Shown: positions 1-64,000 of the stretch, in pieces | How the letters are laid out: each line of letters opens with the position of its first letter | Numbering within the stretch: position 1 is the stretch's first letter | Source: a virus | Strand: one strand, 5' to 3' | Length of the DNA stretch: 64,000 nt | Virus record (IMG/VR): IMGVR_UViG_3300003690_000002 | Location: 96,001-160,000 of that record | Program-made: the position numbers and the translations under genes | Notes under the pieces: model-generated | Seen by the model: only the letters and a program-made list of their open reading frames with translations | What the model was told of the DNA's origin: nothing | Database searches by the model: none

Positions 1-43
1 CTCATTAATACCAATTCTAATTCTACACAAATATATCAAATAT

Positions 44-1360
44 TTAAAGTATTTTTGCTGCTAATGACGCAACGTCGCTCCGCTCACCTTTTATTAAAGT
101 CATATGTCCTGTAAGGTCATAATTTTTAAATTTTTCTATTGCATACGTTAATCCATTTGACGTTTCATCAACATAAACATTATCAATTTGTTCGATATCG
201 CCAGTTAAAACAATTTTTGTATTTTCTCCAACTCTTGTGATAATTGTTTTAAGCTCATGGGCAGTTAAATTCTGCGCTTCGTCAATAACAATATATGCAT
301 TTGCAATCGAACGACCTCTTATATATGTTAAAGCCTCAATCTCTATTAAACCTTGTGATATATACATCTCTAATGTTTCTCTATCATTTCCCATTAAAAA
401 CTGAAGATTGTCTTGTATTGGCGCAAGCCATGGGGTCATTTTTTCTTCCAACGTTCCAGGTAAAAATCCAATATCTTTTCCCAAAGGTTGGATGGGTTTG
501 GATACAACTAGGTGTTTATATCTACTTTCCACATTTTTTTCAACTACTTGCGCCAAACCTGCCGCTAATGCTAATAAAGTTTTCCCGCTTCCAGCTTTTC
601 CAACAAGTGTAACAATTGGAATATTTTCATCTAATAATAAATCTAAAGCAAAATTTTGTTCTTTATTTCGCGGTTTAACACCCCACATTCCTTTTTTGTA
701 TTCTCCATTAATTCTTTTAAGAGGGATTGAATAATTGTAAAACCTCGCAAGCGCTGTTTTCTTTTCGTTTGCATTTGACACAAGCATTAAAAATTCATTC
801 GGTTTAGCTAAAATATTTTCTTTTTCTAGAAATATTTCTTCTCCGCTGTAAAATTGATCAATCATCTCTTCATCAACTAAATGTTTACTAAAGCCAGTAT
901 ATAATCCAGTAGTGTCTGCAACAATCTGATTTAAAATATAATCTTCAGTTAACAAATCTAGCGCATCACACTTAACGCGCATATTAATATCCCGAGATAC
1001 AACAATCACTTTTTTTTTCGGATTATCTCTTTTTTCATTTAACGCTACATCGATAATTTCATTATCAGATATAGACATGTCTAATTCTTTTGATAAATGA
1101 TCGCAATTTTTTACGAAAGCCAAACCTTTACCTTTGTCCAAGCGCACACCTTTATGTAGACTACCTTTTTCTCTTAAAGAATCAAATTTGCGTATAATAT
1201 TACGAGCATTTGATCCAACACTATCTTGACGTTTTTTATGTTTGTCTATTTCTTCTAAAACTTTAAAAGGTATTATAATATCATTATTTAAATAAGAGGT
1301 TAACGCACTAGGATCTGTTAAATAAACGCTTGTGTCTAGAACATATATTTTTTTAGCCAT
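44..1360 (-). CDS. phoH: PIN-domain PhoH-family ATPase (PhoH2/YlaK type)
   Basis: N-terminal PIN motif YVLDTSV ... SRDINMR; Walker A GKAGSGKT; RGRSI and IVIDEAQN; LTGDIEQID. Confidence 0.93.
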   Translation of the reverse strand: MAKKIYVLDTSVYLTDPSALTSYLNNDIIIPFKVLEEIDKHKKRQDSVGSNARNIIRKFDSLREKGSLHKGVRLDKGKGLAFVKNCDHLSKELDMSISDNEIIDVALNEKRDNPKKKVIVVSRDINMRVKCDALDLLTEDYILNQIVADTTGLYTGFSKHLVDEEMIDQFYSGEEIFLEKENILAKPNEFLMLVSNANEKKTALARFYNYSIPLKRINGEYKKGMWGVKPRNKEQNFALDLLLDENIPIVTLVGKAGSGKTLLALAAGLAQVVEKNVESRYKHLVVSKPIQPLGKDIGFLPGTLEEKMTPWLAPIQDNLQFLMGNDRETLEMYISQGLIEIEALTYIRGRSIANAYIVIDEAQNLTAHELKTIITRVGENTKIVLTGDIEQIDNVYVDETSNGLTYAIEKFKNYDLTGHMTLIKGERSDVASLAAKIL

Positions 1361-1435
1361 ATTATAATATAACTAGTTTATAACTTATATTTGTATATTG
1401 ATTTAAATTTTATTACTTCCCGCTCTAGTTATTTT
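1361..1435. promoter_or_regulatory. Divergent intergenic region with back-to-back CTAGTTAT late-promoter-like motifs
   Basis: ACTAGTTAT on minus (1369-1377) just before phoH ATG; CTAGTTAT on plus (1425-1432) 3 nt before the protease ATG at 1436. Confidence 0.55.
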
Positions 1436-2221
1436 ATGAGAAAGCTTAAATTAATATTTAATTTTATCTTAATTGCATTGTTTTTATTTATTTTTCTTTC
1501 TTGTGGGATAACTACTTCTACAAATAACCATGAAACAAGTATAAATGAAATTTTACCAAGAAAATCTTTTCTCTTTATTAATAAAAAAGTGTCAATACAG
1601 TTATGTCAAGATGATTTATGCCTACAAAAAACTAGAAAATTTTTAGGTTCTGGTGCGGTTGTTAGAAACAATACAAATGGATCATTTGTTCTTACTGCTG
1701 GGCATGTTTGTCATACCAAATATGCCGAAACTAAAAACCCAAATCTAAAAGTGGAAACAAGTTTTAAAATAACAGATATAGACGGAAATCAATATCCCGC
1801 CAAGGTGATAAAATATATTAATGATGAAAAGCTTGATATATGTATGCTATATGCTCCCGAGGCGGATTTGGAACCCGTATCTGTATCAAAACGCGCTCCG
1901 AAAGAGGGTGATAAAGTTTATAATCTAGCTACCCCATTGGGAATATTTACCAATAATACTATTCCAATTTTGGAGGGGCGCTTTATTGGATATAAAGATA
2001 CCAATGCTCTATATTCAGTTCCTGCTGCGCCTGGAAGTTCTGGTTCTCCAATTTTCAACTACAAAGGAGAATTAATTGGAGTTATTCATTCTGTGTATGT
2101 TTATTTTCCAAATATATCGATTGCTGTAACATATAAAGATGTAAAAAAGTTTATTAACCAAATTATGGATGATTACTACCTTATTGGTAATCCAGGCTGT
2201 CATAATCTCAATTTACCGTGA
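1436..2221 (+). CDS. Trypsin-like (S1) serine protease, probable lipoprotein; only credible plus-strand gene
   Basis: Catalytic triad contexts TAGHVC, DICML, PGSSGSP; hydrophobic signal ending FIFLSC; start moved from ORF-track 1391 to ATG 1436. Confidence 0.88.
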   Translation: MRKLKLIFNFILIALFLFIFLSCGITTSTNNHETSINEILPRKSFLFINKKVSIQLCQDDLCLQKTRKFLGSGAVVRNNTNGSFVLTAGHVCHTKYAETKNPNLKVETSFKITDIDGNQYPAKVIKYINDEKLDICMLYAPEADLEPVSVSKRAPKEGDKVYNLATPLGIFTNNTIPILEGRFIGYKDTNALYSVPAAPGSSGSPIFNYKGELIGVIHSVYVYFPNISIAVTYKDVKKFINQIMDDYYLIGNPGCHNLNLP

Positions 2222-2562
2222 AGTTAAATTATTTTCTCCATACTAAAAGTCCAGATTTTGCTCTTGCTTCTTTTAATTTTTTTACTGCATATCTTGCCAC
2301 TGCAACTTTGTCAGATGCGACCCATTTATAAATTAAATCATCTTTTAATTTTGTTACTTCATTACAAAATATCGCGACATTATTGTTTATTTCTCCGGAT
2401 TCTAATGTATCAATCGAATATAATGAACTTATAGCTTCTTTATTATTAACATATAATATTATAGTAACTCTTCTGTTCGCAGTAGTGGCACTTTTTGCCA
2501 CAATATGAATCTCATTTGGATCACAAACATAGCGACGCTCTCTTATTCCAATACTTCTTTTT

Positions 2563-3642
2563 TTATATCTCATTGAATAAAAACTCATCAAATATTTTCA
2601 TATACTTTATATAATCTTCTCCACATATCCCGTATAGTGCTGCAGCTATGCTGCTTAAAAGTGAATTTCCATCTTGTGGAGTAAAACAAAATCCAGTTAT
2701 TCTTGTACCATTATATACGCTAAAAGCGTGTAAAGTGGGTATAGAAATAACGGTTTGATTAAAAATCCTTCCGTAATATCCATGGTCGCGACCAAAAGAA
2801 AATACTTTATTGGCTAAATTTTTATAAGTAAGCGCTGCAAATGGATTTTCTTTAAACTTATTTATTATTCTATTTACGTTCTCATTGCCCTTGACAACAA
2901 TGTTAAATCTGATTGCATGCATATATTGTGAATTCACTTTCATTGCACTTGAATAAATTGGTAAATGACAATATAGCGTGTTTAATACTCTAGAAGCATC
3001 AGCCGCATGGTGGGTTCCAAAATGTACGTTATTATGTACTCCAACTTCAGGAGAGGCAATAAAACTATTATTCTGACTAATATCATTTGCTCTGCGGATA
3101 CAAACAAAATCAGAATCAACGATACTATCAAAATTTGGCGATAAACTTTTCAAAATATTACATATATTGTGTGTATTACAACTAACAACTTGAATAAAGT
3201 GAGAATCTGATTCTAAAAGTGCTTTATCATTAATTCCATAAGCATATGGCAATCCAAATTCTTTTTCACTACCTTGCGCAATAAATATCTTCTCTGGGTA
3301 CTTTATATAATGTTTTTCTTTATGAATATTACCAGCAGGGGTGCAATCAATAACTACATCGGCTTTTTCTAGAGCCCGTTGAAAATCGTAAGAGATTTTG
3401 TGTCCCAATTTTTGAAATGCAATTGCTTTGTCCTCATTAACAGATAATTTTGCACCTCTTTTAATCAAACTATTAACTTTTGCTATTTCATCTATCATAG
3501 GTGTTCTTTTGTGAAAAATAACTTCATCAATATTTAATCTCTTTTTTAAATCTGCCAAAAGTCCAATCAAAGGCTCTCCAATTGTTCCAGTCCCAACAAC
3601 AAGTATACAACGTGGTGCATAGTATGCATTTTTTTTATTCAT
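2563..3642 (-). CDS. Type II (archaeal-type) glyceraldehyde-3-phosphate dehydrogenase-like oxidoreductase
   Basis: Rossmann VVGTGTIG; DVVIDCTP; catalytic VVSCNTH; RRAND motif; probable start MNKKNAYY. Confidence 0.78.
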   Translation of the reverse strand: MNKKNAYYAPRCILVVGTGTIGEPLIGLLADLKKRLNIDEVIFHKRTPMIDEIAKVNSLIKRGAKLSVNEDKAIAFQKLGHKISYDFQRALEKADVVIDCTPAGNIHKEKHYIKYPEKIFIAQGSEKEFGLPYAYGINDKALLESDSHFIQVVSCNTHNICNILKSLSPNFDSIVDSDFVCIRRANDISQNNSFIASPEVGVHNNVHFGTHHAADASRVLNTLYCHLPIYSSAMKVNSQYMHAIRFNIVVKGNENVNRIINKFKENPFAALTYKNLANKVFSFGRDHGYYGRIFNQTVISIPTLHAFSVYNGTRITGFCFTPQDGNSLLSSIAAALYGICGEDYIKYMKIFDEFLFNEI

Positions 3643-4090
3643 TGTTATCCACTTTATACTCATAATCAAACATTGTTTTACCTTTTAAGTGACTTATCTC
3701 ATGTTGAATGCAGATGCATTTTAATATATCAGGGGATCCGAATGTTAACTCTCTATTAAAATTATCTGCTTTTACAATAATATTTTTAAATCTTTTTGTA
3801 GTTATGGTTACATCTGGAAAGGATAAACAACTTTCTTGAAAAATAATACTTTCAAATCCGCCAATATATACTGGGTTCATAAGCCATAATGGATTATCAT
3901 ATGGTATATTTATTACACAAATCTCTTTATTTATGCCAATTTGATTGGCTGCTAATCCAATTCCATTTTTTGATTTTGATAAAACTTTAAATAGCTTTTT
4001 TGCAATAATCTCGCCCTCTTTAAAAGTTTTAACTTTTTTACAGGGGATGGCAAGTTTATTAATATCTTTTATGATACGAGAACGAGGCAT
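3635..4090 (-). CDS. def: Peptide deformylase
   Basis: GIGLAANQIG, ESCLSFP, QHEISHLKG (variants of GxGxAAxQ, EGCLS, HExDH). Confidence 0.92.
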   Translation of the reverse strand: MPRSRIIKDINKLAIPCKKVKTFKEGEIIAKKLFKVLSKSKNGIGLAANQIGINKEICVINIPYDNPLWLMNPVYIGGFESIIFQESCLSFPDVTITTKRFKNIIVKADNFNRELTFGSPDILKCICIQHEISHLKGKTMFDYEYKVDNNE

Positions 4091-4984
4091 TATATAATTT
4101 TCTTTTTTAATACTACGTCTCTTGGTGAGATATATTGTAGAATTTTATTTTTGTTATTTATCGACTTTAACGTCAAATACTGCTCTCTATTCCATGAAAT
4201 AAATTCCATATTTTCAACATAAAAATATTTATTATTATATTGAACTAGGTTTCCAATATAGGTTTTTGTTCCATTTCTATCAATCGCGAACATTGGCATA
4301 GTTATCTTCCCCTAGTTGCGTTGTACTTTTTTCTTTTTGAATTTAGTTAACTTCTTGTTTATGATCATTATTAAATTTAGAACCACGCTTAATTTTAACT
4401 TCTGTACATTTTTCATGTAACTGTCTTTTAAAATTACTTGCCTCTTCATAGGTTGAAAAAGTTGCAGCTATTTTCCATGTTTTATTTTTTTGTACATCAA
4501 CCATTTTCTTTTTCACTCTTATCGTCAGAATTGAGTTCTAAAGTGTTTTTCTTTTCAGTTTCTGCACTTGGTATAAAACTAGCAACTGCTTGTGCCACAA
4601 CAGAGGCTTCTTGTAAAGAAAAAACTCCTTTATCTTGAGCTAAATTAACTGCTTGTACCAATATAATTACAGCCTGTTCCTGGTTCATTATACTACTCCC
4701 TTTTTAGCCAATACCATCCCTACAACAAATCCCACCACCAGTGGAACTATAAATCCTATTAAACTATCCATAATATTTTCCTTTCTAGTTAATCGCAAAG
4801 TAATTTTTTATTATATTTTTTGTTTTTGCAAATATTTTGTTCTTCTAATTGCTCTTCATATTGAAGCTTTACAAGGTGCGGATATTTTTCAAATAACTCT
4901 GGAAGAGTCAAATTTTCTTTTCTTTGAATTTCTGTAATTGCTTCTGTAATTTTACCCATTATTTTCTCCGCATTATATTTTAAG

Positions 4985-5366
4985 TGGAGGCGCTGGGAGT
5001 CGAACCCAGGTCCAAAAGACTGCAAAAACACGATCATTCACAAAAATAGACGCATTCACCACCGAAGCGTCAACCACCTGATATTCCTATCAGGGAATCC
5101 ATTTACCAACTTAAAGGTGTTGACTACCGGAATATATAGTCATAAAAATGGCTAAATACCTACTACGCCCACCACCAATTTTTCTAAAAATTGGAAACGG
5201 CTAATATTTCTTTAGAAAGCTATTAACAACTTCCGATTATGCCGCCATGGCATAATCAAATTCAACGTTATCGTTGGCATTTATAAAAGTCAAGTATTTT
5301 TACTGTGTTACTTACACAGTTTTGCACGTTGTTTTATTCGTATTTTGTCGAAACCGTTTCGCCCCC
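4985..5366 (-). ncRNA. ssrA: tmRNA (382 nt), tag ANDNVEFDYAMAA
   Basis: 5-prime GGGGGCG pairs with 3-prime CGCCTCC-A including G3:U70 alanine identity; T-arm GGGTTCGACTCCC; resume context ATAAAT-GCC; tag ORF 5278-5237 ending in AA-stop inside hairpin GATTATGCC/GGCATAATC; CCA not encoded. Confidence 0.96.
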
Positions 5367-5408
5367 ATATTTTAAAAGAACAAGTCCCATGTATAATTAT
5401 TACATGTA

Positions 5409-5437
5409 ACTATAAACTATAATAGTATATTTGTCAA
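5409..5437 (-). promoter_or_regulatory. sigma70-type promoter of tmRNA
   Basis: TTGACA-N17-TATAGT about 40 nt upstream of the tmRNA 5-prime end. Confidence 0.7.
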
Positions 5438-5800
5438 ATTATTTTCATTATTTTTTTCGAAAAAATTTTCTGTATTATATTTTTTAAGCAAAGCTTTAAA
5501 TTCTCCATATGTTAATCCTAAAAATCTTGCTGCCTCTTTTTTTGATCTACAAATAGAAAGAGCTGTTTTAAGCACAGCATCCTGTACTATTTCTCTGGTG
5601 GAATACCATATCGGTATTCCATAACAATTACCTCCAAATGGCTTTGTTGCTAATTCTAATTTAAGTGCGATAACATCTTCTAAACTCAGAGCGCTCAACA
5701 TCACCTCGAACTCGTCATTACTCTTGTTATCGTTTCGTAATTTTCTAGACATACTATAATTTTTATTAGTACCGAAATATTTTCTTTTTTTCCATCTCAT
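5417..5800 (-). CDS. Protein with C-terminal Fis-type helix-turn-helix
   Basis: ALSICRSKKEAARFLGLTYGEFKALLKKY matches the Fis/HTH_8 pattern. Confidence 0.65.
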   Translation of the reverse strand: MRWKKRKYFGTNKNYSMSRKLRNDNKSNDEFEVMLSALSLEDVIALKLELATKPFGGNCYGIPIWYSTREIVQDAVLKTALSICRSKKEAARFLGLTYGEFKALLKKYNTENFFEKNNENNLTNILL

Positions 5801-5868
5801 ATTGTAATTATATATTAATTTTTATAAAATTTTATGATATTCTTGGTCGGATGGTTGGCAATTAATGC

Positions 5869-6684
5869 TTAAATAGACATGTCTGCTTCTTCTTCTGCTT
5901 CTTCTTCTGGTATTTCTTCTGCGTCCATCTCTTCTGCTGCTTCTTCTTCTTTTTCTTTTTCATATTCTGGTGTAGTTGGTTCTTCAATTGAAGCTGCCAA
6001 TTCGTCTTCAAATTTATCAAAATAAAGTTTTAAATTTGTTAATAAATAATCATAAAATAATTCTTTATCTTCATCATTTTGAAGACTTCCATATGAATCT
6101 AATATCTGAGTTTCAACTTTATTATAACTTTGATATGCAAAATTTCTTCCTGTCATATCTTCACCAGGTATAGTAAATGCACCTTCTTCTTCAGGTTCTT
6201 CTTCGTCGGTATCTGTTTCTATATCCACACCTCTAACTGGAATGAATTTTTCAGGCTCGTCTTCAACGCTAATTTTAACATTTTGCTCATCTAAATCTTC
6301 TTCTTCCCCTGCCGCATCCAACACATCTTGAGGGGCTAATGAATTTTTTACAGCTTGTACGATATGCGCTCTAAAAGATTTTCTTTGTTCTTCATCTGTA
6401 GTTAGTGATTTATAATCGTCTTCTAAAACAGGTATAATTTTTTTCAAAAGTGTTTCTAGCACGTTTATTCCGGTTTTCTGATGAGGTACATCTGATTGTA
6501 CATCAGCTGCAGCTTCTTTAATCAAGGTTTGTATAATGCTGCGTAATTTTTGTTCTTCAAATATCAATTCTTCTTGTTGGTGTTGTTTTCTTTCAAAAAT
6601 TATCTTGATTGCTCTTTGTATATTGCTCCGTAGCTTTTGTTCTTCGTTTAATTCTTTAATTAATTCTTTTCTATCAATATACAT
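5869..6684 (-). CDS. Acidic protein, probable prohead core/virion-internal
   Basis: Repeated EEQKLRSxIxxxIK segments resembling leader B; Glu-rich linker and tail. Confidence 0.5.
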   Translation of the reverse strand: MYIDRKELIKELNEEQKLRSNIQRAIKIIFERKQHQQEELIFEEQKLRSIIQTLIKEAAADVQSDVPHQKTGINVLETLLKKIIPVLEDDYKSLTTDEEQRKSFRAHIVQAVKNSLAPQDVLDAAGEEEDLDEQNVKISVEDEPEKFIPVRGVDIETDTDEEEPEEEGAFTIPGEDMTGRNFAYQSYNKVETQILDSYGSLQNDEDKELFYDYLLTNLKLYFDKFEDELAASIEEPTTPEYEKEKEEEAAEEMDAEEIPEEEAEEEADMSI

Positions 6685-6688
6685 TATT

Positions 6689-9600
6689 TTATCCTTTTAT
6701 ATTTATACCTGATATTTGTAGTAAATAGTCTAAGACTTCTTTAACTGGCTCGTTTTTATTAGCTTCTTTTAACTTAAGTTTTGATTTCCTTCTTTCTCTT
6801 TCATTTTCTTTATCAAAATCGATGCCTGGCCATGGACTTTTAGTATAAGCGCCTTCTACATTCCCACCACCCATAGTAGAAATTTCTTCTATTTCTTCTT
6901 TCCCTGTTTCTTCTTCTGTTTCTTTTTCCATTCTTTTTGCTGCTTCTGCCGATGCTATATCTGTTGCCCGCTCAACTTCGCGGGCAGTTTGTTCAGATTC
7001 TTTTTCTGTTTTTTCTGTCTTTTTTGCTTGTAGATCAAATTCGGTGCTTAATTGTTTAAACGTTTCTATATATTCTTCTTGTTTTTTAAACAAACTTTCA
7101 ATTGATTTATATACGTCTTCTAGAAATTTTTGATCTTGCATTAGTTCTTTAGTTTTTTCTTTTGCAAAATTACTTTTTTCTTTAAAGTCCATTGTTTTTA
7201 CATTAGAATTGTCTTTTTTAGCATCTCTAAAAAAATTTGCATCTTGTTCTTTTAAGGAATTATAAAAATATTTGGACCAACTTTCAAATAATAGTTGATC
7301 TTTTTTGTTTTCATTCATCGTTGGTATGTGATGTTGTCTAGAAACATCTCGACCAGTTATTTTACCTATATATTTTTTTCTGAACGCGGCTGATGGGTTG
7401 GTCTCTACTCCTTTAATATTTTTTGAATAATCATTCGGCACAACATGTACAGAGCCATCTGGCATTGTTACTTTGAGATCATCTTTTATATTAATTTTTT
7501 TAGCCACTAATTCTACCCAAGAATCCCATAGTTTTCGCGAAATATCTTCGGCGCCAGTTTCTTTTGCAATTTGCCTTAGAAACTCTACGTATTTTTGAGC
7601 TAATTCAATACCACCAGAAGTAAGTTTGATTATATTACTGTCGAATTCTCCAGCCTGGATAACTTTTTTACCAGATGCAGTAACTGAAGGTGTCCTAAAT
7701 CCTTTATCGCCGGGAGTCAGTATATTAAATTCTTTTGAGATTCCTTTATATATGTTTAGATTAATCGAATCAATACAACCCAATCGACCAATGATTAATT
7801 GGGTTGCAAATGCCGCTTTCGGTAAACCAAGTCCAGGTAATTTAATTGCTTCCAAATAAATATTAAATAATGCTTCTTCTTTTCTTAATCCACTAGAATT
7901 ATTATATTCATTGAACAAACCACTAAAACTAGAATATATGCTTTCCCTGTTTTTCCATAGATAATCAATTGCATGTTTGCGAGGACCCATAACCAATTGA
8001 CCAAACCCTGAAAAATCATATTTAGGTTGTTTTTCGCCTGGGTTTAATAAATTTCTGTCAGTCATTAAACCATCGTTTTTATGAACAAAATTTAATAATA
8101 TCGGGAACTTTGGCACCACATCATACCATCTCATTTGCTGAGTGCCAATTACAAACATCAAAACATCAGCTAGTTGGTCTGGAGAATACTGTGCATATTC
8201 ATTTATAAGAGGGTTATATTTGCAAAAACCAGAATCAAATTCTTTTGATAAATCTAATATAGCATCTTCAGAAGCCTCGTCTTCTTCTTGTTCTTTTAAG
8301 GTTCTCACCTCATCGTTTTTAATATTTTTCTCCAGCTGCTCTTCTACTAGCCGCAGAAATATACCCACTGGAAGTGAGCCGCCCTCCTTTATCATGTCCT
8401 GATCTTTTAATTTAATGTTGAGTATTCCGAGCACACTATCCGGATTGGAACCCGCAGGCATAAAATCTTCAAAAAGTTGTAGCGCAATAGGGCTCTCTGT
8501 AGCTAATTCAGCCATATAGCGCATATCAGAACCATGAAATTCTAATATATCTAGACCTTCCTTGAAGCTGGGTAAATTATCTAATATTTCTGTATTTTCT
8601 CTTAATATTGTAATGTAATTATCACTGTGGGTGATAACATCTGCTTGAGCGGCATACGTAATAGGATCTAATATGTTTACATCTGGTGTATATTTTTGTA
8701 TATTTTTTCCAAACCTTTGGGCGGCATCACCTCCTTTTGTGCTAGCGCCTAATATAATATTGGATCCTGCCACTTCTGGCTTATTTCCATATTCAATTGC
8801 TGCCTGGACCGGGGAGTTATATTCAGATACTTCCACATCCGCACTTAACCCAGAATTATTTAAATACAAGTTCCATATTTTCTTAGATTGTGCTGCTGTT
8901 ATGGGGATTCCCTCTTTTGGAGTTTTCCTTTCTAGCGGAGAAATTAAAATAATAATTTTATCTGCCAAGTCTATATAATGTTTTGCCATGGCTAAATGAC
9001 CAACATGAGGTGGTTTAAATGCTCCCGGAATTATTGCTAGTGTTTGGTGTGTTTCTTCTTCTGTTATTTCTGTTATCTCTTCCTCATTTTTATTACTAGA
9101 TTTTATTGGTGGTATTTTTCCTCTTCCATATTTAAAAAGACCCAATAGTTGATTTATTGGCGCAAAATTGCCAGTAAATTTGTACATTTGTTCGCCATAT
9201 TGAAAAACAAACCCTTCAACTGTTGTATTAATGTTATCTAAATGTTTAATTTTTTGAAGCTGTTTTGCTAAAATTTCATGAGCTTTGCTCGCACCGGGTC
9301 CGGCATATGTTTGTATATTTTTGATAGCTGTAGAAATTTCTTTCTTTTGCCTTGCAAGCTCTGCTTCATTATTTAAAATATAAGCACTTTTTAAACCTTT
9401 TAAAAGTTCAACAGAAAAAGTATGAATCGCTTCTTCAATCGGCCATATAGCATCATTAATCAGTGAAATTTCTGCAAATTCTACAAATTGCTTAATTCTT
9501 TGTTTTATGTCAATAGGAAAACCTTTATATATTTGAGTAAGAGATTTTGCTCCATCTTTTTTTAATATTCTATTAAGCACATCTTGTTGGATATCAGGGC

Positions 9601-10333
9601 TTAAAAAATTTAACTTTCTTTCTACCTCTCCGCGCAAATAGTTTTCCATATATTCTTCAATCGTCATATTTTTAGAAAAACCAGCTTTTTGTATTTTTTG
9701 TAAAGCAATATTTAGATCATAATCATTATCAAGTTGATTGAGTTTTAAAAATGCGGTACGGCGTACTGAAAATGGTATATCACTAGTTGCTTCTTCAAAT
9801 CTGTCAATTAAATCATCTAATAAATTTGAACCTTTTGATGCATCGACCGTTTCTAATGTATTTTTCTCTTCGTTATAAAATTTATGACCAACGTGGTGAA
9901 TGTTAATAACGTCTTCATCATAATTAATTATATTCTTAGCTGATGGACCTTGTATTTCAGCATTATAGAAGACTTCTTTATTTTCTCCAAAAATAATGTC
10001 TAATTCGCCTTGCGATAAACTATCTAATGTTCTCTCATAGGCTTTAAAAGCGTTTAAATATACTTTTTTAATTTCATCGCCGCCCTTAAACTTTCTTGCC
10101 GCTAAATCAGCGAATGTGCGACCACCTATTTTCATATCGCCTTTGTTTCTTGCCCAAGCGGGAGCCCATACAGCTTTATTACCTTTAATTCCCAAATAGA
10201 TATTAAAGCCATCAGTTTTTTCTGTGCCTTGAAGTTCTCCTCTTGAGGCAGCTGAAAGGATTTTTTTAATTTTATTAAAAGTTAGGTCTCTATCATCATA
10301 GAGATGCATTAAATGCTTAGCGACACCGCCCAT
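6689..10333 (-). CDS. 1214-aa multidomain protein: ligase-like KxDG domain + HxGH cytidylyltransferase-like domain + HhH-GPD glycosylase-like domain
   Basis: EKTDG at aa 38-42; GAFKPPHVGH; IKLPGLGLPKAAF...GCID; acidic coiled-coil tail. Confidence 0.65.
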   Translation of the reverse strand: MGGVAKHLMHLYDDRDLTFNKIKKILSAASRGELQGTEKTDGFNIYLGIKGNKAVWAPAWARNKGDMKIGGRTFADLAARKFKGGDEIKKVYLNAFKAYERTLDSLSQGELDIIFGENKEVFYNAEIQGPSAKNIINYDEDVINIHHVGHKFYNEEKNTLETVDASKGSNLLDDLIDRFEEATSDIPFSVRRTAFLKLNQLDNDYDLNIALQKIQKAGFSKNMTIEEYMENYLRGEVERKLNFLSPDIQQDVLNRILKKDGAKSLTQIYKGFPIDIKQRIKQFVEFAEISLINDAIWPIEEAIHTFSVELLKGLKSAYILNNEAELARQKKEISTAIKNIQTYAGPGASKAHEILAKQLQKIKHLDNINTTVEGFVFQYGEQMYKFTGNFAPINQLLGLFKYGRGKIPPIKSSNKNEEEITEITEEETHQTLAIIPGAFKPPHVGHLAMAKHYIDLADKIIILISPLERKTPKEGIPITAAQSKKIWNLYLNNSGLSADVEVSEYNSPVQAAIEYGNKPEVAGSNIILGASTKGGDAAQRFGKNIQKYTPDVNILDPITYAAQADVITHSDNYITILRENTEILDNLPSFKEGLDILEFHGSDMRYMAELATESPIALQLFEDFMPAGSNPDSVLGILNIKLKDQDMIKEGGSLPVGIFLRLVEEQLEKNIKNDEVRTLKEQEEDEASEDAILDLSKEFDSGFCKYNPLINEYAQYSPDQLADVLMFVIGTQQMRWYDVVPKFPILLNFVHKNDGLMTDRNLLNPGEKQPKYDFSGFGQLVMGPRKHAIDYLWKNRESIYSSFSGLFNEYNNSSGLRKEEALFNIYLEAIKLPGLGLPKAAFATQLIIGRLGCIDSINLNIYKGISKEFNILTPGDKGFRTPSVTASGKKVIQAGEFDSNIIKLTSGGIELAQKYVEFLRQIAKETGAEDISRKLWDSWVELVAKKINIKDDLKVTMPDGSVHVVPNDYSKNIKGVETNPSAAFRKKYIGKITGRDVSRQHHIPTMNENKKDQLLFESWSKYFYNSLKEQDANFFRDAKKDNSNVKTMDFKEKSNFAKEKTKELMQDQKFLEDVYKSIESLFKKQEEYIETFKQLSTEFDLQAKKTEKTEKESEQTAREVERATDIASAEAAKRMEKETEEETGKEEIEEISTMGGGNVEGAYTKSPWPGIDFDKENERERRKSKLKLKEANKNEPVKEVLDYLLQISGINIKG

Positions 10334-10334
10334 G

Positions 10335-10586
10335 TTACTTGCTCTCTTCTAATATCTTAAGCTCTTCTTCAAGCATTACCACGCGGCTTTCTAATTTTCT
10401 GGTTAGATTTTTAATTTCTCTGAGTTGTGCTTTTGCGATTTCCAATCTTCGAGACTCTGTTTGCGTTTTTGGGGCAAAATTATCTAGAATCTCTTTTAAA
10501 TTTTGAATATAACTACGAACAGTTGGCCTGGTTCTTTGCTCACCAAGTAAAAAGTTTCGTGTTAATTTGCGGAAATCTATTTTCAT
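10335..10586 (-). CDS. Coiled-coil hypothetical protein
   Basis: Heptad-rich C-terminus; in operon with flanking large genes. Confidence 0.6.
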   Translation of the reverse strand: MKIDFRKLTRNFLLGEQRTRPTVRSYIQNLKEILDNFAPKTQTESRRLEIAKAQLREIKNLTRKLESRVVMLEEELKILEESK

Positions 10587-10774
10587 TTTTGTTCCTTATT
10601 TTTTTGCTTTTTCTTTAGAAGAAAACCCAAGAGCTTTTTTCAATTTATTTGCAGTTTTCTTAACCACACTCTCTTTCTTTTCTTCTAAATTGCTCGATTG
10701 ATCAGGATTATCTAGAGCTTCGAGCAAACCCAATTTTCGCAATCTTCTTCTTAAGCCCATTATATATTTCCCCC

Positions 10775-11935
10775 TTATTTAGTCCATAATTTTTTAAGTT
10801 TTGTATAAATTTCTTTATTGTGCCATTCGCTGAGAGGTTCATGTTCTTCTTCAGGAAAACCATTAAGTTCCTCTTCTTCATCGCGATTATATGCAGGCTC
10901 TAGCCCTTTGCCTAAACCTGGGTGTTCTCCGTAGTCCTCAAGCTCTTTTCGACCAGGATATGGTGTATCTTTTTCGAATTCTGCCTCTTCTGGGTTTTCT
11001 ACTGGCTCATCTTCGACTTCTTGAAGATCTTTAACAAAATATTGGAGTAAGCTTTTTGCCTCTTCTGGAGAAAATCCTGCTTTTACTAATTTATCATATC
11101 CGTTCTTAACATCTCCTTTTTCTGGAGGTGCAATTTTATCCTGTTTCATTTCTTGCTCGCCTGGTTGCTCTTCTTTAATGTCTTCTAGAAATTCTAAAAC
11201 TGCTTCTTCAATAATTTCTTTGATATCCACTGATTCGCTAACTTCTTTTTCCCTGTTGCTAGGATTGTGAGCTAATTTTGAAGCTGGGCTCATTGGATGT
11301 TCTTCTTGTTCTTCTACTTCTTCTTCATCATCATCTTTTTCTTCTTCATCATATGTAATGAGTTCAGTTTTATAATCATCATGCCAAGAGGCTCCACCTC
11401 TTTCTTCGGCTAAGTTAAAGTTATTTAAATTAAACTTCTTTGCTAGAGCGGCACTTAGTTTTTTATTTCTTTCTGTCATTAGAGACATAATATCATTTCT
11501 CCCATTGTTGTAATTAGTTTCTTGCATTGCCATCTTCCTTGTGTCTTCCCAATCTCTAAAAATAATATTTCCTTGTAAATAGGCTTCTTTTTCCATATTT
11601 CTTAAATGAGTATTATTTTGTGCATATCCTTCTTCAGCGGCAATATCCCCAGCAAGCTTGCCTTCACAATTCTGAGAGTGGTGTACTAATTCATGTGAAA
11701 ATGATCTTAAAATATCTTTTGGATGTCGTTTATCAACATATATAACAATTGTATATGTCGATGGGTTGTAATACCCTGTCTTTCCAAGAGTTTTTTTTGC
11801 ATTTTCAATATCTGAATTGAATACAAGTTCGGGACGTTTATCAAAGCCTAATTGTTTTTTTGCATAAGGATAAAAATCTTTTACTAATGATTCAAGTTCA
11901 GAAATGTCTTTTTTTGCATTATTTTGAATATTCAT
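10775..11935 (-). CDS. Zincin (HExxH) metallopeptidase-like domain plus acidic region
   Basis: RSFSHELVHH and downstream MEKEAY; Glu/Pro-rich C-terminal half. Confidence 0.6.
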   Translation of the reverse strand: MNIQNNAKKDISELESLVKDFYPYAKKQLGFDKRPELVFNSDIENAKKTLGKTGYYNPSTYTIVIYVDKRHPKDILRSFSHELVHHSQNCEGKLAGDIAAEEGYAQNNTHLRNMEKEAYLQGNIIFRDWEDTRKMAMQETNYNNGRNDIMSLMTERNKKLSAALAKKFNLNNFNLAEERGGASWHDDYKTELITYDEEEKDDDEEEVEEQEEHPMSPASKLAHNPSNREKEVSESVDIKEIIEEAVLEFLEDIKEEQPGEQEMKQDKIAPPEKGDVKNGYDKLVKAGFSPEEAKSLLQYFVKDLQEVEDEPVENPEEAEFEKDTPYPGRKELEDYGEHPGLGKGLEPAYNRDEEEELNGFPEEEHEPLSEWHNKEIYTKLKKLWTK

Positions 11936-13445
11936 GGTAAAAATATTCCATTAATTTATCTTTCTTCAAGACAAGAGCTTCCTTAACAACTCTTTTTAAC
12001 TGATCTTCTTTTAATCTTTTAGTTGATTTTCCAACATTATATTCCGAAGCTATCCATTTTGCCATCAATTTTGGTAAATTTTTAGCTTGATTTGGGCTCA
12101 ATAAACCAACACCTAGTGGTAACTCTTTCATTTGCGCACCTGTGGCTACAATTGGTTTACCAACTTTTCCACTTTCTGGTTTATATTCTTGCTCTCCCGT
12201 GCCATATTTAAAAATCATATTTTGTATACTTTTTCTAAAAGTTCCATCTGATAATTCTTTTTCTATTGCTTTTAAACCACGTACATCTTCTGTTGTATCT
12301 TGTGTTGGTTCTTCATCTGGTGCTTGTGTAGTTTCTTTCTCTGGCGGTTCTGTGGGTTTGAGCGGGGTGGGACCTCGTTCTCCAATTCTTTTTACTTCTT
12401 CTCCGGCACCATGTTTGTCTGATAAATATTTTGCAACCATTTCTGCTAAATTTCTAGCCATTGATCTAGTGATTTTTCCGACCCCATACGGTTGTTTTCC
12501 ATCTCGCTGTTGAACGTGAACGAAAGGACCGCTTTCCGAGGGTCCTCTTTTGGGCATATTTACTTGATCTTCTGTACCATACTTTCTAAAAACCTGATAT
12601 AATTTGTCTCTAAAAGATCCTGTCTCTAAATCGTTGGAGATTTTTTCTGGTGCTTCTTCTTCGCCCTCGCCTTCTTCTTCCCCGGTTTCTTTCCCGATAT
12701 CTCCCGTTGTTAGTATGTTTTGCAAATTTCCAACCGTTAAATCCCCACCTTGGCTTAGTTGATTAATGTTTTGTGAAACTTGTTGAACTGTTATGTTCGG
12801 ATCTCCACCTCGGGCGGCGGCAACAAGTGCTATAATTTGATCAAAAGATGGAGTCCCAGCGCCACCGCCGTTGCCGTTGTCACCCTGATCAGGGCTAGGA
12901 GCGCCCCCCCCACCTGTTCCTTTTGGCACTTGACCAATATATTTTATAAATTGCATTGGTCTTTTATTCTTGACAACATGATCCATATAGAAATTTATTC
13001 TATCTTCTTTTGACTGTCCTAGTTTATTAGCCCAAGTATTCCACTTTTCTAGAGAATCTCCACGAGGGAGCCTATATTCAAAATTTGGATAGCGAGTCTT
13101 TTCAGCTTGATCCATTCCGTATTTTGGGTCATCTGGGTTTAAATCTCCAGATTGCATCCTTTGTTCTATTTCACTTTTAATATCATCGACTGTGATATTT
13201 TTTGACTCGTCACCAATGGGATCTCCTTTTTTAAATTTTTTAAAAATCTTTGCATATCCCTGTGCTTCAACATCCTCACCACCGTCACCAGCGCCGCCGA
13301 GGGCTAATTCCGGTGCGCCATATTTTTTTGCCGCAAGACCTCCTTTGGCATAACCAAGACGCTGACCAGCTATAGCTTCTTTTAAAGGTAGAGAGTATTC
13401 TAAAATTGCTTTTTTTATTTTTTCTCTAAGTGATTGCTTAAGCAT
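11919..13445 (-). CDS. Gly/Pro/Glu-rich hypothetical, probable virion-associated protein
   Basis: 508-aa ORF; leader-B-like helices at N-terminus (LREKIKKAILE) and C-terminus (QLKRVVKEAL); late motif upstream at 13479-13488. Confidence 0.55.
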   Translation of the reverse strand: MLKQSLREKIKKAILEYSLPLKEAIAGQRLGYAKGGLAAKKYGAPELALGGAGDGGEDVEAQGYAKIFKKFKKGDPIGDESKNITVDDIKSEIEQRMQSGDLNPDDPKYGMDQAEKTRYPNFEYRLPRGDSLEKWNTWANKLGQSKEDRINFYMDHVVKNKRPMQFIKYIGQVPKGTGGGGAPSPDQGDNGNGGGAGTPSFDQIIALVAAARGGDPNITVQQVSQNINQLSQGGDLTVGNLQNILTTGDIGKETGEEEGEGEEEAPEKISNDLETGSFRDKLYQVFRKYGTEDQVNMPKRGPSESGPFVHVQQRDGKQPYGVGKITRSMARNLAEMVAKYLSDKHGAGEEVKRIGERGPTPLKPTEPPEKETTQAPDEEPTQDTTEDVRGLKAIEKELSDGTFRKSIQNMIFKYGTGEQEYKPESGKVGKPIVATGAQMKELPLGVGLLSPNQAKNLPKLMAKWIASEYNVGKSTKRLKEDQLKRVVKEALVLKKDKLMEYFYHEYSK

Positions 13446-13724
13446 GCCAATATATCCTATATTTATGTAGAATTATATTATAAATAGTATATTATACCTT
13501 TAACGCTAGAAAATTTAATCATTGTTTTTTCTAATCTGAAAGATTTGTAATATAATTTTCTAACTCTTCTTCTAAAACTTTAATTACATTTTCTAATCGT
13601 ATTAAAAGATCTCCTGGTACATCAACACCTCTTATTACAAGCTCTCTAGCTTCTCCAAGTGCCCTCTCCGCCGCTATTAAGTCTTTTTTAATTCTTACTT
13701 CCCTTAAATAAATGATATTTCCCA

Positions 13725-13949
13725 TTATATAGTTGAAACTGGCACTAATGTGAACTCCAAGCACCAGAACTCCTCTCCATCCATCCAATTGACTTTTACA
13801 TCTAACACTTTTTCATGAGGTTTAAACTCTTTAGCTATTTTAATATCAGTTATTATTCCTAAAACTTTATCAGAGTCAAATTGAACTAAATCTCCAATTT
13901 TAAATTTATTTTTTGATTTTGTTATATCTGTGTCGGTATTTATCTTCAT
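13725..13949 (-). CDS. KOW/SH3-like small protein (KIGDLV family)
   Basis: KFKIGDLVQF...GIITDI...VKVNW. Confidence 0.55.
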   Translation of the reverse strand: MKINTDTDITKSKNKFKIGDLVQFDSDKVLGIITDIKIAKEFKPHEKVLDVKVNWMDGEEFWCLEFTLVPVSTI

Positions 13950-13983
13950 AGAGGTGGAGTTTCTTCTCGCATTGTAATATTCT

Positions 13984-15825
13984 CTACGGACCCTCCTCAC
14001 CACAAGCAGTTTCATTTAAAATCTCTGAGAGATATGCATATATTTCTGTTGCTGAGTTTGTTAGTTCATACCATTTTCCTAGCGCACTGGTTAAAGAAAG
14101 AGGTTCCCAACCACCTGCTTTACCAAGAAAATTATATGTTTTATAATATAATGAAGTAAATGTATAGATTGATAGTTTAGGATCTTGTTTAATCAAGTCT
14201 AATAAAATAGGTTGAGTAATATAACCATTGCCATATGCTGTCTTCCCGTTGATCGGGGCTATCGTGGGAGAATTCATATAGCTTTGTCCCTCTTCATCTG
14301 TAAAAACAATTATAACGTGATTCGCATTGGGTCGCCAACTTACCGAGAAATTTTGGAGATCAGGAACCGAGTCAACCCAAGGAATCCATTGAAGATCGGA
14401 TATTTGATAAGGCATTGAAGTTTGCGGTACAATTCCTTTCATAAGAAGATATATCATATCATAAAGCATTTCATAACCACCCTGTGTTTGAAAACCAGTA
14501 CTGGCAATTGTATTATAAAAAATATCAAAAGGCTCTAGATCAGAAACAAGAAGCGCTTTTTCACCCCACCCCAGATTATATGTGGGAGCGTATATAAAAC
14601 CCCATTTAACAGCAGATTGATCAGCGAATTCTTGTGAAAAAATGCTTAGTGCCGCTAAAACACCACTAATTTCATCTTCCATTGAACCAGAGCCGTCGAC
14701 AACAAAAATTATATCAGTATCTTGCATTTCTTTGCCATCGTCAATTAATCCATCACAATTATCATCTTGACCATTGCAAGCGTCTTTATCGTCTGGCGTT
14801 TTTTCATCGAGGCATAAATTTGGAATGAAATCATTATTACCGTCGTAGTTACCCCAATACCCGGCATCACAGATCATTTCACCAGGTAGACATATTCCAA
14901 TATTGAGAGTATCTATCGGACCGGTATAACACTCCTGAGCTAAACCCTCATCGATTAATTGGTTGCAGTTTTCATCATGATTGTTGCAAACTTCATTTTG
15001 TATGATCTGTCCAACTAGCGGATCGCACGGATTTGGTCCCGCTGTGGGGATATATGTACATAAAGCTTGGCAAGGTGACATTTGGAGCGCTTTACATTCC
15101 TCAGTAACACATTCGCACGTTTTAAAGCCTTGTCCGCACAAAAGAGGAGGTTCCTCACAAGGATATAAAACGCCAATTTGATCCCAAGTACATAAACATA
15201 GTAATTCTTCGTCAACTAACCCATCGCAATCATCGTCTTGACCATTACATACCTCCTCCTCGGGCTGTTGCGCAGTACAAAACCAACTACCATCTACACA
15301 TACGTTTAAATTTTCTTCACACGCCGTATTGCATTTTTCTATTAATCCTTCGTCTATTTTGCCATTACAATCATTGTCAAATCCGTCGCAAACTTCATCT
15401 GGGATGGGTCCGCATACATTACATGCATTTAATTGTCCCTCATCAACTAAGTCATCGCAATCATTATCAACATAATCGCAAACTTCCTCTGCTGGCTGTG
15501 GTGCATCACATGCCACAACCTTTCCTTCAACACAAAGACCATTCCCATCTCCGCATTCTGTACTACAAGGGTACTCGCCTTCATCTGTGGCACCATCACA
15601 GTCATTATCGATACCATCGCAGATTTCTTCTACGCAAGGATCACATATGCCGTATTCAAAATAACCTTTAAGGCAATAAACCTTTACAAAGCCATTAATT
15701 CCGTCTTCTGTGACACATTCTTCTTCTCTAATGACTTCATTGGTGGGAATACACTCTAAAATTTCTTCACATTCACTCATTTCGATAACTTTGTCATCAT
15801 CACAAATATCTACAATTACTTTCAT
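13984..15825 (-). CDS. Cys-rich CxxxDNDCDG repeat protein (myxobacterial-type putative metal-binding repeats) with C-terminal vWA domain; main body of a frameshifted lipoprotein gene
   Basis: About six E-(I/V)-C-(D/N)-G-x-D-(N/D)-D-C-(D/N)-G-like repeats; MIDAS motif VVDGSGS; IIVFTDE. Confidence 0.85.
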   Translation of the reverse strand: MKVIVDICDDDKVIEMSECEEILECIPTNEVIREEECVTEDGINGFVKVYCLKGYFEYGICDPCVEEICDGIDNDCDGATDEGEYPCSTECGDGNGLCVEGKVVACDAPQPAEEVCDYVDNDCDDLVDEGQLNACNVCGPIPDEVCDGFDNDCNGKIDEGLIEKCNTACEENLNVCVDGSWFCTAQQPEEEVCNGQDDDCDGLVDEELLCLCTWDQIGVLYPCEEPPLLCGQGFKTCECVTEECKALQMSPCQALCTYIPTAGPNPCDPLVGQIIQNEVCNNHDENCNQLIDEGLAQECYTGPIDTLNIGICLPGEMICDAGYWGNYDGNNDFIPNLCLDEKTPDDKDACNGQDDNCDGLIDDGKEMQDTDIIFVVDGSGSMEDEISGVLAALSIFSQEFADQSAVKWGFIYAPTYNLGWGEKALLVSDLEPFDIFYNTIASTGFQTQGGYEMLYDMIYLLMKGIVPQTSMPYQISDLQWIPWVDSVPDLQNFSVSWRPNANHVIIVFTDEEGQSYMNSPTIAPINGKTAYGNGYITQPILLDLIKQDPKLSIYTFTSLYYKTYNFLGKAGGWEPLSLTSALGKWYELTNSATEIYAYLSEILNETACGEEGP

Positions 15826-15835
15826 GCGCCAAACT

Positions 15836-16009
15836 TCATTTAAAGGGGGACAATAATAATACTATTATAGCGTCGGAAGGGGTATATAAGACTACATCAG
15901 GGAGATTATATACAATTGGCTGCGAATTTCCGACACCTCCGCCATGATTTTTACTACATGACACTAGAAATGTTAAAAATAGTAGTAAAAAGTACTTTTT
16001 ATAGGTCAT
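15836..16009 (-). CDS. 57-aa ORF carrying a lipoprotein signal peptide, probably the out-of-frame N-terminus of the 13984-15825 gene
   Basis: Hand translation MTYKKYFLLLFLTFLVS-C-SKNHGGGVGNS...PSDAII; frame changes in the ATT/TAT tract at about 15852-15869. Confidence 0.7.
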   Translation of the reverse strand: MTYKKYFLLLFLTFLVSCSKNHGGGVGNSQPIVYNLPDVVLYTPSDAIIVLLLSPFK

Positions 16010-16087
16010 ATTATAATTATATCAAACAATTATTTAAAATTAAAAACAAATGTTTTTTCCAGATATCCGGGCGAGAAAATAAAAAAA

Positions 16088-16429
16088 TTATGTTCTTTTT
16101 GGTATTGTAGTGAATTTTACGCCTAAAATTCTATCTCCCTCTTCATCTTTAATCTTTAATATTTTTGATCTTAAATAATCTCTATATGTGGCTATTGGTA
16201 TGTTTTTTGGCATGAATCTAACAGTTAAAACTGTTATTTTTTGAGTTGGACCGGTCTTTCTCGTCGCTGCCTCTGATTTGACAATTGTAACCCCATCAAT
16301 TGCCCTTATTTTGTTAAAAACGCTTGCATATAATGCCAAATCTTTAGAATATTTTATTAATATCTCTATTTCAAAGTGTTTTTCTTCCTCAAAGAGGTAT
16401 TTCTGCCAATTTTCAAATAATTTTTCCAA
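16088..16429 (-). CDS. Leader-A protein, unknown small alpha/beta domain
   Basis: MEKLFENWQKYLFEE leader. Confidence 0.7.
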   Translation of the reverse strand: MEKLFENWQKYLFEEEKHFEIEILIKYSKDLALYASVFNKIRAIDGVTIVKSEAATRKTGPTQKITVLTVRFMPKNIPIATYRDYLRSKILKIKDEEGDRILGVKFTTIPKRT

Positions 16430-16715
16430 AATAATTGTTCTTAAAGGTCAATTATGACCACTCCATCTGTTTTTTCATCTTTTTTTTCTTGTGTGGGTGG
16501 GATTTGTAAGTTTTCTAACATTGGAAGTCGTAAAAAATCTTGTTCTTGATCAATATTCTGCTTTTCTTGTTCTTCTTGCTCTTTTTTGATCAAAATATTG
16601 ATTAAATTTAGATCATTTATATCAATATCCCATATTTTTGGATTAAATGGCATTTCTATTACTCCTATATTAGTAATTAGTACCAGTTACTTGTCATATG
16701 TTCTTTTTATTGAAT

Positions 16716-17411
16716 TTATGTTCCTTGAAATCCCGGAGGGGCTGTTTTTGAGCGCTCGTAAGAAGGTTTTTTAATATATGGAGGATTTTTTGACCTATTT
16801 CCACCCATGCCAATATTTTTTTTCTTTGATTTTTCGTGCCCTTTCTTAACTGAAGCTTGATAATCTTCATCTAATTCTTGCAAAGCTAAATGTATTGCTT
16901 TTTTTTGATCGGGGAGAAGACCTCTAAATCCGTCTATCTCATGAATATCTACCCATTCATATTCTAAATTCTCTTCTAAATCAAGATCTATTGCCCCGGA
17001 ATACCTGTCTGTTTTGAAATAAGCTACATTTTTATGTTTTTTAACAAGCTCTAATTGACTAATTTCCAAATTTGTTTCTTCTTTAACCTCTCTTTTGCCA
17101 CCTGTTGCTACATTTTCACCTTTTTTAACATGACCTCCGGGGAGATCCCAATCATGATTCTTGTCAGCACGCTTTAAAAGTAAAAATTGCTTCTTCTCAT
17201 TAAAAATAATAACTTTTGAGACCTCATTTGTATCACCACCCTCCTCTGGAAATCTAGTTTCAGAATCAGGCACAGAAGAAGCATCAGCATATTGCCAAGA
17301 CTCTTCTCCCGAGCCTCCATATTTTAATGGATCCCTATATTTCCAGTTTCCTGTGGACTCTGGCTGTTCTTTTATGTATTTTCGCCAACTCTCAATCAAT
17401 AATTTCATCAT
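16716..17411 (-). CDS. Leader-A Nudix hydrolase
   Basis: MKLLIESWRKYIKE leader; Nudix box GGHVKKGENVATGGKREVKEETNL. Confidence 0.85.
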   Translation of the reverse strand: MMKLLIESWRKYIKEQPESTGNWKYRDPLKYGGSGEESWQYADASSVPDSETRFPEEGGDTNEVSKVIIFNEKKQFLLLKRADKNHDWDLPGGHVKKGENVATGGKREVKEETNLEISQLELVKKHKNVAYFKTDRYSGAIDLDLEENLEYEWVDIHEIDGFRGLLPDQKKAIHLALQELDEDYQASVKKGHEKSKKKNIGMGGNRSKNPPYIKKPSYERSKTAPPGFQGT

Positions 17412-17843
17412 ATTTTTTCCTCACTAAAACCAATATTAGGGTTTAAAAAACCCCCAGTCACCATTAGCTCTATACATCTCATCCCAGAGCATATCTTCAA
17501 CCTCTTTTATATGATCTTCATTGAGGAAATCTTTCATCTCGGCTAAATTGTCAAATGCTTCAGTAATATTTAATTTACCTTTTTCATATTCAATACAAAT
17601 CAAACACATTATAACTCTCCTCTTTGTTTATAAATAGTTATTTGTTTTTCATATCTCTTATCAATCTATTAAAGCGTTTATCTTGGCTTTTCAATGCGCG
17701 GACTTGACCATTGAGAAAAGAAATTTCCAGTTCAAGACTGTTTAATCTAGATTCCATTGTATAATAAAGACCCGCCATCACACAAGTTGTTGTAATAATT
17801 AAAATAAGTGTTTTAAAATCGATTTTTAGTTTATCCATTAACC

Positions 17844-18431
17844 TTATATCCCCTCATATAAATCAACGTATTCTTCCCAATCTTCTTCCGGGTCAAACGG
17901 TTTAACATCCGGCTCTGTTATTTCAGGCTTTTCAGGTGTTTTTTCAATAATTTTATTAGAAAATTGTTGCAAAGTTGACATATTTTGCTTAAAAAACACG
18001 AAAAAGAAGGGATTTTCATCACCTTCGTACTTAAATTCCTCTTTTTTTTCTTTAAATACCCCAAATTTATTATTTTTTGGTATAAATTTTTTCCAAACTC
18101 GAACTGCATCTGGGCTAGTTTCGTAGCTATCTGGTGAAAGACCTTTTTCTCCTGCCAATTCTAGAGCCATTAAGTACATGATTGTACCCACCCTTTCGCT
18201 ATTCTTGGGAGAAGATGACCACGATACTTCCCAATTAGGTACATCTATGCGTTTTTCAATAGAAATATAGGCATTTGTACCACTTTTTTTACTTGCTACT
18301 GGTTCTTTTGTGCTTATATCAAGTATATTTATGGTTATATCTTTTGAAGATTTTGTGATGTGATAAAAAAAATCATATGGGCTCTTATTCATATTTCTAT
18401 ATTCTCGCCAATTTTCAAGTAGGAGTTTCAT
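17844..18431 (-). CDS. Leader-A protein with GNAT-like fold
   Basis: MKLLLENWREY leader; RVGTIMYLMALE...LSPD...SPDAVRVW pattern. Confidence 0.5.
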   Translation of the reverse strand: MKLLLENWREYRNMNKSPYDFFYHITKSSKDITINILDISTKEPVASKKSGTNAYISIEKRIDVPNWEVSWSSSPKNSERVGTIMYLMALELAGEKGLSPDSYETSPDAVRVWKKFIPKNNKFGVFKEKKEEFKYEGDENPFFFVFFKQNMSTLQQFSNKIIEKTPEKPEITEPDVKPFDPEEDWEEYVDLYEGI

Positions 18432-18637
18432 TTATTTTCTCTCTTAATAGTATGTTTATTCCACTTTTGTAATTTTTTAATTAAATTCTCAAGGTTCCAT
18501 TTTCTTGGAACACAACACATTGGGAAAATAGCATGCAATAAAAAAACAATACCTCTAAATATTAAAACTAAACCAACTTTGCTAGCAAAAATTAAATGGC
18601 TCAAATAAGTTTCATTATTTTTCTTAAAATGATTCAT
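18428..18637 (-). CDS. Small membrane protein (DUF6356-like)
   Basis: NETYLSH...FASKVG...LLHAIFP. Confidence 0.5.
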   Translation of the reverse strand: MNHFKKNNETYLSHLIFASKVGLVLIFRGIVFLLHAIFPMCCVPRKWNLENLIKKLQKWNKHTIKRENK

Positions 18638-19266
18638 ACTTTAACTAGTTCTTTTTTTTCAAGGTCTAGTTTGTATCCAATTATTTCAGGATCAACTTCA
18701 CCTACGTTAAAAAAATCAAAACCAGGCAATATTGCTATTTTTTGTTCTGGAAAGGATCCTCTTTTTATAAAATAGCTAGCTTGACCTATAACTTCTGTAA
18801 ACAATGCTCCTGCGGCTTTAGGAGGGACCGTTTTCATATGTCCATTATATGCTGCTATTTCTCCTTGTAATGTAAAATCTGCACCTCTTTGACAGTGTGT
18901 CATGTAATCGTGTACTGCTCGTGTTTTTAAATTAAACTCGGGCTCAAATATAGGATGCTCCGTCCCGCCAGTCCAAATTTTTAAAACGCCATTTTGTGCG
19001 GCATCAGCGCACATTTCTTTCTCAGATGGGTAAGGATCTTCTTCTACAAACTGAACATCTACTCTAGATTGGATTCTTTGAAACATTTTATTGACAAATG
19101 GCTCTAGAGCTTCAAAAGAAGAAACTGCAGTGGGGTCAAACTCCGGAGCATTTTCATACGCTTGTGTAACTAATTCTCCATAAAGATCCCAACCATTTGG
19201 ACCAGGCTTAAGCATTAATTTTTCTGTTAATATAAATTCTCGCCAATTTTCAAGTAAAAGTTTCAT
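18634..19266 (-). CDS. Leader-A hypothetical protein, possible metal-binding HDxxxH
   Basis: MKLLLENWREFILTE from ATG 19266; RAVHDYMTH. Confidence 0.65.
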   Translation of the reverse strand: MKLLLENWREFILTEKLMLKPGPNGWDLYGELVTQAYENAPEFDPTAVSSFEALEPFVNKMFQRIQSRVDVQFVEEDPYPSEKEMCADAAQNGVLKIWTGGTEHPIFEPEFNLKTRAVHDYMTHCQRGADFTLQGEIAAYNGHMKTVPPKAAGALFTEVIGQASYFIKRGSFPEQKIAILPGFDFFNVGEVDPEIIGYKLDLEKKELVKV

Positions 19267-19802
19267 GCCTGTACCCCCATAGGTGCACCGCCCCACAAAT
19301 ATCGAAATTTAAGAGAGGGTTTGTACGGATCGCCGTCGTCAATATAAACGCTGATATTCGTCACCGGGATCTCCTCGCCCTTTTTAAAAGCCACCTCCGA
19401 TTCATCATAAAACATTTTAGGTTCTTCACCAGCTGCCTGCGGATCGTAACCAAAATCTTCTGCAACCATTGCTGAGAGAATGACATGGAGTGTTTTCCCG
19501 CGATTTTTAGCGCCCCACGGGCTTGCAAAACTCACGGCAACCCTTCGGTCAAGAGTCCAAGAAATTCCAATGCCTCGATCAACCGCCTGGGCAAGTAGAA
19601 TCCGTGCGGCTTCTGGTGCGCTTAAGCCTGCGGGTTTGTCCCGAGCAATCTTTCTAATTTGAGATGCCAAAGTTGCAGAAGGCATATCCAATGCCATGCC
19701 TCTATATATTTTTCGCATTTTCTTGGGGCGGGATGGCTCTGATTGTTCTAGCAAGTACTCTCGCCAATTTTCAAGTAGGAGTTTGATTGCTAATCCTCCC
19801 AT
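19263..19802 (-). CDS. Leader-A ADP-ribosyltransferase-like protein (R-S-E clade)
   Basis: IYRG, ISWT, DESEV motifs in canonical order; leader begins with ATC instead of ATG at 19787. Confidence 0.68.
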   Translation of the reverse strand: MGGLAIKLLLENWREYLLEQSEPSRPKKMRKIYRGMALDMPSATLASQIRKIARDKPAGLSAPEAARILLAQAVDRGIGISWTLDRRVAVSFASPWGAKNRGKTLHVILSAMVAEDFGYDPQAAGEEPKMFYDESEVAFKKGEEIPVTNISVYIDDGDPYKPSLKFRYLWGGAPMGVQA

Positions 19803-20200
19803 TGTGCTGGTTCTCTATGGCGCGTTAAATCAGTTACTACATTCTTGATGCGATTATGATAATCCTTTAAAGATTGTTCACCATATCGATATGGATCGAT
19901 ATAATCTTGTAATGCCACCTCTTTTGTTTTATATTTAAAATCATCAGAATTGCCGCTGTAAATATACATTGTTTTTAAAATACTATTAATTTCATTTTTA
20001 TCTTCTGTGGTTTTAAGTTTATCAAAAAAATCTAATAGTGTATTTGTCTGGTGAATGTTTTTGGATGGGTTCTTAATGATATCTAACTTTGTGATTTGTG
20101 AAAAAGTTTTTCCAATATCCCATGGTTCATCTTTAGGAGGAGGAAAAGAATCAATTCGTTCGTTTAAATATCGCCGCCAATTTTCAAGTAGGAGTTTCAT
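19790..20200 (-). CDS. Leader-A hypothetical protein
   Basis: MKLLLENWRRYLNE; late motif at 20205-20213. Confidence 0.7.
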   Translation of the reverse strand: MKLLLENWRRYLNERIDSFPPPKDEPWDIGKTFSQITKLDIIKNPSKNIHQTNTLLDFFDKLKTTEDKNEINSILKTMYIYSGNSDDFKYKTKEVALQDYIDPYRYGEQSLKDYHNRIKNVVTDLTRHREPAQWED

Positions 20201-20238
20201 ATTATTAATTAGTTCAAATATATTGAATTCTTCTTATA

Positions 20239-20559
20239 TTAGACCGCGAAGGAAGAACCACAGCCGCAGGTGCGGGTCGCGTTGGGGTTCTCGAAATGGA
20301 AGCCGGAGAACTTAAAGGACTCGATGTAGTCGATGGTCGTGCCATCCAGATATTGGTGGCTCATGGGATCGACGTACACCTTCAAGCCATCACGCTCAAT
20401 GACTGAATCGCCCGCATTCTCTTGGTTTTCCAGATCCATATCGTAGGTGAACCCGGAGCATCCACCGCCGACGACCATCAGCCGAAGACCATAGCCTTCC
20501 AACCCTTGCTGATTGGCTAATTCTTGTACTTTTTTAATTGCTTTTACTGTAATGTTCAT
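20239..20559 (-). CDS. iscA: A-type Fe-S carrier (IscA/HesB/ErpA family)
   Basis: GGGCSG and C-terminal CGCGSSF; paralogue within the family uncertain. Confidence 0.9.
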   Translation of the reverse strand: MNITVKAIKKVQELANQQGLEGYGLRLMVVGGGCSGFTYDMDLENQENAGDSVIERDGLKVYVDPMSHQYLDGTTIDYIESFKFSGFHFENPNATRTCGCGSSFAV

Positions 20560-20592
20560 TTAAATATCTCTACTAGTTTTTAAGTATATGTT

Positions 20593-21039
20593 TTACTGTG
20601 GGACTTCTTCTACTATGCCCTTTATATTAATCCCGCTCAAAGGTTCAAAACTTTCTTCTGGTATTTTATTGGAATGGAAAGGTTTTCCACCTCCTTCGCG
20701 ATTTACAGCAACCGTGACGTGAGGAAAAGATATCTTTTTACTAATCTCACCAGGAGCTTGGACCTTTACTGCCATAGCACGTTCATCTCGCCCCACGGCA
20801 ATAACTGATAATGTGATTTCAGATCCCAAAGGGTAATCTTTTGAAAAATCATGTTTGCCTTTGGGGTGAACTAGCGAAGCAAAAGGAGCAATTGTCATAT
20901 GATGTACAACCGGCTCCCAGCCTTCAGGGATATCTAATTCTAGAAGCTTATTACGCGATTCTTCATCTAATACTACACCGGAATAAGCAATTGCTTCGGT
21001 TAATGTATACTGTCGCCAATTTTCAAATAAAAGTTTCAC
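20593..21039 (-). CDS. Leader-A 2H phosphoesterase
   Basis: MKLLFENWRQYTLTE; two HxT motifs (HHMTI, PHVTV). Confidence 0.78.
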   Translation of the reverse strand: MKLLFENWRQYTLTEAIAYSGVVLDEESRNKLLELDIPEGWEPVVHHMTIAPFASLVHPKGKHDFSKDYPLGSEITLSVIAVGRDERAMAVKVQAPGEISKKISFPHVTVAVNREGGGKPFHSNKIPEESFEPLSGINIKGIVEEVPQ

Positions 21040-21965
21040 TATTGTCTCCTCGTTTTTTTATAAACATCGTATACTTCTTTACTCGATTCTGTGCCTTTTT
21101 TAGCTAGGGATTTACCATAATCCAAGGTTTGCTGCAAATTACCTTCCCACTTAATAGTTACTTCACGGTACCAAGCTTCTGTACGAGCGCCAATATCAAT
21201 CCACCGGTCAAGTAATTCTACTCTGTCTCTTTCCGGAAGATCTTTCGCAAAATCTTCACCTCGGACCACATCTTTAAGCCCATCATATAAGACATTTAAA
21301 CCTTTATCGATCCCTTCCTTAGAGTTCATAAAATCATGTTTACCTTTTGCTTGGTGTAAATCGTCAATGCTGGCTAATAGTTTATATAAATGAGTGGGAG
21401 TTTTACCCTTCTCTTGACGTATATCAATAATGTCGACCAATTGTCCTTTCATTCCATCGACAATATTATCAGATACAGGCTTACCGCCGTAAGTAAGCTT
21501 CGCTTGGGCTTCGTTCTCAAATAGTACAGCAAAAGCAATATAAAAAGCAACTACAGTTAGCGTCATAGTCGCGACTTTACATACTGTGGGGTGGCTGCCG
21601 CAAAATCCTTGTACCTTCCTAATTAACCATCCTATTGATTTTAATGCTGCCATACCTGCCCTTCTAGCCAAGTCGACAAGCTGTACGGATTTTTCTAAAA
21701 TCCAATCATTTATCTTTTCCCACCCTTTCTGCAACAAGCCTGAACGTTCAGATGGAGGCTTATAATCAGGATCTGCTGTTAATTCGGCTTCTTTTTCCCA
21801 ATCTATTCCTATTTCTTCATTTAGAGAATTAAGTTCGAATAGTACAATATCTTGCCATCTTTCAATTAATTGATTATCAGAAATCAATCGTTTATCATGT
21901 TGTTCGCATATTAATTGAAATGGATTATCATTATATTTTCGCCAGTTTTCAAGTATGAGTTTCAT
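21039..21965 (-). CDS. Leader-A hypothetical protein with one hydrophobic segment
   Basis: MKLILENWRKY; TVVAFYIAFAVLF. Confidence 0.65.
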   Translation of the reverse strand: MKLILENWRKYNDNPFQLICEQHDKRLISDNQLIERWQDIVLFELNSLNEEIGIDWEKEAELTADPDYKPPSERSGLLQKGWEKINDWILEKSVQLVDLARRAGMAALKSIGWLIRKVQGFCGSHPTVCKVATMTLTVVAFYIAFAVLFENEAQAKLTYGGKPVSDNIVDGMKGQLVDIIDIRQEKGKTPTHLYKLLASIDDLHQAKGKHDFMNSKEGIDKGLNVLYDGLKDVVRGEDFAKDLPERDRVELLDRWIDIGARTEAWYREVTIKWEGNLQQTLDYGKSLAKKGTESSKEVYDVYKKTRRQ

Positions 21966-21980
21966 TTAATCCTCCTTAAG

Positions 21981-22748
21981 TCAAAGTGCTTCATTTATAT
22001 ATTCTTGTGGTTCAAGTTCAATCTTCGCGTGGGGATATCTGCTCATTAAATAATATCTCCATAATTCTCTAATTCTTCTTACTAGTGGGGTCAATTCTTC
22101 TTCTGCATATCCATAATTTAATCCAGTGTAATAAATTTCATTAATTATGTTATCAAGAAGCTCTCCAATTGGTTGTTTTTCTGTTTTTGCTCTTTTATAA
22201 ACTCCTGCGACGTGTCCTTTTACTTCAGATTCGCTTGTATAATAATCTTTAGCGGTTTGTAAAGTTTTCCATATTTCTTTGTCAGGAATCTTTTCGTAAA
22301 CTTTTTTAAGCATTTCAGTTGGCTGTCCGCTATGTTCTAACTCGTGGCGTAACGTTTCTTTGAGTTTTGGAATTAATTCTGAAAAATCTTTATTGGTATA
22401 AAGTTGTGGGAACTCAATATTAACATATACATCTGATAATTGTCGATCCTCTTCTGGTGCGTCTAAAATCCAATCATAGCTTCCATGTACAATAATACTG
22501 TGATCGTCTTCTAAATCAGATATTTTAACATTAACAATTATATCTCTAACCCATTTCAAATCTTCTAGCAGATCTGCTACTAGTGTAAATGTGGCTTCTC
22601 CGTTACTTTCAATATATGATCTTAGATCTTCATCTTTGAGCGCTTTAATAATTTCTCTTGAAAAATCAGTTGCATAACGATCTAAGCGTCGACCAGTAGT
22701 CCCAGCTTCATTTATAAATGTACGCCAATTTTCAAGTAGGAGTTTCAT
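21981..22748 (-). CDS. Leader-A zincin-like (HExxH) protein
   Basis: MKLLLENWRTFINE; TLRHELEH followed by a downstream E. Confidence 0.6.
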   Translation of the reverse strand: MKLLLENWRTFINEAGTTGRRLDRYATDFSREIIKALKDEDLRSYIESNGEATFTLVADLLEDLKWVRDIIVNVKISDLEDDHSIIVHGSYDWILDAPEEDRQLSDVYVNIEFPQLYTNKDFSELIPKLKETLRHELEHSGQPTEMLKKVYEKIPDKEIWKTLQTAKDYYTSESEVKGHVAGVYKRAKTEKQPIGELLDNIINEIYYTGLNYGYAEEELTPLVRRIRELWRYYLMSRYPHAKIELEPQEYINEAL

Positions 22749-22972
22749 TTCTTTAGTAACTCCTCAATATCATTCATTATTTGTTCAAGTTTTTCAATCT
22801 TTTCTACGGGGATTGACGCCATATTATAGTGTATGTCTGCTAATTTTTGTCCTAGCGCATCTTCAAGTTGAATAACATATTGTAAATTATCTTCACTGAT
22901 TTTTGGGCGATGAGGAAATTGTATAACTTCACCTTCAAGAAGTTTTCGCCAATGTTCCAGTAAAAGTTTCAT
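22745..22972 (-). CDS. Leader-A small protein
   Basis: MKLLLEHWRKLLEGE. Confidence 0.65.
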   Translation of the reverse strand: MKLLLEHWRKLLEGEVIQFPHRPKISEDNLQYVIQLEDALGQKLADIHYNMASIPVEKIEKLEQIMNDIEELLKK

Positions 22973-22982
22973 TTAGTATTCC

Positions 22983-23765
22983 TTATACTATGTTATTTCC
23001 ATTAATTGACATCATTTTATCATAAGATAATATTCTTAAGCTCGATAATTTTTGAAGATAATCGTTTCTTCTTAGGACTTTGAATGCTAAGTTTTCAACT
23101 GAGAATGCTCCTCTCGTCTCTAACCCACACTGTCTAAATTTCCTTATTTTTTCCCTAAGCTGTTCTGAAGCGTTTAATGCTAACTTGTACTCTTTGTTAG
23201 AAAACATCTCATAGACTTCATCTATATCTTCCATTAATCTTGCAGCTTTTTTCTTAACATTTATATAATCAATCTTTGGGTTTTCTTTTGAGGGCTCTGT
23301 TACCCATCCATTATCAATTATTGAATATACTCCTGTTGAGTGATGTGGTTCACCTGAGTTTTGTACGTATAGTTCTACTTCAAATCCTTTTATTTTTATA
23401 TTGTGATTTTTATTCCATATACTTGAGCTTTTTCTTAAAAAATCTCCAACTAATTCAAAATTTTCATCAACTTCTTTATAATCAATTATAATATGTAAAT
23501 CTATATCTGAATATTTAGACCAAGTATAGTTTGCTAAAGACCCCGTAATTGTAATATCTAAAATTTTAACCCAATGCAGCCCAAGGCTTTCAAAAAAATC
23601 ATTTGCTACTTTATAAAGTTTATTTTTTATTTTTGATTTTAATTTGCCTCTTTCCCACACATCTGAATTAAGCTCATCTTGTATCTCAAAGCTTGAAACG
23701 TCAACGGATTCTGGATTGACTAATTCTTCAAGGTAAATCTCCCAATTTTCAAAGAGTTTTCGCAT
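22983..23765 (-). CDS. Leader-A Pol-beta superfamily nucleotidyltransferase
   Basis: MRKLFENWEIYLEE; TGSLANYTWSKYSDIDLH; third Asp replaced by VELYV. Confidence 0.78.
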   Translation of the reverse strand: MRKLFENWEIYLEELVNPESVDVSSFEIQDELNSDVWERGKLKSKIKNKLYKVANDFFESLGLHWVKILDITITGSLANYTWSKYSDIDLHIIIDYKEVDENFELVGDFLRKSSSIWNKNHNIKIKGFEVELYVQNSGEPHHSTGVYSIIDNGWVTEPSKENPKIDYINVKKKAARLMEDIDEVYEMFSNKEYKLALNASEQLREKIRKFRQCGLETRGAFSVENLAFKVLRRNDYLQKLSSLRILSYDKMMSINGNNIV

Positions 23766-24393
23766 ATTTTAATTCCTCTAGCTCTTCAATTGTTTTATTA
23801 ACAGATGTATGTAATATTGCAATTCCGCCGACCTTTTCCCATGGAACTGTGTTTATTGTGAAGTCATCAATTAGCACATTAGGTTTTTCATCTGCAATTG
23901 CCCATTTATATTTTTCGTGCGACATAAATATTTTTTTTGGTTCTGGGTGAAGATTGTTTTTAATCCAAATTTCTTTTCCTCTTTTTGATCCTTCACCTTT
24001 CATCGGTGCTGTTAAAATATAAGGATCGAATTTGCTTATATAAGACCATAATTCTTTTCCGCCTTCAGCCCAGGGGAGATTTGCCCAAAAATCTTCATTA
24101 TCTTCAAGTCGTTTATACATATATTTTCTTGCAGCCTGTAATCTATTCTCTTTATCCATTTTATCTAAATCTTGCGGAGTAACTGAATCGCGTCCAAGTT
24201 TAGAAAGTACGTGCCTTAATTTCTCCATTTTTTTGTCAGTAATGTTTTTATCTTTTAAATCTAAATTTATTTGTTCAAGTGCGCCAGTTTCAAAATCTAC
24301 CAACACTCCATCCATGTCGCAATAAATTTGATATGGAAAACTTTCATTTCCTTCTTGTAAATAATTTTGCCAATTTTTTAAATATTTTTCCAT
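23749..24393 (-). CDS. Leader-A HAD 5(3)-deoxyribonucleotidase (NT5C-like)
   Basis: MEKYLKNWQNYLQE; IYCDMDGVLVDF; ILTAP; K..W; LIDD. Confidence 0.85.
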   Translation of the reverse strand: MEKYLKNWQNYLQEGNESFPYQIYCDMDGVLVDFETGALEQINLDLKDKNITDKKMEKLRHVLSKLGRDSVTPQDLDKMDKENRLQAARKYMYKRLEDNEDFWANLPWAEGGKELWSYISKFDPYILTAPMKGEGSKRGKEIWIKNNLHPEPKKIFMSHEKYKWAIADEKPNVLIDDFTINTVPWEKVGGIAILHTSVNKTIEELEELKYAKTL

Positions 24394-24678
24394 AATTACA
24401 ATATATAAATAGTTTTTAATTGATTAAGCTTCTGACAGCACTTCAATTAATTCAAGTTTTATTATCTCCATATATGGTCTTTTTTTTAAACTCTGTTCAC
24501 CTTTTGGGAACCATATAACATCTGCCCTTGGGGGATGTTTATCAATTATTCTAATAATAAAACCATAACGCCATATACTAATACCTCTATCTAAATAAAT
24601 TTTTTGTCTAATGTATGTTCCAGTTGGTAAACACATCTCATAAGTTAATTAGTTAATAAATTGCATGTATGGTTTATT

Positions 24679-24891
24679 TTATAGATTATAGAAAGATTCA
24701 TTCATATGTCCACATGACGAGCAGTGGAATAGTTGAACAGGTACCATCATTTCTTGACCAGTGGGGGAGATTAGCGCAGACAATTTTTTAATAGCATATA
24801 CTTGTTTAAAAAATAAGCAGCCACACTCTTCACATGTGGCATCTTCAGCATCGTTTAAATTAATATTTAAATTTTGATTATCTTGATTCAT
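24679..24891 (-). CDS. Zinc-ribbon protein
   Basis: CEECG ... CSSCGH. Confidence 0.65.
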   Translation of the reverse strand: MNQDNQNLNINLNDAEDATCEECGCLFFKQVYAIKKLSALISPTGQEMMVPVQLFHCSSCGHMNESFYNL

Positions 24892-25201
24892 CTTCACTAA
24901 CTCTACTTGGGTCACTATCATTAAGTTTTCTAATAGCATGTCTAAGCAGTTCTTTTGCCAACTTGCTTGGATCTACTTCAGGCGAAGTGTGATCTATGCT
25001 ATCTTGTGCTAATCGTAGTGCTAACTCTCTTAATTCCTCTGCCGCTCCCTCATGGGCTTTGGATAATTCTTTTTGATACAACGCAGAGGCGAAATCTGTT
25101 TGTGGGGGGTTTTTAAAATAACTAAACTTATCATCATTATAGTCTAATTCGACAAGGCTTTCTTGAATTAGATTTTTTAATTGATTTCGTGTAAGTTTCA
25201 T
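24878..25201 (-). CDS. Leader-B protein
   Basis: MKLTRNQLKNLIQESLVE. Confidence 0.65.
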   Translation of the reverse strand: MKLTRNQLKNLIQESLVELDYNDDKFSYFKNPPQTDFASALYQKELSKAHEGAAEELRELALRLAQDSIDHTSPEVDPSKLAKELLRHAIRKLNDSDPSRVSEDESR

Positions 25202-25273
25202 TGCATTATAACTAGCAGTTGAGTATGTAAAGTGGTAAATTGTCCCCGTAAAACGGGGACTTAAAAAAATTTT

Positions 25274-25852
25274 TCAATGTCTGCGACGTTTTTGCCTATT
25301 ATTGTTAGGATGTCGCTTTTGTTGTCGATTGTTTTGACTATTATGGCGATTATACCTAGATCTTCTATTCGATCTATTTGATCTCTTTTTATAGTGCTTA
25401 TTGTTTGATCTCTTCTTGTAATGCTTGTTGTTCTTTTTATGATGCTTGTTGTTCTTCTTATAATGCTTACCCTGTTGATTATGGTTGGGCTTCCAAAATC
25501 CCCATGAATTATTGTGTCGTTTATGATTATGGCGATTGTGATGTCGTACATAAGTATTTCGATGACGGTGATATCTAACAGATTGATAATGATTATAATA
25601 TTGATATGGGTTTACATTCACATATACCTGATTACCGTTGAAATAATTATCCCAATAGTAATATGCATCTAGATGTTCGTCTGACCATCTGTCTATATTG
25701 AGAGAAAATCTTTTTACATTATCGCGATATTCATACGGTAAGTGTGAAACATATACAACCTCGTGTGAACTAATTGCGTCAGTTACATGATAACAAGATG
25801 GTGTAGCAAACATGATATTGCTACTTAAGATGATGAAAATTATACAATTCAT
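25274..25852 (-). CDS. Secreted-type protein with His/Asn/Lys/Arg low-complexity tail
   Basis: Hydrophobic N-terminus; KKNNKH/NNKHYKKR repeats. Confidence 0.6.
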   Translation of the reverse strand: MNCIIFIILSSNIMFATPSCYHVTDAISSHEVVYVSHLPYEYRDNVKRFSLNIDRWSDEHLDAYYYWDNYFNGNQVYVNVNPYQYYNHYQSVRYHRHRNTYVRHHNRHNHKRHNNSWGFWKPNHNQQGKHYKKNNKHHKKNNKHYKKRSNNKHYKKRSNRSNRRSRYNRHNSQNNRQQKRHPNNNRQKRRRH

Positions 25853-25869
25853 AGAATAAACTCCTAATG

Positions 25870-26301
25870 TTAATTATCTATATACTTTATTGTTGCACGT
25901 TTCGGGCCAAATATCTTCTCAGTTTCTTTTTCGAAGTATAATATAAGTGCTAGGTCTCTTTTTACGTTATCGAGTTCAAATTTGGTTTTATATAAAAGCG
26001 TGGCAGCTCTCTTGTTTTTTTCGAGAGAAAGAAAAATTTTAAGATTTTCATAAACTTTATCGAATTGGCTTCTAGCTTCATTATATTCTAGAACCGCTTC
26101 TCGCATCTCTCCACTATTTGCTTTCTTAATTGCCTCTTTCTTAGATTGCAATGCTTCATTGTAATACTTATCTAGATTATCTAAATTAAATGTTTTGGTA
26201 TTAATCTCAACAGTTTTATCGGTTGTTTTAACGCTAGTAACGGGTGCGCATCCATTGAGTATATTTATAGCCATGGCTGTAATGATTAATAAATAATGCA
26301 T
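25870..26301 (-). CDS. Putative lipoprotein, helical
   Basis: Signal ending ILNG-C. Confidence 0.5.
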   Translation of the reverse strand: MHYLLIITAMAINILNGCAPVTSVKTTDKTVEINTKTFNLDNLDKYYNEALQSKKEAIKKANSGEMREAVLEYNEARSQFDKVYENLKIFLSLEKNKRAATLLYKTKFELDNVKRDLALILYFEKETEKIFGPKRATIKYIDN

Positions 26302-26350
26302 AATTCAGGTTCCTTTTTCCATACTATTATATACTATTATCGATAAAATA

Positions 26351-26683
26351 TCAACAAAAAAGAAACAAAAAAAATGCCCACATTATAGCTGAATATGAAA
26401 CAAAACATATATATATACCAATCTTACTAATCGAAGTATGGCGATACTTCCACAGCAAATAGACTCCTACCCCAACAATAAAAGTTTTGAATATGACAAA
26501 GGGGATATCCCCAATGCTCATCATATACTTTGTTATAGGGTTTAGCTCGTCTAATACAGCTGCGTGCTGTATAAACCAGATTGATAACACGGCATCGATA
26601 GCGTTCATTACCAATATCATACCGAGCATTATTTTCATTAAGTATTCTACATTGGTATATTGCTGTTCTCTGCTTAATTTCAT
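26351..26683 (-). CDS. Membrane protein (DUF5658-like)
   Basis: NAIDAVLS...ELNP pattern; three hydrophobic segments. Confidence 0.5.
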   Translation of the reverse strand: MKLSREQQYTNVEYLMKIMLGMILVMNAIDAVLSIWFIQHAAVLDELNPITKYMMSIGDIPFVIFKTFIVGVGVYLLWKYRHTSISKIGIYICFVSYSAIMWAFFLFLFC

Positions 26684-26774
26684 TCATATATAACTATAAA
26701 TGAACAGCTGTTTTTTTTAAAATTTTATTTTTGTGATTTTTTTAGATAGTCTGTTTCTCTTGTTTTTGCTTCCT

Positions 26775-27029
26775 CTACGTCGTACGCCGTAGATCTACGT
26801 CGTATTCTTCAAATTTAGCGATCCAACGTAATGCGGATTCCAACTTTTCCGAAGGCTTATTACCTGGTAAACTAGACGTTGCAAGAAAATCCCACAATTC
26901 GTAATAAGCCTCGCTATGTTGCGTTTGCTCCTCATCTGAAAAAGGCTCTGCTGCAAGATCTTCCTCGTTAACATATTTTTGTACTTCTTCTTTAATAATA
27001 TGTCTTAAATTTAATTTAGTTAACTTCAT
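26775..27029 (-). CDS. Leader-B small protein
   Basis: MKLTKLNLRHIIKEE from ATG 27029. Confidence 0.65.
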   Translation of the reverse strand: MKLTKLNLRHIIKEEVQKYVNEEDLAAEPFSDEEQTQHSEAYYELWDFLATSSLPGNKPSEKLESALRWIAKFEEYDVDLRRTT

Positions 27030-27298
27030 TAGATTTCCTCTACAGAAGTTCCGGAAAGATCTTCCTCTTCCGGATATCCGGCTTGTTCTTTTTTCCACTC
27101 CTTAACATACATTTCGAAATTTTCTGTTAAAAATCGTTTACCTACGGGTGGCATTACCTTATACAGTTTATCCGCGCTCGTCATCACTTGTCTCATCTCA
27201 GTAATCCACCATTGCTCACCCCTTGGCTTATCGGGATCAATGGCTTCTTCCAAAGTTTCTTTAATGAGTTGTTTAAGTCTAGATTTGGTTAGTTTCAT
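27029..27298 (-). CDS. Leader-B small protein
   Basis: MKLTKSRLKQLIKETLEE; late motif at 27326-27335. Confidence 0.7.
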   Translation of the reverse strand: MKLTKSRLKQLIKETLEEAIDPDKPRGEQWWITEMRQVMTSADKLYKVMPPVGKRFLTENFEMYVKEWKKEQAGYPEEEDLSGTSVEEI

Positions 27299-27389
27299 AT
27301 AGGAATCCTAGCTTTGTTTAGTATTAATAAATAGTTACAATCATTGAGAATGCCTTAAAATCTCATATTTTTTCAGCGGTATCACGAAC

Positions 27390-27472
27390 GTACTTAGTCA
27401 GCTCTCCTAAGTACCTGTATTCATTGGGACATAGATTCCGGTAGAGGGGGGGAGGGGCCCGGGGGGTACCCC
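27390..27472. other. G/C-tract element plus hairpin at the early/late zone boundary
   Basis: G7-A-G4-CCC-G6-TA-C4 at 27446-27472 containing palindrome GGGGTACCCC; 8-bp inverted repeat GTACTTAG/CTAAGTAC at 27390-27414. Confidence 0.6.
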
Positions 27473-28918
27473 ACAAAGCGTAGCTTGTTAGCGCTTGTTC
27501 TTATCTATACTTAAGGAAACCTTTTAACTCTTCTAGTGTACATACTGAATCACCTTTGACTGTACTAACCTTGCAGCTATTACAGTGTCTCCATGAGCGC
27601 GTTACTACTCCCATACGTAATGTATTCGTAGTGTACTGTACCTTACCTTTACTACACTTAGCACATGTACCTATCTCTTTTGTTAACAACATTTATTTTT
27701 TATATCCTCGCCCCTTTTTCTTACGGGGCTGGTCATATGCTATTGGGATCGTTTGGATGGGAAGGGGCGGTCGATGCTGCCGGTGGTGGCATTCTCTTTA
27801 GTACACTTGCCGGTGTTCCACCAGTTCTTGCGCGTTTGCTCTTGAAGGGCATCTAGCGCGTCTTTGTAATCTTCTGGTTGCGTTGTATCTTTTGTTGCTG
27901 TTGCCATATTAATTAGCCTCCGTACATGCATTGATAAAGAGTTGTGCATTAAAACGCGGGTTAGTTTTTGCTAGTTCATTAGCAAAGCTAACCACTATGT
28001 CTTGGACGACGCAACGATTCATTGGCGAAGTGCCATGAGCCTTGAGTACGTCTGCGATAAGTTGGAAGTCTTTCTTGGTCATAGCTTTATACCTTTTTTC
28101 TCCACTGTACATGTATATTATCTCACATGTTCAATGGTTTGTCAAGTACTTTATTTTTTGTTTTTACTCTCGCCAGTATATCTTATTGCTTGTAGACTCT
28201 CTTGGGTTCTAGGCGCAACATTTCATTCAGATAGACTATCAGCGCTCCTAGCTTGTAGCTAGCTGCATACTCTATCGCGCTAGCTTCAGACCAACACAGC
28301 CCGGTATACGGGCTAAAAGGTCCAATCTCTTTCACTTTCTCAAATTCAGATTGCAATGCATCTTCAAGCTGTTGCTCGTAGTCTTGCTGACGTTTCAATG
28401 CTTCGTCGTATTTACTAATTTTGCTGTCCTCACTCATAATAATTATCTCCTCAAATAGAAAATGCTTGACAATTAGCGGAAGTACCTATGTACTTAGTAT
28501 TCCCCATATCATCCCACTTTGCCCCACCCTATTCAACTTACTTTCATTTATAAAAGCTTTATGTAAGCTTTCTGTACCACCACTACCCATTTTACTTCCA
28601 CAGCGCTGATTCACGGGTTGTGAACACTGCCATGCCTTTGGATGAGTGAAGGTCGCAAGAATCGCACCATCGCACCGCAGACATGTCAAAGGATTTATAG
28701 TAAATATTTCCCTTTTTGCATTGAGCACATTTGCCTAATTTCTTTTTCTTTGGCTTCGAAGTACTTTTCTTTCCAAGATTAAAAATCATTAGAAAATTGC
28801 CATAGCAAAAGTAAAAATACCTACATGTGCTGCAACAATCAGATACACCCAACCTTTGTTGGTTAGTTCTCCTGATGCGTCTCGAAGGGTTGTTGTGTCG
28901 AATTGATTTAGTACTTTC

Positions 28919-30621
28919 TTAAACATTGTTTTTCTTCCTTTCTTTTTTCTTATAAATTTCTAAAAACTGTAACATGGTCGCATTAAGCGTGGTGATATGA
29001 TCCTGACCAATGATATGAACCAAGTGGTTTGTGACTTCATGTCCGTTGCGGGAATAAATGATTTTATCTTTACCTAGATATAAACCAATCTTACCACTGA
29101 GATCATAACAATGTGTGACTTCTCCAAACTGTACCAGATCACCGATTTGTACTTGTTTTAAGTCCATGCGAATTTGACTATTTCTTCTTTTTCTTTATTA
29201 CCTTCTTTTTAGACTTTCGCCATGCGCTGAATACTGTTTCTGGACCTCTTGCATCTGGTGGTAATTGTATTACACCATTGTCTTTGATATACATTTTAAG
29301 TTGTTTTAATTCTTCTTCTCTCGTCATTATTTTTTACTCTCTCTTATTTGGTACATCGTGCTTTTGTCAAACTAAACACGCTGTACTGATTATGAATGTT
29401 TATTGGCGAATATCCGTACTGACGATTATAATCGTATGGTGCGGGTCCCGACCACTCTACAAACACTCGTCCACTACCAATTCCATATGGATTGGTTTCA
29501 ATTTTATAAATGAGTCCTATATGTGCTTTGTCTCTAGTGGCAAATTTCGCTGTTATCAAGTCTCCAACTTGTGGCCATCTATTATTGTCGCTCACTGACA
29601 ACCTCCACGTCTCGTGGGCTTTCCCAAGTCATCGTTTTTCCAATGTGCGCTGGCTTTGCAGGCCAACTGATTTTATAACGATAAACACCAGTGGAAACCT
29701 GTTCTTTTGTATGTATTAAGCCTGTACCTTCATAAGTGCTGGCATGAGGTTTGTAAATAACTAAATCACCGACTTGCATTTAGTACCTCAAGCAGTTCTC
29801 CACGACAATACAGTGTGGAGTCGCGACCATCCTTTGTCCACAAAACTTTGTAATCACCGTTGTTCGTTTGTTCTGGTGTTTGGAGCACTAAACCATGCGC
29901 GGCATATGGCTGGTGATGCACTTTATACTTTACTAAATCACCGACTTGCATTGATAACCTCTATTTCACTGCTCCAGTGAGAACCTTGTGATCCGTCATT
30001 CCATCGAATATGATGTAAAACTCCATCGCCGAGCGCCATTTTTGTAGTTTTATAAACTATTCCAATATATTTTCCCGAATTATGTTTCACTAAGTCACCG
30101 GTTTGCATTAATAACTTCCAATTCGTCAACCCAACGATTGCCGACATGTCCATCCATCCACGAGATTGTGTACATTTTGTCTCCAAGATGATCCATCGCC
30201 AATTTCACGACTAAGCCAAGCATACCATTATTTTTGAACTTTACTAAATCACCGACTTGCATTGATAACTTCCAAAGCACGTTCGTCAAGAAGACGTGCA
30301 CGTCCATCCAAGAGGACGCGGACAATGTGGTCGCCGGTTGTACCCAGTCGGTCCCGTCCTATCACAACGCCAACTTTATGCCAAAGGGCACTAATCGTTC
30401 GCTTGTTGACTTTTACTAGATCACCGACTTTCATTTACAACCTCTAAGTCTCGTTCCAATCGTCGAATCACGCGATTCTTACTATTACAAAGTTGAATTT
30501 CGTGATACAAAATATCGTACTCGTTGGGTCGTGGCTCAACAGTTTTAAGAATCAATCCAACCATATCTGTTGGGACGCCGATACCGGCTCTCGTAATCTT
30601 AACTAAATTACCGGGCTTCAT
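28919..30621 (-). CDS. Array 1 of KOW/SH3-like small proteins (8 genes)
   Basis: Genes ending at 28919, 29344, 29582, 29766, 29938, 30095, 30249, 30421; starts M(Q/K)(V/T/P)G(D/N)LV, most ending in EV(I/V/L)(N/S)(A/E)SR. Confidence 0.8.
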
Positions 30622-30941
30622 ATAGCTACCTTTATTTTGATGTTCTCAATGTGCTTGCATTTTCTTCGAAAACCAAACCCAACGCAAGTACAACTCCATG
30701 TGTCGCTAGCAGAGCGTTTAACGGTGTACTTATTCTTTTTTGATCCCTCAACCTCGAATGTTTCTTTCCGTGCGTTAGGGGTGCCTTTCTCGGGTTTATA
30801 AGAAAGAATCCAGCGTACGTCATTGAGTGTTGTTCCTTTTGGAACTTCAATCCACGGCTGGTTGCCTGCGACGACGTACGTTTTACCCGAAGTCAGGCTA
30901 TCAAAAATGGCTGGGTTTAATGTGCTTTTGACGCTAATCAT
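30618..30941 (-). CDS. SWIM-type zinc-finger protein
   Basis: WSCTCVGFGFRRKCKH. Confidence 0.7.
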   Translation of the reverse strand: MISVKSTLNPAIFDSLTSGKTYVVAGNQPWIEVPKGTTLNDVRWILSYKPEKGTPNARKETFEVEGSKKNKYTVKRSASDTWSCTCVGFGFRRKCKHIENIKIKVAI

Positions 30942-32024
30942 TTGATTGACTTTCCTGATACTTTGCCCCAAACAGATGCGTTATAAAGCAAATGGTCCTC
31001 GACGCTGAAAAACTCGGTTTCTCCGGTAATCTCGCTCCAATTGTTTAGCAAGTCCTCGTCGTTGACGTCTTTGTAAGAATCGTCTTCCCAATCCTCAAGT
31101 GCGCCACGCGCCCATGCAGCAAGTTGCTTTCGCGCACCGTCTTCGGTTGTGTGGATGGAAATGTCTTGACCGTGTTTGTGGTCCCATTGAGCGACATACA
31201 CGGTTTCAGATGTTTTTGATTTTGGAATTACTGGCATGTTAATTATCCTCCGCGCAACCATTGGCGCATTGTTGTAAGACCAAAGTAGGATAGCCCATGC
31301 CATCGGAAGCATAGTGATTGCGTACCGAAGCACCAATCAATCCACAGGCGTCACATACACCAATGCCATGCTCTGGGGGGCAATCCTCTGCCATAAAATG
31401 CTGGAAACGCTCAGACCTAAGCTTATTCGCAGCTTCACGGTTGTCATACGATGACGCTAACTCGTAACAGCCTTCCGCAACAGCAACAGCAATCGAGGGC
31501 ATGCCATTGGCAATTGCCTGAGTGGTGTTATAGGCAACACGCATCGTTGGCGTAACTTCGCGCCCATCCTGCAAGACTACGCGAGCTTCTTTCATCCAAG
31601 AACGTGCTGCACTGATGCGACGACCAGAACGAGCTTCAGCAACGACGGTTGCAGAGGGAGCGGGGAAAGCGGTTGTCATGTGATTAAGTCCTTTTGCCAT
31701 TGTTTCTATATACATTATCTCATAAAAACAAGGATTTGTCAAGGATAAAGTGAAAAATTTTTTCGATTCGTGATTTCGATATTAACTACATGCGGTGGGG
31801 TGCGACCAGTTTTCGTATTGCCAGTCGGAAATGAGTTCGTCTTTGCAAAGAGAATCGGTCCAGTTATTCCACGCTTCGCTACGGGCTGGAATGTCTTTGA
31901 TACCGTCTTGTTCAAACTCTTTTTGAACTTGCGGAAGAATATTCTCGTTGAATTGTTCGACTGCTTCTTTCCAAGTAATTACGCTATAAAGATTGTTTGC
32001 CATATATTTTAACCCTTCTTCTTC

Positions 32025-32059
32025 AAAAAAAATGTGCGAGGTTCCCAACTTCCTCGCAC
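32025..32059 (-). terminator. Intrinsic terminator
   Basis: GTGCGAGG-N10-CCTCGCAC-A-T8. Confidence 0.8.
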
Positions 32060-32460
32060 TAAACACGACCTAAACGCTTACGCAACGACCTGACTAGTCG
32101 CAACCGGCATGCCACCCATTCGCTCCAACAGGACGCGCATTACAAGGTGCCCGGTGATTTAGACTAGCCAATCTCGCTCGTGTCTCCCACGAAAAGAAAA
32201 TCCGCATGGTCGGCATGAGCCTTTCGAACAACGACCTTGCGAATTTTTAAGAAAACCCGCGAGGTCGGCATGAGCCTTTCATCCGTAATGGGAGTTGCAC
32301 CCATGCAGCAGGATACCACTCCCGCCGATTCTGCTCTGACTAAATAACGAGGTATCAGCCCGGTTTAGTCCTACGGCATATATTCTGAACATGCCAGTTT
32401 GGTACTCGCGGATTTTCAAAGAGCGAATCAAGAAATCGTTGATTTCTTTCTCCACTGTAT
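32025..32460 (-). ncRNA. Candidate structured non-coding RNA of about 430 nt with its own promoter and terminator
   Basis: Promoter 32465-32493; intrinsic terminator 32025-32059; no ORF of 60 aa or more; two 32-nt direct repeats; multiple G:U-containing helices on the minus strand. Confidence 0.6.
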
Positions 32461-32861
32461 ATATATTATCTCATAAATTTAAGAATTTGTCAATACTTTT
32501 TATTCTTTTTTTAATTCTTAAAAACAAGGAGTAAAAGAGCGAAGAAATACAGCAAACCCGATATTGCGCTAGCATACAAAATATCTTTTGTGAACCTGTT
32601 CATTTCTTTTGGGCTCTCTTTTATGACTTGCTTCCAACGCAAACAATTTCTGAATCTGTTTCAATCCAGACTCTTGCACCACAAGATAATGGTTTATCTG
32701 GTGAGTATATTACCTTACATGGTCCCATAATGATCGCTTCGTGGCAATAATCATTTGACTTATAAGTTTTGACCGCTATTACAGGCTCTCGTTCCCCAGT
32801 CTTATGATTGCGTCGAATTATATGTTGATTTATATGAACTTTCTTTTTCAAAACTGTCTCC

Positions 32862-32948
32862 TGGTGCCATCGGAGGGACTCGAACCCTCACATCCATACG
32901 GATAACGGATTTTAAGTCCGTTGTGTCTGCCAATTCCACCACGATAGC
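32862..32948 (-). tRNA. trnL: tRNA-Leu(UAA), 87 nt, CCA encoded
   Basis: Acceptor GCTATCG/CGATGGC-A-CCA; anticodon arm ACGGA-CTTAAAA-TCCGT; long variable arm; T-loop GTTCGAGTC. Confidence 0.96.
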
Positions 32949-33174
32949 AAAAAACCTCTACCATTCGTCTTCATTCTTTATTACAGAAAATGTATCAAAG
33001 ACATCAACGTTTTTCACAGAATCTTTTTCGTGTTGAGTGATTGCCTCGGTAAGTTTTGTGGTAAGTTCGTTGATTACATAAATTCGATTTGGCACAAGCC
33101 TCAAATCGAGGTGCGCACCATTGTCACTGCGCCAACTAAGCACTTCCTCAATGATTTGTCTAATTTTCTTTTGA

Positions 33175-34413
33175 TTAACCATCAATAGCAATAATCCTTT
33201 CGCTAGTTTGGAAATAAGGGCGATGAGCGTAATATTTTGTTGTCATCCACATTCGTTGACATTTAGAAGCTTTAGGCTTTGGAGCCATCAAGTCTGTCAA
33301 AATAATGTGACCATCAAAACCATGCTTGTTCACATATTCGGTAGGAGCATCGAAGCATGTTCCACCATGCATGACACGTTCAGTTTTGTGATTCTGCCCC
33401 TTTTTCCACTCGTAAATAAGCGATTCCTCAACTCGGGTATCGAAAGGAACAACAGTAAACGAAGCGAGTTTAGAAAGCTTGCTCAACTCGCTAAAAAACG
33501 ATGCGAGCATATCATCCCCTACAGAACCACTTTGGTCAATGCTGATTGCAATACGGGCAACACGCTTAACCTTCTTACCAGGATGAATGTAACGATATCG
33601 TTTATTGATTCGCTTTACTGTGCTAGATTTGTTCGAGCGCGTAGAAGTTTTTACAAAGTATCGAAGTACTTTGCGCCAATCAATATGGGTTTGAATTCGT
33701 TCAAGAATCTCTCTTCGACACGAAGCAGGCACGGTACCCCAATTAGATGCGTTTTGAGCCTCTTGTGCTGCCTTTTTTACAAAGTCCTTAATACGTTCCT
33801 TAGCAATCTCGCCCGTTGTAGAATCGACTTTGCCCCAACCTTCGTGAGAGTCGAACTGTTCACTGGAATCGTTATTGCTACTGCTGCTAGATCCGTTTTC
33901 ACCGTCACCACTGTCACCAGATTTATTTTCTTCTCCATCGTTACGTTTTTGTCCTTTGTTCTTCTTTTCGAACTGTTCATCTTTTTTCAAACGCTTAAGA
34001 TAAGCTTCTGCGCTTAGACCGACTGGGTATTCCTCAAATCGATCAACACCTGGCACAAGACAACCATCAGGCAATTCGCCAATCAAATGCGAATTAATAG
34101 CAAGGTCTGTTGCAAAGTTCCAAATTGTATGATTGACTGCATCTGGTTTTCGAGAAGTGACATGTTCAAAAATCAAATGATAAAACTCATGTTTGAGTAC
34201 CCCAAGACGTTGAACATCAGAAAGTTTTTCAAAAAACTCTGGATTGTACAACATTTCAAAATGTGCTGTCTCGGGATTAACTCGTACTCCCGCAGTTGGA
34301 ATTGTAGTAGTAGCACGCTTGTTAATACGACGAGACAATGAAGCAAAAAACGGCTCTTGCATAAGCAATCGCGCCGTGTGTATGTTCAAATCGAAATTAC
34401 TAGTTTTACTCAT
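33175..34413 (-). CDS. HExxH metallopeptidase-like (DUF2201-type) + vWA domain protein
   Basis: VLKHEFYH; DLAIN; ISIDQSGS; GGT; ILTD; partner of the adjacent MoxR ATPase. Confidence 0.85.
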   Translation of the reverse strand: MSKTSNFDLNIHTARLLMQEPFFASLSRRINKRATTTIPTAGVRVNPETAHFEMLYNPEFFEKLSDVQRLGVLKHEFYHLIFEHVTSRKPDAVNHTIWNFATDLAINSHLIGELPDGCLVPGVDRFEEYPVGLSAEAYLKRLKKDEQFEKKNKGQKRNDGEENKSGDSGDGENGSSSSSNNDSSEQFDSHEGWGKVDSTTGEIAKERIKDFVKKAAQEAQNASNWGTVPASCRREILERIQTHIDWRKVLRYFVKTSTRSNKSSTVKRINKRYRYIHPGKKVKRVARIAISIDQSGSVGDDMLASFFSELSKLSKLASFTVVPFDTRVEESLIYEWKKGQNHKTERVMHGGTCFDAPTEYVNKHGFDGHIILTDLMAPKPKASKCQRMWMTTKYYAHRPYFQTSERIIAIDG

Positions 34414-34468
34414 GTCTTAATTATCTCAAATTTAGGCGAGTTTGTCAAGTATATTTTAAACTATAATT

Positions 34469-34498
34469 AAAAAAGAGAGGGGATCTCTCCCCTCTCTT
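34469..34498 (-). terminator. Intrinsic terminator after the MoxR gene
   Basis: 11-bp stem AAGAGAGGGGA/TCCCCTCTCTT followed by a T-run on minus. Confidence 0.8.
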
Positions 34499-34507
34499 GC
34501 GAAGCTG

Positions 34508-35596
34508 TTATTCCTCGTCTTCAGAGGAATTTCCGGTTAGAATTTGAACTAGGTAGTCAGATACTCGAATTCCATCCGTTGCTTTTGCTTGGTGGAGTGA
34601 AGTGGTATTCTCAAGATCCCCAGCACCCAAAACCGTCCACAGTTTCATAGCAACTTCAGAAGGAAGTGTTACAAAATAATTTGATAGATTTTGAATTTGC
34701 TCATCAGACAATTTTTCTTTAAAAATTTCTTTGGCTTCCATTTTTTCAACTAACGCACTATGCGCATTGATATCAAAATCAGATGTTTTTTCAAGCTTTC
34801 CTTCGTCAATGACTTCTTCAACAGTAACTTGATGCTCATAATTAGCGACAAAATCGTTAAATGCCACTGCTGCTTCAAAACCGACATAAGCAGTTGAAAG
34901 ATTGAAAAGCGTGGACGAAGCTTCAGCTAGCAAATCAGCCCTTGCAAGACAGTCATTGAGCCGTTTCCAAGAACGTCGCGAAGGATATACTTTGTTTGGC
35001 TCATAATCGCCATCGTGCTCCAAATGATTACGATTTTGATTAATGAAATCCCAAATCAAAGAATCAACATTTTCTTTACCCCAAGACAACCAATCTTCAA
35101 TTGATGGCTCAACATCAAATACAACATAGCGGTCAAGTTCCGCAGGGTCCATTTCGTTAACTTGATATTGATCACCATGCTCGCCGCCATTAATGGCAGC
35201 AAAAAGGATCGTATCAGGATGAAGATAGTGACCATTCAATTTGCGAGAATCAGTAAGTTCAAAGATACCTTGTCGAACTTCTGTTGTTGCTCGGTCGACT
35301 TCGTCTAGAAAAAGAACAACCGGTTCCGTACATGCTGTTACAAACCAATCCGGGGGATTAAATGCAGTAGCTTGCGTACCATTAATATCAACGCCTTCAG
35401 GGCGAGGTAGACCAACTAGATCACCTTCTGTCATTTGACTGGCACGGCGTTCGACAACAGGGATTTGTGCCTCGTTGGCGAATTGATATACAACCTCAGA
35501 TTTACCAACCCCGTGACGACCGCGAATCATTACTGGTTTACGATCATCAACAACAAAGGAGACACACTCAAGAAACGTTTTGAAATCAATTGCCAT
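34508..35596 (-). CDS. MoxR-family AAA+ ATPase
   Basis: GRHGVGKS; EGDLVGLP; LFLDEVDRA; AAIN; MDPAELDR; PSRRSW. Confidence 0.88.
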   Translation of the reverse strand: MAIDFKTFLECVSFVVDDRKPVMIRGRHGVGKSEVVYQFANEAQIPVVERRASQMTEGDLVGLPRPEGVDINGTQATAFNPPDWFVTACTEPVVLFLDEVDRATTEVRQGIFELTDSRKLNGHYLHPDTILFAAINGGEHGDQYQVNEMDPAELDRYVVFDVEPSIEDWLSWGKENVDSLIWDFINQNRNHLEHDGDYEPNKVYPSRRSWKRLNDCLARADLLAEASSTLFNLSTAYVGFEAAVAFNDFVANYEHQVTVEEVIDEGKLEKTSDFDINAHSALVEKMEAKEIFKEKLSDEQIQNLSNYFVTLPSEVAMKLWTVLGAGDLENTTSLHQAKATDGIRVSDYLVQILTGNSSEDEE

Positions 35597-35678
35597 GTTT
35601 CTATTATCCTTTTTTACTTGTTTCTATATGTATTATCTCATGTATTGATAAGAATGTCAACAACTTTTTTATCTTTTT

Positions 35679-36347
35679 TTACCAGGGAAGTGCTTCAGTT
35701 TTAAGAATGTAGCGACGAATGTAGCTCATGTTATTCGACTTCAACTCTGCGTCAATTTCGCTCAGTGTTGCTTCGTCCGTGCTCTCCAACCAACCGCAAG
35801 GGACTTGCGCGGTGACGAGACGACACGGGATAGTACCGCGAATTTCTACGCGACGTGGGTTGACGGTACTGCGTTCCTTTGAACCGTCCACATTTGCAAC
35901 ACGGAGACATGATGCGTTAGGAACACCAACACCGTTTTCATCAACGATAACGCGCTGTGCATTGATAACGGTCCAGTTCACACTTTCTACCAGTCCCAAA
36001 CCTTTACCATTGTAATAAGTTTCATACTCAACGAGCGCGCCGACACCGATACCGCAACTTTTCAACCAGGTAAGGGCTTTTTCTCGTGCGGTTCGATTTT
36101 TCTGCATAAATACGCCTTGGTCTTGTTTCGCTTCGGAACACGTTTTGCGGTTGTGGCCTTCATTCTCGCAATATCCACAAGTGCGCTTGCTTCGCCGCTG
36201 TTTCTTCTCGAAATAGTTTGTAGCGCGATAATCATCTGGATTCTCATCCAATCGTTTTTGCATTTCTGCTTTAAGTTTAGGACAGCCGCTGCGATTGTGA
36301 CCTTTGTCGTAACAATTTGAACATCTAACCGTTCCATTCCAACTCAT
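35679..36347 (-). CDS. Double zinc-knuckle (CCHC) protein
   Basis: CSNCYDKGHNRSGC and CGYCENEGHNRKTC. Confidence 0.75.
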   Translation of the reverse strand: MSWNGTVRCSNCYDKGHNRSGCPKLKAEMQKRLDENPDDYRATNYFEKKQRRSKRTCGYCENEGHNRKTCSEAKQDQGVFMQKNRTAREKALTWLKSCGIGVGALVEYETYYNGKGLGLVESVNWTVINAQRVIVDENGVGVPNASCLRVANVDGSKERSTVNPRRVEIRGTIPCRLVTAQVPCGWLESTDEATLSEIDAELKSNNMSYIRRYILKTEALPW

Positions 36348-36591
36348 ATTTTCTCCGTGCTTCGAGTTTCTATGTGTATTATCTCATAGATTTGAGGGTT
36401 TGTCAAGAAGTTTTTTATCTTTTCATGCTTTCGAAAGAACTTTTACATTAGTGCGACGGAGCCAAGAAAAGCCAATCAAACGACTATCATATCTAAAAGA
36501 CTTCATCCAGTGAACCTTTATATCAATGCCACGACTTTCTTGAACAATTCCAATTTCTCCACGCCAATTTACAAGGTCGCCAATTCCTGGC

Positions 36592-37230
36592 TTAGAAGGG
36601 GACGTCATTGGAAATCTCTTTTTTCTTTGGCTTTTTGTATGCTTTAAGGTGGCGTTCTTCACATTCAAATGGTTTTGCCAAACCGTAAGGCAAAACTTTG
36701 TATGGCTTCGCGCCCTTAGCTGCACTCTTAATAGTTCCGCCGGTTGAAATAACGACACAGGGTTTGTTACCAACAGTCACTCGATGAGTCCAATCAGCAG
36801 TGGCACGGAACATGACAGTAGAGCCAATTATATATTTTGGCGGAGCGTCATAAACAGCTAATACTTTCTTAGCATATTTATTTTCGCACATTTTTCGCCA
36901 TGCTTTTTCAGAGGGAATAAATTGCACGTCTTCCACGATAGAAGATGCTAGTCTAGTAAAGTATCCGCTTTTCAAATAATATTCTGCACATATGTGAGCA
37001 ATTCGACGCTTTTCGTCGTCGTACCTGTCTATCCATTGCTGGTGTGTGTCTTGCGCTTCTGACGAAAGCTTTTGTGTCTCGATTCTCGTAAGAATATTAA
37101 TTTGCTTCGACGAAAGCTTTCCTCGCCTATTAAATTGTGTCTGTAGGCTCTCTAAGAATCCGCGTTCCCAATCAGAAAGAAGCTCGGGTTTCGCAATTGC
37201 GTTTGTCAATCTTTCGGACGTGTTGCTCAT
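36592..37230 (-). CDS. Hypothetical early protein
   Basis: 212-aa ORF directly behind promoter 37257-37285 with SD GGAG. Confidence 0.7.
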   Translation of the reverse strand: MSNTSERLTNAIAKPELLSDWERGFLESLQTQFNRRGKLSSKQINILTRIETQKLSSEAQDTHQQWIDRYDDEKRRIAHICAEYYLKSGYFTRLASSIVEDVQFIPSEKAWRKMCENKYAKKVLAVYDAPPKYIIGSTVMFRATADWTHRVTVGNKPCVVISTGGTIKSAAKGAKPYKVLPYGLAKPFECEERHLKAYKKPKKKEISNDVPF

Positions 37231-37291
37231 GGAATCTCCACCCTTTGTTCACTATAATTATCTCACAGATAAAAGAAAATGTCAAGCTTTT

Positions 37292-39576
37292 TTAAAGTTT
37301 TTTTAATGTGGTGGTGACTCTTTCTTTAAGAGTGCCATCATTTAATAAGATTGTTGCAATTTGATATGGAAATTGTAATGTTGGTTCACTAAGTTTTATT
37401 ATTACTGCTGTGTGACCTAAATAACTAACCAAGTTACCGACTTTCATTTATTACCTCAAGGTCGGAGCGACACGAAGAGCTTGTGCGACCAACATGAAAC
37501 CAGTAGACGTAGTACGTTGTGCACCCGTCGTCGAAGAAGCAACTGCCCGCTTTGCCTAGACGAGTGATCACCCCGGTTCGTTCGCCTACAACATCATCGT
37601 CGTGGTCGCCAATTACGTCTTCTTTATTACGTGATTGTACTAAATCACCAACTTTCATTTATACTTTCTTTCCTTTCTTTTTCTTCTTTGTTTTTCTTTT
37701 TGGAGCCTTAATTCCCAAAAAAGAAGTAGCTTTTTCCCAATCTAGGATTGCAAACTTATCAAATCCATCTTTTTTTATTTCCTCTATAAGATGATCCTTT
37801 ACAATGCCATCCCAGTTTTTTTGCGGGTCTTTATAAATGACTATAAAAGGAAATTTCATATGTCGTAATATCACGCTCATTTATCACCGACTTTCACTGA
37901 TAACCTCACACTTCTCTTCAATGTACTGTTTAGTAAACCACTGAATTCTTTGGTTAGGACATAAAACACCATACGGTGTACGACGTCTACGGTCTTTAAT
38001 CTTTACTATCAAACCCACTTCAGGGAACTCAGATTCTTTAATTAAATCACCGATTTTCACTAATCACCTCCAAAAAATTACCGCACATCCAGTTAATTTC
38101 ACCGTCTAAGAAACAAACTTGGAACGGATAATCACGTCCTTTTGCGCGCTGTTCATAATCCACTTTGAGCACAATCCCCATTTCTGGTTTACGATTCATT
38201 CGTGTCTTTTCCCTAACCAAGTCACCGACTTTCATTGATTATCTCGACAAGTTCTCTGGGCCATTTGCGAGTTTCACCTTCGGTGTGCACCTGGATCCAA
38301 TCCCGGTATCCAGATTCAATAACGAGTCCTATTTTATTGTTGCCACTGTTTTTGACTAGATCACCGGCTCTGAAAATATCATTGCCTCTTTCTTCTTCAT
38401 CATCGCGGCGATGTGCTTCTTCAACTTCGCGTTGTGAAGTTGCGTACCGCTCGTTTGCTTGGAGTTCCTTACAATTAGGACCCCAGCCTGGTGGTGCTCC
38501 CATTATTTTTCTCCTATTCGCACCTACTGATAAGGTCCGCTTCATTCCACCACACAGTGCCACGTTTACCATTGTCGACCCAAATCACATCAAAGCATGA
38601 ATCATCAACCTGTGATGCCTCCCAAATTTGTATAACAATGCCTAGTGTGCCATGTTTTTTAAATTTTATCAAATCACCGACTTTCATTGGCTTCTCTCAG
38701 CACCTTGAGTCTAAATTTTTGGATAAAATATCGCTCGCCTCGGTGTAATATCCATATGTCACTCGAAGTCCCGCCCTCGGCTACAATTAAGACCGGTGCG
38801 CGTGTCTGATATAATTCGCGCACCCAACTTGGCGCGCCCGTTGAAAGATTGCGAACTATCGCTAAGTCACCGGGCTTCATTAACTGCCTCAATGCATGGT
38901 ATACCAGCAGGCAATTCGCCTGAAACGACTCCACCATGCTTGGCGCAAACTAATGAAATTCTTTCCACGGGGACATATCCATAAACTGTGTTGGTTGGCT
39001 CATCTTCGTCCTCTGCCCATTTCAACAGCAAAGGTTCGAAGTGTGACGGAAATCCGACCTCGACCATGGTATATCTAGGGGCATTGTCAACTCGTGGGCT
39101 ACAGTATGCGCCATGATTTGCCTGTACGCTCATTGCAAATCCATCCTTACAGATAATTTGTTCGTTTATTAGTTTCATTCGCTTATGATCTCGACACACG
39201 TTCTCTTTATCGCCACGGACGAGAAAAGATTATCAACAGAAGCCACCATTACATATTCATATTGTTTTGGGTGGCACACTATGGAATCATTACATAAACC
39301 TGTAATAATAAATAATTTCTTTCTCGCTGGTTTTATCTTTACTAAATTTCCGATTTTCACTTATTTTGTCACGCTATTAACTATTTCTAAATCGTCAATA
39401 TGTTCGTTGTGGATTACGTTGTCTGACCATTTTACTCTAATCCATTTGCGACCGCAAATTTTAATCACCAAACCCGTCATATCTTGAAGCCCATGATCTG
39501 CGCCACATTGGGACGTATCCCATTTAATAATATGTGATACTAAATCGCCAACTTTTATTCTATTTTGCAATCGCAT
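37292..39576 (-). CDS. Array 2 of KOW/SH3-like small proteins with interspersed unrelated small genes
   Basis: Includes sub-60-aa members translated by hand: 37292-37447 MKVGNLVSY, 37884-38060 (GTG)KIGDLIKE, 38514-38687 MKVGDLIKF; plus 37434, 38047, 38222, 38674, 39175, 39361. Confidence 0.8.
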
Positions 39577-39772
39577 AAACCTTCTTCAATTAGATATTTG
39601 GCAGTGCGTCCATAATGACCTTGCAATTGCCACGCTAAACCAGAATTAATCAATTCTTGAAAGAATTGAATTGTTTCGTCTTCATTCATTGTGCCATTTT
39701 CGTAACGAATAATCTTATCAACCATATTTATATCCTTTGAATCCATAGTGCTTATATCATAACATATAAGAA

Positions 39773-40258
39773 CTAGTCTGTCAAGCCTTTCGTAATAAAG
39801 ACTGACCATGTTGGGTAAGTATTTGCCGCGCCAGAAGAAAAGAAATCATCCAGCTTGCATTCGCGCAGCGCACCATTCTTCAAATTAAGAAAGATAAACT
39901 TGAATTTATCTTTTAATGTCTCCGCATTATGTTTCTCTGAGCCTGTCAAAGTGAATCCTAATCCAGACCAGTTCTCCTTGACAAGCGACTTCCTTTTCCT
40001 ACCAGCAGTTTTCAGTTCAAAAAGTGTAATGTTTTCAACTGCTTCTACCAATTGGTCTGGATTGTTAATTGTCTCTGCGTCAGATTCTTTAATCAAATCA
40101 AAGCCTTTCACTCGTATTTCTTTTCCTACTTGCGCGTAGGCTTCGACAAGATTCTTTCTTTGTTGTGGGGTGGGACGAACAAAACCATGTTGGCGCATTG
40201 TTGACCATGAGTCTCTCTCGCTCTGTTTTCCCATGTTGTAGCTTTTAGCGTTGTTCAT
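39773..40258 (-). CDS. Putative PD-(D/E)xK nuclease-fold protein
   Basis: KGFDLI ... TLFELKT; start MNNAKSY at 40258. Confidence 0.5.
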   Translation of the reverse strand: MNNAKSYNMGKQSERDSWSTMRQHGFVRPTPQQRKNLVEAYAQVGKEIRVKGFDLIKESDAETINNPDQLVEAVENITLFELKTAGRKRKSLVKENWSGLGFTLTGSEKHNAETLKDKFKFIFLNLKNGALRECKLDDFFSSGAANTYPTWSVFITKGLTD

Positions 40259-40284
40259 TGCTATTCCTTTAAAGTTGTAGATTA

Positions 40285-40430
40285 TCAATGTTGAAGGAAA
40301 GTGCCGCGATTCTCGGTGCGTCACATCCCCAGGTTCCTTTTAATTAGCGAATGCTCTTCTTCAAGAGAACCATTGAAGTTTTACCCTTATAATCCCTATG
40401 TAATGTTATTTTACTTTCCTTCAACATTGA
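40285..40430. repeat. 146-bp element bounded by a perfect 18-bp inverted repeat
   Basis: TCAATGTTGAAGGAAAGT (40285-40302) and ACTTTCCTTCAACATTGA (40413-40430); intergenic. Confidence 0.9.
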
Positions 40431-41006
40431 CGCTATTTTGCAAGACTTGCTAAAATCTTGTCTGAATGCCATTTAATTGTACCAGGTTTACATGTAATTT
40501 TTTGCAATTTATTATTTACAAACACCGTTAACTCATTGCGACCAACAGCCGTAACAATAGCGTGCTTTTTATTAACTATAATCAAACTTCCAACTGGTGG
40601 CAAGCCTTTTTCTGTTAAGGAGCCGGGATCTTCAATTTGGAAAAAAGGACGTTTCTGCCCTGGAACCATGTAAAGTCCCCTTTTTTCATCTAGCACTAAT
40701 TTAGTGGTTTTAGGCTTACCATTCAGAGAAGAATATTGTTCGCCCTCAACATGCCATTGATTACCTTTCTTTATTGCTTTGGAAACCTTAAATACAATTG
40801 TTCTGTATTTTGGATATGTACGATAAACTTCAAGCTCGCCTTGAGTATTCATCACCGCTTCTTCACGAGCCTTAGTTTTGCCACGTCCTAAACCAAAACA
40901 CCACTTTTTTAAAAGAAAGTCATTGGGTTTCATAATATTTTCCTTTGTAAGAATTTTAAAGAATTAATTAATGATAGCATTCTTTTTTTAGAATGTCAAG
41001 CGTTTT

Positions 41007-41501
41007 CTAGAAATAATACATAAATGATATATTGGGAATTGGAAGCACATAAAATCCTTTATTGCCAACTACGAATGAAATTGGAAATTCCATAGAAGCG
41101 CCCAAACCATTTCCAAATTTCCACATAACACCAATGCCGGGACCAAAAATAAAGTATTTTTCACTCTTTTTGAATGGTCCTGGGGAATAATATAAAATAC
41201 TAGTCCCTGCTGTAACGTATGCTTCAGCCCATCTCTTTTCGTGAATAGTGATAAAAAAAGTTGTACCTCCGACAAAAAGCGCTTTATCTCCATCATAATA
41301 TGGCATAGCGCTTGCTTGAATCCCAAATGTTTGGGAAAATTTATATTTAAATGTTAAGCCTGCACCATGAGTTGGTCCAACAGCAATACCAATGCCAAAC
41401 CTATCTGGACAGTAATTTGGGGCACATTGATCATATGCGTATACATGTGCGGTCGATGCAAAAAATATAATTGCTATCAAAATATATATGTTTACTTTCA
41501 T
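41007..41501 (-). CDS. Signal-peptide protein, outer-membrane beta-barrel-like
   Basis: Signal ending AHVYA; alternating Gly/aromatic strands; terminal Phe. Confidence 0.55.
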   Translation of the reverse strand: MKVNIYILIAIIFFASTAHVYAYDQCAPNYCPDRFGIGIAVGPTHGAGLTFKYKFSQTFGIQASAMPYYDGDKALFVGGTTFFITIHEKRWAEAYVTAGTSILYYSPGPFKKSEKYFIFGPGIGVMWKFGNGLGASMEFPISFVVGNKGFYVLPIPNISFMYYF

Positions 41502-41671
41502 TTTTCTTCTTTCTTGGAATTAATTATTTAGTTGCGACTTTAACGGCGATAGCATTGTATGCCGCTTTTGAAGCGCCAATAACAATATCACCAAAGAAAT
41601 GTCCTAAAAGAAATATTGCAATAATTACAATAAAATTTTTCATTTTAATAACCTCAAACCTTTTTATTTTT

Positions 41672-43736
41672 TTAATATTCTGAAAGCACTTCGCATTCAG
41701 ATTCTAATAGTAAAAACTGTTTATTTTTATGTGTAGCTGGTTTTTGTGTAATTATAACATATTCTTTTATGTCAGAGCCTTTTTTTAACCTGCGCCACAT
41801 TGGTATGTCCCATATTTCAATAATTATGCCCCTACCTTCGGGCGGAATCGACTTTAACTTCTTGTTTATTTTCCACTTTATTAAATCACCAATTTTCATA
41901 TATTCATCATAACAAAAATTTAATAAAAAGTCAAGAATTTATATGACATTAATTATAAAAATATTTATTATTAAACATTATCATGTTCAATAACCTCTAA
42001 ATCTCGCTCAAGAAGCCATGTGGTTTTTTTACCAAGTTGAATTAAAACTGTTTTTTCGCGCTTGCCACCTGGATATTCAATGTGGCTTTCTTTGAGAATT
42101 AAAACTGGCTTACCATAAGTCCAGATATCTATAATCAATTGGCTATCGCCAAAATCAAACGAAGGCTGTATAATTATTGCTAAATCACCGGGCTTCACTG
42201 ATAACTTTAATCCATTTTTTGTTCATTGGCGCTGGTGGACTTGGATTATCTAGACACACCAACATATAACAGTCCTTGAGCGCATAGTAATTGCCAGGGT
42301 GTGGAGCATGTGGATTGTGCGCCTTTAAACTTGTTACGATGTATAGCCCAATAAAAGAAGGACCAACTTTTACTAAATTACCGATTTTCATTTATTTCTC
42401 TGCCCACCAAATGCCCCATACAATTAATGCAATTCCTGTAATTGTCAACCATGCCATGTTAATCCCCTTTTTTGCTGATAACTTGTATTTCATTTTCTTG
42501 CACCCACCACAATATGCCATCGCGAAAAAGAAAATGTACTTTATACATTGTTGATTTTGCTATTGGATTTTGAGATTCATTAATATCCAAAATAAGACCT
42601 AATGTATCTGTTGATATATTTTCTATTCCATACGGAAAATTACTTTCCGCTCCTATAAGAACTTGTGTTGGTGTTACAAGATCGCCTATCTTCATAATAA
42701 GGTTTTAATATTTTATAGTAAGATTAACTTTTTTTAGTTAATCGCCAATTGCCAACGTCAATATAATCACCAAAATGCTCTGCAATCACGGTCTTACTTT
42801 TTCCATAAGATACACGTACAAATTGCTTATTTCCTATGCAATTTTGTATGCCAATAACTTTCCCTGTTTTATTAATAAATGGCTTAAATCTTATATCGTT
42901 TTTTGAGAAACGCTTAAGTTTTACTTTATCTCCAATATTATAATACACTATGAACTCCCTTCTAAAGAATTTGCCAATTCTATTATGTCCTCATCACTAT
43001 CAACCCAAATTGCTTCGGGTATATTTGTTTTAACTTCGTAATTCATTTCTCCCATCTCTTTTGCTGCTCTTTCGATTCTTTCAGGCGTACCTCTTTCTTG
43101 GTGCCTTGTGATTAATTCTTGGCTAGATGGCGGTACACAGTAAACAAGAATTAAATTTTTTCCATTATGTTCAGCAATTTTTTTTAAATCATCATATCCA
43201 CGACTTCCATTAACGTTTGTAAAGTCCGTTAACATGACAGATTTTTTTGCATTTTTAAAATCTTTAAATCTGGTTCCGTAATAATTTTCTTCATAATAGT
43301 TTGTGTTTATCAACAAGCCATCTTCTTTCATCTTTTGCCATTCGCCTTTTTGTAAAAAACTATATTCAATGTCTTCTTTACCACGAGGTTGTCGCGTTGA
43401 AGTAGAAACGATTTCTTTCCATCCCATTTTTTTTAAAGTATTTTTATGCCAGGATTTTCCACAACCTGATGGACCAAAAATAGCAATAATTGTACCACCA
43501 GCGGATTCTTTTAAGTATTTTCTCCAGGCTTCAAGCAAAGGCTGCATATTTTAACTAGTCTCTTTTCTAAAAGATTCTAACCATGTTAGCTTATAAAGTT
43601 TATGAAATCCGTCCCTCCAAAGAACTTTGGCATGCAAATCATTAGAAGAGCCAAAGCGAAATATTTCAGTGACAAGACCAGCCTTTCGTGGACCTTCTTT
43701 CTGATTTACCATATCTCCGATTTCAATTCTTTGCAC
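41672..43736 (-). CDS. Array 3 of KOW/SH3-like small proteins (interrupted by gmk)
   Basis: 41672, 41971, 42185, 42459, 42724, 43551 all carry (I/P)G(D/N)(L/K/M)(V/I/A) near the N-terminus. Confidence 0.75.
42948..43547 (-). CDS. gmk: Guanylate kinase-like protein with a leader-A-like N-terminus
   Basis: MQPLLEAWRKYLKE; GPSGCGKS; VSTSTRQPR; NYYGT. Confidence 0.8.
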   Translation of the reverse strand: MQPLLEAWRKYLKESAGGTIIAIFGPSGCGKSWHKNTLKKMGWKEIVSTSTRQPRGKEDIEYSFLQKGEWQKMKEDGLLINTNYYEENYYGTRFKDFKNAKKSVMLTDFTNVNGSRGYDDLKKIAEHNGKNLILVYCVPPSSQELITRHQERGTPERIERAAKEMGEMNYEVKTNIPEAIWVDSDEDIIELANSLEGSS

Positions 43737-43781
43737 TTTTTAAACCTTCACGCCCCATATTAGCATAGTTTATAGAATAAG

Positions 43782-44402
43782 TCAATTGTTTTTTTGTTTT
43801 TTAATAACTTTCTCATATGATGTAATCTTTACCATCTCGGATAAGCTTATTGTGTATTGTTTCACCAAATCAGATCGATTTCTTTTTTCTGCATCTTTAA
43901 TGCTTTCATATAAAATTAGCACCGCAAGTTCTGCATTTATTAAGTATTCAACAGCTTGGGTAATAACTTTTATTGCTGCCAAAATCATTGATGTTGAGCT
44001 TGATTTAAAATAAAAAATCTTTTCCCTAGAACTTTTCAAAGCTAACCGAATTTCAACTGGGGCGTCTGATTTTCTTCTATAACTACTCTCTTTAAACTTG
44101 ACTTGCATTGAAAAATCTTCAAACCGAATATTTTTAAGAGAAATAAATTTATTATTGAGTTTATTAATAATTGAAGCAAATAGTGCATCTACTGCACCTT
44201 TGCCTTTTCCTTCAATTTGAAATGAGCCATCTTTGTAGTTTTCTAATTCTAATGTATATGACACAGATGTATAATTTTGTTCGATATTTTCTTTTAAAGA
44301 AAATTTCTTAATATACACGTTAATGTAATCTTTTTGTAAAGTATTTCTTACGATTTTTTCGCATTTTTTTTGGGCAATCTCTTCTGGAAATTCAAAGTGC
44401 AT
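43782..44402 (-). CDS. Stand-alone LeuA-type allosteric/dimerisation domain protein
   Basis: GKGKGAVDALFASI...FEDFSM resembles the GxGPVDA...DY motif; no catalytic TIM barrel. Confidence 0.5.
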   Translation of the reverse strand: MHFEFPEEIAQKKCEKIVRNTLQKDYINVYIKKFSLKENIEQNYTSVSYTLELENYKDGSFQIEGKGKGAVDALFASIINKLNNKFISLKNIRFEDFSMQVKFKESSYRRKSDAPVEIRLALKSSREKIFYFKSSSTSMILAAIKVITQAVEYLINAELAVLILYESIKDAEKRNRSDLVKQYTISLSEMVKITSYEKVIKKQKNN

Positions 44403-44408
44403 TCTATA

Positions 44409-45029
44409 TTAAATAGTTTCACGTAGTCGCCCATAGATGATTTTCTTGCCAATAAAATAACAAACAATTGCCAATATTATTCCAGAAGCAACATCAATGA
44501 TATAGTGTTGCTTCAAGAGAAGAGTTGAAATTGAAATTAACAATGCCCATGCAAAATATATGCTTTTTATCCATTTATTATTTTTTGCAAAAGATGAGTC
44601 CATAATAAAAAATCCCAGTAGCCATGAAAAAGTGACATGTCCAGACGGAAATGTGTTATGTGGACCATCGATTGCTCTTGTTATTTCTAATAGCCATGCT
44701 GACATTGATGATTGATCGAATAAAGATCTTGGATAAAAAGAAGGAAATAAAATATAAAATAAACTGAGGACAATTGTTGCTATTATAAATCCCATAAATG
44801 CGGACAGAAATACTTCTTTTTTATGAAGAAGGATTAATAGTGTAATTGTGAGTACGGGAATTAGTGTGTGATACACCCATATGAATTCTGGAACAAAAGG
44901 AATCGCTATGTCTATACTGGTTAATAAATCGTAATTTCCAGTTGTTATAAAATATTGTATTGAAAAGTAAGTTATTAAATTTAAAAACAAAAACATTAAC
45001 ACATATTTTGCTTTTGTCCTTAGCGGCAC
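44409..45029 (-). CDS. PAP2-superfamily membrane phosphatase/phosphotransferase
   Basis: NTFPSGH and KQHYIIDV; multiple transmembrane helices. Confidence 0.85.
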   Translation of the reverse strand: MPLRTKAKYVLMFLFLNLITYFSIQYFITTGNYDLLTSIDIAIPFVPEFIWVYHTLIPVLTITLLILLHKKEVFLSAFMGFIIATIVLSLFYILFPSFYPRSLFDQSSMSAWLLEITRAIDGPHNTFPSGHVTFSWLLGFFIMDSSFAKNNKWIKSIYFAWALLISISTLLLKQHYIIDVASGIILAIVCYFIGKKIIYGRLRETI

Positions 45030-45187
45030 TACACCGGTCCCTCCATTTATTTTTTCTTAAAAATCTCAAAGAAAGCCACATGCTTGAAAATGGGATTGGT
45101 GTGAAAAACTTTTCACACCCGTTAATACATATGTTCTTTTTTTTAAAAAGAATAGAAATTCATTAATTTTTTAAATAAATACGAACT

Positions 45188-45457
45188 TTACTTAAAAACT
45201 GGGTTGCGGTGGGTTTCAAACATTTCTCTTAAGAAAGATTTTTTTAGACTTAATAGGCGTTCAAATTTTACTCTCTCTCTTGTATTGTGATACAACACAG
45301 TGGGTTTTCTTATTTCTCCGTTGATAAAGTGTTCGCTGAAATCGTAAAACTTGGATCGAACTTTTGGCGGTTTTGCGTTTGCTAGTTCAACACCAATAAT
45401 TATTAATAAAATTAAAGCAAGAAAAAAAGTTAGAATTCTTATGATTGTTACATTCAA
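45188..45457 (-). CDS. GltF/CglF-like secreted protein (myxobacterial gliding-associated family)
   Basis: Signal ending ANA; YDFSEHFINGEIRKP...RERVKFERLLSLKKSF resembles the recalled CglF pattern. Confidence 0.55.
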   Translation of the reverse strand: MNVTIIRILTFFLALILLIIIGVELANAKPPKVRSKFYDFSEHFINGEIRKPTVLYHNTRERVKFERLLSLKKSFLREMFETHRNPVFK

Positions 45458-48047
45458 CTTTTCGATTCTTCTTCATCATCGTCGCGTTTTGCAGAATGCT
45501 CTTTGTGATCCTCTGCAAGACTTGCTTCTAAAATATAAAGATCTTTAACAGGTATTGTACGAATATCATTATTCCCGAAATCTACATCATATCGAGTTAC
45601 TTCTTGTAATTTTTTATTCCAACTGTGATCAATTACAATACCTTTTTTTCCAGTTTGGCGCTCAGCAACATGGTGAGCGCAATAATGATTTGGGGCGAAA
45701 ACACGATTATTTTCTTCATTTAATATATTTTGTAATTCTTCTTTAATAATTTGCCTTAACTTTGATTTTGTTAAGTTCATTTCTTTTCCCTCTTTTTGAC
45801 CACCGTAAGCGAACCAACAATTGTTTCACGATTTTCGCCTTTTCTGTCCCATTTAACGACGGCTCGTCGATCTCCACCTTTACCACTTCGAAGCGCTGCA
45901 ACCATTCCTTGACCATATTCTTTATGTTTTACAATATCGCCTATTTTTACTTCCATTAAATCTGGTTGCCAAGGTAATCCTTCGGGTTCGGGCTCACTAT
46001 CACCTGTTTTTCTTTGTAAGCTTCGAGCCACCGGTAAAAGAAGATCCATGAGAGGCTCTTCGATGTCAAGTTCTATGTTCTCCATTGTATCTTTGATGAC
46101 AGTGGGGCTGAGCGGACGTCCTGTTGGTCCTTTATACTGTTTTAGAAACTCCCAAGCAGCACTCTTAATAGCATCGCTAGCGGCAGAAACTAATTTGTCA
46201 TTTAGCTGATATTCGGGGGCATTGAACCGCTCAAAGTCGTCTAATTCTTCTTTGATGATCCGTTTAAGTTTTGATTCTGTTAATTTCATTTCTCCTTGAG
46301 TGGTTGGAAGATCGCTCTTTTTTACAATCAAGTACCTTCCTTCACCAGTGGGATTATCAGGATCATCATGATTCTGCCAACGACCAACGAGGTTTAAAAT
46401 ATATGAGCGAAGCTTGTTCACTTCTTCTTCTGACATTTCTCCAAGAGATAAAAGGCTATCAATGCAAGCTTCTCCGCCATGATGCCACCCGAGGGGATCT
46501 TTTCGACCAGGACCCATCTTCAAACATCTACGATACAATTCTGCAGCTTTGGCTTCATTTGCATCTGGCCAATTAGCATTTTCTATCTCTTCTCTGATGG
46601 TTTGTTTAAGTTTTGATTTTGTTAGTTTCATTTTTACCCCTCTCTGCGAGTCATATTAGTAAATACGGCAGCTGCTATCTCATGAAAATTTATGGTGGGC
46701 GTTCCCTTGGGCACATATTGTTTTTTAAGCGCTATCAACGTTTCTTGTGCCGCATCACCATACTCGCCTCCCGTGTTGGTCGCATCGGCTAATTTAGTTA
46801 ATTCAGCTTTAATTTCTGGTGTTCCGGGATCGAGACTTAAAATTTTATCCATCAGGCTGTTCCCTTCAACTATTTTTTGAAGTTCTTCTTTGATGATTTG
46901 CTTTAGTTTTGTTTTTGTTAGTTTCATTTATTGTCTCCTATTAGCCCGATTTAGAAACTTGTATAATTTTAGCCAAGAATTTTTCAGATGTATAAAAACC
47001 ATGAGTCGGGGTCCACTGTCTGTCATCGGTGGGATCGGTGATCGTCTCTATACTCTTATCATGTCTGTCATCAGATATTTCTACGACAACGAAATCTCCA
47101 GCGGTATATTCGCTTTGAGATTCCGGATCTTCTAGTTCGACATCGGGCGAATCCATGAAATTTTCATGGATTACCACGCCGAGCGTCTTTAATTCTTCTT
47201 TGATGATTTGCTTTAGTTTTGTTTTTGTTAATTTCACCTTTTTTCTCCTTTAACTTTTTTTACGCAACTTTCATATTTTTCTTTATCTTTTCTTCCAACA
47301 GAAGCTGTGCAGATAGCCCACGGGTTGTTTTTTTCTTCTTTCTCTTCTAATACATTTTTATTAAACCATTCTTTAAGAAGATTCAAAAAAGCATAAGAAT
47401 CCTTATCGTTCATTTGTTTTGACATATTACGAATATTCTCAATAGCCACTTTGTGAGCATCCCATACTTTATCGCTCATTTGAGGACGTTCATTTAACAC
47501 TTCTTTAATAATTTGTTTGAGTTTTAATTTGGTGCTTTTCATGGCGATGTCCTCATTGGTCCTGTCAACAAGTTTTGCAGTTGTGTTATAAGATTTTGAA
47601 CATCTTTTTGTGTAGAGAAGGTCATGCCAACATTCCATTTATGTTCGTTTTCATTCCAAACGTGCATTTCCATAGTCAGCCCATCTTGGGTCCAATCAAA
47701 TCTAACACCTGGGCTAGCAATTATAGAATTTAACTCTTCTTTAATGATCTGCTTAAGTTTTGATTTAGTTAGTTTCATATTATTTAAGTACCTTTTTTGT
47801 TTACTACGCTAACATGCATACCACCTTCTTTTACTTTCTTTGCGTATTCTTTAGCGGCGTCTTTAGATACAAAAGTTTTAGCGTCTTCAAGTGTACCAAA
47901 ATTCGGATCATCAGGTTTACCACCGGTAACAAATTTTTCGTTAAAGGTAACACCAGACCTTTCTAAAACATATGTTTCTTTTTCTTCTAGAATAAGCTTA
48001 AGCTCTTCTTTAATAATTTGTTTAAGTTTGGTCTTCGAGATCTTCAT
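45454..48047 (-). CDS. Cluster of seven leader-B genes
   Basis: 45454-45780, 45777-46631 (two leaders), 46634-46927, 46941-47237, 47234-about 47540, 47539-47778, 47784-48047; all carry MK(L/I/S)(T/S)KxKL(K/R)QxI(K/R)E(E/V). Confidence 0.8.
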
Positions 48048-48050
48048 TGT

Positions 48051-48518
48051 TTATTCCTTAGCTCTTGTTTTAAAAAGCCTGTCACACCAATCTCTAGTTA
48101 TGCACCAATTTTTCTCTTGATCTTGACCCATATGATGGTTATAGTGCCAAGGTGCATGTTTTTTTGCCCATTGAATATTCATGTGGGATTTCTTATGTAC
48201 CCTGTAATAATTCCATGTACAATATACCAATATTAAATAAAATAATGGTATTATACTAAATAGTGGTAAATGTGCTAAAAGTAATAAAGATAATGATAGC
48301 TTTTCTTTCAAGATTGAACCACGAAATGGACTATTATATGATGGATCAAGTCCTTTGTGTTTTCTAACAAGCTTGTGGTGATCGTGCCAGTGGAATGCCC
48401 AAAATGAATTTTTATTTTTACCTAGCTTGTGTAAAATGTATTTATGTGAAAACCATTCTACAAAATTACAGTAAAAAAAAGCAATCGGAATTGTTAATAA
48501 GTGAAGCGTAATTAGCAT
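48051..48518 (-). CDS. Fatty-acid hydroxylase/sterol desaturase superfamily membrane protein
   Basis: His boxes HKYILH, HWHDHH, HKKSH, HYNHH. Confidence 0.75.
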   Translation of the reverse strand: MLITLHLLTIPIAFFYCNFVEWFSHKYILHKLGKNKNSFWAFHWHDHHKLVRKHKGLDPSYNSPFRGSILKEKLSLSLLLLAHLPLFSIIPLFYLILVYCTWNYYRVHKKSHMNIQWAKKHAPWHYNHHMGQDQEKNWCITRDWCDRLFKTRAKE

Positions 48519-51280
48519 ATGTTTTTTTCTTTTTTTCTTTCCTCTATTAATCTTAAAGCTTTGTAAATCATTGTGCGAACCTTTTTTTCAAGTGTAAGTT
48601 GTTTGTCTGGAATTTCTCCTTCGACTCGACCGAGATTCTTAAATCTTCTATAAATGCCTACTATTTTTGGTAATAGTTCTTGTAATGCTTTTACTTTCTT
48701 TTTGTTTAATTTTGAATAATCATTATTTAATATTGCGCTTTTGACATCAATGGAAGTCATTAATGTTTCAAGTTGATTGACTAAACTATCTGGGACCTCA
48801 CCTACTGTTTTGCCTCGCAGGTCTTCGATTTCAACTTTTTGCATAACATCTATCATTTTAAAAATTGCATCAATTTTTGTTTGCTGTCCTGCGCGACCTT
48901 CTACATATTTTTTTGAGTATGCCACATCTGCAACTCGTATCATGTCAGAAGCTTTCTCAACAAATTTTTCAAGATTTTTATCTATATGTTGGAGAAAATT
49001 TATTGCTGCATGCATTGTTGCAGGATCAATTTGTTCATCAAAGAAAAATTTAATATCTTGAATCTGAGCATGTCGAGGTGCTTTTGTTGCCATTGGTCCA
49101 TGTTTGTGTGGAATCCGTGGAAGAGGGCTGCCAACATCGATGTCCCTAAGTGATGGTGGAATTAGGTGAATTCGAATATTGTCTGTTATATAGTCTTTAA
49201 GGTAGTCTGGAGTTACAGGATCGACATGAAGAGGTAGTTCTATTTGCTTTTCTCCCTTGCCAAACAGCTCAAGCTGTCTATTGGCTGCATCTACAGATGC
49301 TTTAAGTTCTTTTTGAAATTGGTTTATAAGGTCATTTGTAAACTGCGTTGATTGAATAAAGCGATTATTAATAATTTGACCGTCTTCATACATGTTTTGA
49401 ACCATTTTAAAAAATTCATCTTGTTCTGTATTTTTAACCGGACCAAGCCCATACTTGGATAGATAACGTTCAGTACCTAATGAAATTTTAACATCACCCT
49501 CTGTTTTATCAATTTCTGTAAAATGTTTTAATTCTAGTCCGTCGTCTTCAAGCCTTATTACTAAGACGTCTGTGGCTGTGGGCTCAGCATATCCAAGGCT
49601 TGCAAACACTGATTTAATTTTTCTTCTAATGTTAGAATAGTCTGCCTCTACTTTTTCGATATCTTCTACAAAACTTTCGAAACCTTCTGGGGAAGAATCG
49701 TAGTAGTCCTGCGCGTATGGGTCAAATTGTATTGTTATATCCACTGTGTCGCCAAGAGTATTTATTGCTGTATCCTCGACCTGAAGATCTCCAAATTCAT
49801 CTTCTAGTGCCTCATCAATGTCATGATATAATACTTTTTTTTCCTCGTAAGATGCTGGTATCTCCTCAATGAAAAGATCTTTACTAAATATAATGTTAAC
49901 TCCACCATGGAAACTTACGTATGGATATCCTTCATCTCCTTCTTCTACATCGTAATTAACCCAGCAATGTTCAAGATCTGCTCTTCTTTCAACCTCTGCA
50001 GCCCCTTCCGTATATTCGTTCCATAGCTCTTCGTGTTGATCCGGTCCTTCATCGTCTGAGTCTTCTGTTACATCGCCTGTGAAAAGTGGCTGGAACTTCA
50101 TAAAAAACTTATTAAATAGTTTTGATGCTTGGCTGTCTGAGTATGAGCCCCCGGTGCGCGTGAACTTTCGCATATACTCTGGGTCAATTGCTCCTTCATC
50201 ATTGACTGCCTCTTTAAATTGTGGCTGATTTTCAAGAGCCCACGATCTTAATTTTGTATAAAATCCCGGAATATCTACACCATAAGTTCTTATTTCGGGT
50301 ATTGCTAAGTCGTATTTATGGTCACTTTTATGGAATCTTCGAAGTCTAATTCTAGAAATTGGTTCAATTCCTTCAATATCTCTCGCATCATCTTCAAATA
50401 TTTCCTCGTCATCAAGATTAACACCTTCTAAGTCTTTTGTTGCAACCACATAAGCTATTGGACCATGCCCTCTTGCCTCCCCCATGGCACAATGAAAATA
50501 ATCTGAACCTTCCGAATGACAAGAGTGAATTACTGCGAAGTCTGACATTCGCACAACATCGATTGGATGGCGAGAAATAATAATTGAGTATTCTATGCCC
50601 GCCGAGTCGGGATTTTCACGGTAAAATTGAGACTTTTTGTTCCAGAAATCTATCATTGAATTAAGTTGATGAAGCCCGGTGGATTTGCGCATTGAAGGAA
50701 AAGTCTTTTGTAAGGTTTGTTCTGTTGTATCTTCTTTGTCTTGTAAATCACGATATTCTTTAGACTTAATTATTTTATCCCTTGTTTCCTGATCTCCAAA
50801 AGGAATCGGAGCTATGTGTTCTTGATGAAATTTATATCGTTTGTTGTAAGCTTCCTGCGTTCGTTGACCCAAACGAAGTGCCTTGGCTAGTAATTTACCA
50901 ATCTTTTGTTTTTCTGTTCTGGGTTGACCAGCGCCAACTCCGGTAACACGTCGGACCGGAGCCGGGATGTTTAGATCCGGCGCTGATGCTTCCCTTGTAG
51001 CTAGTCCGGTTCCAATATCCGCTTTCCAGCCATTATCATCAAGGTATCTAATAATTTTGCCAACTCCTGATGTTGGGCTTATTGCGCTGCCTAAAGATAT
51101 ACTAGTACGCATTTTTCCATTAAATAACTTATTAAATGGCAGCGCCTCGTCGCCCTGATCTGCTAGCCAGTCTTTTATTCTACTATAGTTTTCATCAGAA
51201 ATCTCATTTAAAACTTCTTCATAAAGGGTTTGTTTTTCGGCTTGGTTTTGAAATTTTCGCCAATTTTCAAAATATTTCAT
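48512..51280 (-). CDS. Large leader-A protein (about 922 aa), unknown function
   Basis: MKYFENWRKF start coupled to upstream stop; acidic central region. Confidence 0.7.
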   Translation of the reverse strand: MKYFENWRKFQNQAEKQTLYEEVLNEISDENYSRIKDWLADQGDEALPFNKLFNGKMRTSISLGSAISPTSGVGKIIRYLDDNGWKADIGTGLATREASAPDLNIPAPVRRVTGVGAGQPRTEKQKIGKLLAKALRLGQRTQEAYNKRYKFHQEHIAPIPFGDQETRDKIIKSKEYRDLQDKEDTTEQTLQKTFPSMRKSTGLHQLNSMIDFWNKKSQFYRENPDSAGIEYSIIISRHPIDVVRMSDFAVIHSCHSEGSDYFHCAMGEARGHGPIAYVVATKDLEGVNLDDEEIFEDDARDIEGIEPISRIRLRRFHKSDHKYDLAIPEIRTYGVDIPGFYTKLRSWALENQPQFKEAVNDEGAIDPEYMRKFTRTGGSYSDSQASKLFNKFFMKFQPLFTGDVTEDSDDEGPDQHEELWNEYTEGAAEVERRADLEHCWVNYDVEEGDEGYPYVSFHGGVNIIFSKDLFIEEIPASYEEKKVLYHDIDEALEDEFGDLQVEDTAINTLGDTVDITIQFDPYAQDYYDSSPEGFESFVEDIEKVEADYSNIRRKIKSVFASLGYAEPTATDVLVIRLEDDGLELKHFTEIDKTEGDVKISLGTERYLSKYGLGPVKNTEQDEFFKMVQNMYEDGQIINNRFIQSTQFTNDLINQFQKELKASVDAANRQLELFGKGEKQIELPLHVDPVTPDYLKDYITDNIRIHLIPPSLRDIDVGSPLPRIPHKHGPMATKAPRHAQIQDIKFFFDEQIDPATMHAAINFLQHIDKNLEKFVEKASDMIRVADVAYSKKYVEGRAGQQTKIDAIFKMIDVMQKVEIEDLRGKTVGEVPDSLVNQLETLMTSIDVKSAILNNDYSKLNKKKVKALQELLPKIVGIYRRFKNLGRVEGEIPDKQLTLEKKVRTMIYKALRLIEERKKEKNIC

Positions 51281-51894
51281 ATGTGGGGGCTCCCTATCAT
51301 AATTTTCATATCTGCATGTATGCCACCAATTTTTCTGATGTACCATCCATCATATCCTGGATATATCCCTTCGGGGTGTTTTCCTATCCATTCTACTTTT
51401 TTTCCTAAAACTTTTTCAACATCTTTTTGATTATCAATATAAGGTACACCATGTTTTGTTAACATTATGTGTGCTATCTTTTTTGATGCTTCCCCATAAT
51501 ATCCAGATGTATTAAATAGCTTACTAAACTCGTCAAGAGCGATCATCTTGCTTGTTCTTTCTCCATCGTGTCCTACAACTGCTAGTTTGGTTCCTGCGCT
51601 TTTATATTTTCCTCCGACAAGAGCATCAGGGTCTGGATCCTCATCGACATCGATAGCTTTCCAATAAGTATAATCAGATGGAACGTCTTCTGAAGATTGG
51701 AAATCAAAATGTCCTTCCGGTTCGTGAGAAAAAGCAGTGGCAATTAAATCATAAAGTTGTTTTGTTAAATCTATATTTTCCTTATTTTTTAAATCTGTAG
51801 CAGATATGTCAACCCATTCACCTTTTTTTGGTTCGTAATCTTCAAACTTTTTCTCATTTATATATTTTCGCCAATTTTCAAGTAGGAGTTTCAT
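51277..51894 (-). CDS. Leader-A hypothetical protein
   Basis: MKLLLENWRKYINE. Confidence 0.7.
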   Translation of the reverse strand: MKLLLENWRKYINEKKFEDYEPKKGEWVDISATDLKNKENIDLTKQLYDLIATAFSHEPEGHFDFQSSEDVPSDYTYWKAIDVDEDPDPDALVGGKYKSAGTKLAVVGHDGERTSKMIALDEFSKLFNTSGYYGEASKKIAHIMLTKHGVPYIDNQKDVEKVLGKKVEWIGKHPEGIYPGYDGWYIRKIGGIHADMKIMIGSPHI

Positions 51895-52121
51895 TTATTT
51901 TCTTTACCCCGTTTTTTTAAAGCCCCATAAACTTTAGAAAGTTCTTCCCCGGTCAGATCATCCAAATGAGACTTACCCGTAAGTTCCTTAGTCCAATTCA
52001 TAAATTGAGCATCGTCGTCCCATGGGATATCTAACTCCTTTGCACGTTTGTGTATATCTTCTACGGATATCTTTTCTTCTTTTAAATATTTTCGCCAATT
52101 TTCAAGTAGGAGTTTCATCAT
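51891..52121 (-). CDS. Leader-A small protein
   Basis: MKLLLENWRKYLKEE; late motif at 52135-52143. Confidence 0.7.
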   Translation of the reverse strand: MMKLLLENWRKYLKEEKISVEDIHKRAKELDIPWDDDAQFMNWTKELTGKSHLDDLTGEELSKVYGALKKRGKENK

Positions 52122-52157
52122 AATAAGTCCATTAGTAATTAGTTAATACGCTTTTAA

Positions 52158-52196
52158 AATAAAAAAAGGCGAGCAAATTGCAATTTGCTCGCCTTT
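52158..52196 (-). terminator. Intrinsic terminator after hsp20
   Basis: Perfect 32-bp palindrome 52165-52196 followed by a T-run on minus. Confidence 0.85.
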
Positions 52197-52228
52197 AATT
52201 AGTTTTAAGCCGTGTTAAGTTCCTTTAT

Positions 52229-52660
52229 TTACTTAACTTTGATAGAAGATACAATTGGTTCTTCTACTTTTTGTTTGGCAACAAAAACATTTAACACTCC
52301 AGATTTATATTCGGCAGAAATATCTGAGGTTTGTGTCCCTTCGGGAACTACCCATGAGCGCTTAAGTTGTGAATGTGCAAAGCTATTATCGCTTTTATCA
52401 GACACATCATACGAAACTGTTAATACATCACTTTTAAGCTCAACATTGAAATCTTTCTTTTCAAGCCCTGGAGCAGCCACTGAAATTTTGTGAGATGCTT
52501 CAGTTTCCGTTACGCTTATGCCGCGTTCGGAAGCATGTGTATTATCAAGAATTCGCCAACTAGTAGAAAACAGTGGGGAATTAAAAAAATCATCAAAAAT
52601 GCTTTTTTGGCTGTGCCGACTAAGGCTGGGCATGTGATACCGACGAGATAGACTATTCAT
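52229..52660 (-). CDS. hsp20: Small heat-shock protein (Hsp20/alpha-crystallin)
   Basis: APGLEKKDFNVE; LTVS; AEYKSGVLNV; start at ATG 52660 after AAGGAAAA. Confidence 0.92.
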   Translation of the reverse strand: MNSLSRRYHMPSLSRHSQKSIFDDFFNSPLFSTSWRILDNTHASERGISVTETEASHKISVAAPGLEKKDFNVELKSDVLTVSYDVSDKSDNSFAHSQLKRSWVVPEGTQTSDISAEYKSGVLNVFVAKQKVEEPIVSSIKVK

Positions 52661-52720
52661 AATAATTATTTTCCTTTTTTTGTTTGTTTTAGTCACTTTC
52701 GTTCGACAGCCTTAGTCGGC
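52615..52720 (-). promoter_or_regulatory. Long-range hairpin enclosing the hsp20 initiation region
   Basis: Perfect 14-bp inverted repeat GCCGACTAAGGCTG (5-prime UTR, 52707-52720) / CAGCCTTAGTCGGC (codons 11-16, 52615-52628). Confidence 0.65.
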
Positions 52721-54933
52721 TGCCACTCTTATAAAAATATAGGAAAGTTTTCAAACATGTCAAGTCTTTTTTTAATTTTTATTTATGGAAATATTATAAC
52801 CTAATAATTCTTTTTTACAATTAGCCAAAGAAGCAAGGTAAACAGAAACTCTTACCATCTCTTCATCTGATATATAATATATATTTTGTTCTTCTTTACT
52901 CTCATCAATAGTCATTTCAACTTTATTTAATATCTTAAGCATTAAACTTGTCGTCGCATATGCTTCACACAATAGTGATAATATTTCATGATTATGAATA
53001 TTAAAACTTACATGGTGAGAGATTAAAGACCTTAAAGCCACTTCGCAGCTGCTGGCAATTTTATAAAATCCCTTAAAAGATAATTCTGAAAGCTCAAGGT
53101 AAATTATTTTATTTTGCTTGTTCGTTTTTTTCTCACTGTGATGCTCTTTATGTTGGTGCCTACACCCCAAAACTGCTTATTCTTACGTAAATTTGCCAAC
53201 AACAATAGCTGAATATATATTTCTCCGTCTTCGCTCTTTTTAATTGAATATTTATATGGCTTGCTTTCAAATAAGCCATAAAGTGGTTTTCTCTTTCTTT
53301 TAGGTGGAGTATTTAAATATTCAATGCATCCTTCTACAATTTCATCATTTGTTTTTCCATCTTTTATATGACACGTATAATCAAGTTCAATATTAACCCC
53401 CACGATCCAACATCTTTTTTCACGCTTTTTAATTGGATAAGAGGAAGTTAAATAGATCCCGTATTTAATTCTTTTATTGCTAGTCGTGATCAAAGAGCCA
53501 TGCTTTTTAAGTGGTTTAAATCTACATTTAATCATCGAATTCTTTACCTTCTAGTGTGTAGCCGTCTTGATCGAAAAGATCTTCTAATCTTTCGTCAACA
53601 TCCTCAGCTTTTTCTTTTACCCAGTCATTTTCTAAAACTTCTTCTTGACTAGAGCTTTCTTTAGTTTTTGGGATGGTGGTAATTGAGCCATATTTTTTTA
53701 AATTAAACTGGGTTTCTATATATTTTTTTAATTCCGGGAGCTTGCCCAATATAAAATTATCTAATGTTTTGTTTTTTTGATTCTCATTATTATTATAGTG
53801 CAAGACAATAGGTATTTCATTAAATTTAAATAATTTTTTTATTTTTTCAAGCTCTTTTGGTGCAAAGTCCATAATCGTAATTAAAAAACTACATTTTTTC
53901 TCTATTAAATAAGAAATTATTTCATCACTCTCTGCGCATTCGCTAAATACATATACATGAAAAAACTCATCCCTTGATGACACTTTTGCTTTCCCCTTTA
54001 TATAATTTACTTTGAACAACTTTTGGGGCACCCACTACCACCAAATCAAACCCTGATTGACCCCTGCTTAAGCCAAGGCGAGTAAATTCTTGTCTTTTGT
54101 CCAACCCTTCGGGTAGATCTCCGCCTACAAATTTTTGCAAAAAGTCCTCCGCTTCCTTAAGATAAACTACATATTCTGGATTAATATATATCTCTCTTAA
54201 TTTAAAACTTGGTTTTGGATTGCGCTTATTTGCAACATCTTCTATACTTGAATAACTTAATCCAGTACCATAAATTTCAACAAATTTAATCATAACATTT
54301 CCTTGTTTCTTTTTCATGGACAAACCATGATTCGCCATTATGCAAAATTTTTAAAAACTTTCCGTCAACTTTTTCATCATCTACCACTAAAGCGTTTATG
54401 GGTTCAGAAGTACGTAAATACCCATTTGGAGTAGCGTAGGCTGTCTTCGATTTACTAAATTTATAAAGCACCGTTTCAGCTGGTATATATATAAGATTTC
54501 CTTTATTATTCATTGTCTTCTGTAGGCGCTATTTTATTAAAATCTTGGGCTGTAACATTATTTGTTTCGTGAGGAAGAACGCCAGGAGGTGAGTCCAACA
54601 TAGATGAATCTATTAAGGCTTTTTGATATCCTAGTAAGATATTTGTGCATTCTGATAAGCGCGTATCAATGTCAGCTAACTTTTCTCGTACATTGTCAAT
54701 TTTTTTGACAGACGCATTTACATTGTTATTTTGTTGTATTTCTTTATGGGCACAACTAAGGTCTTTAACCGCTTTGTTAGAAAGTTCCTCTATAGCTTCG
54801 CTGATTAACCCTGCGATTTTTTCAGGTAAATCATCGAAATTGACTGAATACGAAATTGTTGCTCTCACAAATCACCTTTACAATTATACTCTTTAAGTAT
54901 AGCAACTTCTAATAAAATTGTCAAGAAAAATAT

Positions 54934-55215
54934 TTATATTATATTCATATATTTAAAAACTAGTGCGGTGCCCATGCCAATTATACTTGTGGTTATAAGC
55001 CAAATTAGCCTAGTCATTGAAGTTTTCCAACTCTCTAATTCTCTGATTCGAGCATAAATACCTTGGTCTGGGTGGTAAACTGCTTCTTTAATCTTAGCAA
55101 TGTCTTCTGCCATTTCATCTTGCTTATCTTTTACGGTGTTAATATTTTGCATGATTTGCTCAAATTTTCCATTTAGTTCTACATAAGCAACAGAAGACTC
55201 CATGATGACTAACAC
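54934..55215 (-). CDS. Coiled-coil protein with C-terminal transmembrane helix (holin/XhlA-like architecture)
   Basis: Heptads followed by LIWLITTSIIGMGTALVF. Confidence 0.4.
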   Translation of the reverse strand: MLVIMESSVAYVELNGKFEQIMQNINTVKDKQDEMAEDIAKIKEAVYHPDQGIYARIRELESWKTSMTRLIWLITTSIIGMGTALVFKYMNII

Positions 55216-55253
55216 TCCTTTTGTTATTTTATTATCTTACTTATTAAATAGTG

Positions 55254-56822
55254 TTAAATTTCGACAATTGCATGATCTGTTGTGATTAATATAGAAATAG
55301 TTGAAGCCGCATTTTGAAGAGCACATCTTACAACTTTTGCCGGATCGACAATTCCAGCATTAAGCATGTTAACAGCCTTTCCTGTTGAGAAATCCCATCC
55401 GTTCTCCGGGCGCATACGAAGCACTTTGGCTAATATTAAATCTGGAGAGTCACCAGCGTTACGAGCCATTTGTCGTATTGGTTCTTTGACAGCTTCCAGC
55501 ACGATATTAACTCCTAGTTGTTGATCATCATTATTTGTTTTAATTTTCAAACCCTTGGAAGCTCTTAAAATGGCAACACCACCTCCGGCGACAATTCCCT
55601 CTTCTTGGGCGGATTTCACAGCCCCTAAAGCATCTTCAATTCTATGCTTTTTCTCTATCATTTCAATTTCTGTTGCTGCACCGACGCGAATAATTGCAAT
55701 CCCACTAGCTAATCTTGTAATTCTTTCTTGAATTCTTTCACACTCATATAGTGACTCTGTTTGCTCCAACTCGTTTTTCAATAATTCAATTTGTTTTTCA
55801 ACCCCTTCAAGATCACCCTTTCCGTCAACAATCGTAGTGGTATTTTTTAATATTTCAATTTTTTTAGCAACACCTAGATGCTGTAACTCTACATCTTTTA
55901 ATTTAAGTTCCGATTCTATTGTTACGTATGTTGCCCCAACTGACACTGCCAAATCTTTAAGAATGTTTCTCCGCTCTCTTCCATAATAAGGAGCTTTTAT
56001 AGCCGCAACTTTTAAAGTACCACGCACCGCATTCATAATTAATGCGGCTAGTGCTTGACCTTCAATGTCTTCTGCTACGATAACAAAAGGTCTTCCCTCC
56101 CTTGAAATAATCTCTAATAATGGCATTATCTCATCAATAGATTCGATTTTTCCATCAGTAATAAGAAATAGCGGATTTTCATATATAACTGCATTACGTT
56201 TTTCATCATTGATAAATGCACCGGCTAAATATCCTGAATTGAGCCTAAATCCTTCAACTACGTCTAGGCTTGTTTCGGCGGAACGAGCCTCTTCTATCGT
56301 AATCGCCCCATCTTTTCCTGCCAAGTCAATCGCTTTTGCAATTAGTTTTCCAATTGTTTTATCTCCGTTTGCAGAAATTGTAGCTATATGCTCAATATCT
56401 TCTTTCGAGGCAATTGGTATCGCTTGTTTTTTTAATTCTTCAACAATCGTAATCACAGCTTTATCAATACCTCTTTTAATATCAATAGGTGGAACTCCTG
56501 CTGCCAAATATTTTTGCGCTTCTTGTAATATTGCTCTTGATAAAACAGTTGATGTGGTTGTTCCATCTCCAGCATCCATATTTGTTTGAGTTGCAGCTTG
56601 TTTAACTATTTGTGCACCAACATTCTCAAATGGGTCTTCTAATTCAATAAATTTTGCCACTGTAACTCCATCTTTTGTTATCACTGGATTGCTATTTTTT
56701 AAATGTAATATTACATTTCTTCCTTTTGGTCCTAAAGTTGAAGCCACATTGTCTGCTAAAAGATTAACACCAGTAAATATTTTTTGTTGTAGTGTTTTTT
56801 TAGATTCGAATTTTTTTGCCAA
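55254..56822 (-). CDS. groEL: Chaperonin GroEL-like (no GGM tail)
   Basis: TLGPKGRNV; TKDGVTVAK; GDGTTT; ERITRLASG; GIVAGGG; DPAKV. Confidence 0.96.
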   Translation of the reverse strand: MAKKFESKKTLQQKIFTGVNLLADNVASTLGPKGRNVILHLKNSNPVITKDGVTVAKFIELEDPFENVGAQIVKQAATQTNMDAGDGTTTSTVLSRAILQEAQKYLAAGVPPIDIKRGIDKAVITIVEELKKQAIPIASKEDIEHIATISANGDKTIGKLIAKAIDLAGKDGAITIEEARSAETSLDVVEGFRLNSGYLAGAFINDEKRNAVIYENPLFLITDGKIESIDEIMPLLEIISREGRPFVIVAEDIEGQALAALIMNAVRGTLKVAAIKAPYYGRERRNILKDLAVSVGATYVTIESELKLKDVELQHLGVAKKIEILKNTTTIVDGKGDLEGVEKQIELLKNELEQTESLYECERIQERITRLASGIAIIRVGAATEIEMIEKKHRIEDALGAVKSAQEEGIVAGGGVAILRASKGLKIKTNNDDQQLGVNIVLEAVKEPIRQMARNAGDSPDLILAKVLRMRPENGWDFSTGKAVNMLNAGIVDPAKVVRCALQNAASTISILITTDHAIVEI

Positions 56823-57242
56823 TTTTCACCTCTTAAGATATATTATAACAATTTAAATATTTAATTTATATATTCTTTATCTTTTTTTAAAGTTGGATTT
56901 TTTAAAAGACCCTGAGTTTTCAATATATTTTTAGTTAAAATATAATAAGGATCTAATATAATTTGACTGTTAATTTTTTCTTTTACAGAGGCGCTAGTTA
57001 AATTTAGGGATTGTTCTATATTTTTCAAACACTCATCTAATTGCTCTAAGTCTGAATTAATAAGTTTAAAATTTGTATCAGTTAAATATGCATCACTTTC
57101 TATTAATCTATCATAAGTTTCTTCTTTCATGTCAACTATCAATAATAGATTATAATATATTTTTATTAAGTTTTCTTCATTTATCATGGCTGTATCTTCT
57201 TGATGCTTCATTCTATAATTAGTCTTCTAATTCTTTTTGCCA

Positions 57243-58172
57243 CTACTCTCCTCTTTTGTGAGGGTACAGTAAATTAGCTTTATTAGGGTTTAGTTTAGTG
57301 AATAATTTTCGTAATTCTTTTGTCTCTTTTTTAGTTCTACCAAGGATGTAAGTATATTTATGTTTTGCCGTGGCAGGTCTTTTTTGACATCTTAATTTAT
57401 GTCTAGCCCTCTCCTGTTTTAATTGTTTTGCTATTTCTTCTGGAATAATATTCCAATTTACTTTTCGAATGTTTTTCTTTTTTCCAACCATTCTATACCA
57501 TTCCTTCTGCCATTCGATTCCAAGTTTTTTTGCATAGCGAACAATCATGCTTCTATCTGCGAATCCACTATCCCCAAACCAACCTCTATTTAAGTTATCA
57601 GGATCAAGATATTGATTGCCTGAGCCAAATTGTTGTCCCAAGTAATAAAAATTGCATGCTTGATAAATTGTGCCAAGCTCTTTTGCCTCTGGATCGCTAT
57701 AGGCTGTAAATGACCTAAAAGAAGTGTTTTGAACCATCCAGTGAATAGATTTCATAATAAGCCAAGATCCAAGATTCTTTGGCGACCAGCTTATACAAGC
57801 ACCTCTCGATATTAATTTTTCCAAATCTTTATTTTCTTTTCCAAGAAGATGAGAAAAAGAATTAGGCGTTGCCATAATAATAACCCCAGCAAGTTGTCCT
57901 GTGCTTTTAAGTTTCGCTACAAACCTGTGTGTAACCCATATTGGCATTTTTCCTAACCATTCGTGACGTTCAATGAATTGTTTTATATTTCTGCATCGCT
58001 CTTTATCTGTTTTGGGCACAAATTCAAAATCAAAATCTGGAATGCGGAGAGATTTAACTGCTTGTAAATCAAGTCCTGCCTCTAACATGTCTTTCGCTAT
58101 ATTTAAACGGCGAATTTCGTGTTGCCAGCAATGAGATTTATTAAAATCTTTAAAACGTTCGTGTGTATACAT
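57243..58172 (-). CDS. Mom-like (GNAT-fold) DNA base-modification enzyme
   Basis: AYSDPEAKELGTIYQACNFYYLG matches the Mom-family D...G.IYQA.N..Y.G signature. Confidence 0.72.
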   Translation of the reverse strand: MYTHERFKDFNKSHCWQHEIRRLNIAKDMLEAGLDLQAVKSLRIPDFDFEFVPKTDKERCRNIKQFIERHEWLGKMPIWVTHRFVAKLKSTGQLAGVIIMATPNSFSHLLGKENKDLEKLISRGACISWSPKNLGSWLIMKSIHWMVQNTSFRSFTAYSDPEAKELGTIYQACNFYYLGQQFGSGNQYLDPDNLNRGWFGDSGFADRSMIVRYAKKLGIEWQKEWYRMVGKKKNIRKVNWNIIPEEIAKQLKQERARHKLRCQKRPATAKHKYTYILGRTKKETKELRKLFTKLNPNKANLLYPHKRGE

Positions 58173-58192
58173 TGGTTATTTAAGATGAAATA

Positions 58193-59251
58193 TTAATCTT
58201 CACTAGCTAGTATAGGACATGTGCCGTCGCTTTTACACGTTTTTCTTTTAATAGTGAACGTTGTCCAAGATACTCCCAAACCTGAATCAACATACATTCT
58301 CTCCCCCGGTTTATAATGACTACGGTTAGATGTGGAATAGGTAGTACGAGTTTTTGTCATTGGGCGTAACCTAAACGTTATGTTGATATTTGGGTCGTTC
58401 ATGTAATTATTTATTGCTGTTCCGATAGATACAGTTTTTGATAAATGTGTAGATAGTTCTTCAACACTAGTTATAGTTGTTGGTATTGTTGTCACTAGTA
58501 CAGCAGTTGCTGGATATGGATTGTCAGAGCCTCCAGCCACAACTAGTCTTAAAAAAGTTTTATATTTTCCTTCTAATATTTCAGATAAATCTAGGTATTC
58601 GTTTTTAATATTAAATTTACTTTTAAAAGTTAATCCCCCACTTCTTTTGGGAGTACCTAGAATAAACTTACCATTACTTTGTTCTACAACTTTTTGCATA
58701 TCCTCTGTAGAGATTTTATTTGGAAACTGATACGAGGGGTTAATTCCTTTCATCAGATCAATGAACATTGTTTTTTCCGCTTCTATTATGCTCGCTTGAT
58801 CTTGTGTTACTTCTGCCATTTTTTGTTTTATGTTGTCAACAATTATCTGCGCTTCATGTGGCTCTAAAGTGGTGTCTGTTAATCTTTTAAATAACTTTGC
58901 CTCATCCATTCTATTATCGAGAAAATCAAAATTTTCCTTTTTCATGCTGACACCGATTTCTTCACCGTTATCGGTAGTAAGCACGACATCGGCTTTTGGC
59001 TCTAAGGGTCCGCCTCCAAGCTTTGTTGCATCTTTGATTCGCTGAATGCCAAAATCGCCTAAGTTTACTTCTATGGGTGATCCGCCATTGGCGGCGATTA
59101 ATTCATTAACTGCTTTAACAAGATTTCTTTCGTTGTCTTGACCACTAACTCCTATTGTCATAGAAGTTACTTGCTCTTCAATTATTTTAATAAAGTTTTT
59201 AAAACTTAATTTTGGTCTAAAAAAGTTTTCTATTAATTGATCTAGGCTCAT
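58193..59251 (-). CDS. Putative PD-(D/E)xK restriction-like endonuclease
   Basis: Helix E (GQDNERNL), KADV, VSMKK (SxK variant); leader-like N-terminus LDQLIENF...KIIEE. Confidence 0.5.
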   Translation of the reverse strand: MSLDQLIENFFRPKLSFKNFIKIIEEQVTSMTIGVSGQDNERNLVKAVNELIAANGGSPIEVNLGDFGIQRIKDATKLGGGPLEPKADVVLTTDNGEEIGVSMKKENFDFLDNRMDEAKLFKRLTDTTLEPHEAQIIVDNIKQKMAEVTQDQASIIEAEKTMFIDLMKGINPSYQFPNKISTEDMQKVVEQSNGKFILGTPKRSGGLTFKSKFNIKNEYLDLSEILEGKYKTFLRLVVAGGSDNPYPATAVLVTTIPTTITSVEELSTHLSKTVSIGTAINNYMNDPNINITFRLRPMTKTRTTYSTSNRSHYKPGERMYVDSGLGVSWTTFTIKRKTCKSDGTCPILASED

Positions 59252-59254
59252 ATT

Positions 59255-59491
59255 TTAATTAGTTTTCTTTGCTTTAATCTTCTTCATAAATTTGCGTCTT
59301 TTTAAAACAAGTGTCTTGTATGTAACAAAATTACAGACTCCAGTGATTTTTAAATGGTGCTTTTTTTGAAACTTTTTAATTTTTTTTATCAGATTATTAT
59401 CGAACTTGGTGGCACCAAACCATTCAGGTTCCCATTTCAGCCTACGTGCATTCCTTTTATTGCGCCATCTTATGTACCATCTTTTGAACAT
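59255..59491 (-). CDS. Peptidoglycan-binding-like small protein
   Basis: IKKFQKKHHLKITGVCNFVT resembles PG_binding_1. Confidence 0.5.
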   Translation of the reverse strand: MFKRWYIRWRNKRNARRLKWEPEWFGATKFDNNLIKKIKKFQKKHHLKITGVCNFVTYKTLVLKRRKFMKKIKAKKTN

Positions 59492-59494
59492 TTT

Positions 59495-60130
59495 TCATAT
59501 TATAATATCTGCAATCCCACGTTTGACTGCTTGCTCTGCATTGAGATATATATTAACTTTTTTATCTAGCATCCTTTTTAGTTGTTTTTTTGTAATGTTG
59601 GTCTCATCTACAAGTGCATCAATGTGTTGTTCTTGAATCCATCTTATTTCTTCCATTTCGTTTTCCAAATTATAAATCGTTCCATGAGGTCCGCCAGCAA
59701 CACTATGCATCATTACTCGACAGTTTTTACCAATTTTTCGTTTTCCTTTTGTACCGGCAGCCAGCAATAATACTCCCCCAGACATCACTTTACCCACTCC
59801 ATAAGTGTGAATTTCGCACTCACAACGAACCATTCTCATGATATCATAAATAGCAAACATACTTAGTGCATCACCTCCCCAAGTAGAAATATAAAAATCG
59901 ATTGGCGAGGATTGAGTTTGTGTTATGTTGGAATCATCTGTAGCAGGGATATTTTTATAAAATTCTTTTAATGTTAATAAAGATAAGATAACATCTTCGG
60001 CTCTTTCTTCGTTAATATCTCCGCAAAGGCTAATTATTTTTATTTTTAGCTCTTCAATGAGATTATCATCAAGCCTAGATTGAGGTATCGTTTCTGTTGG
60101 TTCTTTTATTGGTTTAGACTTTTCTGTCAT
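59495..60130 (-). CDS. clpP: ClpP-family protease subunit
   Basis: YISTWGG; VMSGGVLLLAAG (catalytic Ser); VMMHS (His); usual catalytic Asp appears as Asn (KVNIYLNAEQA). Confidence 0.88.
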   Translation of the reverse strand: MTEKSKPIKEPTETIPQSRLDDNLIEELKIKIISLCGDINEERAEDVILSLLTLKEFYKNIPATDDSNITQTQSSPIDFYISTWGGDALSMFAIYDIMRMVRCECEIHTYGVGKVMSGGVLLLAAGTKGKRKIGKNCRVMMHSVAGGPHGTIYNLENEMEEIRWIQEQHIDALVDETNITKKQLKRMLDKKVNIYLNAEQAVKRGIADIII

Positions 60131-61148
60131 TTATTTTTGTTTTTTACCACTTTTCTTTTGGCATTGGTGCCCAACTTTAAAGGCTTTGGTTTTCCATTTC
60201 GATTTAACTCTTGTAAACCAAAAGGAAATCGTTTTGCCCATTCAAGCCATCCTTCTTTGGTTTTAAAACATTTTGTAAACATTAAAAAAGTTTCTTTAGG
60301 ATTATTTCGATTATATCCCTCCGCTGTCATACTCCAATCACTGGTGCTTCTAAGAATTTCATTCTTTTTTCTTTTATTAATATTTCCGTCGACTTGAAGA
60401 TGATAAACAAACTCATCTTTATTGTCTGTGGGAATTCTCCAAGCTTGTATTAGCATTCTTTTTTATCTCCCTTTTTTTAGCTGAAGTCTCAAATATATGT
60501 ATTTTAATTATATCATCTTCCCAGAAAAGGTCAACTTTTTTTTCTAAAAAAAGTTTTACAGCTTTCATGTAATTTTCAATTTGGTCCGGTAATAAATTTT
60601 TTCCTTCCTTCTGTTGGATACACCATTGAATTACAGAATTTGCAAAAAATGCTCTTTCTGCATGATAAATATTATTTTCTTTAGTTATGGCTCCTTCATC
60701 TTTAAGCCATACCAGAATAGTATTTTTAACAGAGATACCTTTCATTATAAAATATATAGTTAATTTTATAATGATCTAGATTGTTTTTTATAATATTTAT
60801 TTAAAAAATTCATGGCTTCACGCCAATTTTTAAATTTTATTAACGATCTAAACTTTTTTGGAAAATTTTCTATGAGCTTGCGAATTGCCGTTTCTTTCCA
60901 CAAACTAAGGGCTTGTTCATCGATTTCTTGAGCTTGCTTGACTTGCTCGGAAGTTGCCAAGGCTTTTTTCATTGTTTTATACTTTAATGTACGTATAAAC
61001 GCAACATCTTCTACTACTGTTCCTAAAAGCTGAAGACAATCAATTTGAACTTCCTGCAAAAGAAGAATCACTTTTCCAATATTAAGCATTTTTGCAAGAA
61101 GTTTATATGTCAATGCGCCAAGAAGAAACCACATTAATTCGTGCATAT

Positions 61149-61763
61149 TTAACCTTTGGGTCTTGCTCTCTTACTTACAACTTTGGGTCTTGCTCTCTTA
61201 CTTACAAGGCGGCTGGCAACACGTTTTGCAATTTCATTAACTAATTCCTCGTTGTTGTGAAATCGTCCTTTTTCCAAATATAGTTCTTTTTCGAACTCGT
61301 TTTCTTCTAACTCTTCTTCTTCTTCTTCTGGAAATTCTGCCTCTTCACCAGGTTCGCCTAGCTCTTCTTCGCCGGGAGCCGGAGCTTCTAGCTCTTCTTC
61401 GCCTCCTTCTGCGCCTTCCACATCTACTGAAACGCCAGTTTCTGATTCGATTGCATCAGCGATTGCATTTACCAACCCAACCACGTCTACACCCCCTTCA
61501 GCGGGTGCTTCTGCTTCTAGGTCTTCTTCGCCAGGAAGCGCCTCTTCTTCACCAGGGGGTGCCAATCCACCACCTCCACCGGGGGGTCCCAACTCTTCCT
61601 CGTCATCATCTCGCTGGTACACACCTTCTTCCAAATCTTCTTCTTCCTCTTCTTCAAGCTTTTTCTTGCTATCAAAAAAACTTTCTGAAAGTGGCTCAAT
61701 CGATGCTAGCCTCATAAATCGGCGTACTGTGTGTTCTTTCAGCAATGTTTTATTATCTTTCAT
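61149..61763 (-). CDS. Highly acidic Glu/Gly/Pro-rich protein, probable scaffold/core
   Basis: Start MKDNKTLLKE after AGGAG; late motif TATAAATAGT at 61801-61810 (plus-strand reading). Confidence 0.55.
   Translation of the reverse strand: MKDNKTLLKEHTVRRFMRLASIEPLSESFFDSKKKLEEEEEEDLEEGVYQRDDDEEELGPPGGGGGLAPPGEEEALPGEEDLEAEAPAEGGVDVVGLVNAIADAIESETGVSVDVEGAEGGEEELEAPAPGEEELGEPGEEAEFPEEEEEELEENEFEKELYLEKGRFHNNEELVNEIAKRVASRLVSKRARPKVVSKRARPKG
61154..61207. repeat. 27-bp tandem duplication encoding (L/V)VSKRARPK twice
   Basis: CTTTGGGTCTTGCTCTCTTACTTACAA x2. Confidence 0.95.
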
Positions 61764-61821
61764 TGAGTGTCTCCTTTGTAACACGCTGCAAAATATCTAC
61801 TATAAATAGTGTTTTTGTTAT

Positions 61822-62064
61822 TTAAATGACCTTTAAGTGCTTACTTTTTTTCTGTAATCTTTTTAAAGCTTTATCTTGTATTTGTTTAATTCTCACAATA
61901 CTTAACTTGAGCCTTTTTGCAACTTCTTGTAGGGTCATTTCTGGTCTTTTGTTGACTGCAATTAAAGTGCAATTTAAATCGCTTTTATAATCAATCCAAT
62001 ATCTACAATCTTTAGCTGGACAATTAACATTATATTCTATGCAACATCTACTACATTTCTTCAT
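61822..62064 (-). CDS. Cys-rich protein with sigma70 region-4-like HTH
   Basis: CSRCC...CPAKDC...C then MTLQEVAKRLKLSIVRIKQIQDKALKRL. Confidence 0.75.
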   Translation of the reverse strand: MKKCSRCCIEYNVNCPAKDCRYWIDYKSDLNCTLIAVNKRPEMTLQEVAKRLKLSIVRIKQIQDKALKRLQKKSKHLKVI

Positions 62065-62389
62065 AAATCTGGATGCTCCTTTTCTAAAATATCAAAAATA
62101 TTTTCAATATCGTTTTTATTTATACCAAATTGATCAATGATTTTCTTTTCTTCTTGCTGTGCTTTTATTATTTTTTTTCTTTTGATTTTTGATATCTGTT
62201 TTTTCTCTTTAAGTTCTTCAATAAATGCTAAAACATATTTATTTTTATTAATATATCCCGCCACCATTTCATTAAAAAAATCACAAACCTTAATTTCATC
62301 ATAATTCAAACGAATTTTTAGCTCAGCATGAAGTTTATCTGTGCTTTGAAAGCATATCTTTTTAGCTGTATTTCCGTATTTAGTTTCTA

Positions 62390-63427
62390 TCATTCGCTTT
62401 TTCTCAAAATATGAGTCCAACCCTCTGCGTTCCCTGCTGGAGTTTGATAAATAAATTCTGATTTATTTTGTAATTCTTTAATATTTCTTGCACCTGTGTA
62501 AGACAGTCCCGACTTTATGCCATTATTTAAATCTGCTAGTATGTATTTTACACCGCCTCTATATGGAACAGTTGCAGAGATACCTTCATTAGAGGAATAT
62601 TCCCCTCTCCATTCAAATTGCGCCTCTTTGCTAGCCATTCCTCTATAAACTTTTCTTTTTATATTTGATGCTCTCGTGATTACGTCTCCTGGGGATTCGT
62701 CAGTACCGGCTAGCATTGATCCAAGCATTACAAAACTGGCTCCAGCAGCCAATGCTTTAACGGCGTCTCCGCTACTTCTAATCCCTCCATCCGCGATAAT
62801 CGGTATATTATGGTGCGTTTCAGAACAATCAAGTATTGTTTGTAGACCAGGTACTCCGTGTCCTGTTTGAATTCTTGTTGAGCAAATAGACCCGCCGCCG
62901 ATATTGCAGCGCACACTATCTGCGCCCCATTTCACAAGATCATTAAACCCCTCTAAGGTGGCTATATTTCCTGCCATTATATGAATCTCGTTTTTAATTG
63001 TATCTTTAATTGTTTTTAAGGCTCTCTCCATTAAAATATGATGACCATGTGCAATGTCTATACATAAAATATCTACCCCTCTCGTCGCTAGTGCAATTGC
63101 ACGTTCCAAATAATCTCCTGTTACACCGATGGCAGCACCAATATGTTCTCCGTCTTCTAATGTTTCATATGCTTCTTCGACAATTTTAGTTTGTTGTTTA
63201 ATATTATTATATCGATGTACTAATCCAAGACCACCTTGTTTCGCCATAGCAATTAACATATCTTTTCCAGTAACAGTATCCATAGGAGAGGATATGATAG
63301 GAATTGATAAACTAATTTTATCATCTAGTTGGCTCTCTAGCGTTATCTTTGAGCGACTTTCTATATCGCTGTATTGAGGTACCAAAAGAACATCATCGTA
63401 TGCTAATGTTTTAATTGCTGATATCAT
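62390..63427 (-). CDS. guaB: IMP dehydrogenase / GMP reductase family, no CBS subdomain
   Basis: YDDVLLVP; SSPMDTVT; DIAHGH; GGGSICSTR; IADGGIR; YRGMAS; EG; GuaB versus GuaC not resolved. Confidence 0.85.
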
Positions 63428-63745
63428 TTTTTATTCGTTTTCACAATCATTATATGTATTTTTATGCTCTAAATGTTGCTCAAATTCTTCTAGAATATTA
63501 ATTGCGAGTTTCCAACATTCGGGACAGTAAAGGTGCACACTCTTTTCTTGCTCTTTTACAATAACATACCAGGACTTTACCATATCTTTATCCAGTTTAT
63601 CATATGGCTGCCCACAAGTCAAACATTTTTCTGGAAGTTTATCAAATAAGCCAACCTTTGTGGAGATTTCTTTATTTAAATCTTTTTTCTTTTTATTTGT
63701 TTTATTTCTACTCAGTTTTCTTTCTAATGAACTCAAGGTCTTCTC

Positions 63746-64000
63746 CTATTTTATCGTTAAGTTTTTTAGTTGGTCGCCTGCCATCCAATTTAAATCTACG
63801 CGACCTTTAAGACCAGGGCATTCGCCCCACCCGCTATATTGCCACACACCCCACTCCTTCCAATTGCGCAGTTGGGCTTCGGGACCAACAAGCGGCTTTT
63901 TACGAATATAATTTGCCCACCATACAGGATATTCAGCAAATTTGACATGATCCTCAGCCTTCGCATTGCGTATATAGAGGTTCCATGCCCAGCGGGCTGT
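63746..64000 (-). CDS. GH25 muramidase (endolysin), C-terminal part truncated by window edge
   Basis: Hand translation YPVWWANY...WGVWQYSGWGECPGLKGRVDLNW. Confidence 0.8.
   Translation of the reverse strand, partial: TARWAWNLYIRNAKAEDHVKFAEYPVWWANYIRKKPLVGPEAQLRNWKEWGVWQYSGWGECPGLKGRVDLNWMAGDQLKNLTIK

Follow-up and report, generated by a model that had tools for sequence, protein, structure and literature searches.

A shared 14-residue leader on 16 otherwise unrelated proteins of a marine T4-type phage: a candidate capsid-targeting tag

Sixteen genes with one leader

The window analyzed here is a 64,000-nucleotide stretch (positions 96,001 to 160,000) of IMG/VR virus record IMGVR_UViG_3300003690_000002, a complete genome of 186,398 bp. 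We find 16 minus-strand genes in it whose products share the N terminus MKLL[LF]ENWRx[YF][LI]xE or a near variant, hereafter leader A. The original prediction had counted at least 16 such genes, and all 16 are present. The genes at its coordinates are real, but the values are the low, stop-codon ends of the open reading frames (ORFs), and the leaders lie at the high ends. In a six-frame motif scan of the genome, leader A was confined to these 16 N termini, all inside the window, with one further match at chance level. A hidden Markov model (HMM) trained solely on leaders from other IMG/VR contigs recovered 14 of the 16 at E<0.01. We counted 10 copies of the nucleotide core YTN-GAR-AAY-TGG-MG in the window, compared with 0.07 expected from shuffled sequences. 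Blind clustering of all N termini of the genome returned only leader A, a second leader (leader B) and one true Rossmann family. The bodies behind the leader had been described as unrelated, and this held: once the first 16 residues were trimmed, no pair among the 16 proteins matched (BLASTP, E<1e-4).

Twelve of the genes form a cluster, with a putative late-promoter motif, CTATTTAT, on the same minus strand (24405..24412), 19 nt ahead of the first gene. More copies lie within the cluster at 17630-17637 and 16673-16680. The opening gene (23749..24393) has a weak leader (MEKYLKNWQNYLQE), although its homologues on other contigs carry the canonical form. Its body has a HAD-type motif (DMDGV) and is nucleotidase-like, with non-significant PDB matches. 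This identity, like two others put forward in the original prediction, is read from motifs alone. The other two are the protein at 20593..21039 (148 aa; GTG start, VKLLFENWRQYTLTE), in which two HxT motifs by themselves suggest a 2H phosphoesterase, and that at 21981..22748 (255 aa; MKLLLENWRTFINE), which has a zincin-type HELEH motif. Pfam, by comparison, confirmed three of the proposed identities. These are the Nudix domain behind MKLLIESWRKYIKE at 16716..17408 (PF00293, E 9e-18), the guanylate kinase behind MQPLLEAWRKYLKE at 42948..43547 (PF00625, E 2e-10; P-loop from residue 19) and the Pol-beta-type nucleotidyltransferase at 22983..23765 (PF01909, 23.4 bits, barely over the cut-off of 21). 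The last follows a weak leader, MRKLFENWEIYLEE (7 bits), which together with MEKYLKNWQNYLQE makes up the weakest two by HMM. In the Pfam-matched proteins, the known domain begins downstream of the leader. Fold comparison supported two more identities, a GNAT-like body behind MKLLLENWRKYINE at 51277..51894 and, with borderline E-values, an ADP-ribosyltransferase-like body with an R-S-ExE signature at 19263..19802. The latter reads (MGGLA)IKLLLENWREYLLE at its N terminus; an ATC stands where its homologues have the leader's ATG, and the true start is probably five codons upstream.

Bodies of unknown type lie at 16088..16429 (113 aa, basic; TTG start codon, M/L-EKLFENWQKYLFE; 14.3 bits by HMM), 17844..18431 (195 aa; MKLLLENWREYRNM, with no L-x-E at residues 12 to 14) and 19790..20200 (136 aa; MKLLLENWRRYLNE). 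The cluster is completed by 21039..21965 (308 aa; MKLILENWRKYNDN, with a hydrophobic segment and no L-x-E), 22745..22972 (75 aa; MKLLLEHWRKLLEGE) and 18634..19266 (210 aa; MKLLLENWREFILTE). The body of the last matches phrog_3170 and a Rhodococcus phage E3 protein annotated as structural. A second block lies further along the window. Its first gene, 51891..52118 (75 aa; MKLLLENWRKYLKE), is the top match to the clade HMM (33.2 bits). A variant of the putative late-promoter motif, CTAATTAC, lies 21 nt ahead of it on the minus strand (52135..52142), directly after an intrinsic-terminator-like hairpin. The GNAT-like gene follows, and then a 922-aa protein of unknown function at 48512..51280, with a short, degenerate leader (MKYFENWRKFQNQAE) and a start most likely at 51280 and not at 51346. 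Members of the large protein's family, mostly with other N termini, adjoin leader genes at 38 of 119 loci in relatives (at least 119 exist).

Cleavage motif, head module and promoter

Most leaders had been predicted to end in (L/I)-x-E, behind which T4 gp21 cleaves (PMC9026906). We found the motif within one residue of position 14 in 13 of the 16 (the exceptions are 17844, 21039 and 48512), and its position is fixed across 199 distinct leaders, 94% of which have L, I, V or M at residue 12 and 84% of which have E at residue 14. Conservation collapses past residue 14. A gp21-type prohead protease, for which the original prediction suggested a search, is encoded by the same genome (family S77; PF03420, 112.6 bits; C1:17536-18144), and the L-R-E/A of its own capsid protein aligns with the T4 gp23 cleavage site, L-T-E/A. 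MKLLLEHWRKLLEGE raised the idea that the leader is a copy of the N-terminal LLDKWEQ..LLEGL region of the capsid protein. The capsid protein gave no match to the clade HMM, and we therefore dropped this origin as evidence.

Leader B (MKLTKSKLKQIIKEEL) and a third leader (MNLLREYIRELITE) have I-K-E and I-T-E, respectively, at residues 12 to 14, so that all three leaders share one layout with a protease-type motif at that position. The genome carries 10 leader-B genes besides the 16 with leader A. Among homologous cargo proteins, leaders are exchanged or merely prepended, with the junction at or just past Glu14. Leader B and the third leader appear to be interchangeable tags that would follow the same route as leader A. 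Leader B also opens the gene immediately after the prohead protease in this genome. Relatives supplied 57 distinct loci that include both flanks of the protease. In 32 of these, a variable gene directly beside the protease is of the leader-A-like or leader-B kind, and T4 core genes 67, 68 and 22 occupy the corresponding protease-flanking positions. None of 469 ORFs further downstream had a leader-A-like or leader-B start, and the head module of this genome contains no leader-A gene.

The leader-A genes had also been placed behind a late-type promoter motif. The part of this claim that stands concerns a motif associated with structural genes, ACTA[AT]TTA[TC], which lies ahead of structural genes (among them those for the scaffold and a sheath-like protein) and of both leader-A blocks. 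The T4 late promoter itself, TATAAATA, was not enriched on the coding strand (13 versus 20), and for this reason we adopted the empirically enriched motif. We regard it as a putative late promoter by virtue of its association with structural genes alone. Among relatives, 7.6% of leader genes have CTATTTAT within the 70 nt that precede them, whereas the background rate is 0.6%. Leader genes are mostly internal to long operons, and the region of the second block also has sigma70-type early promoters. The shared motif is a hint that leader-A and structural genes may be co-expressed.

Cargo and distribution

An IMG/VR scan with the leader HMM, a check proposed in the original prediction, returned at least 119 tagged loci with at least 219 tagged ORFs; these loci are partial. 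Apart from the genes described here, the tag turned up only in contigs of related phages, where hundreds of proteins carry it. Across IMG/VR and a set of one genome per prokaryote species, it is confined to this phage clade and four contigs of the prokaryote set. These four, the only prokaryote-set contigs with full leaders, are short, phage-like contigs of metagenome-assembled genomes with 39-41% GC. The same set yielded no bacterial housekeeping homologue with the leader, the case that had been named as a refutation. No gene family is common to all of the (partial) tagged loci. The source clade is one of abundant, uncultured marine T4-type phages. The window had no megablast match among phage isolates, and the nearest isolate matches to the capsid and protease proteins were those of Flavobacterium phage immuto and Microcystis phage Mel-JY01, with identities of 37-55% (48% for the top protease match). 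The leader core is absent from both of these phages and from Pelagibacter phage HTVC008M and Prochlorococcus phage P-SSM2.

Together, the 16 proteins and the relatives' tagged ORFs fall into at least 92 cargo families, most of them without a Pfam match; in relatives, the repertoire extends to kinases, nucleases and a zeta-toxin-like protein. Most mature cargo proteins are acidic, with a median pI of 4.8 in relatives and a pI of 6.3 or less in 14 of the 16 proteins here; two of the 16 are basic. Lys-rich basic modules are present among the tagged proteins of relatives.

We examined two cargos more closely. In the ADP-ribosyltransferase-like protein (19263), R29, S76-W-T and E129-S-E131 are invariant in 37 homologues. 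Its best Foldseek matches were Rhs ADP-ribosyltransferase toxins and cholera-toxin-type chains (E ~1e-3, TM 0.38-0.5), and the ESM Atlas gave leads to EspN/DRAT-type clusters (0.90-0.92); Pfam and PDB sequence searches gave no match. The GNAT-like protein (51277) has about 50 homologues at about 50% identity, nearly all with the leader almost unchanged; the tag is under stronger constraint than the cargo. Its AlphaFold model is confident (pLDDT 93.6), with a less confident leader helix at residues 2 to 12, and the ESM Atlas returned nothing for it. Two AlphaFold models set the leader apart as an N-terminal helix of lower confidence (pLDDT 74 and 53-58) ahead of a confidently modeled domain. 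PDB sequence searches with three cargos found nothing significant, and phage isolates contained no homologues of either the 19263-type or the 51277-type protein.

A candidate route into the phage head

We consider that leader A is a capsid (prohead-core) targeting propeptide of the T4 type, with a probability of about 0.6. Each check suggested in the original prediction and run here turned out as foreseen, which supports that prediction in part. Loading into the head and delivery as in T4 are the most likely explanation because the shared 14-residue helix ends in the cutting motif of the head protease. What the sequences show is a modular tag confined to phages, a motif at a fixed place within it, a protease gene in the same genome and, in relatives, a tie to the head module. 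From these we infer core binding, cleavage, packaging, ejection and action of the cargo on the host. The leader would fold as a 14-residue amphipathic N-terminal helix and dock the tagged protein on the scaffolding core during prohead assembly. The gp21-type serine protease would then cut past Glu14 of [LIVM]-x-E and leave mature cargo free in the head. At the next infection, this cargo would exit with the DNA and act ahead of phage gene expression. Delivered proteins would include ADP-ribosyltransferase-like, GNAT-like, Nudix, nucleotidyltransferase, phosphoesterase and zincin-like enzymes, and in relatives also the kinases, zeta-toxin-like protein and nucleases.

Several points weigh against packaging. 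The guanylate kinase, nucleotidase and Nudix proteins belong to ordinary nucleotide metabolism and would be equally useful if made after infection, and no L/I-x-E is present around residue 14 in 3 of the 16 leaders. The mostly acidic cargo, the lack of similarity to the T4 targeting sequence and the absence of leader-A genes from the phage's own head module also count against it. The leader could instead be a cytoplasmic docking helix that gathers enzymes on a phage or host hub without packaging, for which a nucleotide-metabolism or replication complex, the membrane and the phage's own GroEL are candidates. The modeled amphipathic helix outside the catalytic fold would suit such a role, as would the many nucleotide-handling cargos (guanylate kinase, Nudix, nucleotidase and nucleotidyltransferase) and an acidity typical of soluble enzymes. 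However, docking leaves unexplained the fixed [LIVM]-x-E at residues 12 to 14 of three leaders, the protease-flanking leader-A-like and leader-B genes of relatives and the structural-gene promoter motif, and no gene family is found in all tagged loci, which are partial. We judge it unlikely. A recognition tag for a processing enzyme, either an N-terminal degron through which a host or phage protease limits the lifetime of effectors or a modification site, would account for a short N-terminal peptide common to many unrelated proteins without packaging. Yet no modifying-enzyme family consistently co-occurs across the at least 119 tagged loci, no radical-SAM gene was seen in the window, and the head-module link has no place in such a scheme, which we regard as the least probable of the alternatives.

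The DNA of the leader bears on a further alternative. The first nine codons are conserved in nucleotides beyond what the peptide needs, and part of the leader's conservation therefore does not come from protein function. Codons 3, 4, 5 and 9 are CTC, CTA, CTT and CGA in 59%, 73%, about 57% and 56% of copies, compared with genome-wide shares within their own codon families of 5%, 12%, 23% and 16%. Leader copies differ by 1.93 per 24 nt within a contig versus 2.95 between contigs, and each complete relative has its own codon-5 variant, uniform across all of its copies. T4 behaves likewise, in that the coding stretch of the capsid targeting sequence is identical over 30 nt between ipII and ipIII. 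All of this would be expected if the leader worked mainly as nucleic acid, as a 27-nt recombination handle for cassette exchange or a translational regulator's operator, with the peptide incidental. But residues 10 to 14 are conserved as amino-acid classes while their codons vary, the third leader keeps the pattern M-x-L-L-x-E-x-hydrophobic-R-x-hydrophobic-hydrophobic-x-E and loses the nucleotides, and orthologues at 50% identity retain the peptide. RNA structure as the source of the codon bias was rejected, as the native codons give only average stability among synonymous recodings. We find a primarily nucleic-acid role improbable; the DNA conservation probably comes on top of the leader's principal function and does not constitute it. 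Within the capsid-targeting interpretation, the conserved DNA suggests exchange of the tag between genes, and near-identical first nine codons probably let recombination shift it among them.

Other systems provide partial parallels. The cargo-loading peptides of encapsulins are short and portable and bring diverse enzymes into an HK97-fold shell, as the tag here may do. They are usually C-terminal, whereas leader A is N-terminal, and they bind the shell itself, stay on the cargo without proteolytic removal and play no part in delivery to another cell. Virion-delivered polyvalent proteins, reportedly described by Iyer et al. in 2017, fuse many domains in one giant protein. Their ADP-ribosyltransferases, zincins, nucleases and kinases are thought to enter the host with the DNA. 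That repertoire resembles the one described here, but our proteins are single-domain, each with its own address tag.

The closest parallel is the T4 capsid targeting sequence on internal proteins, which Mullaney and Black are said to have described in 1996. It is carried by IPI, IPII, IPIII and Alt and removed by the prohead protease gp21 (PMC3012670, PMC9026906). T4 internal proteins are diverse, with the targeting sequence as their sole common part (PMC3012670), and packaged Alt is an ADP-ribosyltransferase (PMC9026906), the enzyme type that one cargo here (19263) resembles. Both systems have a short N-terminal peptide that ends in L/I-x-E on unrelated proteins, a gp21-family protease, tagged genes in variable arrays and nearly identical tag-coding DNA among copies. 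The tag of this phage is longer than that of T4 (14 residues versus 10), and 16 leader-A and 10 leader-B genes in one genome compare with a handful in T4. At least three apparently interchangeable leaders are in use, and the predicted cargo consists mostly of acidic enzymes, in contrast to the small basic proteins of T4. Leader A has no similarity to MKTYQEFIAE, with agreement only at M1, K2, E6 and the final E. A back-translated pattern of the T4 sequence, with 3 mismatches allowed, recovered ipII and ipIII in T4 and nothing in this genome. In the giant phages phiKZ, 201phi2-1 and SPN3US, a gp21 homologue cleaves internal head proteins behind Glu to remove an N-terminal propeptide, and paralogues may likewise have identical N termini and diverged bodies (PMC5694885). 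Their motif is S/A/G-x-E or A-x-E, however, and the propeptides often exceed 100 residues (PMC5694885), unlike a compact tag that recurs across dozens of unrelated enzymes.

We tentatively extend this interpretation to the whole clade, at somewhat under even odds. Its members may deliver effectors through their virions by an open-ended, plug-in scheme, in which at least three interchangeable 14-residue tags that end in a head-protease site are copied by recombination and more than 90 mostly acidic enzyme families are loaded for injection. These would include ADP-ribosyltransferase, GNAT, kinase and nuclease types as well as nucleotide-handling enzymes, and the set of internal proteins in T4 would be far smaller and less rich in enzymes by comparison. 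If the tag instead assembles cytoplasmic complexes, it would represent a new way for phages to organize enzymes. If it loads heads, the T4 capsid-targeting principle would be old, general and able to carry whole enzymes, and dozens of uncharacterized families would become candidate host-takeover or anti-defense factors. It would also supply a ready-made tag to package foreign proteins in non-model phages. The inventory of proteins injected by T4 took decades of genetics; the leader would offer a sequence rule that lists injected 'first-strike' proteins directly from metagenomes, for phages that are very common in the ocean.

Sixteen genes with one leader

The source genome is complete (186,398 bp, with direct terminal repeats; the window spans its bases 96,001-160,000), and its minus strand carries almost all genes. 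Sixteen minus-strand genes start with MKLL[LF]ENWRx[YF][LI]xE or a recognizable variant, a tag that we call leader A. The shared leader of the original prediction is present on real genes; the positions listed for them were their stop-codon ends. Scanned in six frames, the whole genome showed the motif at these 16 N-termini only, apart from one chance-level match. When a leader HMM trained solely on leaders from other contigs was searched against every open frame of the genome, 14 of the 16 reached E < 0.01, the weakest two being 22983-23765 and 23749-24393. The window contains 10 copies of the leader nucleotide core versus 0.07 expected, and unsupervised clustering of the N-termini of the whole genome recovered leader A, a second tag (leader B) and one genuine Rossmann family, with no further groups. 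The leader is real and far beyond chance. Its cargo, the protein body that follows, is unrelated from gene to gene as had been claimed: no matches were found among the 16 proteins once the first 16 residues were cut off.

In gene 19263 (window 19781-19802), ATC replaces the leader ATG of homologues. Translation is probably rescued by an in-frame ATG (MGGLA-) that lies five codons further upstream and overlaps the end of the preceding gene; the leader would then lie five residues from the N-terminus. A nuclease-like protein adjoining the Mom gene (window 58193-59251) begins MSLDQLIENFFRP, and relatives of the 922-aa protein (48512-51280) begin ..QLLENFN...; both starts may be additional, degenerate leader-A copies missed by the HMM. 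Leaderless genes inside the leader-A cluster (window 20239-20559, 17436-17838 and 18428-18637) are a putative IscA/HesB-like 106-aa protein, a Cys-rich 57-aa protein and two small membrane-type proteins. The window also encodes a PIN-PhoH fusion (44-1360), a 613-aa Cys-rich MopE-repeat/VWA protein behind a lipoprotein-like small ORF (13984-15825), a MoxR-type AAA ATPase with a DUF2201 metallopeptidase/VWA partner (33175-35596), a phage GroEL (Cpn60; 55254-56822) and a GMP reductase/IMPDH-family enzyme (62390-63427).

Cutting motif, protease and head module

A protease of the family of gp21, the T4 prohead protease, was called for by the original prediction and is encoded within the T4-like head module of this genome. 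The capsid protein carries L-R-E|A exactly at the position of the T4 gp23 maturation site, L-T-E|A. In a set of 199 distinct leaders, 94% have L/I/V/M as residue 12 and 84% have Glu as residue 14, and conservation collapses past residue 14; the cutting motif is absent from 3 of the 16 leaders here. Leader B (MKLTKSKLKQIIKEEL) has I-K-E at residues 12-14 and starts about 10 small genes (window 24878-27298 and 45454-48047) as well as the 203-aa gene that immediately follows the prohead protease (genome C1:16921-17532, in another part of the same genome). On orthologues of the ADP-ribosyltransferase-like cargo there is a third leader, MNLLREYIRELITE, whose residues 12-14 are I-T-E. The CPPATQDLELNTKNR module carries leader A in some cases and a basic MKLIVKIKK start in others, the CWPGYEKKGMKK module starts with leader B or an A-like tag, and a Lys-rich DLYGPLDEKKKK module has leader A prepended or absent, with the junction just after Glu14. 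Note that the N-terminus of T4 gp21 itself, MNEPQLLIETW (T4 record 8449-9087), is similar to leader-A KLLLENW, and its LIE-9 site has been discussed as a possible targeting propeptide (PMC9026906); the likeness is short and could be coincidence.

Among relatives, the slot directly after the protease is hypervariable and often starts with leader B, canonical leader A (e.g. MKLIMENWRRFINE) or an A-like core (e.g. ..ESWRKHLSEE), and the genes just upstream of the protease include more with leader A or leader B. Of 57 distinct loci in which both flanks are present, 32 have a leader-A-like or leader-B gene adjoining the protease; none of 469 ORFs further downstream starts with such a tag. The T4 counterpart positions hold core genes 67, 68 and 22. 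Within the head module of this genome there is no leader-A gene. A bS21 ribosomal protein gene (phrog_21469; C1:16236-16469, outside the window) sits in this module between protease and scaffold; about 50 related loci and Microcystis phage Mel-JY01 keep it at this position.

Intergenic DNA is enriched for the motif ACTA[AT]TTA[TC], which lies 11-69 nt ahead of scaffold, sheath-like and other structural genes and, likewise, of gene 51891 and the gene that opens the 12-gene cluster. Among relatives, its enrichment upstream of leader genes is about 12-fold. This motif is our sole basis for a putative co-timing of leader-A genes with structural genes. Distinct from it are sigma70-type promoters before presumed early genes (TTGACA-N17-(GA)GATAAT or TATACT; window 32493, 34448, 35660, 36406, 37285, 40999, 52763 and 54924).

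Cargo and distribution

Pfam confirmed the Nudix, Pol-beta-type nucleotidyltransferase and guanylate kinase labels, each domain starting after the leader, and the family model of 51277 is a high-confidence GNAT-like domain (pLDDT 93.6), as predicted. In the 19263 family, Arg, Ser-Trp-Thr and Glu-Ser-Glu are invariant. Its model is similar to Rhs ADP-ribosyltransferase toxins and to enzymes of the cholera-toxin type, in line with its label, but with borderline scores. For the 2H phosphoesterase, zincin and HAD labels, motifs are present and are the sole basis of assignment. Both models, 51277 and 19263, show the leader as an N-terminal helix set apart from the following domain and predicted with lower confidence than that domain; in 19263 an unstructured linker comes after the helix. 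A homologue of 51277-51894 (P0045) has a 50-residue Lys/Cys-rich module in frame ahead of the leader; this arrangement may reflect a miscalled start codon or a protein of two modules fused at the leader.

A degenerate DNA pattern for MKLLLENWR matched at least 119 IMG/VR loci. Among the matches listed were 219 tagged ORFs, which with the 16 proteins of this genome form at least 92 cargo families (51 singletons); few of these families had a Pfam match, among them protein kinases, a zeta-toxin-type kinase, an RNase T-type exonuclease and a 2H-type phosphodiesterase. Complete relatives have 1 to 7 strict cores each, mostly clustered and always on the coding strand. Protease-derived patterns matched at least 599 IMG/VR stretches, with 68-80% protease identity to that of this genome in the best 80, and the phage clade is large. 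There is no close isolate; the tag is absent from the best matches, Flavobacterium phage immuto and Microcystis phage Mel-JY01.

Among prokaryotes (185,579 species, one genome each), the DNA pattern matched 10 stretches, of which four carried the full leader and the others were chance. These four (L131, L133, L135 and L138) are short GTDB MAG contigs of 39-41% GC, binned as Woesearchaeota, Isosphaeraceae and Gammaproteobacteria, and are most likely mis-binned phage DNA. Full leaders were limited to these phage-looking contigs, and therefore the tag was not found on bacterial housekeeping genes among these species, an occurrence that would have refuted the virion-loading role by the terms of the original prediction.

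Proposed packaging and spread of the tag

Ten N-terminal residues of T4 IPIII are enough to load proteins into the prohead core, and gp21 then removes the tag by cutting after L/I-x-E (PMC9026906); T4 internal proteins have little in common except this capsid-targeting sequence (CTS; PMC3012670). By analogy, leader A may work alike, and it shares most testable defining features of the T4 system. Unlike in T4, several leaders are interchangeable and the cargo is mostly acidic; the T4 CTS is unrelated in sequence and differs in copy number. We consider a T4-type capsid-targeting propeptide the best available reading, with a probability of roughly 60%. Several predictions of the proposal that leader A loads an injected payload into virions held, and its core claims remain putative. 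Against packaging counts the cargo itself, which is mostly acidic and includes guanylate kinase, nucleotidase and Nudix enzymes that do not obviously need to be injected. The three leaders here that lack the cutting motif, the lack of sequence relationship to the T4 CTS, the single motif behind the putative timing and the absence of leader A from the head module of this genome count against it as well. Leader A could instead act in the cytoplasm as a docking helix, function purely as nucleic acid, or serve as a degron or modification tag; none of these readings accounts both for a protease motif at a fixed position on three leaders and for the association with genes adjoining the protease.

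The leader is also conserved as DNA. Codons 3-5 and 9 are overwhelmingly CTC, CTA, CTT and CGA in a genome dominated by TTA and AGA, copies are more alike within one contig than between contigs, and complete relatives have one codon-5 variant per genome, in every copy. RNA folding detected no selection for or against structure. T4 ipII and ipIII likewise have an identical 30-nt CTS coding stretch in common. Protein-level selection is evident from residues 10-14, the third leader and the peptide kept in ~50%-identity orthologues, and the DNA-level effect would come on top. On the simplest reading, recombination keeps the leader DNA uniform, and this DNA would be a handle for moving the tag or its cargo.

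Follow-up and report, generated by a model that had tools for sequence, protein, structure and literature searches.

A non-coding gap of about 430 nt in an uncultured marine phage of 186 kb holds a real, conserved and unclassified phage RNA domain, here termed module A, which lies within a mosaic cassette. Judged by sequence comparison, the 430-nt stretch is a mosaic of separately distributed pieces and not one RNA family. The best explanation, to which a probability of roughly 0.55 is given, takes the gap for a genuine early transcription unit, non-coding and mosaic in build, in which module A is self-contained and would act in trans. A sequence-only reading of this DNA had earlier proposed one stand-alone early phage RNA with switch-like alternative pairings. 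Part of that interpretation holds: the element is non-coding, lies on the minus strand, is structured, falls outside Rfam and shows compensatory changes in its 5' domain against one relative, whereas the single unit and the switch are not supported. The individual features of that reading (promoter, terminator, direct repeat, 5' complement, nested 3' helices and T-arm-like hairpin) are all recovered in place on the minus strand.

Genomic setting and anatomy of the cassette

The window, that is, the whole stretch of DNA analysed (64,000 nt), comprises bases 96001-160000 of an IMG/VR record of 186,398 bp with direct terminal repeats. The phage proteins are only distant kin of those of known phages; the MoxR-like ATPase, for example, shares 30% identity with Vibrio phage phiKT1024. 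The RNA unit sits within a minus-strand gene block driven by seven near-identical promoters, TTGACA-N14-TGAGATAAT, which a promoter scan places on the minus strand between 28145 and 37285. Each of the seven starts a short cassette. The same promoter also starts cassettes in the related loci L005, L006, L008, L009 and L011, where the contents differ, and this combination of shared promoters and varying cassettes looks like a shuffling system for early genes.

Around the unit lie genes for an AAA_5 ATPase and for a DUF2201_N/DUF2201 (VWA-like) protein, the tRNA-Leu(UAA) gene, and genes for small proteins without assigned function (Table 1). The PHROG label 'HNH endonuclease' on the DUF2201 gene, the second of its pair, is an apparent misnomer. 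In the window the tRNA-Leu gene lies ~370 nt upstream of the RNA unit, and two small ORFs are inserted between it and the unit promoter; in relatives, represented by contigs from public runs, tRNA-Leu is found directly upstream of the unit's promoter, with 38 nt between (32475 joined to 32867). The phrog_8676 ORF is by far the commonest piece of the stretch in marine metagenomes, with a summed contig depth of up to 1331 in run X4 and many diverged variants.

The whole 186-kb genome contains six gaps of at least 150 nt without any ORF of at least 55 aa. Two of these fall in the present unit and one is the tmRNA gene, itself among the few non-coding regions of the genome; another is listed in Table 1. 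G+C content is 0.49-0.53 across the RNA unit versus 0.30-0.42 around it, and the unit is the sole G+C-rich one among the six gaps. No ORF of 60 aa or more occurs in it, as the sequence-only reading had noted, the longest on the minus strand being 58, 51 and 45 aa.

Table 1. Positions of the cassette components and of other features in the window, ordered along the window
Feature	Position	Strand	Details
tmRNA, full length	4982-5366	-	96 bits; tag peptide ANDNVEFDYAMAA
Another of the six non-coding gaps	27299-27500		G+C 0.44; at the boundary where the promoter type changes
Downstream 73-aa gene, phrog_336	31782-32003	-	No assigned function; ribosome-binding site begins right after the terminator U-run
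Intrinsic terminator	32025-32059	-	8-bp G+C-rich stem, 10-nt loop, U8; 93% identical in L008
Module B leader	32060-32190	-	GUGGGAGACACG..., GGUCGUUGCGUAAGCGUUUAGGUCGUG
Extra 80-nt hairpin in module B	32091-32170	-	Holds palindrome GGCAUGCC
Hairpin 2, tandem copy without insert	32191-32248	-	32232-32248 pairs with 32197-32212, 15/16 pairs
Two 32-nt direct repeats	32249-32280 (repeat 1); 32194-32225 (repeat 2)	-	91% identity, period 55; 3' halves (loop and 3' stem strand) of the tandem hairpin copies
Module A, 169 nt	32249-32417	-	P1, 13 bp (32405-32417 with 32251-32263); P2 (32390-32396 with 32266-32272); then UUUUCUU
123-nt insert in module A	32282-32404	-	Helices P3, P4, P5, P6
P3	32372-32376 with 32283-32287	-
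P4	32364-32370 with 32338-32344; 32359-32362 with 32348-32351	-
P5	32320-32327 with 32306-32313	-	Loop GUGGUA, D-loop-like
P6	32300-32304 with 32288-32292	-	5 bp, 7-nt loop UGCAACU, T-loop-like
5' hairpin	32422-32456	-	Outer helix 32452-32456 with 32422-32426; inner helix 32443-32447 with 32431-32435
Early sigma-70-type promoter	32465-32493	-	TTGACA-N17-GATAAT, extended -10 TG; 11/12 consensus positions; conserved in L005
76-aa ORF, phrog_8676	32621-32851	-	Function not assigned
tRNA-Leu(UAA)	32862-32948	-	CCA end encoded; Rfam match 32865-32948
MoxR-like AAA_5 ATPase and DUF2201_N/DUF2201 (metallopeptidase-like, VWA-like) pair	33175-35596	-	Common to all related loci

Read in the direction of transcription, the cassette consists of the promoter, the 5' hairpin, hairpin copy 1 with its 123-nt insert (module A), hairpin copy 2, module B with its 80-nt insert, the terminator and the gene. 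Transcription would start near 32458-32456. In the terminator, which had been described as a clean intrinsic one, GUGCGAGG (32059-32052) pairs with CCUCGCAC (32041-32034) across the 10-nt loop, followed by A and U8 (32032-25); the terminator scan passed over it because the loop limit of the tool is 8 nt. By the pattern of a G+C-rich stem-loop followed by a U-run, this element, hairpin 2 and the plain hairpin of the relatives described below are all putative intrinsic terminators. The promoter scan detected no promoter between 32465 and the next at 31742.

Mosaic distribution among related phages

Eighteen related loci were gathered through the DUF2201 protein, and the sole homologue of the 5' half among them is in L005, which has the 5' half only. 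From the promoter through the 5' hairpin to where repeat 1 ends, the two align at 85-86% (91.5% in the core), and similarity then ends abruptly. The break falls exactly after P1 and the U-run: the 3' strand of the closing helix in L005 is directly followed by UUUUCUUUUCU, with the same U-run right after P1, the flanks differ and module B is not found there. Module A is 91.5% identical to L005:7465-7633, compared with 67-69% DNA identity for the flanking AAA-ATPase and DUF2201 genes, and on these alignments it is far better kept than the neighbouring genes; part of its high identity could come from recent inter-phage transfer. Loci L028-L031 are the same strain as L005, so that the distinct module A sequence variants number two.

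The homologue of module B is located in a different phage, at L008:3452-3596 on the plus strand, as an independent promoter-driven unit with a different gene behind it. A promoter, TTGACA-N17-GATACT, drives ~110 nt (CAGUGGGAGACACGGACGAGAU..., GGUCGUUGCGUAAGCGUUUAGGUCGUG) and then a terminator, ahead of an unrelated 69-aa gene, and this cassette is 93% identical to window 32025-32095. With its promoter, ~110-nt leader, terminator and ribosome-binding site, the L008 segment is a portable cassette.

Both halves also bear insertions relative to simpler relatives. First, in relatives from runs X4, X6 and X2, 9 nt (GUCAUUGUU) replace window 32282-32404, leaving the plain hairpin GAAAAUCCGCGAG-GUCAUUGUU-UGAAAGGCUCAUGCYGACCUCGCGGGUUUUC, which is the same as the window spacer plus repeat 2. 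Second, in L008 and in contigs from X2 and X4, 21 nt replace the 80-nt hairpin of the window. The corresponding joints in relatives run from 32281 to 32405 and from 32090 to 32171, in addition to the 32475 to 32867 joint next to tRNA-Leu. The 123-nt and 80-nt inserts have no similarity to each other, and neither recurs in the phage genome. The proposal of a stand-alone 430-nt unit fails on both counts, as the 5' domain and the 3' part occur apart in different phages (L005 and L008, respectively) and each part carries an insertion that relatives are without.

The core of module A (32251/32258 to 32401/32438) has no differences in contigs of X2, X4 and X6 (DNA) and X10 (RNA library). The X10 metatranscriptome contig is 263 nt long at depth 2, with a 5' flank unlike that of the window, and DNA carry-over is possible. 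The data sets with module A include ocean and hydrothermal-vent sources. Matches to a covariance model of the domain (R1) are confined to the window and the L005 lineage: none was found in the 18 related loci beyond L005 or in nine whole related virus records, and a weak match in L016 and L017 falls inside a 222-aa gene. A blastn search against 50,697 phage records gave no matches, and six IMG/VR pattern scans gave only L005/L008 contigs or chance matches in coding sequence (L023-25, L032, L033, L034). One metagenome scan recovered the L005 strain only, and a scan of 185,579 prokaryote genomes returned 10 chance matches, none of them fitting R1.

Structure of module A and its alternative pairings

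Module A is a terminator-like hairpin whose loop holds the 123-nt structured insert, and in the consensus fold the insert forms four helices around a junction. This fold, derived from the window and L005, comprises ten helices with 61 pairs, and each of the 122 cells is a standard pair, compared with 40-49% when the partners are slid. Between the two strands of P1 the window and L005 differ at 14 positions, all of them transitions, and no pair is broken. Both bases are replaced in three pairs of this core (P5, one; P6, two), and a fourth such change lies in the 5' hairpin, where a further three pairs are changed on one side and none is broken; the 5' hairpin folds with a z of -3.1. In simulations of 14 random transitions, 1.6% break no pair, 0.2% give at least three double changes and ~0.01% do both (P ~1e-4). 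The pattern suggests that the predicted module A fold is an evolutionarily kept RNA structure. On the covariation check set by the sequence-only reading, one comparison of two sequence variants gives compensatory changes and no broken pair, the structure having been chosen with the same alignment. P1, P2 and P3 show no change on both sides, and covariation supports neither P3 nor the internal loops.

Computed folds agree with a structured RNA read from the minus strand, as had been proposed. The whole unit has a minimum free energy (MFE) of -159 kcal/mol (z -3.6, with 0/100 shuffles as good), and module A has a z of -4.95 on the minus strand versus -2.84 on the plus strand. Seven G-U pairs in the consensus fold work on the minus strand only, which together with the z values points to the minus strand as the transcribed one. 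The same folds recover the local repeat 1-spacer hairpin and the helices nested in the 3' half, both described in the sequence-only reading, and the T-arm-like hairpin AUGGG-UGCAACU-CCCAU (32304-32288) corresponds to P6. The consensus junction fold lies above the MFE by 14 kcal/mol in the window and by 6 kcal/mol in L005.

These observations bear on three other explanations of the gap. The first is that the region has no dedicated function and is a pile-up of terminators, a duplication and insertions in a hypervariable early region, its identity reflecting recent phage exchange. The joints in relatives do mark the region as a recombination mosaic, the cassettes behind identical promoters differ between relatives, and module A is present in two lineages only. 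However, 14/14 substitutions keep pairing and three pairs are compensated on both sides, module A is unchanged in four independent runs in which neighbouring genes vary by 10-20%, and the genome tolerates almost no other non-coding DNA, so this explanation appears improbable.

The second is that the short ORFs encode small early proteins, either of 58 aa, starting at a GTG at 32455, or of 35 and 40-45 aa, starting at the repeat ATGs. The 58-aa frame is open from KIREYQ onward in L005, with 8 synonymous versus 5-6 non-synonymous changes, a weak hint of coding, and AAAGG precedes the repeat ATGs. Against this, a 2-nt indel in the 5' hairpin loop of L005 breaks the 58-aa frame, the GTG there is followed by a stop after 5 codons, and no usable ribosome-binding site precedes the part common to the window and L005. 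The repeat-ATG peptides diverge right after the repeat (14 aa in L005), the relatives are without 123 nt of the frame, and a search of 5.8 billion predicted proteins yielded no relative of the 58-aa ORF. Codon-level conservation had been named as an observation that would count against a non-coding RNA; the start of the frame and the N-terminus are not kept, and the substitution pattern suits helices better than codons. Small proteins are accordingly a very unlikely product of this region.

The third is a DNA-level element, such as an origin, a set of iterons at 55-bp intervals or a signal for single-strand initiation. Direct and inverted repeats do occur here in a G+C-rich island, with a repeat spacing of about five helical turns. 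Such an element is nonetheless extremely improbable given the consensus promoter and U-run terminators in the same orientation, the seven G-U pairs that function on one strand only, the location of the compensatory changes in small hairpins, and the presence of no more than two repeat copies.

The switch-like pairings have a simpler origin. As had been noted, the 5' segment at 32405-32417 is complementary both to repeat 1 over 13 nt (92%) and to repeat 2 over 10 nt (100%). Hairpin 2 (-19.6 kcal/mol, z -2.4), with UUUUCUUUUC (32200-32191) after it, is a homologue of the relatives' simple hairpin (joints 32235/32238 to 32405/32408), and the loop UUGUUYGAAAGGCUCAUGC is kept between the two hairpin copies. 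The motif GGCAUG/CAUGCC occurs five times in the unit, where intermolecular or alternative pairing is possible. With the 5' strand, repeat 1, the spacer and repeat 2 numbered as segments 1 to 4, constrained folds give -99.5 kcal/mol each for the state with P1 (1:2) and hairpin 2 (3:4) and for the state pairing repeat 1 with the spacer (2:3) and the 5' strand with repeat 2 (1:4). On paper, these models make the RNA bistable. The simplest explanation of both the direct repeat and the alternative pairings is that one terminator-like hairpin was duplicated in tandem and that they arose as by-products, because any tandem hairpin duplication yields equal-energy pairings of this kind; the resemblance between the 5' segment and the spacer goes back to the same event as the repeat. 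Each state places a helix (3:4 or 1:4) directly before the U-run and no antiterminator conformation appears in the constrained folds, so that a transcription switch is not indicated and the terminator-switch reading was rejected.

The same folds bear on the possibility that the full 430 nt acts in cis as a leader for the 73-aa gene, resembling an attenuator or riboswitch, in which the domain senses a ligand, tRNA or protein and sets read-through of the two terminators. The 73-aa gene begins right after the terminator with no detected promoter of its own, module B precedes a gene in L008 too, and the two pairing states are of equal energy. In addition, the P5 loop UGGU is complementary to the ACCA 3' end of tRNA-Leu and a UUA bulge in P4 matches the tRNA-Leu anticodon UAA, both short matches that could be due to chance. 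On the other side, the stem before the U-run is kept in both states, with no antiterminator; unrelated sequence follows module A in L005, where module B and the gene are both missing; module B in L008 serves a different gene; the relatives have the plain hairpin only; and no T-box or riboswitch family matches at E up to 10. Tests for an attenuator or riboswitch therefore failed, there being neither an antiterminator nor a conserved downstream gene, and a cis-acting leader is a possible but rather unlikely account. Because the flanks of module A are not conserved and module B serves different genes, module A is better regarded as a self-contained module than as a dedicated attenuator.

Proposed function and comparison with known RNAs

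Under the preferred reading, an early transcription unit with a trans-acting module A, host RNA polymerase would start at the consensus early promoter and make the 5' hairpin and then module A. Most transcripts would end at the tandem sites 32249 and 32191, with hairpin 2 offering a better U-run than copy 1. The resulting stable RNA would be ~210-270 nt long, its insert clamped and protected by the 13+7-bp stem. Read-through via module B to the canonical terminator would yield ~430 nt, and beyond this lies the 73-aa gene. Module A would then work in trans, its conserved loops binding a partner, either protein or RNA, for which GUGGUA, UGCAACU and the junction strand AGAGCAGAAU are candidate contacts. 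The shared orientation of promoter and terminators favours this course of events; a stem closing a 140-nt domain, on the other hand, is an unusual terminator. A search of the phage genome for an antisense target of the conserved loop GAAAGGCUCAUGCCGACC found none.

The sequence-only reading recognised no RNA family, and a search of Rfam 15 (4227 models) agrees. At gathering thresholds only the tmRNA (4982-5366) and tRNA-Leu (32865-32948) pass, and at E up to 10 the sole match in the unit is Tymo_tRNA-like (E 2.4), whose 15.6 bits fall short of its threshold of 40. Three further candidates were rejected. A retron msr-msd was discarded as no RVT_1 match exists across the 186-kb genome. A bacterial Y RNA (YrlA) was discarded as the phage genome, to which this search was confined, has no TROVE or RtcB gene and the unit has no Rfam match. 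A hammerhead was discarded by eye, the core being CUGAUAC versus CUGANGA.

Several known systems nevertheless share individual traits with the unit. Like intrinsic and tandem terminators, the relatives' plain hairpin, hairpin 2 and 32025-32059 combine an A-run, a G+C-rich stem and a U-run, and two or three stand in series behind one promoter. Unlike plain terminators, copy 1 has a conserved 123-nt structured insert in its loop, and the loop is conserved between copies, neither of which is expected of a plain terminator. Riboswitch, attenuator and T-box leaders likewise have four mutually exclusive segments, a P1-closed structured domain, a U-run and a gene downstream; here, in contrast, the stem before the U-run is never freed, the downstream gene is not conserved and no family matches.

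Resemblance to tRNA-like structures (the tymovirus TLS, YrlA, the tmRNA domain) lies in the four-helix junction, in the 5-bp, 7-nt T-loop-like hairpin stacked by the closing helix, and in the GUGGUA loop, which resembles a D-loop. Nevertheless, the test for a tRNA-like structure failed: set against the UUCRANY T-loop and GG-bearing D-loop of tRNAs, the UGCAACU T-loop has a G at position 55, where U55 is expected, the GUGGUA loop occupies the anticodon-arm position and there is no acceptor end. ARAGORN and the tRNA model RF00005 found nothing in 32025-32493, and YrlA differs further in the Ro/TROVE or RtcB gene that this phage genome is without.

Among small phage RNAs, species 1 and 2 of phage T4 (rnaC/rnaD) are stable, structured RNAs encoded beside tRNA genes and are cut from the tRNA precursor. 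They share with the present RNA a small size, structure, a position beside a tRNA gene and, under the preferred reading, stability, and differ in that a dedicated promoter and terminators are found here. GOLLD and ROOL are large ornate RNAs, often found in prophages and near tRNA genes (PMC5737381; bioRxiv 10.1101/2024.12.08.627333). Module A is likewise phage-borne, structured, non-coding, close to a tRNA gene and of no assigned function; it differs in being 169 nt long versus about 580-800 nt and in having no Rfam match at E up to 10, and the pseudoknots and multimer contacts of those RNAs are not part of its predicted structure.

A bolder and tentative proposal is that module A founds a new class of phage RNA, a tRNA-elbow-like domain of four helices held in a clamping, stabilising terminator hairpin. 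Made early in infection, it might act in trans as a decoy or mimic directed at a host factor sensitive to tRNA shape, such as a tRNA-targeting defence nuclease or a tRNA-binding enzyme, with the tandem hairpin giving two equal-energy conformations. This specific role is possible, though doubtful.

GOLLD, ROOL and the stable RNAs of T4 belong to a small and little-understood group of structured phage RNAs without assigned function. Module A adds a compact candidate of 169 nt that is much better conserved than the neighbouring proteins, and its origin is visible, since relatives retain the plain terminator hairpin into which the domain was inserted. Its function is testable through this natural pair with and without the insert. 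The case illustrates how a terminator hairpin may become a scaffold for a new RNA domain.

What the first reader, a model, noticed from the sequence alone, without database searches (positions are those of the whole stretch)
57243..59251. Mom-like DNA modifier directly downstream of a restriction-like nuclease
Seen: adjacent co-oriented genes 20 bp apart, one with the Mom signature (SDP...GTIYQACNFYYLG) and one with an E...KAD...SxK nuclease pattern and a leader-like N-terminus. Established: phage Mu Mom is a GNAT-fold enzyme that hypermodifies adenine and blocks restriction; SxK variants of the PD-(D/E)xK core occur in Cfr10I/NgoMIV-type enzymes. Inference: a phage-encoded restriction-modification-like pair based on non-methyl chemistry, protecting its own DNA while cutting unmodified host or competitor DNA.
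Basis: partly seen in the sequence, partly recalled or inferred. Interest (0 to 1): 0.7.

Follow-up and report, generated by a model that had tools for sequence, protein, structure and literature searches.

The report
Swappable phage nuclease beside Mom modifier
A marine T4-type phage carries a restriction-enzyme-like DNA cutter with a probable "load into the capsid" tag right next to a Mom DNA-modifying gene, and related phages keep a nuclease-like gene beside an adenine modifier (Mom or Dam) while swapping its body; this suggests, but does not prove, a virus-delivered cut-and-protect pair.

Summary
Two co-oriented minus-strand genes lie 20 bp apart. The 309-aa gene is a Mom-family protein (Pfam E 2.7e-10). 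The 352-aa gene ("X") has no Pfam hit, but its model (pLDDT 83) best matches the monomeric restriction enzymes MspI, HinP1I and HhaI, and it has an invariant E41...D88-x13-S102-x-K104 motif.

The strict X-Mom pairing fails. Mom relatives number 2184 clusters against 23 for X, and none of 80 Mom-anchored viral loci holds X.

A broader pattern appears instead. In every locus seen with the ClpP...Mom-GroEL gene order, the gene just upstream of Mom is a 332-811 aa protein with a conserved N-terminal leader and a variable body. The same body families, under a second leader, sit just downstream of a Dam methylase in another phage clade. Two families (X and F2) fold like restriction enzymes. The others show only a nuclease-like motif.

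Leaders end in a hydrophobic-x-Glu site typical of T4 prohead-protease cleavage, and the genome encodes that protease.

Best reading (about 0.45): a capsid-loaded, injected restriction-like nuclease with phage DNA shielded by Mom or Dam, analogous to chlorovirus virion-borne restriction enzymes. No activity, packaging or protection has been shown.

A sequence look-up of X in this scan's earlier findings found nothing.

The parts
58193..59251 (-). Gene X, 352 aa: predicted PD-(D/E)xK endonuclease with a monomeric type-IIP-like fold, made with an N-terminal leader
   Evidence: ORF. 23-sequence alignment with invariant E41, D88, S102, K104. AF2 model pLDDT 83. Top fold matches are MspI (Z 6.0), HinP1I (Z 5.6; Foldseek E 0.012) and HhaI (Z 4.3). 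The only named family among 30 language-model feature hits is R.HinP1I (score 0.94).
59153..59251 (-). Leader and probable propeptide of X (residues 1-33): leader type B, followed by a hydrophobic-x-Glu site (I-I-E, residues 23-25)
   Evidence: This part of the model has low confidence (pLDDT 54-58) and is helical, and fold alignments start at residues 34-39. Leaderless homologues begin exactly at the conserved core. The same leader type heads unrelated proteins in the same slot of related phages.
58940..58990 (-). Catalytic core motif of X: D88-x13-S102-M-K104. The helix glutamate E41 lies at 59129-59131.
   Evidence: These columns are invariant. In the model, D88 sits just before strand 89-93, S102 ends strand 98-102 and K104 lies two residues after it, and E41 lies in helix 37-54. 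This is the canonical PD-(D/E)xK layout.
58173..58192 (-). 20-bp spacer between X and Mom
   Evidence: Sequence read. No promoter-like element is evident.
57243..58172 (-). Mom-family DNA adenine-N6 modifier, 309 aa, with no leader
   Evidence: Pfam PF25680 E 2.7e-10 and PHROG 1384 E 3.5e-14. It is the only Mom in the genome, which has no D12, N6_N4 or C5 methylase hit. Mu Mom W48, D149 and Y159 are conserved.
57636..57698 (-). Mom signature segment, residues 159-179 (SDP...YQACNF..LG)
   Evidence: hhalign aligns window residues 157-184 with Mu Mom 146-173 (probability 63%, E 7e-5).
59255..59491 (-). 78-aa protein with a peptidoglycan-binding domain; left neighbour of the slot
   Evidence: Pfam PG_binding_1 E 1.1e-5. 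An amidase or PG-binding gene sits in the same place in relatives.
59495..60130 (-). ClpP-family protease; left landmark of the conserved gene order
   Evidence: Pfam CLP_protease E 4.7e-31. The synteny is seen.
56861..57211 (-). 116-aa ORF of unknown function between Mom and GroEL. It is absent in L015, L016 and L040.
55254..56822 (-). GroEL-type chaperonin; right landmark of the conserved gene order
   Evidence: Pfam Cpn60_TCP1 E 1.7e-69.

Best explanation
X is one allele of a hypervariable nuclease cassette carried by a group of marine T4-type phages.

Shown by computation:
- X has a PD-(D/E)xK endonuclease fold closest to the monomeric restriction enzymes MspI, HinP1I and HhaI.
- It has an invariant E...D-x13-SxK centre.
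- It has a detachable N-terminal leader.
- Its neighbour is a Mom-family gene.
- Across relatives, the gene next to the adenine-N6 modifier (Mom in one gene order, a D12-class Dam methylase in another) is a leader-tagged protein. The leader is conserved, the body is replaced among at least seven families, and several families occur beside both modifiers.

Inferred mechanism:
1. The leader acts like the T4 capsid targeting sequence and loads the nuclease into the prohead.
2. The phage's gp21-type protease trims it at hydrophobic-x-Glu sites.
3. The mature enzyme is injected with the genome and cuts unmodified host or rival-phage DNA.
4. The incoming phage DNA is spared because Mom (or Dam in relatives) marked it in the previous cycle.

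This would be an offensive, virion-delivered restriction-modification-like module. Turnover of the nuclease body would reflect an arms race over target sites or inhibitors.
For: Fold and motif of X.

A second, sequence-unrelated slot family (F2) also folds like a restriction enzyme. Its residues 132-377 match HhaI (Foldseek E 3.9e-4, probability 0.99; VIA Z 7.8, 181 residues aligned). Families F3-F9 show a (P/K)xD-x10-20-(S/E)xK motif by eye and regex. F4/F5 give a local profile match at X's catalytic motif. The nearest named clusters for F3 are HinP1I, HaeIII and MspI at score 0.88, which is a lead only.

Adjacency:
- X-Mom in the window, L015 and L016.
- X-Dam in L002.
- Dam-X in L011-14.
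- Dam-X followed by a second D12-class methylase in L009/10.
- All loci seen with ClpP...Mom-GroEL (about 10 distinct sequences) have a 332-811 aa leader-tagged ORF just upstream of Mom.
- About 30 of 39 Dam-anchored loci have a leader-tagged or nuclease-family ORF right after Dam, with Dam identity ranging from 100% down to about 45%.
- Flanks are collinear at 84-92% nucleotide identity while the body is replaced.
- Families F1 (X), F2, F3, F4 and F8 occur beside both Mom and Dam.
- In the ClpP-GroEL slot the modifier itself is exchanged, Mom for Dam (L002).

Leader:
- Orthologues of X score against this genome's leader-A HMM at E 2e-5 to 0.04.
- All 17 N-terminally extended X proteins that I inspected have a hydrophobic-x-Glu 3-11 residues before the core (my reading of the N-termini printed).
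- Leaderless homologues start at the core.
- A gp21-type protease is encoded in the genome (PF03420, E 1.6e-33).

Precedents: chloroviruses package restriction enzymes but not their adjacent methylases, and host DNA degradation starts within 5 min (PMC7019647). The T4 CTS loads diverse proteins, including an engineered nuclease (PMC3012670, PMC9958956).
Against: - No experiment shows cleavage, packaging, modification or protection.
- The strict pair fails: none of 80 Mom-anchored loci has X, and Mom occurs widely without any such neighbour.
- X homologues with an N-terminal extension but no adjacent modifier exist (L007, L017). No Mom or Dam was found in the 53.5 kb held for L017's contig, which is only 27% complete.
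- Leaderless homologues sit among replication genes with no modifier.
- Nearly identical Dam genes (94-96% identity) pair with five different nuclease families. That is awkward if each nuclease needs a matching methylation site.
- The window's own X leader does not match the genome's leader-A HMM.
- Conserved leaders could be mere recombination anchors.
- The adjacency events come from only two or three phage clades, so they are not independent.
- Fold Z-scores of 5.6-7.8 are in the middling range.
Confidence: 0.45

Rival explanations
1. The two genes are independent neighbours. Mom serves only to evade host restriction, as in phage Mu. The leader-tagged nuclease is a separate internal-protein-like or host-takeover effector. 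They lie together because both sit in a hyperplastic accessory region where cassettes recombine at conserved flanks.
For: Mom is far commoner than X and mostly lacks such a neighbour. X occurs without a modifier. One Dam type tolerates five nuclease families. The same genome has other recombining cassette arrays (earlier finding e1-5808103).
Against: A nuclease-like gene is adjacent to an adenine-N6 modifier in two unrelated gene orders (ClpP-GroEL and Dam-RecA). It persists through exchange of Mom for Dam and through repeated body replacement. An injected or early-acting nuclease still needs some way to spare phage DNA. Mom is the only Mom-family or common-family (D12, N6_N4, C5) methylase hit in this complete genome.
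Confidence: 0.3
2. X is a cytoplasmic nuclease that is not packaged. It degrades host DNA or processes DNA during infection, like T4 endonuclease II or IV. The conserved N-terminus is only a shared start segment that serves as a recombination joint for cassette exchange, not a capsid-targeting signal.
For: Leaderless homologues lie in the replication and nucleotide-metabolism modules of T4-like phages, next to DnaB, gp44/gp45 homologues, dCMP deaminase and DUF6267. The window's X leader fails the leader-A HMM. Body replacement occurs between collinear conserved flanks, with the left-hand similarity ending just inside the leader.
Against: Leaders are conserved at the protein level between very different DNA contexts and carry hydrophobic-x-Glu sites just before the mature core. 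The genome encodes a gp21-type protease. About 16 other unrelated proteins in this genome share leader A (earlier finding e1-5808073).
Confidence: 0.17
3. X is not an active nuclease. It would be a DNA-binding internal protein or a decoy that keeps a nuclease-like fold.
For: Fold Z-scores are middling. There is no sequence match to any characterised enzyme. The middle residue of the motif is Ser rather than Asp or Glu.
Against: The motif residues E41, D88, S102 and K104, plus nearby acidic residues at 112, 116 and 117, are invariant or nearly so over 34-49% identity. As recalled, not checked here, MspI and HinP1I have Asn and Gln at that position and Cfr10I and NgoMIV have Ser, and all four are active.
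Confidence: 0.08

Closest known systems
Chlorovirus virion-associated restriction-modification systems (e.g. PBCV-1; Agarkova et al. 2006, reviewed in PMC7019647)
   Same: The virus encodes an endonuclease gene adjacent to a DNA modification gene. The endonuclease, but not the modifier, is packaged, enters with the genome and degrades host DNA. Many viral modifiers are 'orphans' without a nuclease, as here.
   Different: That host is a eukaryotic alga, the modifiers are methyltransferases, and packaging was shown experimentally. Here the virus is a T4-type phage, the modifier is a Mom-family enzyme (or Dam in relatives), packaging is inferred only from a leader, and the nuclease body is hypervariable.
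Phage T4 internal proteins with the capsid targeting sequence (IPI-III, Alt; PMC3012670, PMC9958956)
   Same: A short conserved N-terminal leader sits on otherwise unrelated, rapidly diversifying proteins encoded at a fixed locus. The leader is removed by the gp21 protease, and the cargo is injected with the DNA to deal with host-phage conflict.
   Different: As far as I know, the T4 cargoes are restriction inhibitors or an ADP-ribosyltransferase, not restriction-like nucleases; a nuclease has been packaged only by engineering. The T4 locus is not tied to a DNA modification gene.
Monomeric type IIP restriction endonucleases MspI, HinP1I and HhaI (PMC7026639)
   Same: They are the best structural matches for both X and slot family F2. 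They share a two-sheet architecture. HhaI has the motif SD-x11-EAK (PMC7026639); the non-canonical middle residues of MspI (Asn) and HinP1I (Gln) are from my recall. X has [A/S]D-x13-SxK.
   Different: There is no detectable sequence homology. X has an N-terminal leader and extra helices (about residues 117-191). It occurs only in viruses: 37 cluster representatives among 1.84 billion proteins, and the only hit in the species genomes scanned is a phage-like contig in a MAG. Its specificity is unknown.
Phage Mu Mom (PMC13219725, PMC7261163)
   Same: Same Pfam and PHROG family. The GNAT-core segment is conserved, including D149, Y159 and W48. A long insertion is present after the core.
   Different: It is 27% identical and 309 rather than 241 aa. 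Glu aligns with the essential R151, and the equivalents of R111 and S124 are unresolved. There is no Com/Dam-type control region. Mu Mom has no nuclease partner.
Cfr10I/NgoMIV-type SxK restriction enzymes
   Same: An SxK variant of the PD-(D/E)xK motif, with candidate compensating acidic residues on the next helix (positions 112, 116, 117).
   Different: These enzymes did not appear among the top 50 structural matches, which does not exclude them. They are tetrameric type IIF enzymes, whereas X looks like the monomeric class.
T4 endonuclease II/IV with hydroxymethylcytosine DNA (own knowledge)
   Same: The logic is the same: phage nucleases destroy unmodified host DNA while modified phage DNA is spared.
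   Different: The nuclease folds differ, the modified base is cytosine rather than adenine, the enzymes are not virion-delivered, and the genes are not adjacent.

Membership tests
Mom protein family (Pfam PF25680 / PHROG 1384) | Profile match above the curated threshold | tested here: met
   40.7 bits against a 27.1-bit cut-off, E 2.7e-10. PHROG 1384 E 3.5e-14 over residues 60-300.
Mom protein family (Pfam PF25680 / PHROG 1384) | Mu Mom residues shown by mutagenesis to matter (W48, H58, Y59, R111, S124, D149, R151, Y159, W181; PMC13219725) | tested here: inconclusive
   W48, D149 and Y159 align with invariant W72, D160 and Y170. R151 aligns with E162. R111 and S124 fall in a region with a length difference; an invariant R123 and S128 in the ISRGAxIS stretch are candidates, but the alignment is ambiguous.
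Mom protein family (Pfam PF25680 / PHROG 1384) | GNAT fold with an HTH-like insertion after the core | not tested
The alignment shows about 85 extra residues after the YLGQ strand, where Mu has its insertion.
Mom protein family (Pfam PF25680 / PHROG 1384) | Glycyl-tRNA-dependent formation of N6-carbamoylmethyl-adenine in DNA | not testable with these tools
   Needs nucleoside LC-MS or long-read kinetics.
PD-(D/E)xK nucleases, monomeric type IIP class (MspI/HinP1I/HhaI) | Alpha-beta-beta-beta-alpha-beta core with Glu on the first helix, Asp at the start of strand 2, and (D/E/S/N/Q)xK on strand 3 | tested here: met
   Invariant E41, D88, S102, K104. Their placement on helix 37-54 and strands 89-93 and 98-102. 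The top 50 structural matches are dominated by PD-(D/E)xK nucleases.
PD-(D/E)xK nucleases, monomeric type IIP class (MspI/HinP1I/HhaI) | Whole-chain two-sheet architecture like MspI/HinP1I | tested here: inconclusive
   MspI Z 6.0 (164 of 262 residues, rmsd 5.0). HinP1I Z 5.6 and Foldseek E 0.012. HhaI Z 4.3. These are the top hits and are consistent across methods, with an R.HinP1I cluster also found by language-model features. However, the Z-scores are below the level that excludes a common arrangement.
PD-(D/E)xK nucleases, monomeric type IIP class (MspI/HinP1I/HhaI) | Sequence-specific double-strand cleavage | not testable with these tools
   No biochemical data. No palindromic 4-mer containing adenine is avoided in the genome.
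Type II restriction-modification system | Endonuclease gene adjacent to a DNA modification gene | tested here: met
   20-bp spacing in the window. X-Mom, X-Dam and Dam-X arrangements in relatives.
Type II restriction-modification system | The two genes are inherited together | tested here: not met
   None of 80 Mom-anchored loci and only 4 (identical) of 46 Dam-anchored loci contain X. The modifier persists while the nuclease body is replaced. What is conserved is the pairing of 'a nuclease-like cassette' with 'an adenine modifier', not a particular pair.
Type II restriction-modification system | The modification blocks the cognate nuclease | not testable with these tools
   Needs cleavage assays on modified and unmodified DNA.
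T4-type capsid-targeted internal proteins | Short N-terminal leader shared by unrelated proteins | tested here: met
   Leader B heads at least five unrelated bodies upstream of Mom. Leader A heads at least five bodies downstream of Dam. The same body families occur under either leader.
T4-type capsid-targeted internal proteins | Window X matches this genome's own shared leader (leader A) | tested here: not met
   HMM built from 7 leader-A seeds: X scores E 160, -0.5 bits. Orthologues P0024, P0030, P0005 and P0006 score E 2e-5 to 9e-3.
T4-type capsid-targeted internal proteins | Prohead-protease site (hydrophobic-x-Glu) between leader and mature domain, and a gp21-type protease in the genome | tested here: met
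   Such a site lies 3-11 residues before the core in all 17 extended X proteins that I inspected's output. PF03420 hit at E 1.6e-33 in the own genome. The cleavage consensus is from my own knowledge of T4.
T4-type capsid-targeted internal proteins | Protein present in virions and injected | not testable with these tools
   No cultured relative is available: there was no hit among 50,697 isolated phage records.
Cfr10I/NgoMIV-type SxK enzymes | Fold similarity and a compensating Glu on a downstream helix | tested here: inconclusive
   SxK is present, and acidic residues at 112, 116 and 117 are nearly invariant. These enzymes were not among the listed structural matches, which does not exclude them.

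The most novel reading that the evidence does not exclude
A group of marine T4-type phages arm their capsids with a swappable 'warhead'. This is a hypervariable family of monomeric restriction-endonuclease-like enzymes, loaded through a modular leader peptide and injected with the genome. The phage DNA is made immune by the neighbouring adenine-N6 modifier. To my knowledge, this would be the first natural capsid-delivered restriction enzyme in a bacteriophage. It would also be the first restriction-modification-like system whose protective partner is Mom, a tRNA-dependent glycyl transferase, rather than a methyltransferase.
Probability: 0.35. Interest if true: 0.85.

Novelty: new variant of a known kind. 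Interest (0 to 1): 0.72.

Why it matters
If true, three well-studied ideas would meet in one module:
- viral restriction-modification used for attack, so far known from chloroviruses;
- T4-style capsid loading of diversifying cargo;
- Mom hypermodification, whose chemistry was solved only in 2026.

It would give Mom a second role: self-immunity against the phage's own weapon, not only evasion of host enzymes. It would also explain why some phage Dam and Mom genes look like 'orphans'.

The slot is a natural library of at least seven compact, ORFan restriction-like nucleases. They may be sensitive to N6-adenine adducts, which is of practical interest as reagents for mapping such modifications.

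Even if the pairing proves coincidental, the cassette exchange is well documented here. It shows a conserved leader with replaced bodies between collinear flanks, in two different genomic slots.

Tried and rejected
**Searches that gave nothing for X**
- Pfam, NCBIfam and PADLOC gave no significant hit. The best were PADLOC NsnC at E 0.013 and noise.
- Sequence and profile searches of the PDB with X, A1, A5 and A6 gave only noise.
- tblastn of X against 50,697 isolated phages found no match.
- A pattern scan of the 185,579-species genome collection found only one contig. It is phage-like, sits in a MAG, and is the same as L001.

**GGCC avoidance as a clue to X's target**
- GGCC is strongly avoided in the genome: 29 observed against 278 expected.
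- I rejected it as a clue because the same avoidance occurs in many related loci that lack X, and GGCC contains no adenine that Mom or Dam could protect.
- It is probably driven by host restriction.

**Other negative or inconclusive checks**
- GATC depletion in loci with leaderless X is not specific either.
- The T4 late-promoter motif TATAAATA is not enriched and is not near the pair: 10 matches against 9.3 expected.
- Profile-profile comparison of X with slot families F2, F3 and F6 gave only leader or very weak motif matches. Common ancestry of all the slot families is therefore not shown.
- phmmer of the Mom-like protein against the PDB found nothing, and I did not fold it.
- The 811-aa protein upstream of Mom in L040 is not a long form of X.
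Full report
**1. The observation**

The window lies in a complete 186,398-bp virus record with direct terminal repeats. Earlier notes of this scan call it a marine T4-type phage. I confirmed a gp21-type prohead protease in it.

On the minus strand, a 352-aa ORF (X, 58193-59251) is followed after 20 bp by a 309-aa ORF (57243-58172). The gene order in transcription direction is:

- ClpP (59495-60130)
- a 78-aa peptidoglycan-binding protein
- X
- the Mom-like gene
- a 116-aa ORF
- GroEL (55254-56822)

**2. The modifier**

- The 309-aa protein passes the Pfam Mom model (E 2.7e-10, above the gathering score) and PHROG 1384.
- It is the genome's only Mom. No D12, N6_N4 or C5 methylase was found.
- Against Mu Mom it is 27% identical. 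W48, D149 and Y159, all needed for Mu Mom activity (PMC13219725), are conserved.
- Glu aligns with the essential R151. The equivalents of R111 and S124 could not be placed with confidence.
- I file it as a Mom-family member. The chemistry (glycyl-tRNA-dependent N6-carbamoylmethyl-adenine) is inferred, not shown.
- This subfamily is abundant. It has 2184 clusters at E <= 1e-5, more than 100 of them at 60-72% identity, and many lie on 150-200 kb contigs.

**3. The nuclease**

- X has no hit in Pfam, NCBIfam or PADLOC, and no sequence hit in the PDB.
- It has only 22 homologous clusters among 5.8 billion proteins. A full HMM search of 1.84 billion representatives found 37.
- No isolated phage has it. 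The only 'cellular' hit is a phage-like contig in a MAG.
- The alignment shows invariant E41, E84-P-K86, D88, S102-M-K104-K105, R294 and R296.
- The AlphaFold model (pLDDT 83) puts E41 on a helix, D88 just before a strand, S102 at the end of the next strand and K104 two residues after it.
- Foldseek ranks HinP1I first (E 0.012), with MspI also in the top four.
- The Foldseek-independent search ranks MspI (Z 6.0), HinP1I (Z 5.6), I-Ssp6803I, then HhaI, Hjc, NhoI, SwaI and RecU. Nearly all are PD-(D/E)xK nucleases.
- A language-model feature search names only one family among its 30 hits, R.HinP1I (score 0.94).
- HhaI, HinP1I and MspI form a known structural group of monomeric type IIP enzymes (PMC7026639).
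- The nuclease fold is therefore supported. The Z-scores are middling, so the finer assignment is a best guess.

**4. The strict pair fails**

tblastn and an HMM of X were run over loci anchored on X, on Mom and on Dam. The results:

- X lies next to Mom in the window, L015 and L016. Identities are X 45-55%, Mom 52-63% and GroEL 58-62%, so these three have co-diverged.
- X lies next to a D12 methylase in L002 (downstream of X), in L011-14 (upstream) and in L009/10 (one on each side).
- X has no modifier next to it in L001, L007 and L017.
- In the leaderless lineage, X sits among DnaB, gp44/gp45, dCMP deaminase and DUF6267 genes.
- None of 80 Mom-anchored loci contains X.
- Of 46 Dam-anchored loci, only the four identical to L011 contain X.

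**5. A broader pattern replaces it**

*The Dam slot.* In phages whose Dam is 77-96% identical to that of L011, the flanks are collinear. The roughly 1.1-kb segment between Dam and RecA differs. It encodes proteins of 320-390 aa that all begin with the same leader (core MEGWR) but have unrelated bodies. About 30 of 39 Dam-anchored loci have a leader-tagged or nuclease-family ORF there. A few have Dam directly followed by RecA.

*The Mom slot.* Every Mom-anchored locus that also holds ClpP and GroEL has, directly upstream of Mom, a 355-674 aa ORF (L045-48, L058, L060, L065, L070). Most begin with a leader of the second type (core LVENYF) or a variant. With the window, L015, L016 and L040 the range is 332-811 aa.

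*Shared families.* BLAST clustering gives at least seven body families. F1 (X), F2, F3, F4 and F8 occur beside both Mom and Dam.

*Are the bodies nucleases?*
- All bodies that I inspected show a (P/K)xD-x10-20-(S/E)xK motif.
- F4/F5 share X's EPKxD...SxK signature in a local profile match.
- Its residues 132-377 match HhaI (Foldseek E 3.9e-4, probability 0.99; Z 7.8 over 181 residues).
- The nearest named clusters for F3 are HinP1I, HaeIII and MspI, at scores that are only leads.
- So two sequence-unrelated families are restriction-enzyme-like by fold. The others are so by motif only.

**6. The leader**

- The earlier follow-up on this genome reported a T4-CTS-like leader on about 16 unrelated proteins.
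- I rebuilt that leader as an HMM. The window's X does not match it (E 160). Orthologues of X in other phages do match (E 2e-5 to 0.04).
- The window's X carries the second leader type.
- In the model, the first 33 residues are low-confidence helices outside the fold alignment.
- Leaderless homologues start at the conserved SGQxSERN core.
- All 17 extended homologues that I inspected have a hydrophobic-x-Glu 3-11 residues before that core (my reading's output). From my knowledge of T4, this is the gp21 cleavage consensus.
- In T4, the CTS loads diverse internal proteins and can load an engineered nuclease. The protease removes short N-terminal peptides from these proteins (PMC3012670, PMC9958956).
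- Packaging of X is therefore a reasoned inference, not a result.

**7. Mechanism and its weak points**

The most economical reading is a virion-delivered restriction-like nuclease, with phage DNA pre-marked by the neighbouring adenine modifier. This is the logic shown for chloroviruses, where the restriction enzymes, but not the adjacent methylases, are packaged and host DNA is degraded within minutes (PMC7019647).

The strongest comparative points are these:
- Adjacency persists in two unrelated gene orders.
- The modifier itself is exchanged (Mom for Dam) at one slot.
- The nuclease body turns over repeatedly beside a stable modifier.

The weak points are these:
- There are only two or three phage clades, so the events are not independent.
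- Some leader-bearing X genes have no visible modifier.
- One Dam type pairs with five nuclease families.
- There are no biochemical data.

The main rival is independent functions in a recombination hot spot.

**8. Side result**

GGCC is almost absent from the genome (29 against 278 expected). The same holds for many related loci without X. I attribute it to host restriction pressure, not to X.

**9. Verdict**

The strict X-Mom pair does not hold, but the broader pattern of a nuclease cassette beside an adenine modifier does.
- It is best classed as a new variant of known kinds: viral restriction-modification, T4 capsid-targeted cargo, and Mom.
- A sequence look-up of X in this scan's earlier findings found nothing, and four full-text searches turned up no paper on such a pairing.

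Noticed in passing
whole genome (window = C1:96001-160000); loci L002, L007, L009, L011, L015-17, L023, L040-L165: GGCC is almost absent: 29 observed against 278 expected genome-wide (O/E 0.10, z = -14.9). The same near-absence is seen in most related marine phage loci, whether or not they carry X, so it probably reflects host GGCC-type restriction.
   Followed up: yes
loci L041, L042, L049, L083, L085-92, L096, L102, L106, L112, L116, L117, L119, L123: Many Mom-bearing viral loci contain no GATC at all (for example 0 against 38 expected). Loci with a Dam gene have normal GATC counts. This suggests alternative strategies against GATC-specific nucleases.
   Followed up: partly
P0002-P0011, L023 (N-terminal regions of X homologues; absent in the window's X): Between the leader and the nuclease core, many homologues carry a conserved, very acidic linker with two cysteines (core DDEVxVCDSxIGCxDF). 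It could be an inhibitory or DNA-mimicking pro-region that the prohead protease removes.
   Followed up: no
L015:3654-5921: Here the X domain is the C-terminal 300 aa of a 755-aa open frame. Its first 450 aa have no Pfam match but begin with a leader-B-like peptide. P0015 is a similar long form.
   Followed up: partly
L019, L021, L031, L032 (and L003, a few genes away): Distant X homologues (leaderless or with a different short N-terminal extension) repeatedly lie next to a DUF6267 (PF19782) gene in the replication module of other T4-like phages. The window's genome gave no DUF6267 hit, but that search's control was silent, so absence is not shown.
   Followed up: partly
model m3f3e781f3708 (L137:4235-5368), residues 47-127: Slot family F2 has an extra N-terminal alpha/beta domain. 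Its best structural matches are the small lobe of CD-NTase and terminal-uridylyltransferase folds (Z 7-8 over about 75 residues). It may be only a common motif.
   Followed up: no
L151:4785-6407 and L143: In some Dam-anchored loci a roughly 520-540 aa helicase-like protein follows Dam. It has weak matches to a circularly permuted SF2 helicase and to a type I restriction R-subunit domain. In L151 a leaderless F2-type nuclease comes next, which looks like a different, more classical restriction-like layout.
   Followed up: no
window 55254-56822, 59495-60130, 62390-63427: The phage encodes its own GroEL-type chaperonin, a ClpP-family protease that is separate from its gp21-type prohead protease, and an IMP dehydrogenase/GMP reductase-family enzyme.
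   Followed up: no
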